Origin: a virus
Lineage: Duplodnaviria; Caudoviricetes
IMG/VR virus record: IMGVR_UViG_3300033067_001633
Coordinates: 1 to 48,583 of that record
Length of the DNA stretch: 48,583 bases
Reading direction: 5' to 3' (one strand)
This document shows, in pieces, positions 1 to 48,583 of this stretch. Position 1 is the first letter of the stretch; each line of letters opens with the position of its first letter. The notes under the pieces are model-generated. The model searched no databases and had not been told where the DNA came from. It saw nothing but the letters and a program-made list of their open reading frames with translations. The translations under genes were made by a program, and so were the position numbers.

Positions 1-55
1 AGAAAATCTTCAGACTGACTGTCACCCGGCAAAAACCCCACGCCGTCATATTGCG
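1..55 (+). repeat. Exact 55-bp copy of primase-internal sequence 1587-1641 (probable assembly k-mer/chimera)
   Basis: 1-55 identical to 1587-1641, diverging at base 56. Confidence 0.9.
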
Positions 56-113
56 TGCGTGTGTTATTTTGATAAGGCACTAATTCATCAACTGGTAAAT
101 ATTCTATTTTCAT
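52..113 (-). pseudogene. N-terminal fragment of a ParB-N domain protein (ParB/DNA methylase type), fused to primase sequence
   Basis: Translates MKIEYLPVDELVPYQNNTRT, typical ParB-N start, then switches to primase QYDGVGF through CGCA microhomology. Confidence 0.65.
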
Positions 114-183
114 TTAATTTATAAATAATTTATATATAAAAAAACGGAACCCCATAGCAAATAATTCATGATTAGCGAAAAAA

Positions 184-227
184 CGGGGTTCGAATTACCC
201 TCGGTTAGAGAATGCCAAGAAGGACCC
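184..227 (-). other. cos-like packaging site (cosQ GGGTCCT plus putative cosN GGTAATTCGAACCCCG)
   Basis: GGGTCCT at 227-221 equals lambda cosQ; 21 nt downstream is a 16-mer identical to the contig end 48568-48583; GpA-type terminase is present. Confidence 0.7.
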
Positions 228-267
228 ATTTATTCATCCATCACACGCATATCAATCTAAAACCCAT

Positions 268-526
268 CCTACCTGTTCTGCACGTTCCAATTCTGTTCCA
301 ATGAACCCTTGATTTTATTGGCTCGGAACAAGCAGAACAGGTAGAACTAGTTAAAAGTAATTAAATATTTAAAAATACTATGGGGGTGGGGGGAAGACAC
401 AGCACCTATACGTGCCGATTTTGCTTTGTTCTGCCTGTTCTGCTCGTTCCAAGCTTAGAGCCACGCGGCTTTCAAAAAACAGCCTACCCGTTCCAAAAAC
501 ATTAATTACCTGTTCTACCCGTTCCG
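268..526. repeat. Iteron-like repeats, putative replication origin
   Basis: More than a dozen GTTC(C/T)-core repeats (e.g. CCTGTTCT, CCCGTTCC) in both orientations around an AT-rich stretch (about 350-380), directly downstream of the primase-helicase. Confidence 0.6.
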
Positions 527-3400
527 CTATAAATAAACCGAACCATCCTCATGATCATTCCAAATCGAAAGTGGGATTGTGAATTGTTTTGAGAAAATAG
601 CCCGTGCCTCATCTAGGCTAGGCAACTTATAAAACCGCTTGCGCTTTGGATTATCTCGACTAGGCTGTGATGTACCCAACCCCCACTCACTTAAAGATCG
701 ACCTACTACGCAAGGTATTTCAATATGAGCAATCTTATATTGCGTACAATAATGAACATAGGATTGCTGAACCACATCAACAGGACAAAGAGATGGCCAT
801 ACCTCGCGCTCATCCTCAGCAAAATGCGCATCTAATCGCTGCAGCCATCCGCGAGTCAGAACATCAAAATACCACTGCACCACAGACCCGCCTGAACGAA
901 TCTTCAATTCCCAACCACGCTCCGATAAATGCGCAGGGATCATGCGAGGATTCCAGTTGGAAATATCTGTTGTTAATAAGAAATGCATTAATGCTTCTTT
1001 ACCACCTTCATCCATTTCCTTCTTGATCTCAGAAAAATACGCATAATTACCCTTATACAATGGCAATACATCAGCCACCACATACCGACGATCATCTGCA
1101 CCACGCGGGACAGCCCAATTCTCATTGGTTGCAAAAATCAACCGTTTGAAATTTTGCACCTGGGTAATATCCCGCCCTTTACTTTCGATAGGCTGCACCT
1201 GATCACTAATCATCGACTTTAGAGCGCCTTGAGCCGACTTATCGCCACCCCAAATACTCTCATTGCAGAACACTAACAATGCATTAGCCAAATGTCCCGA
1301 AAAACGCCCCGTTACTTGACTCATCGACGTCAAGATTAGCGAATGCTCACGCCCCACAATATCCATCAACGGATCAATAAAGGTATTCTTACCGACACCT
1401 TCCTTGCCTCGAAACACTAATGCCGTTTCAGGCAGCTCCTGTGGACGCTGAACCAAATGCGCACACCAGCGGATAATGTAATCAAATAAAGCAGAATTAC
1501 CGCCACAAATCACATCAGCGACAAAATCCAAATATTTATCACAAGCGCCCGGCTTAGGCTCTACGCCCCATTGCGTCCAGAGATTCAGAAAATCTTCAGA
1601 CTGACTGTCACCCGGCAAAAACCCCACGCCGTCATATTGCGCACGTTGCGGATGATTCACCCAGAACGTACCCAGACCCACCTCTTCGCCTCGGTCATAG
1701 ACCTTACGATTACAGTAACGCGTCTCAAAATCGGCCTTTGACGAAAACGTTAATAACGTTCGCCGCATTACCCGATCATATTCACGGTTTGCAATTAATA
1801 CCCGTCCACCGACTGGCACTACTGCATGCTTTTGATTCAAGTCCAAGACCAACCGATCATCATCTGAAAGCTTGGACGAATCCTTTTTCTTCACATAAGC
1901 CTCATCGATTACCGCATGTAGCGACGCCTTTGGAACACCTACTTTTTTAGCAATTTTGCTTAGTAAAAATTCCCGAGCCGCCAATGGCAAACCCGAAGCT
2001 AATACCTGAGCGACTAACCGCTCAGTCAACACATCGAAATCGTCAGTTTGATCAATCAGCGATTCCAAATCCTTACGTGATAAAGCAGAGCTTGTCGTCA
2101 CTTTATCGGACGGTTCCTTAAAAGCGTTTGCAACCGCTTCTAAGCCGCGTAAACGATGCAGATCGTAAAATGATCTAGGATTCGATTGAAGCTCACCTTG
2201 ATTGAATGATGGTGTAATAACCACCCCTCCCACAGCATCAGAAGCGACCTTGCTAGAGCTCCTGGGGATTTCCTCATCCTTGGCCTGGTACCAATCAGCG
2301 AACAACATACGAACCGCTGGATATTGACGTCGCAACGCCTTAGCTGCAGCCAGCATACTAGCTGCAGATTCAACGACAGCAACAGCATACGCCGTCGCCG
2401 CCTGAATACTTTTGCCCGAAGGCAAATCCACGCAGACAACCAAGGCAGTATCAACCGTCCCTAACAATTGATAACTGCCTTCAGTGTTACGTGGCTTATT
2501 TAACCCTTTTTTGTAGGCGTCATTAAACGCCTTCAACTCTTGTGCAAAATTAATCGGTGCGGATTTACCAGTGGTATCGACGCTCCGCATTAATTTTCCG
2601 AAAATCTGAAGCGCATACTGACTGTATTCGATCGGTATACCTTGATATGCGCACTCATAACCCAACCATAAAACCTGACTATGCCGTCCTTTGGTTTTAT
2701 CTTCCCAGGTATGCCGCGCCGCTCGACTAGCCAATTCAGCGACCCGACTTTTAATGATGCCATCCTCGGCAGTATCAGCATTCCTCTGTGATTGCGCGGT
2801 ATTTTTAGGCGCATCATTTAAAATGGGCGGAAAAAAAGCCAGCATTTCATCACGCGTATACGGCTCAGCACCCGACTCATCAACAATACGCACTTTAAAA
2901 GGCGAAGTAGGGTCTTTTTGATGATAAAACCCAGGCACCCGCAAAACTCGGGCTAAATCGCGCGCATTAGGATCAGAACCATAATCCTGCACCATGCGCC
3001 GCATAATCCCGGCAAAGTCATCCCGAGTCAGTCCCTCACATAACCAATAGCGATGGAATTTCCCCGGGCTGCTCTCAATGGTAATATGCGGCTCAACCGG
3101 AAAATCCATGCCGCAAGGCGTATCTTCCTCATGCCAAATCGCGCGAATACGCGTAATATTCTCTAATTTACGCCCCTTGCCGTCCGTTTCATTGACGGTT
3201 ACAAAGACCCCAGCACCTGAGCCGTTTTTACCGGCCAACCACGCTTGTACTTGCTGAAAAGACCCACCTTTGATCCCGGCTAAACGCGGGTCTTTTCGAG
3301 ATTTAGAATCATCAAACGTTTGAAAAACAAACTCGCTCGCTTGCGGATCTAATAAATTCAGATAACGCTTGGCTTGTTTAAAATCTATGTGCAAATTCAT
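527..3400 (-). CDS. DNA primase-helicase (RepB-like primase N-terminus, degenerate Toprim-like middle, SF3/DUF5906 helicase C-terminus)
   Basis: ESSPGKFHRYW and RVLRVPGFYHQK primase motifs; Walker A GKEGVGKN; FATN and DDRRY motifs. Confidence 0.88.
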   Translation of the reverse strand: MNLHIDFKQAKRYLNLLDPQASEFVFQTFDDSKSRKDPRLAGIKGGSFQQVQAWLAGKNGSGAGVFVTVNETDGKGRKLENITRIRAIWHEEDTPCGMDFPVEPHITIESSPGKFHRYWLCEGLTRDDFAGIMRRMVQDYGSDPNARDLARVLRVPGFYHQKDPTSPFKVRIVDESGAEPYTRDEMLAFFPPILNDAPKNTAQSQRNADTAEDGIIKSRVAELASRAARHTWEDKTKGRHSQVLWLGYECAYQGIPIEYSQYALQIFGKLMRSVDTTGKSAPINFAQELKAFNDAYKKGLNKPRNTEGSYQLLGTVDTALVVCVDLPSGKSIQAATAYAVAVVESAASMLAAAKALRRQYPAVRMLFADWYQAKDEEIPRSSSKVASDAVGGVVITPSFNQGELQSNPRSFYDLHRLRGLEAVANAFKEPSDKVTTSSALSRKDLESLIDQTDDFDVLTERLVAQVLASGLPLAAREFLLSKIAKKVGVPKASLHAVIDEAYVKKKDSSKLSDDDRLVLDLNQKHAVVPVGGRVLIANREYDRVMRRTLLTFSSKADFETRYCNRKVYDRGEEVGLGTFWVNHPQRAQYDGVGFLPGDSQSEDFLNLWTQWGVEPKPGACDKYLDFVADVICGGNSALFDYIIRWCAHLVQRPQELPETALVFRGKEGVGKNTFIDPLMDIVGREHSLILTSMSQVTGRFSGHLANALLVFCNESIWGGDKSAQGALKSMISDQVQPIESKGRDITQVQNFKRLIFATNENWAVPRGADDRRYVVADVLPLYKGNYAYFSEIKKEMDEGGKEALMHFLLTTDISNWNPRMIPAHLSERGWELKIRSGGSVVQWYFDVLTRGWLQRLDAHFAEDEREVWPSLCPVDVVQQSYVHYCTQYKIAHIEIPCVVGRSLSEWGLGTSQPSRDNPKRKRFYKLPSLDEARAIFSKQFTIPLSIWNDHEDGSVYL

Positions 3401-3406
3401 ACAAAA

Positions 3407-3787
3407 TTAATTAGATTTTTTAACAAGATCATTCGTAACGACTTGATGCCATTTTTCATGACATGGTCGACATAATTTTGATGTAGGCCATGCTTCAAAA
3501 TCCGGAAATAATTTTTTAGGCGCCCAATGATGTATTTCTACATACCCCCAAGCACCACATCTTTCACATAAATCTTTTTTGGGCTCACATACAAATGCAT
3601 CACCCTCTTTTATAACTTGAGGAACATTTTTTTTCTTTTCAAAAAGCTGTGTTCTTTCGAGGCAATGAAAGCAATAATAGGGGTATCGATCTCTACCAGC
3701 TGAATCTATCATTTTCATTACTCTAAAATCAGGGGAAGACCCACAACTAGGGCAATTGTCGTTTAAGTATTTTCGGTTATTAAACAT
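3407..3787 (-). CDS. Zn-finger/HNH-like protein
   Basis: CPSC, CFHC, CERC, HHWAP and LCRPCHEKWH motifs. Confidence 0.6.
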   Translation of the reverse strand: MFNNRKYLNDNCPSCGSSPDFRVMKMIDSAGRDRYPYYCFHCLERTQLFEKKKNVPQVIKEGDAFVCEPKKDLCERCGAWGYVEIHHWAPKKLFPDFEAWPTSKLCRPCHEKWHQVVTNDLVKKSN

Positions 3788-3859
3788 AAAGGAAACTCAT
3801 AAAATTACTCACGACACCTGCGGCACGTAATGCGGCTAAAAAGTCAGCTTCTGAAAAGA

Positions 3860-4291
3860 TCATGAAATATTCCTAGCAGGAATGTCTTGATCTTTAATAA
3901 ATAAAGAATCATCATTTAATAAAATAAATAACTCTTTAGCTACTTCAATTGCAGTATCTATGGGTATGTATTTATTATTTTTTTTTCGAGTGTTATAAAA
4001 TCTATCTGGCATATAACCATGAATATTACCGACGAAATAGCTTGTTTTTTGACAATAATCTTCAAACAACTCAACTACAGCAGCATGTCCTTCATCGTTT
4101 AAATTACTTCCATACCAACGACCTGGACCTTCTTTGCTAATACAGTCGAACATTAAACTTGCCACAGAGCCACGCTGGCTTATCTGTATATAAGCCTTAT
4201 GCCGAGATGAACAATATCTGAAGTGCTTTGCATCTTCACCAGCATTAAATTCAGTAACCACAAAACACCTCGCTTCATCCATAATCATCAC
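3860..4291 (-). CDS. Hypothetical protein (AT-rich insert)
   Basis: 143-aa ORF whose start overlaps the helicase stop. Confidence 0.6.
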   Translation of the reverse strand: MMIMDEARCFVVTEFNAGEDAKHFRYCSSRHKAYIQISQRGSVASLMFDCISKEGPGRWYGSNLNDEGHAAVVELFEDYCQKTSYFVGNIHGYMPDRFYNTRKKNNKYIPIDTAIEVAKELFILLNDDSLFIKDQDIPARNIS

Positions 4292-5694
4292 GAATGCAAC
4301 TCCACAAACCGTTTATTCGCCCATTGCCTCGGATACTGATAGCCCCTAGCCTTACCGATCTCCGCTAATTGCTCAACCGATTGTGCCTGCTTTTCTTCTT
4401 TAAACCGTTTTTTGCGCAATTCCCGTAACCGTTCCGGCGTCATTTCCACTAATTCGCCATCCTGATGCACCGGTAAACCATCCCGATCCGATTCAACAGC
4501 GCCCGAAAATTCATAAGCACATTCAGGACAGGCTTTAAACCGTAGCGAAATCAACGCGCCGCAATCCGAACAGCGCTTGACCAGCGCATGCTTGCCGCGT
4601 TTAGCAATGCCCGACAACGACCACTCCACCGCATCGGTCGGCAAGCCATGCTTCAGAGTATTACCGGCATGATCTAAAATAATTGCCTTATCTTTACCAG
4701 GACTACTGCGCAACGCCCGACCAATTTGTTGCATAGCCAGCGCATAACTTGCTGTCGGTCTCAGTAAGATTGCTGCGGCAACCGTGGGTATATCCGTGCC
4801 CTCGCTCACAACATTGCACGACGCCAATACCTGCAGCTTTCCTGACCCCAAATCTTTAATCATCTGCGCGCGCTCTTTATCCGGCGTCGATCCCGTTAAT
4901 ACCGCCGCCTGATAACCCGCTGTTTTGAATTGCTCGACCACATGCCCGGCATGTTCGACCGTCACCGTAAACGCAATCGCCGGTTGTCGATCGCAATAAC
5001 GCTGGTAATGTTTGACCGCGTCACCGGTGATCGCGGATTTATCGACCGCTGTCGCCAATTGCCCCGAGACATAATCGCCGCCGCGCACCTTCACACCCGA
5101 CAAATCCACCGACTGTTCCGGCGCATACACCACCGGACGCGTCAACCGACCTCGCTCGATCAAATCCGCCACCGATGGCCCGACGATGATCTCATCAAAA
5201 AAACCTTGCGCATGCATGCCTAAACCTTTGCCATCCAAGCGGCACGGCGTCGCGGATACGCCCAGCAATTTCGCTCCGGCGTTATGGGACAACACCGCAC
5301 CCCAGGTACTGTCTTTAGTCGCATGGTGCGCTTCGTCGATAATCACTAAGTCAAACTTAAACCGGCCATTACGATCCAACTTAATGCGCCGCGCCAAAGT
5401 TTGCACCATGGCTACTTGCACCGGATGATTCGTCGCCGCGTGGGTGGGGGAAATGATCCCGTGCGCAGCGCCCCATAACTTTAATGCGCCGGAAATCTGT
5501 CCGACCAATTCTTTCCGATGCGCTAACAGCAACACCCGCAAGCCTTTTAAACTGGCTTGCTGGGTCATATAGGTGAAGCAGATGGTCTTGCCCGCTGCGG
5601 TCGGCAGCACCAATAACGGCGCGTGCTTACCCGCAGCATACGCCTGGCGTAATTGCTGCACGGCTAATTGCTGATAATCGTAAAGTTCGAGCAT
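4288..5694 (-). CDS. SF2 DEAD/DEAH-box helicase with C-terminal Zn ribbon
   Basis: LPTAAGKT, DEAHH, SAT, QQIGRALR, CSDC/CPEC. Confidence 0.93.
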   Translation of the reverse strand: MLELYDYQQLAVQQLRQAYAAGKHAPLLVLPTAAGKTICFTYMTQQASLKGLRVLLLAHRKELVGQISGALKLWGAAHGIISPTHAATNHPVQVAMVQTLARRIKLDRNGRFKFDLVIIDEAHHATKDSTWGAVLSHNAGAKLLGVSATPCRLDGKGLGMHAQGFFDEIIVGPSVADLIERGRLTRPVVYAPEQSVDLSGVKVRGGDYVSGQLATAVDKSAITGDAVKHYQRYCDRQPAIAFTVTVEHAGHVVEQFKTAGYQAAVLTGSTPDKERAQMIKDLGSGKLQVLASCNVVSEGTDIPTVAAAILLRPTASYALAMQQIGRALRSSPGKDKAIILDHAGNTLKHGLPTDAVEWSLSGIAKRGKHALVKRCSDCGALISLRFKACPECAYEFSGAVESDRDGLPVHQDGELVEMTPERLRELRKKRFKEEKQAQSVEQLAEIGKARGYQYPRQWANKRFVELHS

Positions 5695-5708
5695 AAATTT
5701 AGATTCGA

Positions 5709-6107
5709 TTAAAACGGTAGATCATCATCAAAATCCATATCCATATGGTTTTCATCGCCTGGAGCGGGCACGCCACCTCTGTTCGACACTGAACCACAGA
5801 GCTCCAAGCGCTCGACCAATATCTCGGTCACATAACGGTCCTTGCCTTGCTCATCCTGCCATTTTCTTGTTTCCAGACGCCCTTCTACGGATAACTGCGA
5901 GCCTTTCTTGCAGTACTCGCCGACAATTTCGGCCAAACGATTCCAGATCACCAAACGATGCCACTCGGTTTTTTCCTGTTTTTCACCCGACTTATCCTTA
6001 TAGCGCATCGAGGTCGCCAAACCGGCAGACAACACTTTGTTCCCGCCTGACGTCAACTTAACCTCTGGATCTTGCCCAAGACGGCCTAAGAGCAATACTT
6101 TATTCAC
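5709..6107 (-). CDS. ssb: Single-stranded DNA-binding protein
   Basis: [19 protein letters not shown], acidic DDDLPF tail. Confidence 0.96.
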
Positions 6108-6337
6108 TGCTTAACTTTCCTTTTTCAATGTACTTATCGCAATAACGATCTTTCACACCGTTATTACCGCCCCAAAACAGCTTATTACCGAGTAAGCGAT
6201 AGGCTTTATCAAGCTGCCGTGGTGATGGTTTTTCTTTTTATACGCCTCATATTCCGCGCATTGACCCAACCCCGTGCCATCACCGACCGATCCGGGATAA
6301 AATGTGCACAATCGCAGCATTGACAGCAGATTGCCAT
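6100..6337 (-). pseudogene. Small Cys-rich phage protein broken by two single-base frameshifts (possibly sequencing errors)
   Basis: Three frames join into MAICCQCCDCAHFIPD/VGDGTGLGQCAEYEAYKKKN/PSPRQLDKAYRLLGNKLFWGG...; each break is repaired by one extra base. Confidence 0.5.
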
Positions 6338-6340
6338 GCA

Positions 6341-6505
6341 CTAACCATCATCCTGAACGATCTGCTCCCGCAGCGATTCCATAAACTGTTCATACCGAGC
6401 CACCACCCACGGCTGATCGACAAACAACGTCGATAGCGTCAGGCGCAACTGATTCGCCTCGAAATCAAATTCAAATAACTGGTCATTACTGGCCTTCATG
6501 ATGTA
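6341..6505 (-). CDS. Hypothetical protein
   Basis: C-terminal part of ORF 6341..6544; start approximate. Confidence 0.4.
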   Translation of the reverse strand, partial: YIMKASNDQLFEFDFEANQLRLTLSTLFVDQPWVVARYEQFMESLREQIVQDDG

Positions 6506-6767
6506 CCCCATCCGCACCCAACAACACTCGCAACCGATCCACATACTGCATCAACAACCGCTGCCGCAGCTCCAGCGCCGCATAGGTTGAATCATCCACG
6601 CAGCGCAACTGCTCCGGCTTAATCTTGGGCAACATCGGACGCATCGGTACCGGAAGCTTTGGCGCCGGTTGATATACGATCAACGGCTCCGTCTGACAGC
6701 CAGCCAGACTCAAAATCAGCGCGCCGAGACAAATGCCCCGGCTCGACCGCCTGCAAATTCTGTTCAT
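6486..6767 (-). CDS. Outer-membrane spanin (Rz1-like lipoprotein)
   Basis: Lipobox LSLAGC followed by Pro-rich segment; overlaps the i-spanin in another frame. Confidence 0.7.
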   Translation of the reverse strand: MNRICRRSSRGICLGALILSLAGCQTEPLIVYQPAPKLPVPMRPMLPKIKPEQLRCVDDSTYAALELRQRLLMQYVDRLRVLLGADGVHHEGQ

Positions 6768-6953
6768 GTTGTGTTTGTTCCAATGCCGTTAAATTGGTCT
6801 GTACCTGCTGCATAGCCGCCAACGCCATTTCTGCCGACGATGCCCGTTTATGCAAAGCAATAATCGACTCCCGCAGACTCTGTTGATAGCTAATCTGCGA
6901 CCGAATCACCGCCAACAAAAACACCACCAACACCGCCGATGCAACCAATCCAT
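6619..6953 (-). CDS. Inner-membrane spanin (Rz-like); start apparently frameshifted
   Basis: N-terminal TM helix plus coiled coil; ATG at 6953 joins the frame if one G is added at 6945-6946. Confidence 0.62.
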
Positions 6954-6959
6954 AGAAAA

Positions 6960-7172
6960 TTATTTCGGCGCTCCAATCGGCAATACGGTCACGGTGCGTA
7001 ACCAAACATTCCCAGCGGACGCTAACATCGACACCGCCAAATACCATTCATCCGGCAACGCATGACGCAATAAATCGATGCTGGTACACAATACCGTCAG
7101 CATAGCAACCAGCACGTTGAACCAAATGGTTCGCGACAACTGCCAGGGTTTAATTTCAATGTTTTGTTGCAT
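6960..7172 (-). CDS. Holin-like small membrane protein
   Basis: KPWQLSRTIWFN start, two TM helices, LRTVTVLPI end; directly upstream of the spanins. Confidence 0.62.
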   Translation of the reverse strand: MQQNIEIKPWQLSRTIWFNVLVAMLTVLCTSIDLLRHALPDEWYLAVSMLASAGNVWLRTVTVLPIGAPK

Positions 7173-7362
7173 TAGTTTTTCTCACTGTTTTTTTTACTTT
7201 TGCATCATGCTTATCAAGCGGTATTAACATGGCTATTTTTCTTTCAAGAAAATCGGAAAGAATTTCATTTAAAGCCTGATCAAACGACATGTTATTAACA
7301 CTTGCAAACGCACTTATTTGCATAACCTGGTCATCATCCAGGTCGATATCTCGTTTTGGCAT
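7156..7362 (-). CDS. Hypothetical protein (possible small DNA-binding protein)
   Basis: 68-aa ORF in the cro operon. Confidence 0.55.
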   Translation of the reverse strand: MPKRDIDLDDDQVMQISAFASVNNMSFDQALNEILSDFLERKIAMLIPLDKHDAKVKKTVRKTNATKH

Positions 7363-7375
7363 TTTTTAACGCCTT

Positions 7376-7582
7376 CTAAAAAAACAAATGGTTAGGTATA
7401 TTCTTTTTTAAGACGGGAGTAAGTTCTTTAAGAGAATAATCAATTAACGATCTAAGCGCGACTTGATAAGGGATGTCACTAAAATCCGCTATAGCCTGAA
7501 CAAGAGCATCTTGATTATCCGTAAGGGTTATGTTTTTTCTATTTCTGTGTTGTTCACCAATAGGTTTTTTAGGTCGTGCCAT
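7376..7582 (-). CDS. CII-position small DNA-binding protein
   Basis: MARPKKP start immediately after the cro stop. Confidence 0.55.
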   Translation of the reverse strand: MARPKKPIGEQHRNRKNITLTDNQDALVQAIADFSDIPYQVALRSLIDYSLKELTPVLKKNIPNHLFF

Positions 7583-7583
7583 G

Positions 7584-7781
7584 TTATTTCCCCGCAAATT
7601 TTGAAAGTAAGTGTTCAGGAATGCTTTTACCGCTTCGGATAGCTGCACCAATCACCAAATTAATTTGATCATTGGTTAAATCATCCGGCCATTGACTGAT
7701 AGCAGATCTTCCTCTTTTAACAGCAGCAGCAAGGTCTTTAGCCTTGTCTCCGAAAATTTTAATAGCTTCTGATTTTTTCAT
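7584..7781 (-). CDS. cro: Cro-like repressor
   Basis: MKKSEAIKIFG...LAAAVKRGRSAISQW HTH; divergent from cI. Confidence 0.88.
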   Translation of the reverse strand: MKKSEAIKIFGDKAKDLAAAVKRGRSAISQWPDDLTNDQINLVIGAAIRSGKSIPEHLLSKFAGK

Positions 7782-7789
7782 AAGTCATT

Positions 7790-7852
7790 AGTTTAGTGAC
7801 TTGAACATTTATGTCAAGCAATTTTTAACAAGAAGTTTACTACAATAAACTT
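7790..7852. promoter_or_regulatory. OR region: PR (TTGACA 7817-7812, TAAACT 7795-7790), PRM -10 TACAAT 7841-7846, operator palindromes
   Basis: Consensus hexamers; GTTYAN-N4-NTAAAC-type dyads at 7791-7806 and 7835-7850. Confidence 0.72.
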
Positions 7853-8518
7853 ATGAAAACATTAGGTGAAAAGATTAAGGAATTACGATTAGCGCGCAAG
7901 GAAACACAACAACAACTGGCCGTTGCAGCGCACACAACTCGATCAGCCGTAAACCAATGGGAAAGCGGAAAAACTAAACAAATGAATGGAGAATACCTGG
8001 CGCGCATTGCACATCATTACAACGTAAATGCCTTATGGCTTAGTACGGGGGAAGGGAAACAATATCCCTATCCTGAAAATACTACTTTTGAACCAACTGC
8101 AACACCCTACGATATTAAAAATAAACTCATTCCACTCATTAGCTCTGTATCTGCCGGAAAATGGTGCGATGTCATAAATTATTACTCAAGAGATGATGCA
8201 GAAGAATGGCTATCGTGCCCGAAGTCTTGCAGCCAATATACCTACGTCCTTCGAGTCGATGGCGATTCCATGACCGCCCCTTTCGGAAAATCCTACCCGC
8301 ACGGCTCGTATATTTATGTCGATCCCGAAGCGCCTATCACCAACTTATGCCGCGTAGTTGCAAAATTGCCACATGTCGAGCAAGCGATCTTTAAACAGTA
8401 CGTCGAAGACAGCGGCAAACGCTATCTGAAAGCCCTAAACCCGCAATACCCCATGATCGAAATTACCGACGACACGCGCATTTGTGGCGTAGTGATCGGC
8501 AAGTATGAGCCGGAATAA
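7853..8518 (+). CDS. cI: CI-like repressor (HTH plus S24 LexA-type peptidase)
   Basis: N-terminal HTH (AVNQWESG), SAG cleavage site, VDGDSM and FKQY motifs. Confidence 0.95.
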   Translation: MKTLGEKIKELRLARKETQQQLAVAAHTTRSAVNQWESGKTKQMNGEYLARIAHHYNVNALWLSTGEGKQYPYPENTTFEPTATPYDIKNKLIPLISSVSAGKWCDVINYYSRDDAEEWLSCPKSCSQYTYVLRVDGDSMTAPFGKSYPHGSYIYVDPEAPITNLCRVVAKLPHVEQAIFKQYVEDSGKRYLKALNPQYPMIEITDDTRICGVVIGKYEPE

Positions 8519-8519
8519 T

Positions 8520-8714
8520 ATGCACAACGATACAGTATTTTATCGGCGACTAACGGTTACATTAGCGTCAATCGCATTTTCAGGAAACTTGGGAATGCTG
8601 TTCTTTGAATGGCTTGGAAGTACTATGGATCATACCTATTTAGCACTTCTGGTAGGTATCGTTGGCGGCTTGGTTTGGCAGATTGAGAAATATTTGTCAA
8701 AAAATAATAACTAA
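8520..8714 (+). CDS. Small two-TM membrane protein
   Basis: Hydrophobic ORF starting right after the cI stop. Confidence 0.55.
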   Translation: MHNDTVFYRRLTVTLASIAFSGNLGMLFFEWLGSTMDHTYLALLVGIVGGLVWQIEKYLSKNNN

Positions 8715-8721
8715 ACTTAAC

Positions 8722-9015
8722 ATGATTGATTATTTTTTTGCGCATCAAAAACAAGTCATCGTTGGTTTTACCTTATTAGGTTTCCTGCTCATTTGGCTTA
8801 GAAAACATATCTTAAAAAAGCAATATGCCCTGGAATCATTACTCGCATCAGGAATTTCATTAACTTTACTGCCTATTTCGTTTTTATTATTTATAGGCGC
8901 ATTTGACGAAACGCGTATCGGCCAAATTGATGGCTTAAGCATGTATTTAGCTATAGCCGGCTTAGCTTGTTTTTTTATGGCAGCAAAATACCTTGAATCA
9001 GATTGGAAAAAGTAA
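8722..9015 (+). CDS. Three-TM membrane protein
   Basis: Three hydrophobic segments, AT-rich, downstream of cI. Confidence 0.6.
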   Translation: MIDYFFAHQKQVIVGFTLLGFLLIWLRKHILKKQYALESLLASGISLTLLPISFLLFIGAFDETRIGQIDGLSMYLAIAGLACFFMAAKYLESDWKK

Positions 9016-9192
9016 CCCATAATGATCTGATAGTTGAACTATTTTCAATCAACAGCAAGGCCACATTATTTAATACAATACCAGCCACACACACTGTCAT
9101 CACCCTTCTTTCCGCATCGGACTTCGACGTAACCCTAAAAAAACTTTTTAAACTCATACAATAACCACCCTAAGCAATTAAATAACTGAACT

Positions 9193-9216
9193 AAACCGCA
9201 TTGTAGCGGTTTTTTT
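9193..9216 (+). terminator. Rho-independent terminator of the cI operon
   Basis: AAACCGC-attgta-GCGGTTT followed by a T-run. Confidence 0.75.
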
Positions 9217-9233
9217 ATGCCTATTGAAAATTT

Positions 9234-9274
9234 ATTAAAAAATGCTTGACAGATAAAGTTCAAAACTCTAAACT
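9234..9274 (+). promoter_or_regulatory. PL-like early promoter with operator
   Basis: TTGACA 9246-9251, 17-nt spacer, TAAACT 9269-9274; shares TGCTTGACA and GTTCAA-N4-CTAAACT with PR. Confidence 0.78.
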
Positions 9275-9309
9275 TTTGTTCAACGTATTTTTAACCCCTG
9301 AAAACCCCC

Positions 9310-9789
9310 ATGAAAATTAAAGCCGACGAATTATCAATCTACAAAAACAAAACCATCCACAACCATTTTTACTGTTTTAAAAACTCAGGGCCATCGCCGT
9401 CAGACCCCGAGCTAATTGTTCAAGTTGACGGTATCACCATTACAGGAAAAAAAATGAAGTTTTTAGTTAAATTTATGACTTTAGTCGTTATCGGCATTGC
9501 ATCCGCGCTGGATGCCGCAGGCAATACCTTAGACGCTAGCGCATTAGGCGCGTTGACCTGGCAAAGCTCTGACCCGAGCATTGCTACGGTAGAAACCAAC
9601 GAAGCCGGTCAAGTCGTCGTGAAACCGACCGGAAAAGCTGGCACGGTGCAAATATCGGTCACCGGTGATAGTGACCCGAACACGCCGGAAGGCTTTGCGG
9701 GCATGGTCGAACTAACCTACCTACCCGGCGAGGTGACGACCGTGACCCTCTCAGTGGATACCAACGATAACGTCCAGCAAACGGCTTAG
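9310..9789 (+). CDS. Bacterial Ig-like (Big_2) domain protein
   Basis: LTWQSSDPSIATV...GKAGTVQISVT motif; true start may be 9454. Confidence 0.75.
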   Translation: MKIKADELSIYKNKTIHNHFYCFKNSGPSPSDPELIVQVDGITITGKKMKFLVKFMTLVVIGIASALDAAGNTLDASALGALTWQSSDPSIATVETNEAGQVVVKPTGKAGTVQISVTGDSDPNTPEGFAGMVELTYLPGEVTTVTLSVDTNDNVQQTA

Positions 9790-9988
9790 ATAATCACGCG
9801 CCAAGGACGGCGCACTCTTAAAGACAGACAACGGAACCCAATAAATAAGGCCCATGCCGAGTGGGCGATTAGGCTCGGACACGCGTATATCTGGCCGTGG
9901 CGTGACGGCAAACAACCCCAGAGGATGCAGAGCTTACATAAAGCGGCTGCTGCATCAAAACCCTTAATGCAAACCTGGAGAGACTGAC

Positions 9989-10201
9989 ATGACCCTTGCC
10001 CAAGAAAAAGCAGCCAATGCCGCCATCAAACGCAGTTATCACACCGGATTTCGAACCGGCAGAGCCCAAAAGCCAACCGGCATCAGTCCGTTTATTTTTG
10101 CCTCCATTTTGCTGTTGCTGGTCGGCATTTCGCTCTCAGTGCATCAAATCACCGCCCAACCGCAACCGGAGCAACACGCATGCGCCTCCATCAGCCGTTA
10201 A
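9989..10201 (+). CDS. Small single-TM protein
   Basis: GGAG RBS; hydrophobic segment. Confidence 0.55.
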   Translation: MTLAQEKAANAAIKRSYHTGFRTGRAQKPTGISPFIFASILLLLVGISLSVHQITAQPQPEQHACASISR

Positions 10202-10314
10202 CTGACGATTACGCAGCGCTGTTTGCGACGGTGTTTAAACGCCTTGCGGCATTGTTCGTAGCACTCGTCACACTGGCGATTGTCATCATTCAACAGGGAG
10301 TCAACCCGTGGTAA
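10180..10314 (+). CDS. Small single-TM peptide overlapping the endolysin start
   Basis: MRLHQPLTDDYAALFATVFKRLAALFVALVTLAIVIIQQGVNPW, translated by hand. Confidence 0.4.
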   Translation: MRLHQPLTDDYAALFATVFKRLAALFVALVTLAIVIIQQGVNPW

Positions 10315-10724
10315 CGTACCTGCAAGCCAAAATGAAATACGGCAACCCAGAGCTGGAAAAGCACATGACGCTCTGGGACGTGCCCAAAGAACTCGAAATC
10401 GGCACCATCCCAAAACGCATTTATTGCAACAAAGACTTGGTGACCCCGTTAGGCTTGGCCTTTAAAAAACTCATCGACACCGGACGCGTGCAAGAACTGC
10501 GCACCTGGGACGGCTGTTTCAACATCCGCAAAAAACGCGGCAGAACCACGCCTTCTCTGCATAGCTGGGGCATCGCGATTGATGTCAATGCCGCGTGGAA
10601 CAGTATGGGCAAAATCCCCATCTTAACGCCGGAATTCGTCGCCTGCTTTACCTCGTCAGGCTTCGACTGGGGCGGCCAATGGCGTCCGTTTGACGGAATG
10701 CATTTTCAGTTAGCGAGCATTTAA
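10308..10724 (+). CDS. M15-family metallopeptidase, probable endolysin
   Basis: SLHSWGIAIDVN, WGGQW and DGMHFQL motifs. Confidence 0.87.
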   Translation: MVTYLQAKMKYGNPELEKHMTLWDVPKELEIGTIPKRIYCNKDLVTPLGLAFKKLIDTGRVQELRTWDGCFNIRKKRGRTTPSLHSWGIAIDVNAAWNSMGKIPILTPEFVACFTSSGFDWGGQWRPFDGMHFQLASI

Positions 10725-10793
10725 GAGCCTCCATGCCTAATTCGAATGAACTAAAAATAATAGGCTCGGCAAACACCAAGCCGGAGACCCATC

Positions 10794-11169
10794 ATGATCA
10801 TCGACAACCGCTACCTCGACATCCCCGAAATCGCGCGGCTTTGCCATAAATCCGCCGAATGGGTGCGCTATCGCATCAAGCATGACGAAAATTTCCCCCC
10901 AAACGTCACGCTTGAGAATCACCCCACGGTTAAAAACAAGCCCAAAGAACTCTTTGCGCTAGAGGAAATACGCGCCTATCTCGACGCGCATTTAACCAGA
11001 AAAGACCATAAACCCGTTAAAAAAGGCTTTCGACAAACCCGAACCACCGCCACGCGTGAAAACTTTTGTGTCCTGGGTACTCGGCACTGAAAAACGCCCC
11101 GCGTGCCAACCCATCACCCAACCGTTCCGCCGCCATGTGCGCGTCGCGGGTTGGAATTCTGGAGACTAA
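10794..11169 (+). CDS. AlpA/excisionase-like HTH protein (likely frameshifted at the A-run near 11020)
   Basis: YLDIPEIARL...WVRYRIKHDENFPP; shifted frame ends at TAA 11169 just before the next ATG. Confidence 0.5.
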
Positions 11170-11170
11170 C

Positions 11171-11338
11171 ATGACCACTGAAGAACTCTACCGAGGCATT
11201 CAAACCCAGCACATTACCCTGGATGACTTTCAACGCATCTTGCAAGACTTCACGCGCGAAATTCATGACGAATTGCAACGCGCACTGCAACAACATTACG
11301 CCAACACCGACGACGTAAGCACCTTACTGAGCAAATAA
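11171..11338 (+). CDS. Hypothetical protein
   Basis: MTTEELY start with GGAG RBS. Confidence 0.55.
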   Translation: MTTEELYRGIQTQHITLDDFQRILQDFTREIHDELQRALQQHYANTDDVSTLLSK

Positions 11339-11339
11339 C

Positions 11340-12017
11340 ATGAAACATCTCCTTCTAGCCTTAATCCCCGCTGTCGCCATTGCGCAGTTGGTAAAATTCG
11401 ACCCAGACGGCAACCCCGTCAACGACAGCGCGCCGTGGCAATGCGTGTACGACACCAAGACCCGCCTCACCTGGGAAAAAATCGACACCTTTAGTCCGGT
11501 ATCCTGGACCTACGCCAACAACGTTAATAAAGCCTTATGCAATAAAACCGGCTGGCGATTGCCCACGCGCATCGAACTGCAAAGCTTGATCCAATGTCCC
11601 AAAGGCCAGAACACTGAAGACTGGGCCAACGGCTACCCGTGCCTGGCGTACAAAGACACCCCCAGCAAAATCATCGATTCGGCTTTTTTTCCGCACATGG
11701 GCCAATCGGATTTCAACAAAAACTTTTACCGCTACTGGACTGCCGACACCTACGATGTGCTTCAAAATGCCGCGTGGTTCGTCAACTTCTCCACTGGCGC
11801 AACCGACTATAACTATAAAACGGAACTCATGGGAACAGTCTACGTTACCGACGCGCAGACTAACCCCACGCCGAAAACCAGCCTATTACCCACCTGGAAC
11901 GCCGCTGAATCCTTGCTGACCATTCCGCAATTCGCAGCGAACCAAGGTATCAAATCCGTCAAGCTCAAGCTGAATCTGCAAGACGACAGCTTTAGCATCA
12001 TCGACTACCCCTACTAA
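11340..12017 (+). CDS. Secreted DUF1566 (Lcl/C-type lectin fold) protein
   Basis: Signal peptide; CVYDTKTRLTWE, GWRLPTRIEL, YWT, AWFVNF motifs. Confidence 0.85.
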   Translation: MKHLLLALIPAVAIAQLVKFDPDGNPVNDSAPWQCVYDTKTRLTWEKIDTFSPVSWTYANNVNKALCNKTGWRLPTRIELQSLIQCPKGQNTEDWANGYPCLAYKDTPSKIIDSAFFPHMGQSDFNKNFYRYWTADTYDVLQNAAWFVNFSTGATDYNYKTELMGTVYVTDAQTNPTPKTSLLPTWNAAESLLTIPQFAANQGIKSVKLKLNLQDDSFSIIDYPY

Positions 12018-12026
12018 GAGGCCGCT

Positions 12027-12434
12027 ATGATCACCCTCGAAAGCATTCGCCACAAACTGTACCTGCTCACCGACCAAATGGTTGACGTGGCGCACGACAT
12101 GCAACTGGTCGACAACCTGGAATACCTCGTCAAGGAGCTGCTCACCACCGCGGAGTCATTAAGTAAAGTCGCTGACGCATTGCCCAAAGCGACCCCGCCC
12201 AAACCGTATCAAATCGGCTGCGGCGATCATGTTTTCCACGCCCCCAGCTTAAAAACGCTTGTGGTCCGCGAGGTTCGGAACGACATAGTCATGACTATGG
12301 AACAGCCTCAAACGATGCTGTTTTTAAACCATTGCCTGCTGATCTATAAAGCGACCGACGCAGAAAGGCAGGCGTTGCAACAAGAACAGGCGACTAACGA
12401 AAACGCCGTATTACCCGCAGAGGCTATTCAATAA
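12027..12434 (+). CDS. Hypothetical protein
   Basis: ORF with GAGG RBS in the early operon. Confidence 0.65.
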   Translation: MITLESIRHKLYLLTDQMVDVAHDMQLVDNLEYLVKELLTTAESLSKVADALPKATPPKPYQIGCGDHVFHAPSLKTLVVREVRNDIVMTMEQPQTMLFLNHCLLIYKATDAERQALQQEQATNENAVLPAEAIQ

Positions 12435-12436
12435 TT

Positions 12437-12622
12437 ATGATCTATTCGCCCAGCAACTTGCACTTTGAAAAAGTCAAAAACGCAAACAGCAAAACCAATC
12501 TCCCGATTACGGTCGCTAAAACCGTTTGCCTGCGCTGCAAGCAACAAAAAGCCATCTCAAAAGGCTGCAAGCGGCCCATTATCGGCTTTAAACGGCGCTT
12601 TATTTGCGCGGATTGTGCATAA
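12437..12622 (+). CDS. Small Zn-finger protein
   Basis: CLRC and CADC. Confidence 0.55.
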   Translation: MIYSPSNLHFEKVKNANSKTNLPITVAKTVCLRCKQQKAISKGCKRPIIGFKRRFICADCA

Positions 12623-12911
12623 TAAATATTTTTATATAACGGTCATTTATGATTAATATTTTAAAATTCATATTCCATAATTTATGGGCAATATATCTTG
12701 GTATATATACCGCTTCACATAATATACCGTTATTTAGCTATGAATTTAATATTCTTGTATGGCCGTTAATATTACTTATTTCAATACAAGATGTTATTAC
12801 ATAATAGTCACGTTCGTTGTTATTTTCGATATAAGTGCTTTTTAGCAGAGTATCAAAAAAGACAATTGGCGCAATTATATTGGTATACACAAGATATTCT
12901 GGAAATTAAAA

Positions 12912-13457
12912 ATGAGCATAAAAACGCAACACATCATGCTGGACCTGGAAACCATGGGCATTAATCCGAACGCGGCTATTGTAAGCATTGGCGCTGTCGC
13001 CTTTGATCCAAAGGTTAATGAAATACTTGATGAAATCTACATCATTATTGATCTTGAATCATCCGTGAATAAAGGCGGCATCATGGATGCCTCAACAGTG
13101 CTTTGGTGGATGCGTCAAGACGATAGCGCAAGGCTCGTATTTAATGATTTCAGATCAGAAATGCATGAAGCCCTTTTTGGTTTTTATGATTTCTTAGATA
13201 GCTGTTCAGATTATGATACACGCTTAATCTATGGCAACGGATCAGACTTTGACAACGTTATTTTAGATTCTGCATATAAACGCATGAAAATTCCTACCCC
13301 CTGGAAATATTACAACAACCGCTGCTACCGAACCCTTAAAAACCTGCGCCCAGACATCCAACTAGAGCGTACCGGTACCCATCACAATGCCTTAGACGAT
13401 GCCAAATGTCAGGCTATACATTTAATGAAAATCATGGATACCTTTCATGCGAACTAA
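12912..13457 (+). CDS. DEDDh 3'-5' exonuclease (RNase AS/Exo VIII-like)
   Basis: MLDLETMG, GNGSDFD, HNALDDA. Confidence 0.9.
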   Translation: MSIKTQHIMLDLETMGINPNAAIVSIGAVAFDPKVNEILDEIYIIIDLESSVNKGGIMDASTVLWWMRQDDSARLVFNDFRSEMHEALFGFYDFLDSCSDYDTRLIYGNGSDFDNVILDSAYKRMKIPTPWKYYNNRCYRTLKNLRPDIQLERTGTHHNALDDAKCQAIHLMKIMDTFHAN

Positions 13458-13824
13458 AGCAGAATTGCTAGCAGCTAAAAAACGCCTCAAAAAACCCGCC
13501 GGAAAATTATTGCCTATCGATTTGCACGATAGATCAAAACCAGATTGGTTGACTAGCGCCTATCAAAATAACCGCTATATTGTAATGATTAACGATAACG
13601 TACCCATGACAATGGGCATAACCGCTATTAAAGCCTTTGTACAAACAGTCGATGATCAACCCATCAAAAATCATTGGCGCGAAATGCAAAACATCAAAAA
13701 TGAACTATTTGGCCCGGAAACGACAGCAATTGAATATTATCCCGCCGAAAGCAAACTGAGTGATGTAGCCAATATTTATTGGCTGTGGATATTACCCCCG
13801 CAAGCGTTACCAAAGCCTTTATAG
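13447..13824 (+). CDS. Conserved phage hypothetical protein
   Basis: WREMQNIKNELFG...AIEYYP...DVANIYWLW motif. Confidence 0.7.
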   Translation: MRTKAELLAAKKRLKKPAGKLLPIDLHDRSKPDWLTSAYQNNRYIVMINDNVPMTMGITAIKAFVQTVDDQPIKNHWREMQNIKNELFGPETTAIEYYPAESKLSDVANIYWLWILPPQALPKPL

Positions 13825-13852
13825 CCAACTACCACCCCCACCGGAGAACCCC

Positions 13853-14458
13853 ATGAACATCAGCAAAACCAGATTCCAAGCCTACTTTTCCTACCTGCTT
13901 GCCAAAAGCGGAGGCGATAATATGGACCAGGCCGTCAAAGACACCTTCCGGGTCGCGGCCATTTTTTCCATACCTCCTAACGAGCTGGATGTAACCTTTG
14001 ACTTACCCACTGGCACAGTAGCCGGAATGGGTTACGACCCACGGCACGACAACGGCTCAGAGCACTACACCGAATCCTTAAAAAAAACCTACCACATCGG
14101 TGACATCGGCCCATCCGGCGGCATCGTTTTTTATGTCGACCCCCAAAATACCGAACACGGCCTCGAATGCGCCGCAGATGACGGCCTATTCAACGGCAAA
14201 AAATTCATCTCCTGGCATGACGCCAATACCCTTGGGAAAGACGGCTGGCGACTGCCCTTAAAGAACGAGCTAAACCTAATCTACTTAAACAAAAATATTA
14301 TTCCCAATCTCAAAAATAATACCATCGATTACAAAGGTTATTGGACAGCAGACGAATACAATGCACAAACCGCCTATTATCAATATTTCGGCAACGGCGC
14401 ACTGTCGCAACTGGTCAAAACCTACGGCGCGTCGGTTAGATTGGTTAAAGCGTTTTAA
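13853..14458 (+). CDS. DUF1566 (C-type lectin fold) protein
   Basis: YHIGDIGPSGGIVFYVD, GWRLPLKNEL, YWT, terminal VRLVKAF. Confidence 0.85.
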   Translation: MNISKTRFQAYFSYLLAKSGGDNMDQAVKDTFRVAAIFSIPPNELDVTFDLPTGTVAGMGYDPRHDNGSEHYTESLKKTYHIGDIGPSGGIVFYVDPQNTEHGLECAADDGLFNGKKFISWHDANTLGKDGWRLPLKNELNLIYLNKNIIPNLKNNTIDYKGYWTADEYNAQTAYYQYFGNGALSQLVKTYGASVRLVKAF

Positions 14459-14469
14459 TTAGGGAAAAG

Positions 14470-14509
14470 GGGTAACGCAGAGCCTAACCGGCCGAAGGTC
14501 CGGTTAGGC
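14470..14509 (-). repeat. attC site, shortened/degenerate
   Basis: GGGTAAC...GCCTAACCGG-CCGAAGGT-CCGGTTAGGC. Confidence 0.55.
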
Positions 14510-14533
14510 GCCTGGTGGATAGACGAGACAACC

Positions 14534-15031
14534 TTGGAGAGCACCATGAACGATGACAAAAAGCCTTACACGCCAACCGACGACGAAGCCGAAGCGATTG
14601 ACCGCGCGGGCTTGGTAGCTGCATGGCACGAATTGCAGCCGCTGAAAGACGATGACCTGCCAATACCGGAAAAGGTGCTGGCATGCCTGCGAGCGTTCAA
14701 GGCGGCCAGAGCGGGAGCGTATGGCGCCAGGGAAACGCTGGAAGAAGCACACCCCGAAGCGAACTTCGTCAGCTACTTCCCGGAGCCGACAGACATAGTG
14801 TGCAGCGCGGTGATGGGCTTGGACTTGGTGGATGGCCCCGACGAAATATGCGTGAGGCCTGTGCTGGGCGTGCGTTTGTCGGCGCTGTTTCAGGCTGCCA
14901 AGGTGCTGGAGGCTATGAGCACTGTGCATTCCGTGTTTGACGACGATGACGGAATCTTCGGCACCTACCTTGCGGATGAAGCCACGATGCTGGCCGAGGC
15001 TTCAATTCTTGGCAGGCCTGAAGGCGCCTAA
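14534..15031 (+). CDS. Cassette 1 hypothetical protein
   Basis: Stop codon lies inside the GCCTAAC core; probable start 14546. Confidence 0.7.
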   Translation: MESTMNDDKKPYTPTDDEAEAIDRAGLVAAWHELQPLKDDDLPIPEKVLACLRAFKAARAGAYGARETLEEAHPEANFVSYFPEPTDIVCSAVMGLDLVDGPDEICVRPVLGVRLSALFQAAKVLEAMSTVHSVFDDDDGIFGTYLADEATMLAEASILGRPEGA

Positions 15032-15109
15032 CGCATTGTTAAGGCGCGGCGGCACGTAGCCAAAAAGCACCGCGACGCTAAAGCCGTCGCTTTGAACTTA
15101 CTGTTAGGC
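15026..15109 (-). repeat. attC site (84 bp)
   Basis: Minus strand GCCTAAC-N5-GTTCAAAGCGACGGC...GCCGCGCCTTAAC-N5-GTTAGGC with two extrahelical bases. Confidence 0.88.
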
Positions 15110-15119
15110 TTGGAAAATT

Positions 15120-15446
15120 ATGGAAATACAAAGATTAAGAAACCTTACCACAGACAGGTTGCACACAGAGATTGGGCATGTGTACCAAGACCTTGAAACT
15201 ATAACTGGCGAGCGCGGGTTAATGACGCATATGCTGCCAAGGGCTTTGGAGGCTGTTCAGCCTTGGTTGCGAGAGCATATAGCCGATCCGCGCTTTTGGG
15301 ATGGTGAATACGACCCCGCGCATATGGGTGAATTTCATCTCCCGGAGCCGACGGCGGAAGATCGTGCGGCGATGTTTGAACGCTACAAAGAGCAGCCAAA
15401 CCCGCTTGATGACAAACAAGTAATGATTATTAATTGCGATGCCTAA
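15120..15446 (+). CDS. Cassette 2 conserved phage hypothetical protein
   Basis: LRNLTTDRLHT...LMTHMLPRA; stop inside attC core. Confidence 0.75.
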   Translation: MEIQRLRNLTTDRLHTEIGHVYQDLETITGERGLMTHMLPRALEAVQPWLREHIADPRFWDGEYDPAHMGEFHLPEPTAEDRAAMFERYKEQPNPLDDKQVMIINCDA

Positions 15447-15500
15447 CGCAGAGCTGTGCGGCGGGCCGTCAGGCCCGTCCGAACGAGCGCCGGGTTATGC
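15441..15500 (-). repeat. attC site (60 bp)
   Basis: GCCTAAC...GTTATGC with paired inner arms and unpaired T and G on the plus-strand right arm. Confidence 0.85.
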
Positions 15501-15526
15501 CTCGGCTCCAAAAACGGAGGAATGAC

Positions 15527-15754
15527 ATGGACCACCTAATTGACGACAGCGACCGGCTGATGCCCTGCCCTTTTTGCGGCGCGGAAGCGGAAATTATCAC
15601 GCTCGCAGGCGAGACCGACGAGCCAAGCATTGGCGCTCAATGCGTGCAATGCACGAGCAGCGCATGCGGAGCGGCCAGCGGATTGATTTACCCGCTTATG
15701 GACGACGTGACCGACCTGCTGCGCGAACGCTGGAACAAGAGGCATAACACCTGA
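15527..15754 (+). CDS. Cassette 3 Lar-family restriction-alleviation-like Zn-ribbon protein
   Basis: LMPCPFCG...C..C...WNKR; GGAGG RBS before MDHLIDD. Confidence 0.75.
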   Translation: MDHLIDDSDRLMPCPFCGAEAEIITLAGETDEPSIGAQCVQCTSSACGAASGLIYPLMDDVTDLLRERWNKRHNT

Positions 15755-15799
15755 ATTAACGGGCGCGAGTAGCGCGTCCCGTTGAATGAATTGTTATGC
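15742..15799 (-). repeat. attC site (58 bp)
   Basis: GCATAAC-N5-ATTAACGGGCGCG...CGCGtCCCGTTgAAT-N5-GTTATGC. Confidence 0.88.
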
Positions 15800-16149
15800 G
15801 TAACCCTGAGGAAAACGATATGCACATGATAGAACGCTTGCAAGCCGCGATTGCAGCAAATGAGGAAGCCGACAAGCTGGCGATGACTTGCTTGAACCTG
15901 CAATACGCACGCAGGCTGGATCAGCTCGTATGCGATGCAGATAATCTTTCCCGCGACTTTGTGCGGCGACATGGCAGAGAGATGATTGCAGAAATAACCA
16001 TACTCCTTAACACGCTGGCCGATGTTGTAGACCACGATTTTGCCTATGTTGGCGGCGAGGCAAGCACAGAAGATCCGAGAAGCCTATACAACCGAGTGCA
16101 GCGGGGGCGCGAAGTGCTGGCAGGGACGCGGCATGATTTACAAGGTTGA
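15796..16149 (+). CDS. Cassette 4 hypothetical protein A
   Basis: ORF after attC; probable start 15820 with GAGG RBS. Confidence 0.6.
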   Translation: MRNPEENDMHMIERLQAAIAANEEADKLAMTCLNLQYARRLDQLVCDADNLSRDFVRRHGREMIAEITILLNTLADVVDHDFAYVGGEASTEDPRSLYNRVQRGREVLAGTRHDLQG

Positions 16150-16519
16150 GTTTTCCGAAGGCGGTGTGTGCCACACAGGTTACAGGCCGCTTGCACTGGT
16201 ATGGGCGAAACGAAAGGGCGCAAAAATGACACAGATAGATGAAACGCGAGAGTACGAAACAGTGCGAAGGCTGCACGCGACATCGCCTGAAGGCATGGAG
16301 CTTGATGCGCTGAAAACCTCAGCCGCTATTGCGTGGGGTTGGCTGTGGCATGTGACAACTGAGGATGACCGCGTGAAAACGGCGCGGCATCTGCTTGGAC
16401 AGTTTTTGAACCGCGACATGAAGCGTTACGGCATCCAGACGGCCAAGGATGAAGGAGAACAAGTGAATGTGCAGGAAATTGAGTCCGCCATGCTGCGCGG
16501 TGAATTTGGTGACGCATAA
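16133..16519 (+). CDS. Cassette 4 hypothetical protein B
   Basis: Stop inside the terminal GCATAAC core; start 16133 or 16226. Confidence 0.6.
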   Translation: MIYKVEFSEGGVCHTGYRPLALVWAKRKGAKMTQIDETREYETVRRLHATSPEGMELDALKTSAAIAWGWLWHVTTEDDRVKTARHLLGQFLNRDMKRYGIQTAKDEGEQVNVQEIESAMLRGEFGDA

Positions 16520-16570
16520 CACCAATTAGCCATCCCAAACAACAACAGATGCTATTAAGATCAGATTAAT

Positions 16571-16837
16571 ATGACCCCATCAACCTACTTTGCATTAATG
16601 GCAGAATTCGGAAAAGCACATATTCCCATTACTGAAGTCGCTGAGAAATATTTTGGCCTTAATGACAAAGAGGCCAAACTAAAGGCGGCCAGAGCGAAAT
16701 TTCCTTTTCCGGTATTCAAATGTTCTACACAAGATGGGCAAAATAAATGCCCCTGGTTAGTCGATATTGCAGACTTAGCCAGCTATTTAGATGCACAGAA
16801 GGAAAAGTCAAAAAAGGAATTTAACGCGGCGCATTAA
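16571..16837 (+). CDS. Pyocin activator PrtN-family protein (probable recombination directionality factor)
   Basis: TYFALMAEFG...IPITEVAEKYFGL...WLVDIADLASYLD; adjacent to att and integrase. Confidence 0.85.
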   Translation: MTPSTYFALMAEFGKAHIPITEVAEKYFGLNDKEAKLKAARAKFPFPVFKCSTQDGQNKCPWLVDIADLASYLDAQKEKSKKEFNAAH

Positions 16838-16898
16838 TCGTAATCGCGCCGCGATAAAATATTATATTTTAAGTGAATGATTTATAATTATTTTATTT

Positions 16899-16973
16899 TT
16901 AATCTATCCAATCGAGCATAGGCGCAACACTGAAGGTATGATGTGATTTTTCGTTGTTTAACAATGCCTTCAT
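16899..16973 (-). other. attP core with replacement 5' end of dusA
   Basis: Encodes MKALLNNEKSHHTFSVAPMLDWID*; FSVAPMLDW is the conserved DusA N-terminal motif. Confidence 0.85.
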
Positions 16974-17063
16974 GTATTTATTAGTAAGTTATTAATGCGT
17001 ATTTATTGCTATTTTTTATGATTACATGCACCATAAATGCCCCGTCATTTTCACGGCGCATTT

Positions 17064-18149
17064 ATGAAACCGACAAAAATCAAAAATAAAGATGGATCGT
17101 TCTCTTATAGAATCTATGTTAGCGTAACCATTGATGGTAAACAAATCAGAGAAAATAAGCGCTTTTCAACGCGGCAACTCGCTATTGATTGGGCGCAAAA
17201 ACGCCAAGCAGAAATTGAACATGAAAGCATTCATGGAAAAAAAAGTACACAGACGATTAAAAGCGTGATAACGGACTATATGGAAAAATTTTCCAGCAAT
17301 TATGGACGATCTAAAAATTATGACTTAGCCAGATTGCTGAATTATCCGATTGCGGAAATGTCAATTGATAAATTGTCCGTAAAAGCCATCATTGCCCATT
17401 GTATCGAGCGCAACAAAGAAGCGAAACCGCAAACTGTGCAAAATGACGTGATCTGGCTAAGAACTGTGCTGAGAACAATGAGCGCCGTGAATGGGTTTCA
17501 TTTTGACGGCTCGGTGTTTGATTCGGCGATGGTGGTTTTGCGGCAGGAAAAACTGGTCGCACGCTCCACAGAGCGCAAGCGACTGCCCACGTTCATCGAA
17601 ATGCTCAAGATTTCGCGTTATTACAAGCATAAACGAGGCAAAATACCTATGTATGATTTGGTTTGGTTCGCGTACTTTTCCGCGCGTCGATTATCCGAAA
17701 TTACCCGACTGGAATGGCGAGACAATAATGACGAACGCATGACCGGCATGGTGCGCGATGCGAAACACCCACGCGAAAAAACGGGTAATCATAAACGTTT
17801 TAAGTATGACAAACGCGCCTGGCGAATCGTTCAGCAACAACCTAAGATGAAATCTTTAATATTCCCTTACAACGCTCAATCGATTGGCACTAATTTTGAA
17901 CGCATGTGTAAGCTGTTAGGTATTGTCGATTTGCATTTTCATGACCTGAGACATGCCGCCACTAGTCGACTATTTAGACTGGGGTACAACATTTTAGTCA
18001 CTGTCGAGCAAAGCCACGCGCTCATCCAGGCGCTAGATCCCGATTGCGCCGTAATGGATGAGGCCAAATGGGTGCTGTACATGACCCAAGAGCGCGGCTA
18101 TGTGGTGATCAAAAAAGCGGATTTGCTGAAAAAATTGCAGGATTTGTAA
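17064..18149 (+). CDS. int: Tyrosine integrase (DusA-associated type) lacking its catalytic C-terminus; foreign tail after 17993
   Basis: KDGSFSY N-terminus, SARRLSEI, KHP, FHDLRHAATSRLF; no H...RYTH in this ORF. Confidence 0.88.
   Translation: MKPTKIKNKDGSFSYRIYVSVTIDGKQIRENKRFSTRQLAIDWAQKRQAEIEHESIHGKKSTQTIKSVITDYMEKFSSNYGRSKNYDLARLLNYPIAEMSIDKLSVKAIIAHCIERNKEAKPQTVQNDVIWLRTVLRTMSAVNGFHFDGSVFDSAMVVLRQEKLVARSTERKRLPTFIEMLKISRYYKHKRGKIPMYDLVWFAYFSARRLSEITRLEWRDNNDERMTGMVRDAKHPREKTGNHKRFKYDKRAWRIVQQQPKMKSLIFPYNAQSIGTNFERMCKLLGIVDLHFHDLRHAATSRLFRLGYNILVTVEQSHALIQALDPDCAVMDEAKWVLYMTQERGYVVIKKADLLKKLQDL
17974..17993 (+). repeat. 20-bp inverted repeat, left copy (TTAGACTGGGGTACAACATT)
   Basis: Perfect reverse complement at 41997-42016. 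Confidence 0.95.
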
Positions 18150-18153
18150 GTCA

Positions 18154-18223
18154 TGTAGGGCACGCTCAGCGTACCCTACACAGCTAATGATTAACAAAAT
18201 AGGGTATGTCATATACCCTATTT
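18154..18223. repeat. Two REP-like palindromes
   Basis: TGTAGGGCACGC-TCA-GCGTACCCTACA (18154-18180) and AAATAGGGTAT-N5-ATACCCTATTT (18197-18223). Confidence 0.6.
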
Positions 18224-18274
18224 AATTTACCCCCATTTACCCTATTTAATCCGCATTATTAACCCCTGAAAATA

Positions 18275-18300
18275 GTCTCAAACTTGACTATTTTTGAGAC
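18275..18300 (+). promoter_or_regulatory. Dyad upstream of the head operon, putative Mor-type late activator site
   Basis: GTCTCAAA-N10-TTTGAGAC just before the first head gene. Confidence 0.5.
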
Positions 18301-18323
18301 AAGAAAAGGCTCATGATTTGTCC

Positions 18324-18536
18324 ATGAGCTTTTATACCGACATGTTACAGAAAGCGCAGGCCGCTTACGAGCAAGCCTTGACGCATCGACTCACGCAATT
18401 TGGCGATAAACGGCATGAAAACCATGCCATCGAACAATTGCGCGGCGAAGTTTTGTACTGGGAAAAGCGTGTAGCAGCAGAAACTGCCGCCGCAACAGGC
18501 ACATCCTCTTATAAGCCGATCCAGGTCGTGCTATGA
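18324..18536 (+). CDS. Head-tail joining protein (gpW-like)
   Basis: Size and position overlapping the portal start (ATGA). Confidence 0.7.
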   Translation: MSFYTDMLQKAQAAYEQALTHRLTQFGDKRHENHAIEQLRGEVLYWEKRVAAETAAATGTSSYKPIQVVL

Positions 18537-20107
18537 CCGCTAACGTTGCCGCTTCCTATCAAGATGCGAAAATCGGTGCGTGGATACCGTCGCCAGGGTC
18601 CGCCGATGCCGATTTGCTGCAAGAACAGCGCATCATCTATTCCCGCGCGCGCGATTTGGTGCGCAACAATCCCATCGGCGCAGGCGCAACCCAAACGTTT
18701 GCCGACAACGTCATCGGCAGCCAGCTCCGCTTATCCTCGCAGCCGAAATACCGGCTATTAGGCTGGGAAAAGTCCCAAGCCTCCGAGTGGGCCAATCAAA
18801 CCGAAGACCAATTCGAAAGCTGGGCCAATACCACCGAATGCGATGCCGCACGTACCCAAACGCTCATGGATTTGAGTATCCAGGCGCTCAAGTCGGCCTT
18901 AGTCAATGGCGATGCCTTGGCCTTGGTGATGTGGTTGCCGCGCAAAGAGGCGCAATGGTCAACCCGTTTGCAAATGGTCGAAGCGGACCGCTTAGCTACG
19001 CCGCCGCATTTGATCAACAGCAAATACTTGCGGGGCGGGGTCGAGATCGATGATTACGGCGCACCGGTGGCGTACTGGATCAATCGCAACCATCCCGGCG
19101 ACATGTTTGGCAATATCGTCAATAATCCGCTCGATTTCGTTCGGGTACCGGCGTTTACCCCGTGGGGGCGTCGGCGCGTCATTCATTTATACGACAAAGA
19201 ACGCTCCGGACAATCGCGCGGCAAGTCCATTTTTGCAGCAGTCATGCGTGAATTCAAAGTCGCCGGTGACTATTTAGGCCATGAGCTCCACGCGGCAGCC
19301 AGCAATGCCATGATTGCCGCCTTCTTAGAGTCTGACTTGCCGTCGGAATCGGTCGCAGAATTATTCGGTACCGATACCAGCGAAGGCGGCTACTGGAAAG
19401 GCGTCTCCGATAAATTCAACCGCAAAAAGCTCGAAAGCGGCATGATGCTGACCTTGCCGGTGGGCACCAAGCTTTCAGGCTACAACCCGAACCGCCCCAA
19501 TACCGCGTTCGATGGCTTCATGGAATCGGTGATGCGTCATATCGCCGCCGGTCTGAACATGCCTTACGAGCTGCTGTTAAAAGATTTCAGCAAAACCAAT
19601 TATTCCAGCGCCCGCGCAGCCTTATTGGAAGCGTGGCGTTTTTTCCAAAGCAAGCGCGCCTGGTTAAAAAACCTTTGGCTCGATCCGATCTACGCGTGCT
19701 GGATCGAAGAAGCGGTCAATACCGATAAAATCCAAGCGCCCGATTATTACGCCAACCGTCACGCCTATCACGGCTGCCGCTGGGTATTCTCGGGCCGTGG
19801 ATGGGTCGATCCGGTCAAAGAAGCCAAAGCCGCGCAAATGCGCATGGATATGGGCCTGTCGACGCAAGAAGCCGAATGCGCCGAGCAAGGCACCGATTGG
19901 GAAGATGTCCAAGACCAACGGATCCGCGAATTGAGCCGCGCGATTAAGCACTGTCAACAAGCCGGATTGCCGGAAAGCGCTGCCTACATCATTGCCGGTT
20001 TCGACCTGTCCGGAAACCCCTCGGATATTTCCGCCTATTACAACGAGCCCGATAACGCGCCGGGCAATGACGCAACTCAACAGGAACAAGCCAATGCCGA
20101 TGCGTAA
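18533..20107 (+). CDS. Portal protein, lambda family
   Basis: RARDLVRNN, NYSSARAALLE, GWVDPVKE. Confidence 0.96.
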   Translation: MTANVAASYQDAKIGAWIPSPGSADADLLQEQRIIYSRARDLVRNNPIGAGATQTFADNVIGSQLRLSSQPKYRLLGWEKSQASEWANQTEDQFESWANTTECDAARTQTLMDLSIQALKSALVNGDALALVMWLPRKEAQWSTRLQMVEADRLATPPHLINSKYLRGGVEIDDYGAPVAYWINRNHPGDMFGNIVNNPLDFVRVPAFTPWGRRRVIHLYDKERSGQSRGKSIFAAVMREFKVAGDYLGHELHAAASNAMIAAFLESDLPSESVAELFGTDTSEGGYWKGVSDKFNRKKLESGMMLTLPVGTKLSGYNPNRPNTAFDGFMESVMRHIAAGLNMPYELLLKDFSKTNYSSARAALLEAWRFFQSKRAWLKNLWLDPIYACWIEEAVNTDKIQAPDYYANRHAYHGCRWVFSGRGWVDPVKEAKAAQMRMDMGLSTQEAECAEQGTDWEDVQDQRIRELSRAIKHCQQAGLPESAAYIIAGFDLSGNPSDISAYYNEPDNAPGNDATQQEQANADA

Positions 20108-21353
20108 CCCCGCCGTATTTGCCCGCATTTTCAATACGCCGCTGATGATTCAATCGATGAAACTCGATGCCATCATTGCTGGATTAGGGCCGCGCTTTGG
20201 CTTGGAGTTACCCAAGACTGACATGGTCTTGACCGCATCCGGCGAATGGAAACGCCCCGGTTATCAAGTCATCGGCACTATCGCCGTTATCGACATTTTC
20301 GGCGTATTAGCGCATCGCATGTCCTTTGACGGCAATACCAGCGAATATATTTTAGGCTATGACGTGATTGCCAAACGCCTGGACGCGGCATTAAACGATG
20401 CAGCAGTGACTGGCATTTTATTACAGATCGATTCGCCCGGCGGCGAAGTGGCGGGCTGTTTCGAACTGGCGCAACTGATTCATGATGCGCAAGCGCAAAA
20501 GCCTATCCATTGCGTCATCAGTAGCTTGGCGGCCTCGGCAGCCTATTTACTGGCTTCGGCGTGTGCCGTCATCGGCATTTCCGATACTGGCATGGCGGGG
20601 TCAATCGGCGTGGTCATGCGCCATGTCGATGTCTCGCAAATGGCCGAAAAAGAGGGCATCAAAGTCACGCACATTTTCGCCGGCGCGCAAAAGATCGACG
20701 GCAATCAATTCGAGCCGTTGAGCAAAGCCGTCAAAGCCAAATTTCAAGACAACATCGACGCGCTGTACGAGCAATTTATCAGCGCCGTCAGCAGTAATCG
20801 CGGGCTGAGTGCTCCGGCTGTTCGGGGTCAGGAAGCGGGCATTTATACCGGAACAGCAGCAATACAAGCAGGCTTGGCAGATCGTATCGCCACGCCGGAT
20901 CAAATGCTCGCAGCAATGCAGCAACAATTTAAATCCATACCAAGAGGATCAACCATGGCAGCAACGACTGAAGCCGTATCCGAAAACGATACCGCGATCA
21001 TCAAAGCGAAGGCCGAAGCGTTTGAAGCCGGAAAGCGCGAAGGCGCCTCGGCAGAACGCCAACGCATGAGCGCAATTTTAAATCACGACACCGCAATCGG
21101 CAGAGAGGCGCAGGCGAAAGCCTTGGCGCTGGATACCGATTTAGCGCCGGATGTCGCCGCGAAAGTATTGGCAGCAAGCCCAATCAGCGCCGCATCGGCA
21201 CAACCGGTCTCGCAATTTGGCGAGCATATGACGAAGCTGGGGAATCCAACCGTCGGCGCGGATCAAAGCGACGCTGATGTGCAAGCGCAGGCCGATAATT
21301 ATGGCTGGGACAAAGCCTTTGCCAAAGTAACGCCCATTAGAGGTAACAAATAA
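20094..21353 (+). CDS. S49 head maturation protease/scaffold (gpC-like)
   Basis: IDSPGGEV, AASAAY, GSIGV; C-terminal scaffold-like region. Confidence 0.93.
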   Translation: MPMRNPAVFARIFNTPLMIQSMKLDAIIAGLGPRFGLELPKTDMVLTASGEWKRPGYQVIGTIAVIDIFGVLAHRMSFDGNTSEYILGYDVIAKRLDAALNDAAVTGILLQIDSPGGEVAGCFELAQLIHDAQAQKPIHCVISSLAASAAYLLASACAVIGISDTGMAGSIGVVMRHVDVSQMAEKEGIKVTHIFAGAQKIDGNQFEPLSKAVKAKFQDNIDALYEQFISAVSSNRGLSAPAVRGQEAGIYTGTAAIQAGLADRIATPDQMLAAMQQQFKSIPRGSTMAATTEAVSENDTAIIKAKAEAFEAGKREGASAERQRMSAILNHDTAIGREAQAKALALDTDLAPDVAAKVLAASPISAASAQPVSQFGEHMTKLGNPTVGADQSDADVQAQADNYGWDKAFAKVTPIRGNK

Positions 21354-21994
21354 TGACTCTTTTAACAGAAGGCAAAAACCCAGGAGAGTTCATTGTCTCC
21401 GAACAGGAATCGCTATTAAGCCGTGATGTGATTATCGTCAAATCCGGTCAAAATCTGGTAGCCGGTGCGGTACTTGGCATGTTGATTACCGCCACTGCGA
21501 CAGCAGCAGCGGGCACTAATACCGGTAACGGTGTAATGGGCGCGATTACGTGCAGTGCAGGTGTAATAGAAGGTAAGTATGTTCTCAAGATCACCAAAGT
21601 AGCGGCCAATGCCGGGGATTTTGAATTAGTCGATCCTGAAGGCGATGTCGTGGGTATTGGCACAGTAGGCGCACCCTTTAATTTAAATGGCTTGGCGTTC
21701 ACCTTGGCCGATGGTGCTGTGGATTTCGCGCTGAACGACACTTTTACCATTACCGTGGTCGAATCTTCGCGTAAATATGTCGCGCATGCGCCATCCGCTA
21801 CAGACGGCAGCCAACACGCCGTCGCGGTTTTATTTGCGGGGGTCGATGCGACAGCGGCAGATAAAACCGGCGTAGCCATTGCCCGTGTGGCGGAAGTCAA
21901 CGGCAATGAAATCACCTGGGCGAGCGGTATCAGTGCCAACGATAAAGCGTTGGGCATTAAATCGTTAGCTAAACGCAACATTATCGTTCGCTAA
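21353..21994 (+). CDS. Head decoration protein
   Basis: SRD...GQNLVAGAVLG, DGSQ.AVAVL; between protease and capsid. Confidence 0.85.
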   Translation: MTLLTEGKNPGEFIVSEQESLLSRDVIIVKSGQNLVAGAVLGMLITATATAAAGTNTGNGVMGAITCSAGVIEGKYVLKITKVAANAGDFELVDPEGDVVGIGTVGAPFNLNGLAFTLADGAVDFALNDTFTITVVESSRKYVAHAPSATDGSQHAVAVLFAGVDATAADKTGVAIARVAEVNGNEITWASGISANDKALGIKSLAKRNIIVR

Positions 21995-22008
21995 GGAGCA
22001 ACAAACAC

Positions 22009-23031
22009 ATGGCTACATTAGATATTTTTAAACAGAACGCGTTTTCGCTGATTAGTCTATTACAAGCTTTCGAAAGATTGCCGTATGTGCCGCAGCGAAT
22101 GAACGAACTTAACGTGTTTACGCCCAATCCGGTACGCACCGAAACGGTTGCCATCGAAAATAGGGATGGCGTGTTAAGTTTAATTAAAACGTCTAATCGC
22201 GGAGCGCCGCTAGAGCAGCGCACCAATGAAAAGCGCAATATTCGTGATTTTAGAACGCTGCGCATCGCTAAAGCGGATCGAATTACCGCAGCCGAATTAG
22301 CGTTTATTCGGGCGTTTGGATCAGAATCCGAATTAATGCAAGTGCAGGCTGAAATTGCCCGGCGGCTATCGGGGCCGGTTGGGTTATCGAATGCTGTTGA
22401 ATTGACTTTAGAATATATGCGTCTAGGTGCAATTCAAGGCATTGTCTACGATGCGGATGGTAGCGTCATTCGAGATTGGTTTGATGAATTCGACATCACG
22501 CCAGCGGCTGAAATCAACTTCGATCTTGGTAACGCGGCTTCAAAAATCCGCACCAAATGCAATCAAGTGGTTCGTGCCATGATGCGTGCAGCAAAGGGCG
22601 CATGGACACCCGCTACGCGTGTATATTGCTTATGTGGAGATCAATTCTGGGATGCATTGACTAGCAATGATGAAGTGCGTTCGACCTATTTAAACACTAT
22701 GGAAGCGCCTAAATTACGTGATGGCAATGTCTTTGAAACCTTCAATTTTGGCGGAATCACCTTTGAGAACTATCGTGGCACCGACGATGGTACGACTGTA
22801 GGTATTGCAACTGATAAAGCCAAGTTTTTCCCGGTTAATGCGCCAGGAGCCTTCTTAGAAGTCTTTAGCCCGGGTGAAACATTCGCACATATTGGCCAAT
22901 TAGGCCAGCGTATTTATCCGATGATTATTCCTGACGATGAGCGCCAAATGTATGCGGATATCGAAGCCTACAGCTATCCATTGCATGTCTGTACGCGTCC
23001 GGAAATGCTGCAAAGCGGCAGAGCGGCGTAA
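22009..23031 (+). CDS. Major capsid protein (gpE family)
   Basis: EYMRLGAIQG, FGGITFENY, SYPLHVCTRP. Confidence 0.93.
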   Translation: MATLDIFKQNAFSLISLLQAFERLPYVPQRMNELNVFTPNPVRTETVAIENRDGVLSLIKTSNRGAPLEQRTNEKRNIRDFRTLRIAKADRITAAELAFIRAFGSESELMQVQAEIARRLSGPVGLSNAVELTLEYMRLGAIQGIVYDADGSVIRDWFDEFDITPAAEINFDLGNAASKIRTKCNQVVRAMMRAAKGAWTPATRVYCLCGDQFWDALTSNDEVRSTYLNTMEAPKLRDGNVFETFNFGGITFENYRGTDDGTTVGIATDKAKFFPVNAPGAFLEVFSPGETFAHIGQLGQRIYPMIIPDDERQMYADIEAYSYPLHVCTRPEMLQSGRAA

Positions 23032-23066
23032 CGTAACAGCTTTCCACGATAACAAGCGGCTATTGC

Positions 23067-23378
23067 ATGCAAAATGACCCATTTAGCTACTCGCTGGTCA
23101 CGTATTTTTGGGTATTTAGTCTATCGATATGGGGCGGGATAGTGAATTATTTACGCAAAGTCAACACCGGAGCCATAGCGCGTTACAGTCTAGTTGAAGT
23201 TATAGGCGAGCTGGTCATTAGCGGGTTCTGCGGGGTGATGACATTTTATCTGTGCGAAGCCAGTGACTTTGAGGGCACATTGACTGCCGCGCTCGTTGGG
23301 ATTTCGGGACATATGGGTTCGCGCGGCATCTTTATGATCGAAAATTATATTCAACGAAAATTCGATAATGCGTCATGA
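23067..23378 (+). CDS. Phage holin family protein
   Basis: WGGIVNY...GELVISGFCG...GISGHMG, three TM segments. Confidence 0.82.
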   Translation: MQNDPFSYSLVTYFWVFSLSIWGGIVNYLRKVNTGAIARYSLVEVIGELVISGFCGVMTFYLCEASDFEGTLTAALVGISGHMGSRGIFMIENYIQRKFDNAS

Positions 23379-23394
23379 ATATTGAGGTTTAGCG

Positions 23395-24147
23395 ATGTTC
23401 AATTTGCAACTCGATGCTAATAATGTCTTCTCTGCGCTGTCCCATATGCCAGAACAGATCCCATTTGCAGCCGCATTGGCGTTAACCAGAACTGCCCAAA
23501 AGGTAAAGCGGGATTTGCAGACGGCCATGCCCGTGGCATTTAAAAACCCGACACCCTATACCTTGCGCGGGGTATCACTGGATCCGGCAACTAAGCGCAA
23601 ATTAGAGGCGATAGTTTGGCTTAAAGGCGATGGCATGTATGAGCCAAGCAATGAATCCTTGCCACAAGCCAAATACTTGCGTCCTGGAATATTTGGCGGG
23701 CCACGGCATGCCAAATCGAATGAGCTGGATATGCGCCGTGCGGGCTTTCTTTCCGGCGATATGTTTACCGCTCCGGCATATGAGTTCAAAGGCAAGCTGG
23801 ATAAATACGGCAATATTCCCGGGCCGACAATTTTGCAAATGATTACGAGTCTGGGCATACAACAAGAGCGTCCGGGGTGGCGGCAAAACAGCACTCGGGA
23901 GTCGCGCGCCCGAAATTCCAGGAGACGTTTGGATTATTTTGTCATGCGCAGAAATAATAAAGATGTGGGCATTTTTAGGCGTAAACCCGACTCAGATGAT
24001 GCGGAAACTATGTTGTGGTTTATTAAAGCGCCGGTATACAAAAAACGCTTTGATTTTTTTGGTATTGCGAATAAAGCCGTTCATGAGAATTTAATGCCGG
24101 AAATACAAAGCGCGATGCAAGTCGCACTCGCAACGGCAAGAGTCTAG
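23395..24147 (+). CDS. Neck/minor tail protein (gpZ-like)
   Basis: QIPFAAALALTRTA...PTPYT...YKKRFDF motif. Confidence 0.7.
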   Translation: MFNLQLDANNVFSALSHMPEQIPFAAALALTRTAQKVKRDLQTAMPVAFKNPTPYTLRGVSLDPATKRKLEAIVWLKGDGMYEPSNESLPQAKYLRPGIFGGPRHAKSNELDMRRAGFLSGDMFTAPAYEFKGKLDKYGNIPGPTILQMITSLGIQQERPGWRQNSTRESRARNSRRRLDYFVMRRNNKDVGIFRRKPDSDDAETMLWFIKAPVYKKRFDFFGIANKAVHENLMPEIQSAMQVALATARV

Positions 24148-24150
24148 TTC

Positions 24151-24441
24151 ATGGCGTGGATTGATTTAGAAACCAATGTCAATGCCGAAGTTATGAGCAT
24201 TTTCGCAGAGAATATAATTTTGCATTTATTCGAAGGCGACACAGCGACCAATGGCATTTATACCGAAGCGGTGACCGAGGACATGGGGATTTTGCGCACC
24301 GATTATTACGTCGATCTGTTGCCGGACGATGCTGCATTGCTCAAAAAAGGGGATCAATTAACCATTCGCTCAATGCTATTCGAAATGGTTAAATCCACGC
24401 CGAATAACGGTCTTGAGCATCTGGAGTTACGCCGCTTATGA
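24151..24441 (+). CDS. Head-tail joining protein (gpFII-like)
   Basis: Size, position, KGDQLTI motif. Confidence 0.6.
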   Translation: MAWIDLETNVNAEVMSIFAENIILHLFEGDTATNGIYTEAVTEDMGILRTDYYVDLLPDDAALLKKGDQLTIRSMLFEMVKSTPNNGLEHLELRRL

Positions 24442-24878
24442 GCACCTTGCGCCAATTGGTGAAAGATCGGATTAGCTTATCTGACCTGGGTTATAACCTG
24501 GCGATGGTCGGTGGTGCGGCGAATTTGGCGGAAGTGCTGGAAGGGTCGGCTCGCGGGCAGGGTTTACCAGCAGTATTTGTGTGGTGCCAGGAACTGAAAG
24601 CCAAAGAAAACACTTTGATTAATGCCCATAGTCAGGAACTGATGGAGACCTTGGTCGTGGCGATCATGGTCAACAACAATGTAGGCGAGCAACAAGGCGA
24701 TAGTTCCGATGCTGCCGAGGCGATCAGGGTCGGGATTAGAGCGTTGATTGCTGGCTGGATTCCGAACGAATCGATTAATGCCTTCGATTATATCGGTGGG
24801 AAATTAGTAACGATGGAAAACGGCATCTACTATTGGATCGATCACTATGTCACTTCGTATTATTTTAGAACTGTATAG
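24438..24878 (+). CDS. Tail terminator protein
   Basis: PAVFV, ALIAGWIP; precedes the tail tube. Confidence 0.72.
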   Translation: MSTLRQLVKDRISLSDLGYNLAMVGGAANLAEVLEGSARGQGLPAVFVWCQELKAKENTLINAHSQELMETLVVAIMVNNNVGEQQGDSSDAAEAIRVGIRALIAGWIPNESINAFDYIGGKLVTMENGIYYWIDHYVTSYYFRTV

Positions 24879-24886
24879 GTACGGCA

Positions 24887-25054
24887 ATGTTAGATAAATA
24901 TGCAGGAGAGTCGGGCACGTTTTATACCGATCCTGAAACGGGAACGCGAATGACTGAACAAGAGTGGCTTAGCAAACAAGCCAAAAAACAAATGGACCGT
25001 AAAGATGAAAAAACCGACGCTACTGCTGCACGAATCATTGATTCGGCTGGCTAA
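24887..25054 (+). CDS. Small hypothetical protein (55 aa)
   Basis: MLDKYAGESGTFYTDPETGTR, AGGT RBS; translated by hand. Confidence 0.55.
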   Translation: MLDKYAGESGTFYTDPETGTRMTEQEWLSKQAKKQMDRKDEKTDATAARIIDSAG

Positions 25055-25106
25055 AGGCATGATATCAGCCTGGGAAAAATGGCTGAAAGAACAAAACGAA
25101 CTTTAA
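25005..25106 (+). CDS. Small overlapping peptide (33 aa)
   Basis: MKKPTLLLHESLIRLAKGMISAWEKWLKEQNEL, amphipathic helix. Confidence 0.45.
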   Translation: MKKPTLLLHESLIRLAKGMISAWEKWLKEQNEL

Positions 25107-25185
25107 TTTAAACAACCGGCGCGCAGCTTGTAACTCGTAAGACGCACAAGCATATAGGCAACCCTGCTCACACAGAGGACTACCT

Positions 25186-26358
25186 ATGTTATCAATGCGC
25201 AAGCGGGTTATTTTAGCAAAACTCGAAAGCACCTATGGGACAGATTCGACACCGGCGGCTGCCGATGCGATTTTGTGCAGCAATCTACAGTTATCGCCAC
25301 TGGAAGGAAGCGATGTCAAGCGAGATTTTATCCGGCCTTTTTTCGGGAATCCTGGATCAATCCGGGTCGAAAACTATGCCAAATTAACGTTTGATCACGA
25401 ACTAGCAGGATCAGGCGCGGCGGGTACCGTTCCAGAATTTTCGTCGTTATTAAAAGCGGCAAACTTTTCCGAAACTATCACCGCGGCAGCGATTACCGGC
25501 ACAGCGCAAACCGGCTCAACTACCAGCACCATCAAACTGGCAGCAGCCGCATCGGCGGTTGATGATTTTTATACCGGGATGTCGATCACCATTACCAGCG
25601 GTACTGGCTCTGGTCAAACCCGGGAAGTCATTGGTTATGTCGGCTCGACCAAAGTTTGCACCCTTGCAACCAACTGGGTAACAACACCCGATGTAACCAG
25701 TCTGTATAGTTTAGGTGCAAACGTCATCTATACCCCTAACAGTGCATTCGGCACTGCCTCGAATTCCTCAGTAACGATCTATTTTAATATCGATGGCACG
25801 CGCCATGTATTGCTGGGTGCCAGAGGCAATTTCAAGTTGGACGTATCCGTTAAGCAGATTCCCAAGATGTCATGGGAATTCACCGGCTTATTGGGCACGA
25901 TTTCCGATGTTGCGTTACCGTCGGCCGATTTTGCCGGATGGCAGACGCCGGTTACCGTATCAACCGCAAATACCACCGATATCAATCTATTAGGTTATAC
26001 CGGCGCAGTATTCGAAAAATTGATGGTCGATATCGGCAACTCGATTGTCTATCGCCAGCTTGTAGGCGCTGAATCGGTATTGATTACCGACAGAAATATT
26101 GCCGCAGACTTTACTATTGAGGCCGTTAGTGTAGCCACGAAAGACTGGTGGACATCGGCAAAGAACTCTGCAACCGGCGCGTTTTGCATCAAGCACGGTC
26201 AAACCGCAGGCAATATCGTCGGCTTGACCGCGCCGAAAGTCCAGATTGCAACGCCGAATTATTCCGATTCAGATGGCGTGGCGATGTTTAGCGGCAAGCT
26301 GAACATGACGCCGTCCGCTGCAGCGGGTAATGATGAATTAAGAATTTGTTTTAAATAA
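25186..26358 (+). CDS. Major tail tube protein with inserted beta-rich domain
   Basis: ILAKLESTYGTD, ELAGSGAAG, HGQTAGNIV, GNDEL. Confidence 0.88.
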   Translation: MLSMRKRVILAKLESTYGTDSTPAAADAILCSNLQLSPLEGSDVKRDFIRPFFGNPGSIRVENYAKLTFDHELAGSGAAGTVPEFSSLLKAANFSETITAAAITGTAQTGSTTSTIKLAAAASAVDDFYTGMSITITSGTGSGQTREVIGYVGSTKVCTLATNWVTTPDVTSLYSLGANVIYTPNSAFGTASNSSVTIYFNIDGTRHVLLGARGNFKLDVSVKQIPKMSWEFTGLLGTISDVALPSADFAGWQTPVTVSTANTTDINLLGYTGAVFEKLMVDIGNSIVYRQLVGAESVLITDRNIAADFTIEAVSVATKDWWTSAKNSATGAFCIKHGQTAGNIVGLTAPKVQIATPNYSDSDGVAMFSGKLNMTPSAAAGNDELRICFK

Positions 26359-26374
26359 AAAGGTAGGTATATCA

Positions 26375-26740
26375 ATGAGTTATGCGTTAAGAAAAGGAAG
26401 TAAAAGTTCTCGCGTAGTCACGGTAAAAGTTCCTGAATACGGCGACAACGACCAACTGCTCGGTACGCTAGAGTTTAAGGCTGAGCTTGAAAAAACGCCG
26501 GTTGACCAATGGTCCAATGAAATTGAGGACGCCAAAATCGTTTCGGTTTTACGTTCCAAAATTAAAAACATTGAGGGCGTAAAAAATGAGGATGGCACAC
26601 CCGCGCCGTTCTCTGATGCATTAGTCGATGCGGTGTTAGATGATCAGGCAATCGTCAATATTATGTGGCAATTACTGTTAGTCGTGCAAACCGGCGAAAA
26701 AGAAAGTGCGCTGTACAAACAGCTTAAACTAAAAAACTAA
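26375..26740 (+). CDS. Tail assembly chaperone (gpG-like)
   Basis: Follows the tail tube; ends in slippery A AAA AAC. Confidence 0.8.
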   Translation: MSYALRKGSKSSRVVTVKVPEYGDNDQLLGTLEFKAELEKTPVDQWSNEIEDAKIVSVLRSKIKNIEGVKNEDGTPAPFSDALVDAVLDDQAIVNIMWQLLLVVQTGEKESALYKQLKLKN

Positions 26741-27102
26741 GCGAAGCCGGGTATTTTTATCAAAAAAACCCGGCGTCTAACTCAGAAAAAGAGACTGAAA
26801 CGTTATTTGCAGATGCCGAATTATTAGGCGTCACAATCAACATACCCGTTTCAGAATCGGATGAACAGGTTGAATACTATGAATATTGGCATGACTGCCA
26901 TGAAGCGATCAGCCTGTTTTTTGACTATTTAACAGGGCAATGGATTGTCTCAATGTCGGGGATTATCGACATTAATAATGTGGCCGTTATGGATGTATTG
27001 CGTGAATACACGCCAAAACCCAAAAAGCGGCTTAGATTGCTACAAGAAATCAGGGCATTTGCAAACGGGATCATCAAAGCAATTAACGAAAAGACAGACT
27101 AA
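26731..27102 (+). CDS. Tail chaperone -1 frameshift extension (gpT/DUF1799-like)
   Basis: Open -1 frame with no own start, LSEAGYFY...LTGQWIVSMSG...NEKTD*. Confidence 0.75.
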   Translation, partial: KKLSEAGYFYQKNPASNSEKETETLFADAELLGVTINIPVSESDEQVEYYEYWHDCHEAISLFFDYLTGQWIVSMSGIIDINNVAVMDVLREYTPKPKKRLRLLQEIRAFANGIIKAINEKTD

Positions 27103-27123
27103 TTACAATCAAAAGGTATCTGC

Positions 27124-27630
27124 ATGAAAAACGACTCTAAAAAACTATCAACAATCATCTTGTTATTACTATTCCCGCTTATTTCGTTAGCGGGATCTCT
27201 GAGTGATTATGCCGAGAACGCATTTCTCGATCATATTTTGCGTGGCACCGCTTACAGTGCGACAACCCCGACAAATTACTATGTTGCGCTGTATTCGACG
27301 GCGTGTACTGATGCTGCGGCAGGGACTGAATTGACAGGCGGTAGCTATGCGCGCGTAGCAATTGCGAGAAGCACCTCGGCCTGGAATGGTACGCATGGCA
27401 ATACTACAGGCGCATCGTCTGGGACTAATGGTACTGTCAGTAATGCGGCTGCAGTTACGTTCCCGGCGGCAACGGCAGATTGGGGAACAGCAACGCATTG
27501 GGGTATTGTCGACGCCTCTTCCGGAGGCAATATGATCACTTGCGCCGCGCTGACGGCCAATCGAACCATTACCAACGGCAGTACAGCAAGCTTTGCCGCT
27601 GGTGCGTTAACGTTTCAAATCGATAACTAA
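27124..27630 (+). CDS. Virion/tail structural protein
   Basis: LSDYAEN...YVALY...SYARVA...VTFPAATADWGT motif. Confidence 0.78.
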   Translation: MKNDSKKLSTIILLLLFPLISLAGSLSDYAENAFLDHILRGTAYSATTPTNYYVALYSTACTDAAAGTELTGGSYARVAIARSTSAWNGTHGNTTGASSGTNGTVSNAAAVTFPAATADWGTATHWGIVDASSGGNMITCAALTANRTITNGSTASFAAGALTFQIDN

Positions 27631-27709
27631 AGAACCGTGGCCTACAGTCTGTTCTAGGGGCCAAGGCCGCGAATATAACGAACAATCCATTAACTACAGA
27701 GGTAAAAAT

Positions 27710-27889
27710 ATGATCTTAGCCAATTCAAATGTGGGCGGCAGCGTCACGACGATTAACGACAAGCACGGCAATGTATTGCTGAAATTAACCCGCGAATACG
27801 GCGAAACAGTGCCAACGCTTGAAGTGCTCGAAGTTGAAAAAGCCTTGTTAGCGGTTGCTGAGTCGCTGTTTGCGAAGCTTGAAGCTTAA
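27710..27889 (+). CDS. Small hypothetical protein (59 aa)
   Basis: GAGG RBS; translated by hand. Confidence 0.5.
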   Translation: MILANSNVGGSVTTINDKHGNVLLKLTREYGETVPTLEVLEVEKALLAVAESLFAKLEA

Positions 27890-27891
27890 GA

Positions 27892-28176
27892 ATGTCTATT
27901 CACGTCCACCCTCTCGTACTTCAGCTTAGGTTTTATGGCGATGATGTGGACGTGGACAGACCCCTGTACGAGATGCACGAACAGTATCGTGGCGTGGCGA
28001 ACGTAACGATAGACAACACTGGGGTCGCGCAAGTGACCCTGTTAACTTGCGACGACTTTTTAAAATCCGATTTTGATGCCATCAGACAGTTTTTAAAAAG
28101 TGTTGGAGTTAAGACCATGCGTTATACGCATAAAGGAAGCCAGCATGATTATCCGGTTGGGGATTTATTAATATGA
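27892..28176 (+). CDS. Hypothetical protein
   Basis: ORF coupled to the next gene (ATGA). Confidence 0.6.
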   Translation: MSIHVHPLVLQLRFYGDDVDVDRPLYEMHEQYRGVANVTIDNTGVAQVTLLTCDDFLKSDFDAIRQFLKSVGVKTMRYTHKGSQHDYPVGDLLI

Positions 28177-29237
28177 TCAAACACAAAACCCGCGTCAAGG
28201 AGACGGCAAGCAACAAGCCGAATGCGTCAACTGCGTTTTCCCTCCCGGGAAGCGCAGCGACTGGATACCGGACGTTTGCTTCGGCTTATGCCAATACCGA
28301 TCAGCTACCGTACCATGCTACGAACGGGACGGATTGGGAAGAAGGTATTGCAACGTTTACATCAGGCTTGCCAGATACGTTGGTGCGGTCGGTTATTTAT
28401 GAGTCGAGCAACTCAGATGCGACCGTTGATTTTAGTGGTGGAGCGGATGTTGAAATAAGCTGCGGATGGCCTGCGAAACTTGGGGAATTTGCGCATAATC
28501 CAGGCTACATTAGCGGTCTATCGTTAACGTACTCGTCAAGTACAGCGTTGATAATCGAGTCTGGTACAGTTGTTATTGATTATAAAGCCTTCACGCTTGC
28601 CCAAACCACTGTGACATCTGCTACAACGATGAAGGATTTGTCGGGCGCAACGGTAACGCTGGGCTCGTCTAAGTCTTATTTTGTGTATGCGTATAATAAT
28701 GCAGGCACATTAGAAATAAGAGTACAGGAGCGCACCGGCTCAGGTAATGGTGCCGATCCTACTTTTGATTCTACGTTAGATTACTGGAAGGGGCCGGTAG
28801 CAGGATCAAGACGCATTGGAAAAATCATTACAAACGCCTCATCTCAAATCATCGTTTTTAAATTACACACCTACGGTCGCACTCGGCATTTACAGTTAGC
28901 AACATCAGGTGGTGCTATTGCCTTAATGGCTTACGGTACAGCCACAACATATACATCAGTAACAATAACCCCGTTTGTAACTTCTGATGATGTTGCTTAC
29001 TATCTTGAGTATCAAGTTCGCAGAGATACAACAACAGGGAGTGCGCAGATTCTGTTATCAAGTGATGGTGGCACGGCTGAAATTTTCAATCTAAATTTTG
29101 GGGCGGCGATTTTAACTTCAGCATCGTCGGTTGGAGCGTTTATAGGTAAGATACCCAATACTGGAACGCTGCACTATAGGGTTAACTCGTCAAATTCGGG
29201 TTATATTCGCTACCTTGGTTCTGAGTTTTTTGTATGA
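28173..29237 (+). CDS. Tail fibre-like protein
   Basis: RVKET...GYRTF...WEEG N-terminal module; Ser/Thr/Gly-rich; followed by a chaperone. Confidence 0.7.
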   Translation: MIKHKTRVKETASNKPNASTAFSLPGSAATGYRTFASAYANTDQLPYHATNGTDWEEGIATFTSGLPDTLVRSVIYESSNSDATVDFSGGADVEISCGWPAKLGEFAHNPGYISGLSLTYSSSTALIIESGTVVIDYKAFTLAQTTVTSATTMKDLSGATVTLGSSKSYFVYAYNNAGTLEIRVQERTGSGNGADPTFDSTLDYWKGPVAGSRRIGKIITNASSQIIVFKLHTYGRTRHLQLATSGGAIALMAYGTATTYTSVTITPFVTSDDVAYYLEYQVRRDTTTGSAQILLSSDGGTAEIFNLNFGAAILTSASSVGAFIGKIPNTGTLHYRVNSSNSGYIRYLGSEFFV

Positions 29238-29740
29238 GTTATATAGTAAAGATTGGCACAAAAGAAGTTCAGTGGAATGGCGATAAACCGATCCCAGAAG
29301 GCTTTGTCGAATTTACAGAGCAATTAATCGACGCGCTAGTTTGGGATAGTGCGCTTAATAACTTGCGAGAAAAGACGGGTAGCGAGTTATTAAACGATTA
29401 TCGACTAGCAAAAATAGAGCTATTAAAAGCCGATTGCACGACTGCAATCCAAGCCGGTTTTACCTCAACAGCGCTAGGTGAAGCGCATGTTTACGACTCG
29501 GCTTTACCGCAAGACCAAACCAACTTGCTGGGCGCAAGGATGGCAGGTATTGATATGATGTTTACCTGTACAGATAGCGCCGGCTACAAGTCGCAAAAAT
29601 TTCATACAGTCGCACAAATGGCGCAAGTTTACCAAGCAGGTATGGTACATCTGCAAACGCAAAAGGCGCGATTCTATGCGCGTAAACTAGCAGTTGAGCA
29701 GGCCGCAACTATTGACGCAGTAGATGCGGTGGTTTGGTAA
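29234..29740 (+). CDS. Tail fibre assembly protein (DUF4376-like)
   Basis: IQAGFTSTALG...YDS...DQTNL...HTVAQMAQV...VDAVVW. Confidence 0.78.
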   Translation: MSYIVKIGTKEVQWNGDKPIPEGFVEFTEQLIDALVWDSALNNLREKTGSELLNDYRLAKIELLKADCTTAIQAGFTSTALGEAHVYDSALPQDQTNLLGARMAGIDMMFTCTDSAGYKSQKFHTVAQMAQVYQAGMVHLQTQKARFYARKLAVEQAATIDAVDAVVW

Positions 29741-29743
29741 ACA

Positions 29744-30553
29744 ATGTACGGTGTTGGCGGTTATGGTAGCGGTGGATATGGTTATGTGCCTGCTCCGGTT
29801 GGAGGTAGTCAAACCGACCTAGCGGGTGCTGCAGTCGCTTATGTTTCCGCAACAGGCGTCGTCAACCAAACCATAGCACTATCTGGCGCAGCAACTTCTG
29901 TCAGTATAGCAAACGGTGCTGTAACAATCACTACAAGCCTGTCGGGTTCCGCTCAATCCTCGGCTTCGGCCTCCGCTGCCTTTCTTGGCGAAGTCCCACT
30001 AGCAGGATCGGCACAGGGTCAAGCCACAGCGTCAGGCAGTATGACTCAAAGTCAAACGCTCACTGGCGTAGCCCAGGCCGCCGCCTCAGCCAATGGATAT
30101 TTAAACCTCAGCCTTAATATGTCAGGGGTTGCCATCGCTTCAGCGTTGGCATCAGCTAACCTAGACACGGGCGGCAGTGGGTTGAGTGGTGCAGCTTCCG
30201 CACAAGCGTCCGCATCCGGAAGCCTGGGAAGCGTCATTGGCCTTACCGGTCAAGCTCAAGCCGTTGCCGTGTCCTCCGGAGGACTGACCAACACTCTGTC
30301 GCTAAGCGGTGCGGCTGCCTCTGTCGTAGCAGGGACTGGGAACGTCACAGTTGCTTTCGGAGGGTTATCTGGTTCAGCGCTTGCTTCTGCGTTGGCCACC
30401 GGAACTGTGAGTCTGTCTCTGACCTTGGACGGTCATGCGTTGTTGCAGGCGATAGCGCAGGCGCAATTATCAATATTAGGCGATTACATCATCCCGGCAG
30501 GACGCTACAAAATTAGAAACATAACGCCAAGGCTTTCGGTACGTGTAGCATGA
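29744..30553 (+). CDS. Gly/Ala/Ser-rich repetitive virion protein
   Basis: About 20-aa LSG.A.A.A.A.G repeats. Confidence 0.7.
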   Translation: MYGVGGYGSGGYGYVPAPVGGSQTDLAGAAVAYVSATGVVNQTIALSGAATSVSIANGAVTITTSLSGSAQSSASASAAFLGEVPLAGSAQGQATASGSMTQSQTLTGVAQAAASANGYLNLSLNMSGVAIASALASANLDTGGSGLSGAASAQASASGSLGSVIGLTGQAQAVAVSSGGLTNTLSLSGAAASVVAGTGNVTVAFGGLSGSALASALATGTVSLSLTLDGHALLQAIAQAQLSILGDYIIPAGRYKIRNITPRLSVRVA

Positions 30554-30855
30554 TTCAACCAACGATTACAGTGTATAAAGGGCGTGACAATCCAGTCGTA
30601 TTAACGCTATTAAGTGATAACGCGAGCATTGCCCATGCGAGCTTGACGCGCATACAAATAAAAGTGGGGACGTTGCTCATTGACAGCAATGTCCTGCCCG
30701 CTCTATTTGCAATCAATGCCAATTCAGTTGCGGTCAAATTGGGGTTAGCAGGACTTGTCGCAGGCCGTTATCCGGGCGCGGTTATTGCCTTCGATAGCAC
30801 TAATACCAATGGCGTCGTATTCGGTGAATGTGTGATAACGGTTAAGGAAGTGTAA
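30550..30855 (+). CDS. Hypothetical virion protein
   Basis: VYKGRDN start; coupled to the upstream gene. Confidence 0.65.
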   Translation: MIQPTITVYKGRDNPVVLTLLSDNASIAHASLTRIQIKVGTLLIDSNVLPALFAINANSVAVKLGLAGLVAGRYPGAVIAFDSTNTNGVVFGECVITVKEV

Positions 30856-30970
30856 CGATGGCTGAGATGCAAAGCTTTTTTAGCGCAGCGGCCCAAATAG
30901 ATAATCGGCAATTTTCCAGGCGATTATCAGTACTGAAAAAAATCCGGTTATCAGTAAGGTAAGTAATATC

Positions 30971-33900
30971 ATGGCAGACCTCCAGTTAACGTTACGAATT
31001 CGCGCCAATGCGGATGGCACTGCGCAGATTATAAATGGCGTTGGCAATAGCATCAACAGGGTAAGCGATCAAGCCAATCAAGCGACGTCCGCATCCGCGC
31101 GGATGGCTGCTGCTTTACAGCGTGTTGGGCATTATGGCGCAGTCGCTTTTGCCGGTAGTTGGTTTTCTGGCAAAGCTAAAGAAGCGATTCTATTGGCCGA
31201 TCAGATGACGCTGCTCGACAGCCGCATCAAAATTGCCAGCAGCAGTTTGCAAAATTATCAGAATGCCAGTGCAAGTTTAACGGCTATTGCGTTATCGACC
31301 GGATCATCATTAGAAAGTAATGTTACGTTGTTCAGCAGGCTCAATAAAGCCGTTGAAGGCATGGGCGCAACTTATCAGACGACCTTGGGCATTACCAAAA
31401 CCTTGGCAGAAGGTTTAAAAATTTCTGGAGCGAGCGCAGGGGAAGCCAATTCTGTCATGATTCAGTTATCACAAGCTCTATCGTCCGGCGTACTCAGAGG
31501 CGATGAGTTTAATAGCATCATGGAAAATGGTTCGCGCATAGTGGATGCATTAAGTACCGCAACGGGAAAAAGCCGAGGTGAATTGCGCAAAATGGCGGAA
31601 GAGGGCGAATTAAGTGCCAAATTAGTGGTAGATGCGCTAAAAAGCCAGGCGGCGTCAATTCATAATGATTTTGGGAAAATCCCATTGACCATTGGCGCAG
31701 CAATGGAAAATGTAAATACACGTTTTGCCAAGTTCATTGAGCATGAAAATAATGCGGTAGGATTAACATCAAATCTGGCGAAAGGTCTTGACGAAGCCAG
31801 TCAGCATATCGGTCTATTGGCAGGCGCTTTAGGTGGTTTAACTACGTTAGCTGTGGCAATTGGTGGCGCAAATCTGGCGATGGTGGCTTTTAATGCCACT
31901 ACGCGGTTAAATCCGATCATCATGGCAGCATCAGTTGTGGCAGCGGGAATAGGGATGATTGCAGGCCGTATCCAAGATTTGAATGCGGCCTGGGAAAATA
32001 AAATTACGGCATCGTCAACATTAGATGAACAAAACAAAAAGATACATGATCAGATTCAGCTTTTAGCAGAATTAAAAACCCATCATGGGCTTTATTACGA
32101 TACCAAAATAGCAAAAGAAACTAATGCGCTAAAGATTATGATTGCCGAGCGCAATCAGATGATGGATCTGGCCGCCAATGCGGAAAAAGAAGCGGTAGAA
32201 ACAACAGAAAAGCGCCTTAAATCTGAAGAAAAGCTCAATCAAATATTAGAAGGCAAATACAAAAACATCATCACCCAAGCTGCCGAAGCGTATAAAGTGG
32301 ACCAAAATCTTATGTTAGCCATTGCGCAGCGTGAAAGCGGTAGTGGTAAAAATATGGGCCGATCCAGCACAGGTGATTGGGGTTTGATGCAGATTAATGA
32401 AAATACCGCGCCACAAATTAGCAATGCGTTAAAAGTATCCGTCAATAAAATTCTGACAGATCCGGAAACGAATGCAAAAGCTTCAGCTTGGTATGTCAGT
32501 TGGTTGCAACAGCAATTTTCAAAGGCAAATGTAACGCCAACCGCTGAATTGTTTGCGGCCGCGTATAACGGCGGTTTCGGTAATCTTGAAAAAGCTAATT
32601 TTAATTTAGTTAATTTGAAAAAAACCGTGCGTGAGTATGCAATGGATGTTGCCGATACGCAGCAAGCATTAACAAAAATGTCGGGAACGGATTGGTTTAA
32701 AACACAAGCGGAAGGCGCAAAACAAGCAAGCGATGCATCTAAAAAATATGCGTTAGAAATACAAAAGCTGAACGATGCCGCAATAACCGGCGCGCAACTT
32801 TACAATCAAACTATCGCCAGATTAGACGAGCAGCACCAAAGCGGCTTGAGCGATGCCGCATATGCCAAGGGCATTGAGGATGCTAACTCGGCGTTAATGC
32901 AATTTGTTGATAGTTTAGATGCAACAAAGATGCATGCAGCAGATATAAAAAATGAATATGAAGACTGGATTAAGATTTTTGAATTAGCAAAAAGCTATCA
33001 GGAAAATGCACTAACTAATACTGAAAGACAAGCGCAAGAAATTAATAAGCTGGTTGCAGTTTATAACAGTGTTGCGAATACTGGCAACGGCTTAATGAGC
33101 GTTGATGTTTTTAGTACAAATTTAGAAAAAATACAGGGTAAGTATGCGCCATCTAATTTAAAAGGCCTAGAAGACTATAACACCCTGATTCAAAAAATTA
33201 CCAGCAGTACAGGCCAACTTGGCGCAACCAATAATGCTGTTTTTGATAGCGCGTTAGGCGGCATTAACACATTAGTCAGCGCATTTAATAATATGTCTGC
33301 CGCGATTGATGCTAATACCCAATCGCAGTTGGACTTAAATGCAGCAAAAGCGGGCGCATTAGCTGACATTAGAACATCGAAAGACGATGAATTCGGCAAA
33401 GCAATAAAAGAAAAAAAGGCGCTGTATGATTTCGACATGGCTAGTAAAAAACTCGCTGACGAAAAAAATCAAAACGAATTAAGCGGTGTGCGACAAATCA
33501 TCGGCGCAACTGCGCAAATGTTTGATAAAAAATCCAACGCGGCGAAAGCCTTGCACGGGATTGAAATGGGCATAGCGGCGGCTGAATTAACCATGAAAGC
33601 CCAAAGCATTGCCTCAAACATTGCCGCGACCACATCTGGGGTAGTGGCAGGTGCGGCTAAGTTTTTTGCACAATCGGGATGGGCCGCTTTTGCGGGCATT
33701 GCCGCGATGATTGGCGTCATTGGCGCGTTAGGCGGTACGACATCGTCACCTAGTATGCCCAGCATCGACACTAAAACCCAAGGCACTGTGCTGGGAGATA
33801 AAACAAAATCCAGCAACACGGCGGAAAATCTCGGCAAAATCATGGAGGATATCCATGCATCCGAGTACTTAGCTTTGCTTAATATTAATGAGAGCATCAA

Positions 33901-36900
33901 AAAACTCAATGACAGTATTCTGGCTGCGGTGACTGGCATTTTTCAGAGGGGCGATTTAGCAACGCCGACTTTACCGGCCAACACGTCATCAATGTTCGTT
34001 AACACCCGCAATGAGATATCGCAAAATCGCTTGACAGGAAAAGGGAATACCTTGGGTGCCATAAGTGATGGCTGGCAATTTGATTTATCGCAATTTATAG
34101 AGACCAAGCGCACCAAAGATTTATTATTTGGACACATGGTAAAGACGTCTACCTCTCAAAATGCAGTTAGCGACCAGACTAATCGTGATGTGACTGCCAT
34201 CTATAAGAATTCAGGAGATATGTTAATCGAGGCCGGTAAGATTTTCGGCATGGATGTTAAAGATGTCGTCAATGCGATTCGCATTCCCGACCTGGACATT
34301 GACATCAAAGACATGACCGGCGAAGAAGCGATTAAGGCGTTTAATGCGTATATATCCACATCTATCGATCAAATGGCCGGTCAAGTATTCCCTGAGTTGG
34401 CGCAATACCAAAAAATCGGCGAAGGACTTGGCGAAACGGTCGGTCGGGTTGCGGCGGATGTCGGTATCGTTAAATCAGTGTTTGATAATTTGCATGTGAC
34501 ATTGCCGACAACCGCGGTAGGCTTGATAGCGGTATCAGAAGCGCTAGTGTTGGCCGCAGATGGCACGGATAAACTGACGACCAATCTGAATAATTTTTAT
34601 AATAAGTTTTACAGCGATACCGAACAGGCACTCGATAATTTTCATTTTTTAACTCAGAATTTTGCGCGTAAAGGCATCGAACTGCCGACCGATAGACTTG
34701 GTTATCGTGATGCTGCGCGTAACGCATTGGCCAAAGCGGGTACGGATTCCGATATTTTGGCAGCGGCAAAAACCCGACTTGATGAGTTGACTAAGGCCGC
34801 GTTTGCGCCATTTGAAAAAAATCTGGAAATCCGCAAAAACAATGCGGAACGCTACGGCGGCGAAGACGCTAGGCTGTACAAAATAGCGCAAGATGAAGCG
34901 AAGGCTGCGGTAAAAGCGGCGACAAAATCACAGGCCGATTATGTAGCTGAATTGCAAAAAAGTAGCAATGCGAGCGCTGAAAATGCGAATTTGCTGCTTG
35001 AGCAATCGGACAATGCTGATGCTTATTACTCAGCGATCGAAAAAGGCCAAAAAGCTCTCGATCCAAGGCCTTTTAGAACATCTGTCAATGCGTTCCAGCA
35101 TGAATTCTCTAAAGTATCCAACCAGGCCATCCCCACCAGCATCGAGGGTTATCGCAACCTGATCAATAGCATCGATACCAGTACCGAAGCAGGTCGCCGC
35201 ATGCATGACGGACTGGTTATGTTGGCACCGGATTTTGTTGATTTAGACGATAGCCTGTCCGGACTTAAGGATGAATTAAGTCAAGTATATGTGGGGGGCA
35301 ATGATTTTACGATGACCATAATTAGCATGGCTGATGCCTTTGGCAGTGCGGATAAAGCAGCACAAGTGTTCAAGGATTCTATTAAATTAGTTTATTCAGG
35401 CAACGATGTTAAAACCATGTCGATTACAGCTGCAAATACGCGTTTTTCCAATAATGCAAAAGCAGCTGGTCTGGAAGGTTTACGCGTTCAAGATGCGCAA
35501 ACTGGATTGAAATGGATAACAGACAGCGAAATAAAAGGCACGATAAACTTAGGTGATAAAGTAAAAATTGGCAATGGGACGTATTCTTGGGCAGAAGTAC
35601 AAACATGGCTCGTCGATAATCTGAACCCTATTTATAACGCTGAAAACATGAGTACCGGCGATAATTCCGCATCCAAAGCCGCCGACGACGCCGCCAAAAA
35701 AGCCGCCGACGACGCCGCCAAAAAAGCCGCCGACAATGCCAAAACCCTGCTGGATTTAAACAACGACATTGCCAAGCAGCTCAAAAGCATTGGCCTGAGC
35801 GACATCAAAAAAAGCATCCTGGACATTAATACCGGCATTGATGACATGATTACCAAAGCGCGTGAAGCAGGTGGCACGCTGCCGGCTATCGAAAGTCTGC
35901 GCACTGCGAAACTCACCGAATTAGCCACGCAAACCTTTAAAGACCCGCTTAAACAAGTGAGCCGAATTGGTAACTCAGACATCCAAAATCAAGTTTTAGA
36001 TATTGCTGAATCAAACAAGACCTTGCGCGATTCTGCCAAAGCCTTGGCTGACGCGTCACCAGCACTGAAGAAATTCTTCGGTACCACGATGGAAGGCATT
36101 AATGCCCTGGAAAAATCCCAATTGCAAAACGTGTTCAAAGACGTGGCGCAGGAATTTTTAGACATCGGAAAAATCGATTATCAAAAGAATTTGGACGGCA
36201 TTAATCAGTGGGCAGATGACATGATTAAAGTCGCGCCGTCGATTGCCAAAGCCTACGACATCAGCACCGATGACGCTATTAAAGGCATTCAGGCGATAAG
36301 CAACGCGCGTATTGAGGCGCTCAATAAAGAGCGCATCGAGATCATGAAGACCTCTGAAGTTAGCTATCGCAAGGCGCTTATTCAATCCTCAAGTGCCGTT
36401 TCCGGCAATTTGGAACTACAACTGATCGACATCAAAGACCAGTTTACCAACACTATTTTGAACGTGATTGAAAAAGGCGGCGATCTGAACGACGTTGCAG
36501 TGCAAATCCGCTATGCGATTGAAACCGGCACGCTAGCGTATCAAGCCGCCTCGAAAGAAATCCAAAAAGCAGCAGATGAAATCTTTAAAACGCTGAAAAC
36601 CAAAGGCAACGAATTAGCCGATCAAATTTACAAGCTGAAAAATCCGAATGATGAAGCCGGGCTGTTTCAAATCCAGTACCAGCGCGAACTTTCTAAGTAC
36701 ATGCAGGGCAACTATCAAGATCAAATCGAGGCGATTAACACGGTGCAAAGTTTAGCGATGGCGCGTTATGACTCCGAGCTGACTGCAATCAATAAAATTT
36801 ACGATGCCAGTAAGGCGATTAATAAATACTTGAACGATCTGAAGCTCAATGAGCGCTTATCACTGAATACGAATAAGCAAATCGTTGACGAATCCAAAGC

Positions 36901-37855
36901 GCAGTTTGCGACTCAACTTGCAGCGGCGAAAGCGGGCGATGCCACAGCCTTGTCCGAGATTACCACTTACGCTGACAAATATCTGAATAGCTCACGCGAC
37001 TTTTATGGCGTCAGTCAGGATTATGCGGCGATTCGCGACAGTGTCACAGCGTCGTTAGCGGCGTTGGGTGTAACGGATAAAGTTACTTTTGATCAGCAAA
37101 CGGCAACGGCAACGACTAAAACTGTCGCGTTATTGCAGGATCTGCAATGGGCAGTTAATAACACAACCCAACTTCAAACCAATCAACTGCATAACGATCT
37201 GGAGGCGCTGGGCTCAGTCACTGCGCAAATCGGCAAGGCGTTTACTGACAGTATGTATGACCTGGCGACAAAATATCAGATCAGTAATCAGCAACTGCTT
37301 GATGCAGTTAACCAGGTTTATGACGCGACATCTAAAACGACCGCGTCCAGCGGTGTGCCCTCAACACCGAGTCCTGCATCGAGCGGTGATGTCATGTCCA
37401 CGTTTTACAGCAAAGTGGATTCGGGCGATTGGTTGGGTGCGGCGCGTTATGCGTTTAGCGTGGGCGGCACGAAGCATGATATAGCCACGGCTATTGCTGC
37501 GCGTGGGGGTAGTTATGGCGAAACGATGAATTGGTTGGTGATGCAGGGCTTTGCGACTGGCGGCAATTATCCGGGCGGTTTGGCGCTGGTGGGTGAGCAA
37601 GGGCCGGAAATTATCAATTTCAGAAATCCTGGCCAAGTCTATACTGCGCCGCAAACCCGTGAGCTGATGCGAGGCGATAATGGTGAATTGATTGCTGCAA
37701 TTAAAGCTAATGCCAAGGTCATTGCCGACGAAATCATCCGTTTAACAAAGGTGAATGTCGAAGGACAAAGCGAACTGATTGCTATTAATGAAGAGCAGCG
37801 AGAAGAAATCGCCCGTTTACGCAAAGAAATGGCGCGGGCGGCGCTCAAAGCATGA
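30971..37855 (+). CDS. Tape measure protein with lytic transglycosylase domain
   Basis: QLSQALSSGVLRGDEFNSIME; AQRESG/GLMQI/AAYNGG; C-terminal FATGG...VGEQGPE. Confidence 0.95.
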   Translation: MADLQLTLRIRANADGTAQIINGVGNSINRVSDQANQATSASARMAAALQRVGHYGAVAFAGSWFSGKAKEAILLADQMTLLDSRIKIASSSLQNYQNASASLTAIALSTGSSLESNVTLFSRLNKAVEGMGATYQTTLGITKTLAEGLKISGASAGEANSVMIQLSQALSSGVLRGDEFNSIMENGSRIVDALSTATGKSRGELRKMAEEGELSAKLVVDALKSQAASIHNDFGKIPLTIGAAMENVNTRFAKFIEHENNAVGLTSNLAKGLDEASQHIGLLAGALGGLTTLAVAIGGANLAMVAFNATTRLNPIIMAASVVAAGIGMIAGRIQDLNAAWENKITASSTLDEQNKKIHDQIQLLAELKTHHGLYYDTKIAKETNALKIMIAERNQMMDLAANAEKEAVETTEKRLKSEEKLNQILEGKYKNIITQAAEAYKVDQNLMLAIAQRESGSGKNMGRSSTGDWGLMQINENTAPQISNALKVSVNKILTDPETNAKASAWYVSWLQQQFSKANVTPTAELFAAAYNGGFGNLEKANFNLVNLKKTVREYAMDVADTQQALTKMSGTDWFKTQAEGAKQASDASKKYALEIQKLNDAAITGAQLYNQTIARLDEQHQSGLSDAAYAKGIEDANSALMQFVDSLDATKMHAADIKNEYEDWIKIFELAKSYQENALTNTERQAQEINKLVAVYNSVANTGNGLMSVDVFSTNLEKIQGKYAPSNLKGLEDYNTLIQKITSSTGQLGATNNAVFDSALGGINTLVSAFNNMSAAIDANTQSQLDLNAAKAGALADIRTSKDDEFGKAIKEKKALYDFDMASKKLADEKNQNELSGVRQIIGATAQMFDKKSNAAKALHGIEMGIAAAELTMKAQSIASNIAATTSGVVAGAAKFFAQSGWAAFAGIAAMIGVIGALGGTTSSPSMPSIDTKTQGTVLGDKTKSSNTAENLGKIMEDIHASEYLALLNINESIKKLNDSILAAVTGIFQRGDLATPTLPANTSSMFVNTRNEISQNRLTGKGNTLGAISDGWQFDLSQFIETKRTKDLLFGHMVKTSTSQNAVSDQTNRDVTAIYKNSGDMLIEAGKIFGMDVKDVVNAIRIPDLDIDIKDMTGEEAIKAFNAYISTSIDQMAGQVFPELAQYQKIGEGLGETVGRVAADVGIVKSVFDNLHVTLPTTAVGLIAVSEALVLAADGTDKLTTNLNNFYNKFYSDTEQALDNFHFLTQNFARKGIELPTDRLGYRDAARNALAKAGTDSDILAAAKTRLDELTKAAFAPFEKNLEIRKNNAERYGGEDARLYKIAQDEAKAAVKAATKSQADYVAELQKSSNASAENANLLLEQSDNADAYYSAIEKGQKALDPRPFRTSVNAFQHEFSKVSNQAIPTSIEGYRNLINSIDTSTEAGRRMHDGLVMLAPDFVDLDDSLSGLKDELSQVYVGGNDFTMTIISMADAFGSADKAAQVFKDSIKLVYSGNDVKTMSITAANTRFSNNAKAAGLEGLRVQDAQTGLKWITDSEIKGTINLGDKVKIGNGTYSWAEVQTWLVDNLNPIYNAENMSTGDNSASKAADDAAKKAADDAAKKAADNAKTLLDLNNDIAKQLKSIGLSDIKKSILDINTGIDDMITKAREAGGTLPAIESLRTAKLTELATQTFKDPLKQVSRIGNSDIQNQVLDIAESNKTLRDSAKALADASPALKKFFGTTMEGINALEKSQLQNVFKDVAQEFLDIGKIDYQKNLDGINQWADDMIKVAPSIAKAYDISTDDAIKGIQAISNARIEALNKERIEIMKTSEVSYRKALIQSSSAVSGNLELQLIDIKDQFTNTILNVIEKGGDLNDVAVQIRYAIETGTLAYQAASKEIQKAADEIFKTLKTKGNELADQIYKLKNPNDEAGLFQIQYQRELSKYMQGNYQDQIEAINTVQSLAMARYDSELTAINKIYDASKAINKYLNDLKLNERLSLNTNKQIVDESKAQFATQLAAAKAGDATALSEITTYADKYLNSSRDFYGVSQDYAAIRDSVTASLAALGVTDKVTFDQQTATATTKTVALLQDLQWAVNNTTQLQTNQLHNDLEALGSVTAQIGKAFTDSMYDLATKYQISNQQLLDAVNQVYDATSKTTASSGVPSTPSPASSGDVMSTFYSKVDSGDWLGAARYAFSVGGTKHDIATAIAARGGSYGETMNWLVMQGFATGGNYPGGLALVGEQGPEIINFRNPGQVYTAPQTRELMRGDNGELIAAIKANAKVIADEIIRLTKVNVEGQSELIAINEEQREEIARLRKEMARAALKA
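35675..35734 (+). repeat. 24-bp tandem repeat, 2.5 copies (KAADDAAK)
   Basis: AAAGCCGCCGACGACGCCGCCAAA repeated in frame in the TMP. Confidence 0.9.
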
Positions 37856-39390
37856 AGGCGCTGTTAATTGAAATAACCGGTTACGATCCGGTTGCAGCGA
37901 TGGTTAAAACCCTCTATTTCAGCACGGCGCGGATGAATCCGTTTCCGCCGACCGATACCGACCGCCCGAACATTTATTATAAAGCCCTGGTTAAAGAGGT
38001 CGGTCCGGTACCGCGATTTTTATATGGTTCCGGGCGGACTTATGGTCGATCATCAAATGAGGGCGGTTATTTGCTGATCGATAATTCCGATAATAGTCAG
38101 GATTATCTGATTGACTGGGGCTTTGATGGTCGCTCGATCAAATACTACCGCGGCACCGTTGGCCAAGCGTTTAATATTTTTGTGCCTGAGCTCTCCGGCA
38201 CACTGGAGCAGCCAGAATTTACCTTTTCAAAATCGCAGCCGTCTCAGATCAAATTCATCATTCGCGATAAGTGGGCGCTGTTTAATAAGCCTATTTCAAC
38301 TGCGACCTATGCCGGTACCAATTCTGGATCGACCGGCAATGAGGGGACGGCGGATGATCTGAAAGGCAAAGGCAAGCCGTTTTGCATAGGGGCCGCATTT
38401 AACGTAACAGCAGTGACAGTCAATGCGCCCGGCTTGCGGTTTCAGTTGCACGATGGTCCCATTAATGACGCTCCGGCTTGTTATATCGGCGGGGTTGCAC
38501 AAACTAAAGTCACTGCACCTCCAGGCGCGGCACAATATTCAATCGATACGTCGACAGGGATTGCAACGCTTGGCTCTTCGCCTGGCGGTGATGAAGTGAC
38601 CTTTGATGTACAGGGAGCCAAGTTTTCCGGCACTTATGTTAATAAGTGTGCGGATCTGGTTAGCAAGATAGCGCAAACGTATGGCGGTATTACCGTGAGC
38701 GAAGTCAACAGTACCGCGGTGACGGCACTGAATGCGTTAAATGCAGCGCCGGTAGAATTGTATTATCCCGATGCGAGTACGGTCACTATTTCCGACGCTT
38801 TGGATGCTTTGCTCAATAGCATTGGTGCCTATGCCTTTTTCGATAAGCTCGGCGTGCTGCAAATGGGCCGATTATCCGATCCAAGTGGGATGACCTCGAT
38901 TAAAACGCTATCAGAACGCGACTTTGCCGAGTTTGAGATGATTCAAGCCAATGACGAAGATAAAGGCGTTCCGGTTTTCAAGGTGACCGTTAATCACACC
39001 GTTAATTACACCAAACAAACTAAAGTAGCCGGTTCGGTTTCTGAAGCCCGAAAAACCTGGCTGGGCCTTGAAAAACGCAGCGAATCTGCGACCGATGCCA
39101 GCGTTAAAACCGCTCACCTATTATCACCCGAACTCTCCCGAGATACGCATTTAACCAGTGCCAGCGATGCGGCAACCGAAGCCAGTCGCGTCTTGGCTTT
39201 GCGCAAGATTCGGCATGGTTTTTATAAAGCCGTTGTCGATTATGAGGCCAATGCAGACTTATATTTAGCGGATTGCATAACCGTTCTGCAGCCGCGTTTG
39301 CTAATGGCAGCAGGGCGAAAAATGGTCATCACCGGCATGATTCCGCACTCGCCTGAAGATAACCAACTGACTTTGGAGCTGTGGGGCTGA
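37852..39390 (+). CDS. Tail tip/hub protein
   Basis: Post-TMP position; YAGT...EGTADDLKGKGKP motif. Confidence 0.75.
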   Translation: MKALLIEITGYDPVAAMVKTLYFSTARMNPFPPTDTDRPNIYYKALVKEVGPVPRFLYGSGRTYGRSSNEGGYLLIDNSDNSQDYLIDWGFDGRSIKYYRGTVGQAFNIFVPELSGTLEQPEFTFSKSQPSQIKFIIRDKWALFNKPISTATYAGTNSGSTGNEGTADDLKGKGKPFCIGAAFNVTAVTVNAPGLRFQLHDGPINDAPACYIGGVAQTKVTAPPGAAQYSIDTSTGIATLGSSPGGDEVTFDVQGAKFSGTYVNKCADLVSKIAQTYGGITVSEVNSTAVTALNALNAAPVELYYPDASTVTISDALDALLNSIGAYAFFDKLGVLQMGRLSDPSGMTSIKTLSERDFAEFEMIQANDEDKGVPVFKVTVNHTVNYTKQTKVAGSVSEARKTWLGLEKRSESATDASVKTAHLLSPELSRDTHLTSASDAATEASRVLALRKIRHGFYKAVVDYEANADLYLADCITVLQPRLLMAAGRKMVITGMIPHSPEDNQLTLELWG

Positions 39391-40241
39391 TGGCTAATTT
39401 AAAGTTGCTTTGGAAAAATATTGGCGATACAGCAGCGCTATCAGGTGGCAATTGGACCCTGCCAATTACTAAAATCCAGAACGAAGATCTTTACGATGTC
39501 GCGCGTAGCAATGGCTTATCGACAACCAATAGCCGTTTTACCATTGATTTGGGTACGGATTACGCGCTATTCCAGGCAATTGCGCTGGTTAATCTCAATG
39601 TGTCTGTTTACGCACAAATTAGAGTGCAATGTAGCAACGACAACACGTTTGCAGTGATTGACTATGATACCGGCTATGTCGATTTTTGCCCGCCGCTTTA
39701 TTATACGGGCGAGCTGGATTGGCGGTCGGGAAATTGGTGGTGGGGTCGCAATTCAGCGGCAGATTTACAAGGTTATCTACGTAATTATTTTGTCGATTTG
39801 GGATTTCGTGAAAATCGCTATGTGCGCATTATCATCAACGATCCTACTAATAGCAGTGGGTATATTGATGTCGGAAGGCTGTTGATCGGCTCGTTACTGA
39901 CTTATACCTGGAATTACAACTGGGGCAGCAAACTGAAATTTAACGATCTGTCGATTAAGTCGCGAGGTTTAGGCGGTCGGGTATTTAAAGATCGCCGTGC
40001 CAAATACCGTTCAGTCCAGTTTCAACTTGATTGGTTGACAGACTCTGAAGCATATACCCAGGCATTCGAGATTGAGCGCTATTGCGGAACCACTGAAGAT
40101 ATCTTTGTAGTGCCGGACTTGGGCGATCAAAAGAATTTATTCAGGCGTTCATTCTTGGGAACGCTGTCCGAATTGAACGGTATCGATAAATTGCGGGTAG
40201 GCTTTCACGGCACCGCTTACAAAATAGAGGAAACACTATGA
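39390..40241 (+). CDS. Tail (distal tail-like) protein
   Basis: RYVRIIINDPTN...YIDVGRL motif; TGATG coupling. Confidence 0.72.
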   Translation: MANLKLLWKNIGDTAALSGGNWTLPITKIQNEDLYDVARSNGLSTTNSRFTIDLGTDYALFQAIALVNLNVSVYAQIRVQCSNDNTFAVIDYDTGYVDFCPPLYYTGELDWRSGNWWWGRNSAADLQGYLRNYFVDLGFRENRYVRIIINDPTNSSGYIDVGRLLIGSLLTYTWNYNWGSKLKFNDLSIKSRGLGGRVFKDRRAKYRSVQFQLDWLTDSEAYTQAFEIERYCGTTEDIFVVPDLGDQKNLFRRSFLGTLSELNGIDKLRVGFHGTAYKIEETL

Positions 40242-41485
40242 CGCAGTACGCAACCATCAACGGTCATCTCTATTCCGATGCCGATACGCCAACTGTCGCG
40301 GATGAGCGGAATTTGGGGGGCTATGGTAATCGAAATAATTTTTTAGCGTTAATGCAGGATCTGGCAGAGGTATCTGCTAATACCCAAGCATGGACAGCCC
40401 AAGCGCAAGCGGCCGCCGGTGCGGGTGGCGGGACGATTTTTCCGGTTGTGACTGCGGCGGATGCTGGTAAATCCTTGATCCTGAATGCCGCTGGTACGGC
40501 ATATTTAGCGGATGGAGCGGCAAAAGGCTATCGCAACAAATTGCTAAATGGTGATTTTCAAGTTTGGCAGAGGGGCACGAGTTTCACCGATCCAACTGGT
40601 ATTGCAAACATGTATTCGGCAGACCGTTGGGCATCATTTAGAGGTGCATGGACCGCTGGTATTACAACAACGCAACAAAATGTACAAACTAACAGCAGTA
40701 GTATAAGAGTACAGCGCAACAATACTAATGCCTCAACTGCTGTAATGCAGCTCAATCAATCATTAGAGACTATTGATGTTAAAAAACTTGCTGGTAAAAC
40801 AGTTTCATTACAATTTAAAGCGCTCAAGGGTGCTAACTTTTCAGCGGCATCTAGCGTACTAACAGCACAAATAATTTATGGAACTGGTACAGATGGAAAT
40901 TTAGGCAGCGGTTTTACTGGGCAAGCCGTAGCCGGAACGCTTGCAGCTACGCTGACGACAACAAGCACACAATTTTCATTAACAGCAGCTATCCCCTCTA
41001 ATGCTACGCAACTTGCTGTTCAATTTAGTTATACACCTGTTAGCTCTGCATTGGCTGCCGATTATTTCGAAGTAACTGACGTACAGCTCGAAGAAAGCCC
41101 AGTCGCTACGCCATTTGAAAGACGATCTTACGGTTTAGAGCTGTCATTCTGTCAGCGTTATTTTGTGCGGCTGGTTGATAAAACGGGTAATCATTCGATC
41201 GGTAATGGTGTCGCAATATCTGCTACTAGTATGCAGTTGCAAAGGTTTTTGGGCGTAGAAATGCGCATTGCGCCTGCTTTAACATTATCAGGCGCAGCAA
41301 ATTTTATTTGTATCAATTCGACAGGTGGAACGGCTGGAGCGGCGACAGCTATTACACTCGGTTTAACAAAATCTAATGTCGTGCGCTTTGATGTATCCGT
41401 TGCATCCGGATTAGTCGCTGGCAATGCCGCAAGCTGTCAATCGCAAAACACCTCGGCAACACTCGATTTAAACGCGGAGCTTTAA
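40238..41485 (+). CDS. Tail fibre/receptor-binding protein
   Basis: RNKLLNGDFQVWQRG, ADRW, VQLE...ATPFERR...CQRYF, LNAEL. Confidence 0.85.
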   Translation: MTQYATINGHLYSDADTPTVADERNLGGYGNRNNFLALMQDLAEVSANTQAWTAQAQAAAGAGGGTIFPVVTAADAGKSLILNAAGTAYLADGAAKGYRNKLLNGDFQVWQRGTSFTDPTGIANMYSADRWASFRGAWTAGITTTQQNVQTNSSSIRVQRNNTNASTAVMQLNQSLETIDVKKLAGKTVSLQFKALKGANFSAASSVLTAQIIYGTGTDGNLGSGFTGQAVAGTLAATLTTTSTQFSLTAAIPSNATQLAVQFSYTPVSSALAADYFEVTDVQLEESPVATPFERRSYGLELSFCQRYFVRLVDKTGNHSIGNGVAISATSMQLQRFLGVEMRIAPALTLSGAANFICINSTGGTAGAATAITLGLTKSNVVRFDVSVASGLVAGNAASCQSQNTSATLDLNAEL

Positions 41486-41486
41486 T

Positions 41487-41858
41487 ATGTATCAGTTAAG
41501 TCATGCTCAAAATATCGTCATTAATACGCAGGACGGGTCAAGTTTTGATGTCACCAGCGGCCATCCATTCGCTGTTGAATACTTAAAATGGCTGGAGGCT
41601 GGCAATTCGCCCATGCAGGCTGATGCCATGCCGACTTTACCTATTCGAGTCAGCGCGGCACAGTTTCACATGGCACTGATTCAATTAAATTTATTTAATC
41701 AAGTACAAACCGAAACAGCACAAAATCAACTGATGCAGGTATTTTTTGAAAGATCGCCGTATTTTGTATCGGATGATGCTAAGATCATATCGGTAGCTAA
41801 TGCGCTAGGGTTGCAAAGTCAGATCGGCGCGGTTTTTGAGTTGGCGGAGTCTTTGTAG
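41487..41858 (+). CDS. Tail fibre assembly chaperone
   Basis: EYLKWLEAGNSP motif after the fibre gene. Confidence 0.75.
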   Translation: MYQLSHAQNIVINTQDGSSFDVTSGHPFAVEYLKWLEAGNSPMQADAMPTLPIRVSAAQFHMALIQLNLFNQVQTETAQNQLMQVFFERSPYFVSDDAKIISVANALGLQSQIGAVFELAESL

Positions 41859-41868
41859 TTCATAGTTC

Positions 41869-41907
41869 ATAGGATGTGCTGAACAGAGTGAAGCGCATCG
41901 TTCGCGA
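41869..41907 (+). repeat. REP-like hairpin
   Basis: ATAGGATGTGCT...AGCGCATC, degenerate GTAG-type REP. Confidence 0.5.
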
Positions 41908-41912
41908 CTGTT

Positions 41913-42016
41913 TTAATCAATATCTTCCGGTTTCAAATGCGTATAGCGTGCCAGCGTTTTCCAATCATCATGCAAAGTAAATTGTTGTACTTGTTCAATG
42001 TTGTACCCCAGTCTAA
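41913..42016 (-). pseudogene. Detached catalytic C-terminus of the integrase
   Basis: RLGYNIEQVQQFTLHDDWKTLARYTHLKPEDID*; continues exactly from RLGYNI of the 17064 ORF. Confidence 0.92.
41997..42016 (-). repeat. 20-bp inverted repeat, right copy
   Basis: AATGTTGTACCCCAGTCTAA is the reverse complement of 17974-17993. Confidence 0.95.
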
Positions 42017-42237
42017 GTTTGCCATTGCATATTGCTTGGAGCATCTTCACCTCCGCAAGAAATTGGGGTGATATGATCAATGATATACCCTGGGCATACG
42101 CCATAATTTCTGCCGGTTGATGGACAAGGCTGTTTCAGTTTAAAAATATCTTTGGCTTTTTGGCTGCGTTCTGTTTTTGCTTGAGCATTAAGCAAAAATA
42201 AACTTAATATTAAAAATATTATTTTTTTATGTAACAT
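42013..42237 (-). pseudogene. Secreted HNH-like protein, truncated at the inverted repeat
   Basis: Signal peptide, PCPSTG...CPGYIIDHITPISCGGED.PSNMQWQT, then a stop inside the repeat. Confidence 0.75.
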
Positions 42238-42243
42238 AAAGCA

Positions 42244-42296
42244 GCATGGTGTATTTCATACACCAAATTACAAATAGTGCATAGAATGCACCCTGC
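42244..42296. repeat. REPIN-like inverted REP doublet
   Basis: TGGTGTAT-TTC-ATACACCA (42247-42265) and GTGCAT-AGA-ATGCAC-CCTGC (42277-42296). Confidence 0.55.
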
Positions 42297-42298
42297 CA

Positions 42299-42526
42299 TT
42301 AGGAACTCGACATATCCAGAGCCGCCAAACATTCCAACGCAAACTGCACCGGATACGTGCAGTTTTGTGCGCTGTTGGCGTTTCTATCCGCCAAATACAT
42401 TCTAAACAACCTCTCATCAATACCGAGAGTTCTGGCAATTTTGCGCTGACTCATGCCGGTTTTGGCAATCAATTCGCGCAAATACACAGGGTCTGGATTA
42501 TGCTGCGTTGCGTCCGGCTTCATCAT
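42299..42526 (-). CDS. Small HTH transcriptional regulator
   Basis: KPDATQHNPDPVYLRELIAKTGMSQRKIARTLGI. Confidence 0.8.
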   Translation of the reverse strand: MMKPDATQHNPDPVYLRELIAKTGMSQRKIARTLGIDERLFRMYLADRNANSAQNCTYPVQFALECLAALDMSSS

Positions 42527-43056
42527 GTACCCAATGTCCAGGTTTTAATAGTTTTGATTAAGTCATGCGGCTGATGTTGCATCCATACATTAAATTGCGC
42601 TGTCCCAGACGATAGATTAAACAGTTGCTCTTGTACCGCACTCAAAAAAGTAAGTGTCAACTCATTCGGCATCGTTAATGCCCGCAAGCCGCGCACAATA
42701 TGCTGGTCGTCAATGGCATGCAATTCAATGACTAGGCGCTGTTCACTATTGTCGATGTCGTATAGCTGTCTATCGTCAGCCGGTATAATGCGCACGTCGA
42801 ACGGTGCGTCCAACGTCAATAATGGTCCTTTGTCGCCGTAGAATTGAAACAACCATAGCAATGCGCCAGAACGGTACAAAAATCCCGCTTTTACTATGCC
42901 GTACCGTAACGCTTTTTCTTCTTTGTTCGACATGTTGGGTAAAATCACTTGCAGGATATTGCCGCCTTTGCGCAAGAATTCCACCCGAGCGCCTTCGGTG
43001 GTATCGCCGGTTAAGAGTGGGTAGGATTGTCCACGGACTAATGTGATACCGTTCAT
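42523..43056 (-). CDS. Hypothetical protein
   Basis: 177-aa ORF coupled to both neighbours. Confidence 0.7.
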   Translation of the reverse strand: MNGITLVRGQSYPLLTGDTTEGARVEFLRKGGNILQVILPNMSNKEEKALRYGIVKAGFLYRSGALLWLFQFYGDKGPLLTLDAPFDVRIIPADDRQLYDIDNSEQRLVIELHAIDDQHIVRGLRALTMPNELTLTFLSAVQEQLFNLSSGTAQFNVWMQHQPHDLIKTIKTWTLGT

Positions 43057-43580
43057 TGATAAAACTCCACGTCATTAACGCTTTTAACCCACGCTTTGGA
43101 AAAATCATTGTTGGCAAATAACGCTGCCAAGCCGCTAATTTGCTTTAAGCGCAATATTTCATCCGCATCCATACCGATATTCTTACAAATCCATTCGTCC
43201 GACATGCCAGAATCCACTAATTCAGCGACAATATTCACCATCAAATCAATGGAATGACTTCCACGCGCTCGGTTATGTCGAATCGTTGAAGCCATGCGAT
43301 TGCTGATGTCTTTTTCGATGGTAACGACCGGCATCATGCTGCCTTCGCGCTCGCGAATATCTTTGCAGGTCATCATGACGGTATAGCGATGAAAGCCGTC
43401 GACAATTTCATACATGTCGTCATTCGGCAGGTAATAACAGACTATTGGCATGGTATAACCGTCCTCGCGAATGGATTTCTCTAACAAGCGCATTTCAGGC
43501 GGCGCTACGGCGTTCGGGTTATAGTTATTTGCGCGAATTTTTTCGAGCGGCACGGCTTTAACGTTATATACCGGACTCAT
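43053..43580 (-). CDS. ParB/Srx-like nuclease domain protein (IbrB/YbdM-like)
   Basis: ANNYNPNAVAPPEM, IVDGFHR, MASTIRHNRARG. Confidence 0.9.
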   Translation of the reverse strand: MSPVYNVKAVPLEKIRANNYNPNAVAPPEMRLLEKSIREDGYTMPIVCYYLPNDDMYEIVDGFHRYTVMMTCKDIREREGSMMPVVTIEKDISNRMASTIRHNRARGSHSIDLMVNIVAELVDSGMSDEWICKNIGMDADEILRLKQISGLAALFANNDFSKAWVKSVNDVEFYQ

Positions 43581-43999
43581 AATTTTTTCTCCCAGCGGAC
43601 AAACGTGCCGCGTTTCTTTTCGCCCGGCACAAAATTAAATAATTTCCAAAAACCGTTATTTTCACGATCATTGGTAAAGACCAAGAGCGATTCGGCTTTT
43701 ATGGCATCATCAATGACCCAGGTTAACAGCTCGTTTTTTATCGTTGTTTCCATTGCTTCGGCATACAGCAGACGCACATGGCACTGGTTATCTTTGGTAT
43801 AGCGGACATTACAAAAGCCGTAAGGGTTATCGCGCAAATCAAACCAAAAATACCACGCATCGCCATCATTCCCCGTAACGGCAACGCCTAATTCGTTATG
43901 CACTTTGGCGCTAATGGCAAATTTACCGATCAGGCAATACATTTTCTTGTCGGTTTTATTTGCGCCCTGGATGTATTTGACTAATTTACCACTGCTCAT
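43577..43999 (-). CDS. Divergent GNAT-fold protein (putative acetyltransferase)
   Basis: GFCNVR...HVRLLYA...FWKLFNF pattern; inference from size and motif order. Confidence 0.5.
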   Translation of the reverse strand: MSSGKLVKYIQGANKTDKKMYCLIGKFAISAKVHNELGVAVTGNDGDAWYFWFDLRDNPYGFCNVRYTKDNQCHVRLLYAEAMETTIKNELLTWVIDDAIKAESLLVFTNDRENNGFWKLFNFVPGEKKRGTFVRWEKKL

Positions 44000-45366
44000 A
44001 AATTTTTATATTTATCAATGGCCGCTTTGCGGCGTTGCATGTCTAGCTTGGTCAATCCAAACCCCATATATTTGCAGGCGTAGTCGTTTTTTAAAATGCA
44101 AATACACATCCGTTTGTAGCTGGGTACTAATTTAAAATCATCAATCGGCAAATCATCGGGATAATCGGTAAATTTAACCAGCTCCATTTCACCGGTATAG
44201 GTGACATTGCGCGTCGGTTTACCCAAATACTCCGCTGGAGCATCGATAGCACGCAGTTCATCCACGGTTTCTTTAGGCAATGCGCCGCCTTTTTCAAGCC
44301 AATACTTTAAGCTGCTGTTGAATTTTTCCAGGTATTTTTCACGGGTATTTTCCGGCAGCGTTTCCAGCAAAAAATCTAAGTAACTTTTCCAGGTATGGCC
44401 TTTAGGCAGGCTGATATTTTTGAACGCCATTGCTTTGGTAGCGCCGTAGATAGCCGTGAAATTAGCGCCATTAACACGTCCCAACACGCGACCCCAGGTT
44501 TGGGGCTCAATGATTCGGTATAGGTTCAATGATTCTTGTGCTGCGCCTAAAAACGGGCTGGCCACGCGCATATCGTGCGGCTTGATCCCCGCGTAATACA
44601 TCAAATCGTAGAGTTTGTTGTAGTCAAAGCCAAATTTAGCGTTTGCGGTCCAAATATCATCAACTGTCCAATCATACAAAGGATAGGCTAAACAGGCATT
44701 TTTACCGGATTGGGTGGTCCAAATATGACCATTCCAGCTTTTTTGTTTATGCATGATAGCGGCATAACGGCTTAAGCTTTCTTGCGTGCGAATACCAACT
44801 AGAGCGCAACACTTACCGCCGCCGTGCTGTTTTTGATACCAGCCTTGGAACTTATCTTGCAAAGTGTAATCCACCATACCTTGCTGATAAAAATCAAAGC
44901 AGTGATTATCTATGTTAATCACGCCCTTATGTTCCGGCAAATCCCGTACCCAGATGCTTTTTTCATCCGGGTTCCAGGGTATCCAGGCAGACTGATGCAT
45001 GGAGGTTGTACACGGGACGGACATCGGCAGACAGATCCAAAACGGCTCTATTAAATCCGGGTTACTGGTCATAACCTGCGTGACATAATCCGTAGTTGCC
45101 GTATATTGCGCCTCGTAGTCCATGTGCATGACGCCAATTTTTTGCGTAATGTCGTGATTACGCATGTATTGCAACGTCAGTTCAAGCAATACGCCGGAAT
45201 CTTTTCCGCCAGAGAATGACACGTAAATATGGTCAAATTCGTTAAAAACGTACTCCAAGCGCTTTTGCAGCGATTGGTAGACGTTGGGTTTGATATAGAT
45301 TTTTAAATCTGACATGTGCTTTTGGCGTAATTGAACGCAACTGCGGGTAATTTGATATTTTGCCAT
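43996..45366 (-). CDS. PAPS-reductase/PP-loop protein with DUF3440 (IbrA/YbdN-like)
   Basis: VSFSGGKDS, LVGIRTQESLSR, YPLYDW, SYKRMCICILKND. Confidence 0.92.
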   Translation of the reverse strand: MAKYQITRSCVQLRQKHMSDLKIYIKPNVYQSLQKRLEYVFNEFDHIYVSFSGGKDSGVLLELTLQYMRNHDITQKIGVMHMDYEAQYTATTDYVTQVMTSNPDLIEPFWICLPMSVPCTTSMHQSAWIPWNPDEKSIWVRDLPEHKGVINIDNHCFDFYQQGMVDYTLQDKFQGWYQKQHGGGKCCALVGIRTQESLSRYAAIMHKQKSWNGHIWTTQSGKNACLAYPLYDWTVDDIWTANAKFGFDYNKLYDLMYYAGIKPHDMRVASPFLGAAQESLNLYRIIEPQTWGRVLGRVNGANFTAIYGATKAMAFKNISLPKGHTWKSYLDFLLETLPENTREKYLEKFNSSLKYWLEKGGALPKETVDELRAIDAPAEYLGKPTRNVTYTGEMELVKFTDYPDDLPIDDFKLVPSYKRMCICILKNDYACKYMGFGLTKLDMQRRKAAIDKYKNL

Positions 45367-45432
45367 GATCGTATCCTCTTAACAGGGGTTAATGGTAAAT
45401 GCCGCCCGTCCGTGGTGGCTGATTCAGTGGTA

Positions 45433-45461
45433 ATTTTAGGTAATTATTACCTAGTTGTCAA
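45433..45461 (-). promoter_or_regulatory. Sigma70 promoter with perfect operator palindrome
   Basis: TTGACA (45461-45456), 17 nt, TAAAAT (45438-45433); TAGGTAAT-N-ATTACCTA at 45437-45453. Confidence 0.85.
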
Positions 45462-45479
45462 GCTATTTAACCAATCCAA

Positions 45480-45686
45480 TCAATCGATGTCTTTAAAAAT
45501 TTTAATGCGCTTACGCGTGCTTAAATAAATACAATAACAATACAAAACAAAAGCCATAAATAGATAATACATGCCCCATAGCCATTCCGGCGCATGCAAT
45601 CGATCAAGGAGTAGCCATAAAACAATTAATGGAGTAATTGGCTTGAACGGTAAATTACTACTGTGGATGACGGATATTTTTTTCAT
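45480..45686 (-). CDS. Small membrane protein
   Basis: NLP...WLLLDRLHAPEWLWG, two TM segments. Confidence 0.6.
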   Translation of the reverse strand: MKKISVIHSSNLPFKPITPLIVLWLLLDRLHAPEWLWGMYYLFMAFVLYCYCIYLSTRKRIKIFKDID

Positions 45687-45688
45687 AC

Positions 45689-45946
45689 TTAATTCCTGAT
45701 AATGCGATAAAACGTGGCACGGCTGATGCCGTATTTTCGACAAAGCTCTTGCTGATTTTTGCCGTTAAATTCTTGCTTGATCCGCGCTTCATGGCTGTTT
45801 TTTTTGTTGATGTAAAACGTTTCTCCACCGACTTTATGGGATAAATTGACGACCACGGCTTCGGCTAATTCTTTGGCTTGCGGGTCAATTAAGCCAAATT
45901 TGAGCATGGTTTGGTAGATTTCAAAGCGCAGTTGTTCTAGGGCCAT
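45689..45946 (-). CDS. Mor/C-family transcription activator
   Basis: GGETFYI...FNGKNQQELCRKYGISRATFYRII. Confidence 0.88.
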   Translation of the reverse strand: MALEQLRFEIYQTMLKFGLIDPQAKELAEAVVVNLSHKVGGETFYINKKNSHEARIKQEFNGKNQQELCRKYGISRATFYRIIRN

Positions 45947-45948
45947 GG

Positions 45949-47979
45949 TTAGTCTGGAATGTAGAATTTTTGCGCAGGTTTATAAGATCTGATTTCGCGC
46001 GCTGCTTCAACAGTTAAGACATTGCTGTTTTCTAATAAAGTCGCTGCCCATAACGGCGGGGAATCCCAGTTAAAGTTTTCGTCATTTAGTCGCAATCGCC
46101 AACAGGCCGCCAGAATATAGTTGCATAAATCTAATGCTTCATTACGCTCACGTATTTTTTCCCATTTTCCGTTTTCCTGACGGGTTTCAGCGCGTAATTC
46201 ATCATAGTAACTTTCGTGGATCCATTTGGGAAAATGCAAGCAAAGGCCCCCAGGAAGCGTTCTGCGCAACATGGCATCGACTTTATCTTTAAAAATATTG
46301 GTATTTAATAGATATAGAGGCACATTTTTAATCGGTCTGCCCTGATTATCCTTTCCGAAAGATTTGACAATAGGGGATTTTTCATCTCGCGAGCCGCCTT
46401 TAATTAACATAATCCTGCTAGAGAGCCCTTTGACTTGCATACGCCGGTAAAATTGATAGGCATAGTCAGTGGTATTGCCGTTTCCTCCGGTATCAATGGC
46501 TGTTAAGTGAATCAGCATTTTTCGGCCATCAGGCGTTTTGTAGCTGGCATTGAGTACTTTTTCTTCTAGTAAATCCCAGTCTTCTTTATAAACACCGGGC
46601 TCTATGCGTCTTTGCGTTCCTGCTATCTCTGTATTAGAAATGTCAAAACGATCGATTAGCCATTGCTCAAGATACGGGCCTACGGCATGGACTTCGACAA
46701 CAAAGCGCGCCGTCGCTCCGTTTTGGACGTCAACAGCAGCAATCAGTACGCGTGCGTCATTGGGTACTTTGTAACGTTCAAGATGTTCTGATCGACTGGA
46801 TAGCTGATCAGAGTCTTCAAGCTCTGCCAAATGACGCGGCAAATAGGGCGCGCCAAAGTTAACGTTGATGATGGTTTTGAGATTTTCTTCAGAGCCGGTT
46901 ATTTCATATTCTCGGTAGGCTTTGAGATATTTTTCAATCAAGTTTTCCGGATCTGCATACGCCGCAAATATGCCTGGAAACCAAAAGGATGCGATGCGGC
47001 TTTTAAGCTTTTTTCCGACCAGCTTTCCATCTGCGATGGTGCAACCTTGCGGTACCCATTTTCCGGACGCATTCATGTTGCGTTTGTGATGGGTCGCTAT
47101 TTGACACCCATTTGCCGTACAGATGTAGTAGATGCTTTGCTGTTCTGGCAATAGGGTTATGCCAAATAAATCACGGGCGTGATGGTAAGATAAGCCTTTT
47201 TCATCTGCAGGCGGTAGATAGTAACTGCCGCATTCCGGGCATTGTACATACCAGCGGCGCATATCCCCCATGTTGTAGAGTGATAGCGCGCCCCCACAGG
47301 GCGGCGCTTCGTGAGTGTAATTTTTGTTAACTTTCGGGTCGGTGATTTCAAATCCAGGTGAAGTTTCGACCAGGGTCATGCCACGGCTTAGGAATTTTGC
47401 AGTCCGTTGACTGCCCAAAGCAAAGGGTGAGCCTTCGCCATCGACGTTTTGAGTCATCCGGTCGTAATCGGTAATCAAGACGTATTTTAGCGGTTTACCG
47501 GATATTTCGTTGATCGATGGCCAACGCTGAAACAGAATGGATCCTGATTTGAATACTTTGTCATAGGTATTATCCGACTTACTTCCAGGCGCTAGTTCTT
47601 TTTTGAGTTCCGGGCTATCACGAAAGGCGCGTTTAATCACTTGGGTATCAAAGTCTCTGGCGGTTCCTTTGGTAGTCTGCATGATAAGCGCATCGGACGG
47701 ATCGCATTTGATGATGTAGGCCATGAAGTTGGTTATGAGGCCTTGCGTTTTTCCAGATTGAGCGGGGCCAACAAAGATAACCGCATCATAATCACGACTG
47801 TTGAGACAGTTCATGGGTTCTGTCATGTAGGGCGTTAAACTTTCATCCCAAGGTGATACGCCGCCCGATGCTGTTCTAACATTGACGTAACGTTTGGATG
47901 CTTCGGTTACGGTGATGCGTTCAGGGGGTCTAATCATTTTCGCAAGATCTCGACGGATGTCGATAGCCATAGAGCTCAT
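45949..47979 (-). CDS. Terminase large subunit (lambda GpA family)
   Basis: GPAQSGKT, CPEC, AAVDVQ, IDTGG, RNEALD. Confidence 0.96.
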   Translation of the reverse strand: MSSMAIDIRRDLAKMIRPPERITVTEASKRYVNVRTASGGVSPWDESLTPYMTEPMNCLNSRDYDAVIFVGPAQSGKTQGLITNFMAYIIKCDPSDALIMQTTKGTARDFDTQVIKRAFRDSPELKKELAPGSKSDNTYDKVFKSGSILFQRWPSINEISGKPLKYVLITDYDRMTQNVDGEGSPFALGSQRTAKFLSRGMTLVETSPGFEITDPKVNKNYTHEAPPCGGALSLYNMGDMRRWYVQCPECGSYYLPPADEKGLSYHHARDLFGITLLPEQQSIYYICTANGCQIATHHKRNMNASGKWVPQGCTIADGKLVGKKLKSRIASFWFPGIFAAYADPENLIEKYLKAYREYEITGSEENLKTIINVNFGAPYLPRHLAELEDSDQLSSRSEHLERYKVPNDARVLIAAVDVQNGATARFVVEVHAVGPYLEQWLIDRFDISNTEIAGTQRRIEPGVYKEDWDLLEEKVLNASYKTPDGRKMLIHLTAIDTGGNGNTTDYAYQFYRRMQVKGLSSRIMLIKGGSRDEKSPIVKSFGKDNQGRPIKNVPLYLLNTNIFKDKVDAMLRRTLPGGLCLHFPKWIHESYYDELRAETRQENGKWEKIRERNEALDLCNYILAACWRLRLNDENFNWDSPPLWAATLLENSNVLTVEAAREIRSYKPAQKFYIPD

Positions 47980-48467
47980 GGCGTTTCCTCAATGAGATTT
48001 GACCATTGTTCACGCAGGGCATCTATTTTATTTTCGATGCTGGAGATTATTTCCGGGTCAAGTTGATAATCACGTTCAAGTATATCGGGAAGCGTTTCAA
48101 GTACCTGTAATCCAGTTTTGGCAATGATGGCCATTTGTTCACGAGAGTCATCAGCATGGATCGCTGTACCTGATTCACGTTCGAATTTTAAACGATCATT
48201 CTCAGCTCTATACCAGTCTGATCGCTCTTTCGGGGTCATTTTGTCAGGGTCATTTATGAATGCACCATTAGGCGCTGTTGGCAATAAAATTGCCTTCGCC
48301 GCTTGTCCTACACTATAAACAGAAAAACCTCTGCGCTCTCCTGCCGGGTTGATGTTTGCATCGCGTAAACGCTTTTGCACCGTTTCTCTGGCTATCCCAA
48401 ATTCACGGGCAAGCTGATTCAAAGACCAGTTAAACCATTCATTTTGCGATACAACTTCAGCAACCAT
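47976..48467 (-). CDS. Terminase small subunit (DUF1441/Nu1-like)
   Basis: HTH WSLNQLAREFGIARETV, DPDKMTPKERSDWY, LETLPDILERD. Confidence 0.92.
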   Translation of the reverse strand: MVAEVVSQNEWFNWSLNQLAREFGIARETVQKRLRDANINPAGERRGFSVYSVGQAAKAILLPTAPNGAFINDPDKMTPKERSDWYRAENDRLKFERESGTAIHADDSREQMAIIAKTGLQVLETLPDILERDYQLDPEIISSIENKIDALREQWSNLIEETP

Positions 48468-48567
48468 ACTAAAAACAAATATCCTAAATATTAATTAAAT
48501 ATCATTAACTTACTATTAAATTAAAAATATATGTTGAGACCATAAGAACCAAAAAACTCAAAAAAAT

Positions 48568-48583
48568 CGGGGTTCGAATTACC
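48568..48583 (-). other. Putative cohesive end (cosN) at the contig terminus
   Basis: Minus strand begins GGTAATTCGAACCCCG, identical to 199-184, upstream of terS. Confidence 0.7.

Follow-up and report, generated by a model that had tools for sequence, protein, structure and literature searches.

Reversed-polarity integron cassettes, probably rearranged by an integron integrase in trans, in a temperate phage's early region

Integrons are seen as bacterial devices, in which the strand selectivity of recombination aligns the cassette genes with the promoter Pc. The locus studied here raises the question of what a row of attC-like sites does in the early region of a phage, where every gene of the array lies on the opposite strand. 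The window that we analyzed was a whole virus record of 48,583 bp, whose completeness was estimated by CheckV at 74%. The phage is of the lambdoid temperate type. Its replication genes are in leftward orientation, and small genes together with an exonuclease gene form a plus-strand run that closes with xis (16571) and int (17037). The array forms the distal end of this plus-strand early run, which is framed by the following genes.

7853..8518, plus strand: cI-like repressor (phrog_4), which marks plus as the early-left direction, array included
16571..16837, plus strand: excisionase (phrog_1300), immediately 3′ of the array
17037..17993, plus strand: integrase of the phage (not IntI), first 319 aa; the C-terminus is at 42044-41916 on the minus strand, due to a 24-kb inversion

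A profile comparison placed the phage integrase outside the IntI family. Its nearest named relatives were from Methylovulum (Methylovulum miyakonense) and Methylobacter, with 58-60% identity, so the host is likely a methanotroph. Chromosomal attC arrays are reported in Methylococcales (PMC8352920). A search of the integrase in 401 genomes at E 1e-70 returned zero matches. The sequencing runs that contained the phage were mostly from sludge, river and aquatic metagenomes, and RNA runs matched at most 0.16 of the words. The GC content was 50-62% in the cassettes and 40-44% in the flanks. A promoter scan found 11 sites against 14.1 expected, which is chance level, and zero of them were inside the array; plus-strand terminator-like sites were not found between 10.7 and 17.1 kb. 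An array empty of both would fit read-through from upstream, given a promoter scan at chance level.

Some other features of the genome were also observed. Two proteins with an Lcl C-terminal domain are encoded in the early region (11340-12017 and 13853-14458), one of which seems to have a signal peptide. The terminase is followed by two genes, one PAPS-reductase-like and one ParB-like (43053-45366). The 24-kb inversion is bounded by a 20-bp exact inverted repeat (17974-17993 and 41997-42016), the sole inverted repeat of at least 16 bp in the contig; it cut the integrase gene at codon 319 and flipped the structural genes relative to the terminase. The integrase is uninterrupted by the inversion in L001, a contig from a near relative, and in runs X2, X3 and X8, and the inverted junction is bridged by an 8.1-kb contig of run X1. 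The inversion may be a real switch, an inactivating inversion or an artefact of the X1 sample. Some relatives (L001, 678-1050; run X8) have an insertion of ~1.5 kb within the integrase gene (17855-17860, 6-bp overlap), and L001 has lost the DNA from xis up to this insert. Relatives with the insertion may be defective prophages.

The first-pass annotation had described four attC-like sites in the array, the leftmost of them shortened. We scored both strands with a covariance model trained on nine canonical bacterial attC sites (eight class 1 and one chromosomal), for which E-values are rough. Three of the four sites stood as intact attC, and the fourth proved to be collapsed. Together with the end of the array, the sites are as follows.

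14470..14509, no polarity: collapsed attC at the left array end, with core, spacer and 28-bp hairpin; the L″ arm and the unpaired bases are lost
15026..15109, top strand minus: attC of cassette B, 84 bp (36.8 bits minus, 15.2 plus)
15441..15500, top strand minus: attC of cassette C, 60 bp (29.0 bits minus, 10.1 plus)
15742..15799, top strand minus: attC of cassette D, 58 bp (50.7 bits minus, 11.0 plus)
16514..16550 (core 16514-16520), minus strand: terminal core without hairpin, an attG-/attI-like insertion site, variable for C+D

A strict scan of the whole 48.6-kb contig gave these three minus-strand matches at the same coordinates and zero plus-strand matches. The three sites have complementary R″/R′ cores with the conserved AAC/GTT, L″/L′ boxes, a 5-6 nt unpaired spacer, and an extrahelical G and T six pairs apart. 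In the alignments both unpaired bases (C16 and A23 of the top strand, thus G and T of the plus strand) were present in all three. According to passages of Nivina et al. 2016 (PMC5027507), the attC strand with the extrahelical G and T is the recombinogenic bottom strand. Since they fall on the plus strand here, the plus strand is the attC sites' bottom strand. On its minus strand, the site at 15742-15799 shares 80% identity with the aac(6′)-IIa attC (class 1), whose gene sits upstream on the same strand. The collapsed site scored 15.7 bits on each strand with only its outer cores aligned, and it had neither the L″/L′ boxes nor the extrahelical bases.

The published TJE1 array, used as a control of the model, was called canonical. 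A second scanner detected two of the three sites; after shuffling of the region (1000 times) or of the whole window (60 times), it gave a single match in 4 and 3 cases, respectively, and never two matches. This scanner correctly called 11 of 12 canonical sites in a control. In its stricter form it missed the 84-bp site, and relaxed thresholds mis-called the strand of the dfrA17 attC; the covariance model was used instead. An Rfam search of the array gave no match. Unconstrained folding of the 84-bp site did not produce the attC fold (z about -0.4 to -0.6), and fold energy alone was therefore not used. Judged by sequence, the three intact sites are real attC, and their recombination by IntI is predicted.

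With three attC sites within 800 bp and no intI nearby, the array falls within the definition of a CALIN. A search for IntI across the contig (48,583 bp, 74% complete by CheckV) found none, in agreement with the first-pass annotation, and by lack of an intI gene it is not a complete integron. The terminal core is a variable junction, yet it had no clear likeness to attI1 and two other attI sites. No shared motif emerged among the candidate array ends. At the other end, the collapsed site probably fixes cassette A in place. Collapsed sites of this type (14470-14509, L034 at about 3550 and L035 at about 590, L034 and L035 being two other phage contigs) seemingly came from a deletion between two internal GTT triplets, a possible route for fixing a cassette.

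The sites divide the array into four cassettes, given here from crossover to crossover.

14476..15031, plus strand: cassette A; ORF 14546-15031, 161 aa, no family, with the TAA of the next core as its stop
15032..15446, plus strand: cassette B; ORF 15120-15446, 108 aa, DUF7736
15447..15747, plus strand: cassette C; ORF 15527-15754, 75 aa, Lar-like zinc-finger protein
15748..16519, plus strand: cassette D; ORFs 15820-16149 (109 aa, D1) and 16226-16519 (97 aa, D2), no family

Complementary cassette ends, as had been described, were present in the sequence for all four pairs, with perfect runs of 11, 7, 10 and 9 bp. Each unit begins with an attC, followed by a ribosome-binding site, a gene and a core whose TAA is the usual stop. 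The first gene of each of the four cassettes starts 17-43 bases past the inner core, the TAA of the next core serves as the stop codon in three cassettes, and a recognisable ribosome-binding site was found at most of the five ORFs (the start of D2 was corrected to 16226). The plus strand, which is the attC bottom strand, carries all five ORFs, and the canonical layout with the gene on the top strand upstream of attC was not found. The polarity proposed in the first-pass annotation was thus borne out (29-51 bits on minus versus 10-15 on plus, with five plus-strand ORFs).

The five genes comprise one Lar-like gene, one with a domain of unknown function (DUF7736) and three without a family. The Lar-like protein scored 35.5 bits against PF14354 (Pfam cut-off 28.6), and 32.2 bits against the NCBIfam profile, below its cut-off of 39.6. 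The Lar restriction-alleviation protein of the Rac prophage, described in passages of PMC3177214, belongs to a family of short zinc fingers; cassette C shares PF14354 with it, above the Pfam cut-off only. Within its own cassette the Lar-like gene meets no stop codon; it reads through the core at 15742-15754, taking its last residues from the next cassette, so its C-terminus would vary with the neighbouring cassette. The cluster members listed for it have 75 to 88 aa. We found 32 homologues of the cassette A protein and 23 unnamed relatives of D1. In atlas searches with the cargo of A and D2 the scores were all below 0.9. A PADLOC defence match of D1 (E 0.004) was weak and was discounted. The single Lar-like gene may point to an anti-defence function of the cargo.

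We then compared the array with its near relatives. In L001, cassette B (99.8% identical to the window) was joined directly to the flank (99.2% identical) at the shared TAAC. It lacked 15447-16519, that is, cassettes C and D (1073 bp). The same 1073-bp skip, with its joint from 15443 to 16517 and 4 ambiguous letters, was seen in seven of the eight runs compared (seven studies); the commonest allele is the shorter one without C+D. The eighth run, X1, matched the window and may be its source sample. Run X8 had one 8.8-kb contig with about 1.1 kb of extra DNA between A and B; a loose end just past cassette A, matching that of X8, was found in X2, X3, X5 and X14, and X4 contained both the A-B and the A-other arrangements. 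The ~1.1 kb of extra DNA was looked for in viral contigs, with no match. Besides the skipped form, X2 also had a C-D contig without differences from the window. Cassette B and its upstream attC stayed together in L001 and in the runs. Joints going back, as from a circular intermediate, were not listed, which is uninformative either way in data consisting of contigs only.

The exchange by whole cassettes expected in the first-pass annotation was seen in populations, and not the invariant content that would have spoken against it: cassette content varies among relatives, with C+D present or absent exactly at the core crossover, and with extra DNA between A and B in X8. In the C+D event, the terminal core without a hairpin took part as one of the partners and thus behaves as an insertion site. 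A chimeric assembly of the C+D stretch could be suspected, considering that X1 may be the source sample of the window; it is unlikely, as the junction from D to the flank was also found in contigs of two runs, although these contigs run on for only 21 and 26 letters beyond it, short of our 31-letter rule. The array is apparently mobile: units were gained or lost exactly at the cores, the direction not being told by the relatives.

Cassettes A, B, C and D were each found in other phage contigs beside other neighbours. Bodies of cassette A were 87-90% identical in L011 and L012, with intact attC. Cassette C was common to many phage contigs. Among the 18 loci examined with cassette C, the upstream attC was closer to that of the window than the downstream attC was in nine of the ten measurable carriers, as predicted by a model of reversed cassettes. 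The attC does not always travel intact, as the upstream attC had diverged in L013 and L016. The body of cassette D was 99.3% identical in L034 and L035, but the site there was different and collapsed. The cassettes are a pool shared among phages.

The reversed polarity was also seen beyond the window. The model matched 109 times in 47 related loci; 105 of these matches were on the minus strand, and the four plus-strand rows were mirror reads of stronger minus-strand sites. Sites were present in 30 of the 47 loci, some of which are near-duplicates; being found via the window's own cargo, these loci do not sample phage arrays without bias. At 88 phage-like sites, a ribosome-binding site and an ORF followed the site on the plus strand in 62 cases and on the minus strand in five. 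A cruder and weaker test with the longest ORF in 61 intervals gave 41 plus, 18 minus and two ties. The ribosome-binding-site test on seven native chromosomal sites showed nothing on either strand. Among GenBank phages we found no close relative of the array, only two records with one gene. The contig of L001 was the sole match in a search with the terminal site, and a metagenome scan with xis gave no close relative. In MW202573.1 (2069-2703), an array published by Qi et al. 2023, the model and the GenBank annotation indicated reversed polarity. The model gave no match on PH101, P12002L, H188 and 3/49, four of five further published arrays.

Which enzyme would act on these sites? A gene for IntI was found in one of the 41 viral records checked, most of which are fragments. 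It belongs to G002 (locus L013), a temperate phage of 35.9 kb that is rated complete and carries cassette C. Its full IntI (453 bits) is encoded at G002:C1:2965-4068 in the early operon. The order in G002 is cassettes, terminal site, intI, a xis-like gene and int, all on the plus strand, with attC on minus. Relative to attC, the orientation of intI in G002 is thus regular, and the inversion concerns the genes alone. An inverted integrase, with intI on the attC strand, was found neither in the contig, which is without intI, nor in G002, whose intI is on plus and attC on minus. The candidate attI of G002 contains a short palindrome. The GenBank virus Rctr41k (KX853513.1, 4680-5678; L090) has an IntI-family protein (383 bits) that is annotated as xerD; the attC model had no match in the 11.6 kb around this gene.

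On the host side, IntI was encoded in four of the five metagenome-assembled genomes with cassette C homologues, although several of these contigs are short and possibly mis-binned. One chromosomal integron was on a 737-kb contig, with intI at G042:C4:26854 and native sites of 126-135 bp. Seven of its Pfam-supported ORFs are on the canonical strand and four on the opposite strand, namely a VapBC pair, a Lar-like gene (49% identical to C) and a DNA methylase. The Lar-like and methylase cassettes sit behind shorter sites of the phage type. The two phage-type reversed cassettes, with the Lar-like gene and an N6/N4 methylase, lie at L068 9899-11444 within a betaproteobacterial chromosomal integron. 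This one example points to handling of reversed cassettes by host IntI and to exchange between the host and phage pools. A host IntI may be the source of the enzyme, as proposed in the first-pass annotation; the IntI of a co-infecting phage is also a possible source, because one phage with cassette C, G002, has its own IntI.

We consider it likely that this temperate phage, which has no intI, carries four integron cassettes of reversed polarity in its early region, and that they are rearranged by an IntI acting in trans, from the host or from another phage. The array is a real and apparently active phage CALIN of reversed polarity, for which the evidence from populations is unusually direct. 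From the established mechanism, IntI supplied in trans would fold and cut the plus-strand hairpin as for any attC. Circles would be inserted between cassettes or at the terminal core at 16520, which acts as attI/attG insertion sites do. Lacking promoters of their own, the genes would depend on the early-left transcript, shared with xis and int, and a collapsed site would fix its cassette. How the polarity arose is a matter of speculation. Phages may have put intI inside the early operon, which would set attI and attC against transcription, so that only cassettes with inverted genes would be expressed; this scenario is drawn from one phage (L013). The polarity might, equally speculatively, keep each side's cassettes from being expressed on the other, those of the host in the phage and those of the phage in the host.

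Could the array move without IntI? Units might be exchanged by homologous or microhomology recombination between hairpins, by phage recombinases or by the phage's own integrase, and the absence of intI from the contig and from 40 of the 41 related viral records would agree with this. However, the deletion junction shares only 4 letters and sits on the IntI core, with one partner that has no hairpin. All three intact sites retain the unpaired bases that IntI reads, and the phage's own integrase falls outside the IntI family. We regard this explanation as improbable. The array might also be the decaying fragment of a bacterial integron, captured once and now just losing pieces. The left site is indeed collapsed, as are sites in L034 and L035, and the commonest allele is the shorter one. 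Decay alone, however, does not account for the additional DNA that relatives have between A and B, or for the separate occurrence of the four cassettes in other phages with different neighbours; moreover, the native cassettes of the chromosomal integron that we examined mostly have the canonical direction. We think this history very unlikely.

It could further be argued that the hairpins are kept mainly as RNA elements, for processing or termination between early genes, and that mobility is incidental. The folded bottom strand is the mRNA strand, and a terminator-like stem is present within site B on the minus strand. In contrast, it is the DNA crossover core at which the junctions lie, the sequence and structure of the sites agree with class 1 attC, and the stretch of 10.7-17.1 kb is devoid of plus-strand terminator-like sites. 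A primary role in RNA therefore seems most improbable, and the recombination of reversed cassettes by IntI in trans is the explanation that we prefer.

Phage CALINs have already been published. Qi, Rajabal, Ghaly, Tetu and Gillings 2023 (PMC9892861) reported 17 of them, and IntI1 recombined five of six phage attC sites. Like the array here, these are attC clusters without intI and with small accessory cargo; in the portions of the article available, unlike here, cassette gain or loss among relatives was not shown. The words 'reverse' and 'opposite' occur 0 times in its main text, a count that covers neither the figures nor the Dryad annotation file, where arrows may show the orientation. Of the arrays from that study scored by our model, TJE1 is canonical and MW202573 is reversed like the present one. 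Compared with class 1 cassettes as described in parts of PMC5027507, the architecture is alike, with the order R″-L″-VTS-L′-R′, the bottom-strand G and T six pairs apart, a length of 58-84 bp and a crossover in the core. The differences are that the gene here is on the bottom strand, that attC precedes the gene, and that Pc, intI and a recognisable attI were not found; a phage promoter located at the array's far end would drive expression here.

Passages of Loot et al. (bioRxiv 10.1101/2022.09.11.507474) describe the insertion of cassettes by IntI at non-att genomic GWT cores, termed attG. The terminal core of the array agrees with the GWT description in that work on attG, SALIN and CALIN. Those passages concern bacterial chromosomes, and 'prophage' appears 0 times in the main text, whereas here one site was apparently reused to build an array. 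In the parts of PMC4909258 and PMC13323075 that deal with it, the term 'reverse integron' means an inverted intI. The 'reverse' integrons of Treponema described there resemble G002 in that intI and the cassette genes have the same direction. In Treponema, however, intI is inverted relative to attC, whereas in G002 the genes are inverted and intI is regular, and the window is without intI. Passages of a review (PMC8618304) contained nothing on orientation. Descriptions of reversed phage cassettes were not found in the titles and abstract openings searched, a search that lies outside most of the subscription literature. Within the literature covered, reversed polarity in phage CALINs thus seems to be undescribed.

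A broader reading, which we hold to be about evenly balanced, is that temperate phages run an integron system of their own. A pool of cassettes with mirror polarity would be spread across unrelated phages, with IntI supplied by a minority of phages or by the host; the polarity would act as a one-way filter, and host integrons would serve as a store. If this is true, host cassettes, including anti-phage ones, would be silent in a phage array, and cassettes would be made de novo from phage early genes. The question of cassette origin becomes testable, because the cargo is phage-type and some homologues have no detected attC. Phage G002 would be a good experimental model. For annotation, the assumption of gene followed by attC would pair each site with the wrong gene. 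The attC sites here appear to build arrays of accessory genes in phage early operons, with the polarity opposite to that of bacterial integrons, and populations show gain or loss at the crossover. This would offer a defined mechanism for part of the mosaicism of phage genomes and connect the cassette pools of phages and their hosts.

What the first reader, a model, noticed from the sequence alone, without database searches (positions are those of the whole stretch)
17974..42016. 24-kb structural module inverted between 20-bp repeats that split the integrase from its catalytic tyrosine
Seen: TTAGACTGGGGTACAACATT at 17974-17993 (inside int) and its perfect reverse complement at 41997-42016. Currently int reads ...HDLRH...RLGYNI into an unrelated tail, while EQVQQFTLHDDWKTLARYTHLKPEDID* sits on the minus strand at 41996-41913. 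Flipping 17994-41996 gives a complete 337-aa integrase and makes head-tail genes co-directional with terS-terL-mor, the canonical order. Known: the second His and the Tyr nucleophile are essential. Inference: a genome-scale inversion toggling integrase on/off (lysogeny-competent versus lytic-only), or a one-off rearrangement. A misassembly/MDA chimera is a serious alternative given other artefacts in this contig.
Basis: partly seen in the sequence, partly recalled or inferred. Interest (0 to 1): 0.9.

Follow-up and report, generated by a model that had tools for sequence, protein, structure and literature searches.

The report
One-off inversion breaks a phage integrase
In one sample's copy of a bacterial virus, a 24-kb block of structural genes is flipped and the integration enzyme is cut in two, but close relatives in five other samples keep that enzyme gene joined at this point and the flip also cut a second, and likely a third, unrelated gene, so it is likely a one-off accident (possibly an amplification artefact) rather than an on/off switch.

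Summary
Observation confirmed: the 20-bp inverted repeat is there, and flipping 17994-41996 gives a 337-aa integrase and canonical gene order. The toggle reading is not supported.

1. The enzyme is a dusA-associated integrase. Its attP-like site lies upstream of int and is intact; the 20-mer is not att-like.
2. The second 20-mer looks like int sequence duplicated by the event. It cuts an HNH-like gene (33 of 33 homologues run further), and the tail fused to int is the C-terminal domain of an antirepressor-type protein. Flipping back repairs neither.
3. Five of 6 runs laid show int joined across the 20-mer. One run, near-identical and probably the source, shows only the split form, at both junctions. 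None shows both (contigs only, rare forms can be missed).

Best reading (0.68): a one-off, non-reciprocal inversion with a 20-bp duplication at one break and a deletion at the other, fixed in one lineage predicted unable to integrate. Amplification chimera remains possible (0.22); assembler misjoin is unlikely. A near-identical record has int broken another way. The scan's earlier notes held nothing similar.

The parts
16571..16837 (+). Excisionase-like gene (AlpA/PrtN-type)
   Evidence: phrog_1300 excisionase E 7.5e-22; PF11112
16908..16934 (-). attP-like site: dusA 5' fragment FSVAPMLDW followed three codons later by a stop, i.e. the unintegrated state; lies upstream of int, outside the inversion
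   Evidence: 6 of 6 genome loci have the dusA reading frame at this position and phage locus L001 has the same short fragment; PMC4482086 section 15
17064..17993 (+). int 5' part (310 codons) of a dusA-associated tyrosine integrase, up to HDLRH...RLGYNI
17974..17993 (+). 20-mer copy A, native int sequence
   Evidence: runs X1, X2, X5 continue from it into the int 3' end; G001 has one copy with one mismatch, in int
17994..18149 (+). 3' fragment (51 codons) of an antirepressor-type gene, now fused to int; its 5' part is missing
   Evidence: 7 aligned homologues, all with residues upstream of the match; KilA-N, Rha or weak Bro-N N-terminal domains in three
17994..41996 (.). Inverted 24,003-bp segment: antirepressor fragment, gpW, portal, protease, capsid, tail genes, int 3' end
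   Evidence: canonical orientation in relatives
41913..41996 (-). int 3' piece (27 codons) with the second His and the Tyr nucleophile
41997..42016 (-). 20-mer copy B, inferred to be an int-derived duplication made by the rearrangement
   Evidence: supplies the stop codon that truncates the HNH-like gene
42013..42237 (-). HNH-like gene truncated after QWQT, at the start of the 20-mer
   Evidence: 9 of 9 protein homologues run 11-20 aa further; 24 of 24 viral loci run at least 11 aa further
42017..45743 (-). Accessory cassette between mor and gpW (87-aa ORF, PAPS-reductase/DUF3440 gene, 140-aa ORF, ParB-like gene, 177-aa ORF, 75-aa ORF, HNH-like gene)
   Evidence: other strains carry different DNA in front of gpW (loose ends at 18261)
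45689..48467 (-). mor, terL, terS
48568..48583 (+). Conserved 16-bp motif at the right end of the window, also at 184-199; likely the cos/terminus site
   Evidence: one copy in each of 120 viral loci; 4 end exactly at its last base and 1 begins at its first

Best explanation
The window is likely a one-off rearranged derivative of a temperate, dusA-integrating phage, in which a single non-reciprocal inversion likely duplicated 20 bp of int at one break and deleted DNA at the other, leaving an integrase predicted to be inactive. Shown: the split int, the intact attP-like site upstream, the HNH-like gene truncated at junction B, the antirepressor-type 3' fragment at junction A, int joined across the 20-mer in relatives, and both junctions in run X19. 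Inferred: the parent cassette carried a whole HNH-like gene and a whole antirepressor-type gene before gpW. Most likely the replicating strand switched template twice (out of int at the end of the 20-mer, and back after copying 24 kb in reverse to its start); a staggered break with fill-in and end joining gives the same product. The repeat is the scar of the event, not its substrate. With the His and Tyr gone, this lineage would be unable to integrate by itself and would persist lytically or with a helper integrase.
For: Junction B truncates the HNH-like gene at the 20-mer: 9 of 9 and 24 of 24 homologues continue, and no phase of the 17994+ sequence restores the family's end. The tail at junction A is a C-terminal domain with upstream sequence in 7 of 7 aligned homologues and 155 and 132 residues upstream in 2 of 2 viral loci. 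In relatives a complete HNH gene follows mor (L174) and a Bro-N antirepressor is the last gene before gpW (G001). int is joined across the 20-mer in 5 of 6 runs laid, from 5 studies, and in G001. In X19 single contigs with no differences span junction A (17313-19800, depth 6.8) and junction B (41300-43700, depth 7.35), in line with neighbouring contigs (5.6, 6.3). The two int-side breaks lie 20 bp apart, which fits one concerted event. Inverted duplications at breakpoints, often at only one break, are a described signature (PMC1885836, passages; described in Drosophila).
Against: X19 is near-identical and may be the source, so it is not independent biological support, and its library type is not on record. 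Only contigs could be laid, and contigs drop rare variants. The parent cassette was not found, so the deletion size and junction microhomology are inferred; short stand-alone forms of the domain exist (65 and 70 aa), so the deletion may be small. The G001 antirepressor matches the domain profile only weakly (8.9 bits) and not in a pairwise test (1688 of 2000 shuffles score as well). The contig start has another odd junction (1-55 repeats 1587-1641).
Confidence: 0.68

Rival explanations
1. In-vitro chimera: whole-genome amplification or library ligation from very few templates made both junctions, and they became the only form sequenced.
For: Found in one run only. Amplification chimeras are mostly inversions with a deletion, and those joining segments more than 10 kb apart often lack complementarity (PMC1855051, passages), as the inferred 1-2 shared bases here. 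Another odd junction sits at the contig start.
Against: It needs two long-range junctions whose int-side breaks fall 20 bp apart and that together give a complete genome. No parent join is listed among the X19 records at either locus (3 records, 2; rare forms can be dropped). Depth of four X19 contigs is even (5.6-7.35). In PMC1855051, 337 of 406 inverted chimeras join segments under 10 kb apart.
Confidence: 0.22
2. Programmed switch: the 20-bp repeats are recombination sites that flip the 24-kb module and turn the integrase on and off.
For: The repeat is exact and unlikely by chance (0 of 400), and flipping restores int precisely. The nearest characterised relative of these integrases is the shufflon invertase Rci (PMC4482086).
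Against: The 20-mer scores no better against the att core than 41% (site A) and 73% (site B) of 953 background windows and is not palindromic (2 of 20). The att-like site is elsewhere and intact. No second copy was seen: 0 exact matches in viral contigs, one copy within 3 mismatches among all loci fetched by then. Neither orientation repairs the HNH-like or antirepressor-type gene. No run shows both states. In the off state the only site-specific recombinase found among the 66 ORFs scanned is itself broken.
Confidence: 0.03
3. Two-step history: the 20-mer was first captured into the cassette, replacing the HNH 3' end and the antirepressor 5' part, and homologous recombination between the two copies later inverted the segment, so rare back-flips could occur.
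For: Gives the same final sequence, and the two copies are identical.
Against: Needs two events, and no intermediate (intact int plus a cassette copy of the 20-mer) was seen in 6 runs or in fetched loci. Twenty bp is short for RecA-type recombination (recalled). No single-strand annealing protein was found among the 66 ORFs scanned.
Confidence: 0.04
4. Assembler misjoin through a natural 20-bp repeat.
For: The contig start carries an exact 55-bp self-repeat, typical of a graph path at k=55 (the k-mer reading is my inference).
Against: Logan's contigs of X19 cross both junctions with no differences. A misjoin would leave the parent HNH and antirepressor genes whole after flipping back, which it does not.
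Confidence: 0.03

Closest known systems
dusA-associated integrases (DAI) of prophages and genomic islands (PMC4482086)
   Same: Tyrosine recombinase with a dusA 5' fragment upstream on the opposite strand; 6 of 6 genome homologues (51-57% identical) sit beside a dusA reading frame.
   Different: Here the gene is split by an inversion. The passages read describe no internal inversion site; the att site is the dusA fragment.
Archaeal suicidal integrases (SSV1, pTN3, pT26-2; PMC7253208)
   Same: An integrase gene cut into N and C parts with a shared sequence at both cuts; pTN3 Int also promotes inversions.
   Different: There attP lies inside int and splitting is the normal result of integration. 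Here the att-like site is outside int, the 20-mer is not att-like, and the partner site is a broken gene in the same genome.
Inversions with breakpoint duplications from staggered breaks (PMC1885836)
   Same: Inverted duplication of formerly unique sequence at the breakpoints, which also gives the direction of the change.
   Different: Described in Drosophila chromosomes. Here it is 20 bp in a phage, with a deletion at the second break.
Rci shufflon and Gin/Cin-type invertible segments (Rci: PMC4482086; Gin/Cin recalled)
   Same: DNA inversion between short inverted repeats; Rci is the closest characterised relative of DAIs.
   Different: Those flip short segments between functional states by an intact enzyme outside the segment, and both orientations coexist. 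None of this is seen here.
Multiple displacement amplification chimeras (PMC1855051)
   Same: Inverted joins with deletions and little complementarity at long range.
   Different: Usually single, under 10 kb apart and alongside the true sequence. Here two matched junctions 24 kb apart are the only form listed.

Membership tests
dusA-associated integrase (DAI) | Tyrosine recombinase catalytic residues (RHRH tetrad and Tyr) | tested here: met
   HDLRH is in the 5' part; the second His and Tyr are in the 27-aa piece and present in 8 of 8 homologues. Met only when the two pieces are read together.
dusA-associated integrase (DAI) | Element supplies a replacement dusA 5' end next to int, and homologues are integrated at dusA | tested here: met
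   FSVAPMLDW at 16934-16908; dusA frame divergent to int in 6 of 6 genome loci
dusA-associated integrase (DAI) | Phylogenetic placement in the DAI clade | not tested
   No tree was built
Suicidal (SSV-type) integrase | attP lies inside the integrase gene | tested here: not met
   The att-like site is upstream of int and the 20-mer does not resemble it
Programmed invertible segment (shufflon/invertase type) | Both orientations coexist in the population | tested here: inconclusive
   0 of 6 runs show both; 5 show int joined, 1 the split form. Contigs drop rare variants, so absence is not proven.
Programmed invertible segment (shufflon/invertase type) | Reciprocal, conservative exchange between pre-existing sites | tested here: not met
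   Flipping back leaves the HNH-like gene truncated and the antirepressor-type gene without its 5' part
Programmed invertible segment (shufflon/invertase type) | Both sites conserved in relatives | tested here: not met
   0 exact matches in viral contigs; a single copy, in int, among fetched loci; different DNA before gpW in X1, X2, X5. No other cassette-bearing strain was found for a direct test.
Programmed invertible segment (shufflon/invertase type) | Recombinase-catalysed inversion at the sites | not testable with these tools
   Needs a reporter assay
Amplification chimera | Amplified library; junctions on few or duplicate reads beside the true sequence | not testable with these tools
   X19 is held as contigs only and its library is not on record

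The most novel reading that the evidence does not exclude
The accident created a working, if crude, reversible switch: the new 20-bp inverted repeat lets the 24-kb module flip back at low frequency and restore the integrase, in a widespread phage population that repeatedly throws off integrase-dead variants (a second, independent int lesion is seen in G001). Lysogeny-competent and lytic-only forms of one genome would then interconvert by a genome-scale inversion.
Probability: 0.06. Interest if true: 0.7.

Novelty: new member of a known kind. Interest (0 to 1): 0.2.

Why it matters
As most likely read, it is a clear snapshot of a temperate phage losing its integrase by an illegitimate inversion. 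It is also a caution for sequence-only scans: a perfect inverted repeat at inversion ends can be the scar rather than the site. The more useful lead is population-level: this dusA-integrating phage, whose integrase relatives lie mostly in Methylococcaceae genomes, occurs in several sludge and freshwater runs, and a second independent int lesion exists in G001. If the back-flip were shown, it would be a lifestyle switch by genome-scale inversion; my three phage-inversion paper searches (listings only) showed none by title or start of abstract.

Tried and rejected
20-mer as attP or pseudo-att: a 13-of-17 gapped likeness to the att core looked suggestive, but 41% of background windows score as well; rejected.

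A real small gene starting MLQAICNGK-RLGYNI at site B, with a GGAGG before it: this is an alternative frame of the conserved HNH motif; rejected.

Looking for the parent cassette: no near relative of the 51-aa tail in viral contigs or in two word-indexed protein searches. The profile scan gave 2 loci, neither with a gpW, portal or terminase hit within the flank. The profile matched 1 of 5 related records, not over the C-terminal domain. P0013 was dropped from the 8 hits as a low-complexity repeat.

Lack of cover over 42029-43700 in X20, X12 and almost all of X1, and over most of 17994-18260 in X2 and X5, is not counted as evidence. X1 has one 173-bp piece at 18082-18254 (depth 3.8). Only 6 of the 24 listed runs were laid; the rest are no evidence.

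The promoter scan of 17900-18560 found no sigma-70 site, so expression of the flipped late genes is undecided. PADLOC gave only partial DndC/BrxP matches for the PAPS-reductase gene and nothing for the other 4 proteins. Earlier scan notes: none for this genome, two irrelevant elsewhere.
Full report
OBSERVATION. The 20-mer is at 17974-17993 and its exact reverse complement at 41997-42016. It is the longest exact inverted repeat in the window. As assembled, int (17037/17064-18149) runs from HDLRH...RLGYNI into a 51-aa foreign tail. An in-silico flip of 17994-41996 gives a 337-aa integrase from ATG 17064. The His and Tyr in the displaced 27-aa piece occur in 8 of 8 homologues; the fused tail has a His one place earlier than the native one but no Tyr in register. 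The flip also makes the head-tail genes co-directional with terL, as in all 13 of 20 terL loci and all 4 of 8 portal loci that hold both genes. An inverted repeat this long arose in 0 of 400 order-2 simulations and in 11 of 300 order-5 simulations, which likely overfit.

THE PHAGE AND ITS ATT SITE. The record is a 48.6-kb temperate phage with primase, helicase, SSB, cI, excisionase, int, lambda-type head genes, tail genes, mor, terL and terS. Upstream of int, on the minus strand at 16934-16908, lies a dusA 5' fragment, FSVAPMLDW, followed shortly by a stop. All 6 genome homologues found (51-57% identical; five Methylococcaceae-type records and one unclassified proteobacterium) have a dusA frame at that position, and the phage homologue L001 has the same short fragment. 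This is the layout of dusA-associated integrases, whose elements supply the dusA 5' end (PMC4482086: passages and section 15 read; logo figure and supplements not seen). So the att-like site is outside int and in the unintegrated state. The 20-mer is not att-like: its best gapped score against the att core is reached by 41% (site A) and 73% (site B) of 953 background windows, and it is not palindromic.

BOTH JUNCTIONS CUT OTHER GENES. At junction B an HNH-like gene (42237-42013) stops at QWQT, with the stop codon inside the 20-mer. All 9 protein homologues run 11-20 residues further with a conserved K-x-K-x-x-x-E end, and 24 of 24 viral loci run at least 11 further. No phase of the sequence after 17993 supplies that end. 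At junction A the tail fused to int has 8 hits among 1.84 billion representatives; 7 align (one low-complexity hit dropped) over a W-x-x-YM-x-x-E-x-G motif. It is a C-terminal domain, preceded by KilA-N, Rha or weak Bro-N domains in three of them. In 2 of 2 viral loci 155 and 132 residues of open frame precede it. Two homologues are only 65 and 70 aa, so the missing part may be short. In five of the seven homologues the residues before the matching position are R-Y or R-W, and none shows the N-I of the 20-mer. Relatives show that both gene types belong in this interval: a complete HNH gene follows mor in L174, and a 347-aa Bro-N gene is the last before gpW in G001. That gene matches the domain profile only weakly (8.9 bits) and not pairwise. 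The event is therefore not a reciprocal exchange: int sequence is duplicated over 20 bp at one break, and the HNH 3' end plus the antirepressor 5' part are lost at the other. Shared bases at the joins are inferred to be one at B and one or two at A (parent not seen).

READ-LEVEL EVIDENCE. Twenty of 24 listed runs hold part of 13500-23000; I laid 6, from 5 studies, all as Logan contigs. In X1, X2 and X5 the contigs leave the window at 17993 and continue into the int 3' end, and different DNA precedes gpW at 18261. In X20, X1 and X12 the contigs leave at 42016 and continue into the int 5' part; in X20 this is a 28-kb contig at depth 28. So int is joined across the 20-mer in 5 of 6 runs. In X19 (0.97 of words, no differences, possibly the source) one contig spans junction A (depth 6.8) and one spans junction B (depth 7.35), and none of its 3 + 2 laid records shows the parent join. 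No run shows both forms, though contigs drop rare variants. This makes an assembler misjoin unlikely but cannot exclude a chimera made before sequencing, since the library type is not on record.

MECHANISM. Best reading (0.68): one concerted illegitimate event in a cassette-bearing strain, most likely two template switches during replication, or equivalently a staggered break filled in and end-joined. That the two int-side breaks lie 20 bp apart argues for one event. Inverted duplications of unique sequence at inversion ends, often at one break only, are described as products of staggered breaks (PMC1885836, passages). The product is predicted to be integration-defective. This hints that the DNA sequenced was matured, linear genome, which is weak support for propagation. 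Whether the flipped late genes are expressed is untested. Rivals: amplification or library chimera (0.22), for which the single-sample occurrence, the deletion and the odd contig start speak, and against which the matched pair of 24-kb junctions and even depth speak (PMC1855051, passages); two-step capture then inversion (0.04); programmed toggle (0.03); assembler misjoin (0.03).

COMPARISON WITH KNOWN SYSTEMS. It resembles archaeal suicidal integrases in outcome (int split into N and C parts; PMC7253208, passages) but fails their defining test, attP inside int. It resembles shufflon-type inversion only in having inverted repeats; the tests for reciprocity and conserved sites were not met, and coexistence of orientations was inconclusive. 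The integrase meets the two DAI features I tested; no tree was built. Three paper searches on phage integrase inversion (listings and starts of abstracts only) showed no described lifestyle switch of this kind; this is not proof that none is in print.

A SIDE RESULT. G001 is 97.5-99.8% identical to the window over four pieces, yet 16775-17854 (excisionase 3' end, the att-like site and 264 codons of int) is replaced by 373 bp of other DNA, leaving the last 73 int codons fused to an unrelated 84-codon start. A low-depth contig in X1 rejoins at the same base, 17855 (only 27 letters on the short side). Integrase-dead variants may therefore recur in this phage population, on a count of two.

VERDICT. 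A real sequence feature, most likely an accident fixed in one lineage, not a switch. Interest 0.2; new member of a known kind. The boldest reading not excluded, an accidental but working back-flip that restores int, has probability about 0.06.

Noticed in passing
window 1-199: Bases 1-55 exactly repeat 1587-1641 (inside primase). Bases 56-183 are unique and end like a cos left flank before a second copy of the 16-bp terminus motif (184-199). It may be a 1.6-kb circle or chimera, or another phage's end joined at cos.
   Followed up: partly
window 48568-48583 and 184-199: The 16-bp motif is conserved once per locus in 120 viral loci; 4 end exactly at its last base and 1 begins at its first, suggesting a shared cos/terminus of a broad phage group.
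   Followed up: partly
L182 (G001:C1:24500-28543) 2772-3571: A near-identical phage has a different int lesion: excisionase 3' end, att-like site and int 5' part replaced by 373 bp of foreign DNA; int 3' end fused to an unrelated ORF start.
   Followed up: partly
window 16951 to 17855: A low-depth contig in run X1 skips 903 bases of int and rejoins at 17855, the same base as the G001 lesion (table 5).
   Followed up: no
window 17973-17977 and 17993-17997: TTTAG occurs at both ends of 20-mer copy A with a 20-base period; it may record microhomology with the lost antirepressor sequence, or be chance.
   Followed up: no
window 18301-18350: A dense cluster of differences from X1, X2 and X5 in the gpW 5' end (13 in 50 bases) suggests the cassette came in by recombination reaching into gpW.
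   Followed up: no
window 42299-45366: The cassette holds a PAPS-reductase/DUF3440 gene and a ParB-like gene (an IbrA/IbrB-like pair, name recalled) downstream of terL-mor.
   Followed up: no
window 18153-18178 and 18199-18219: Two short inverted repeats lie between the antirepressor fragment and gpW, a possible terminator and a possible regulator site.
   Followed up: no
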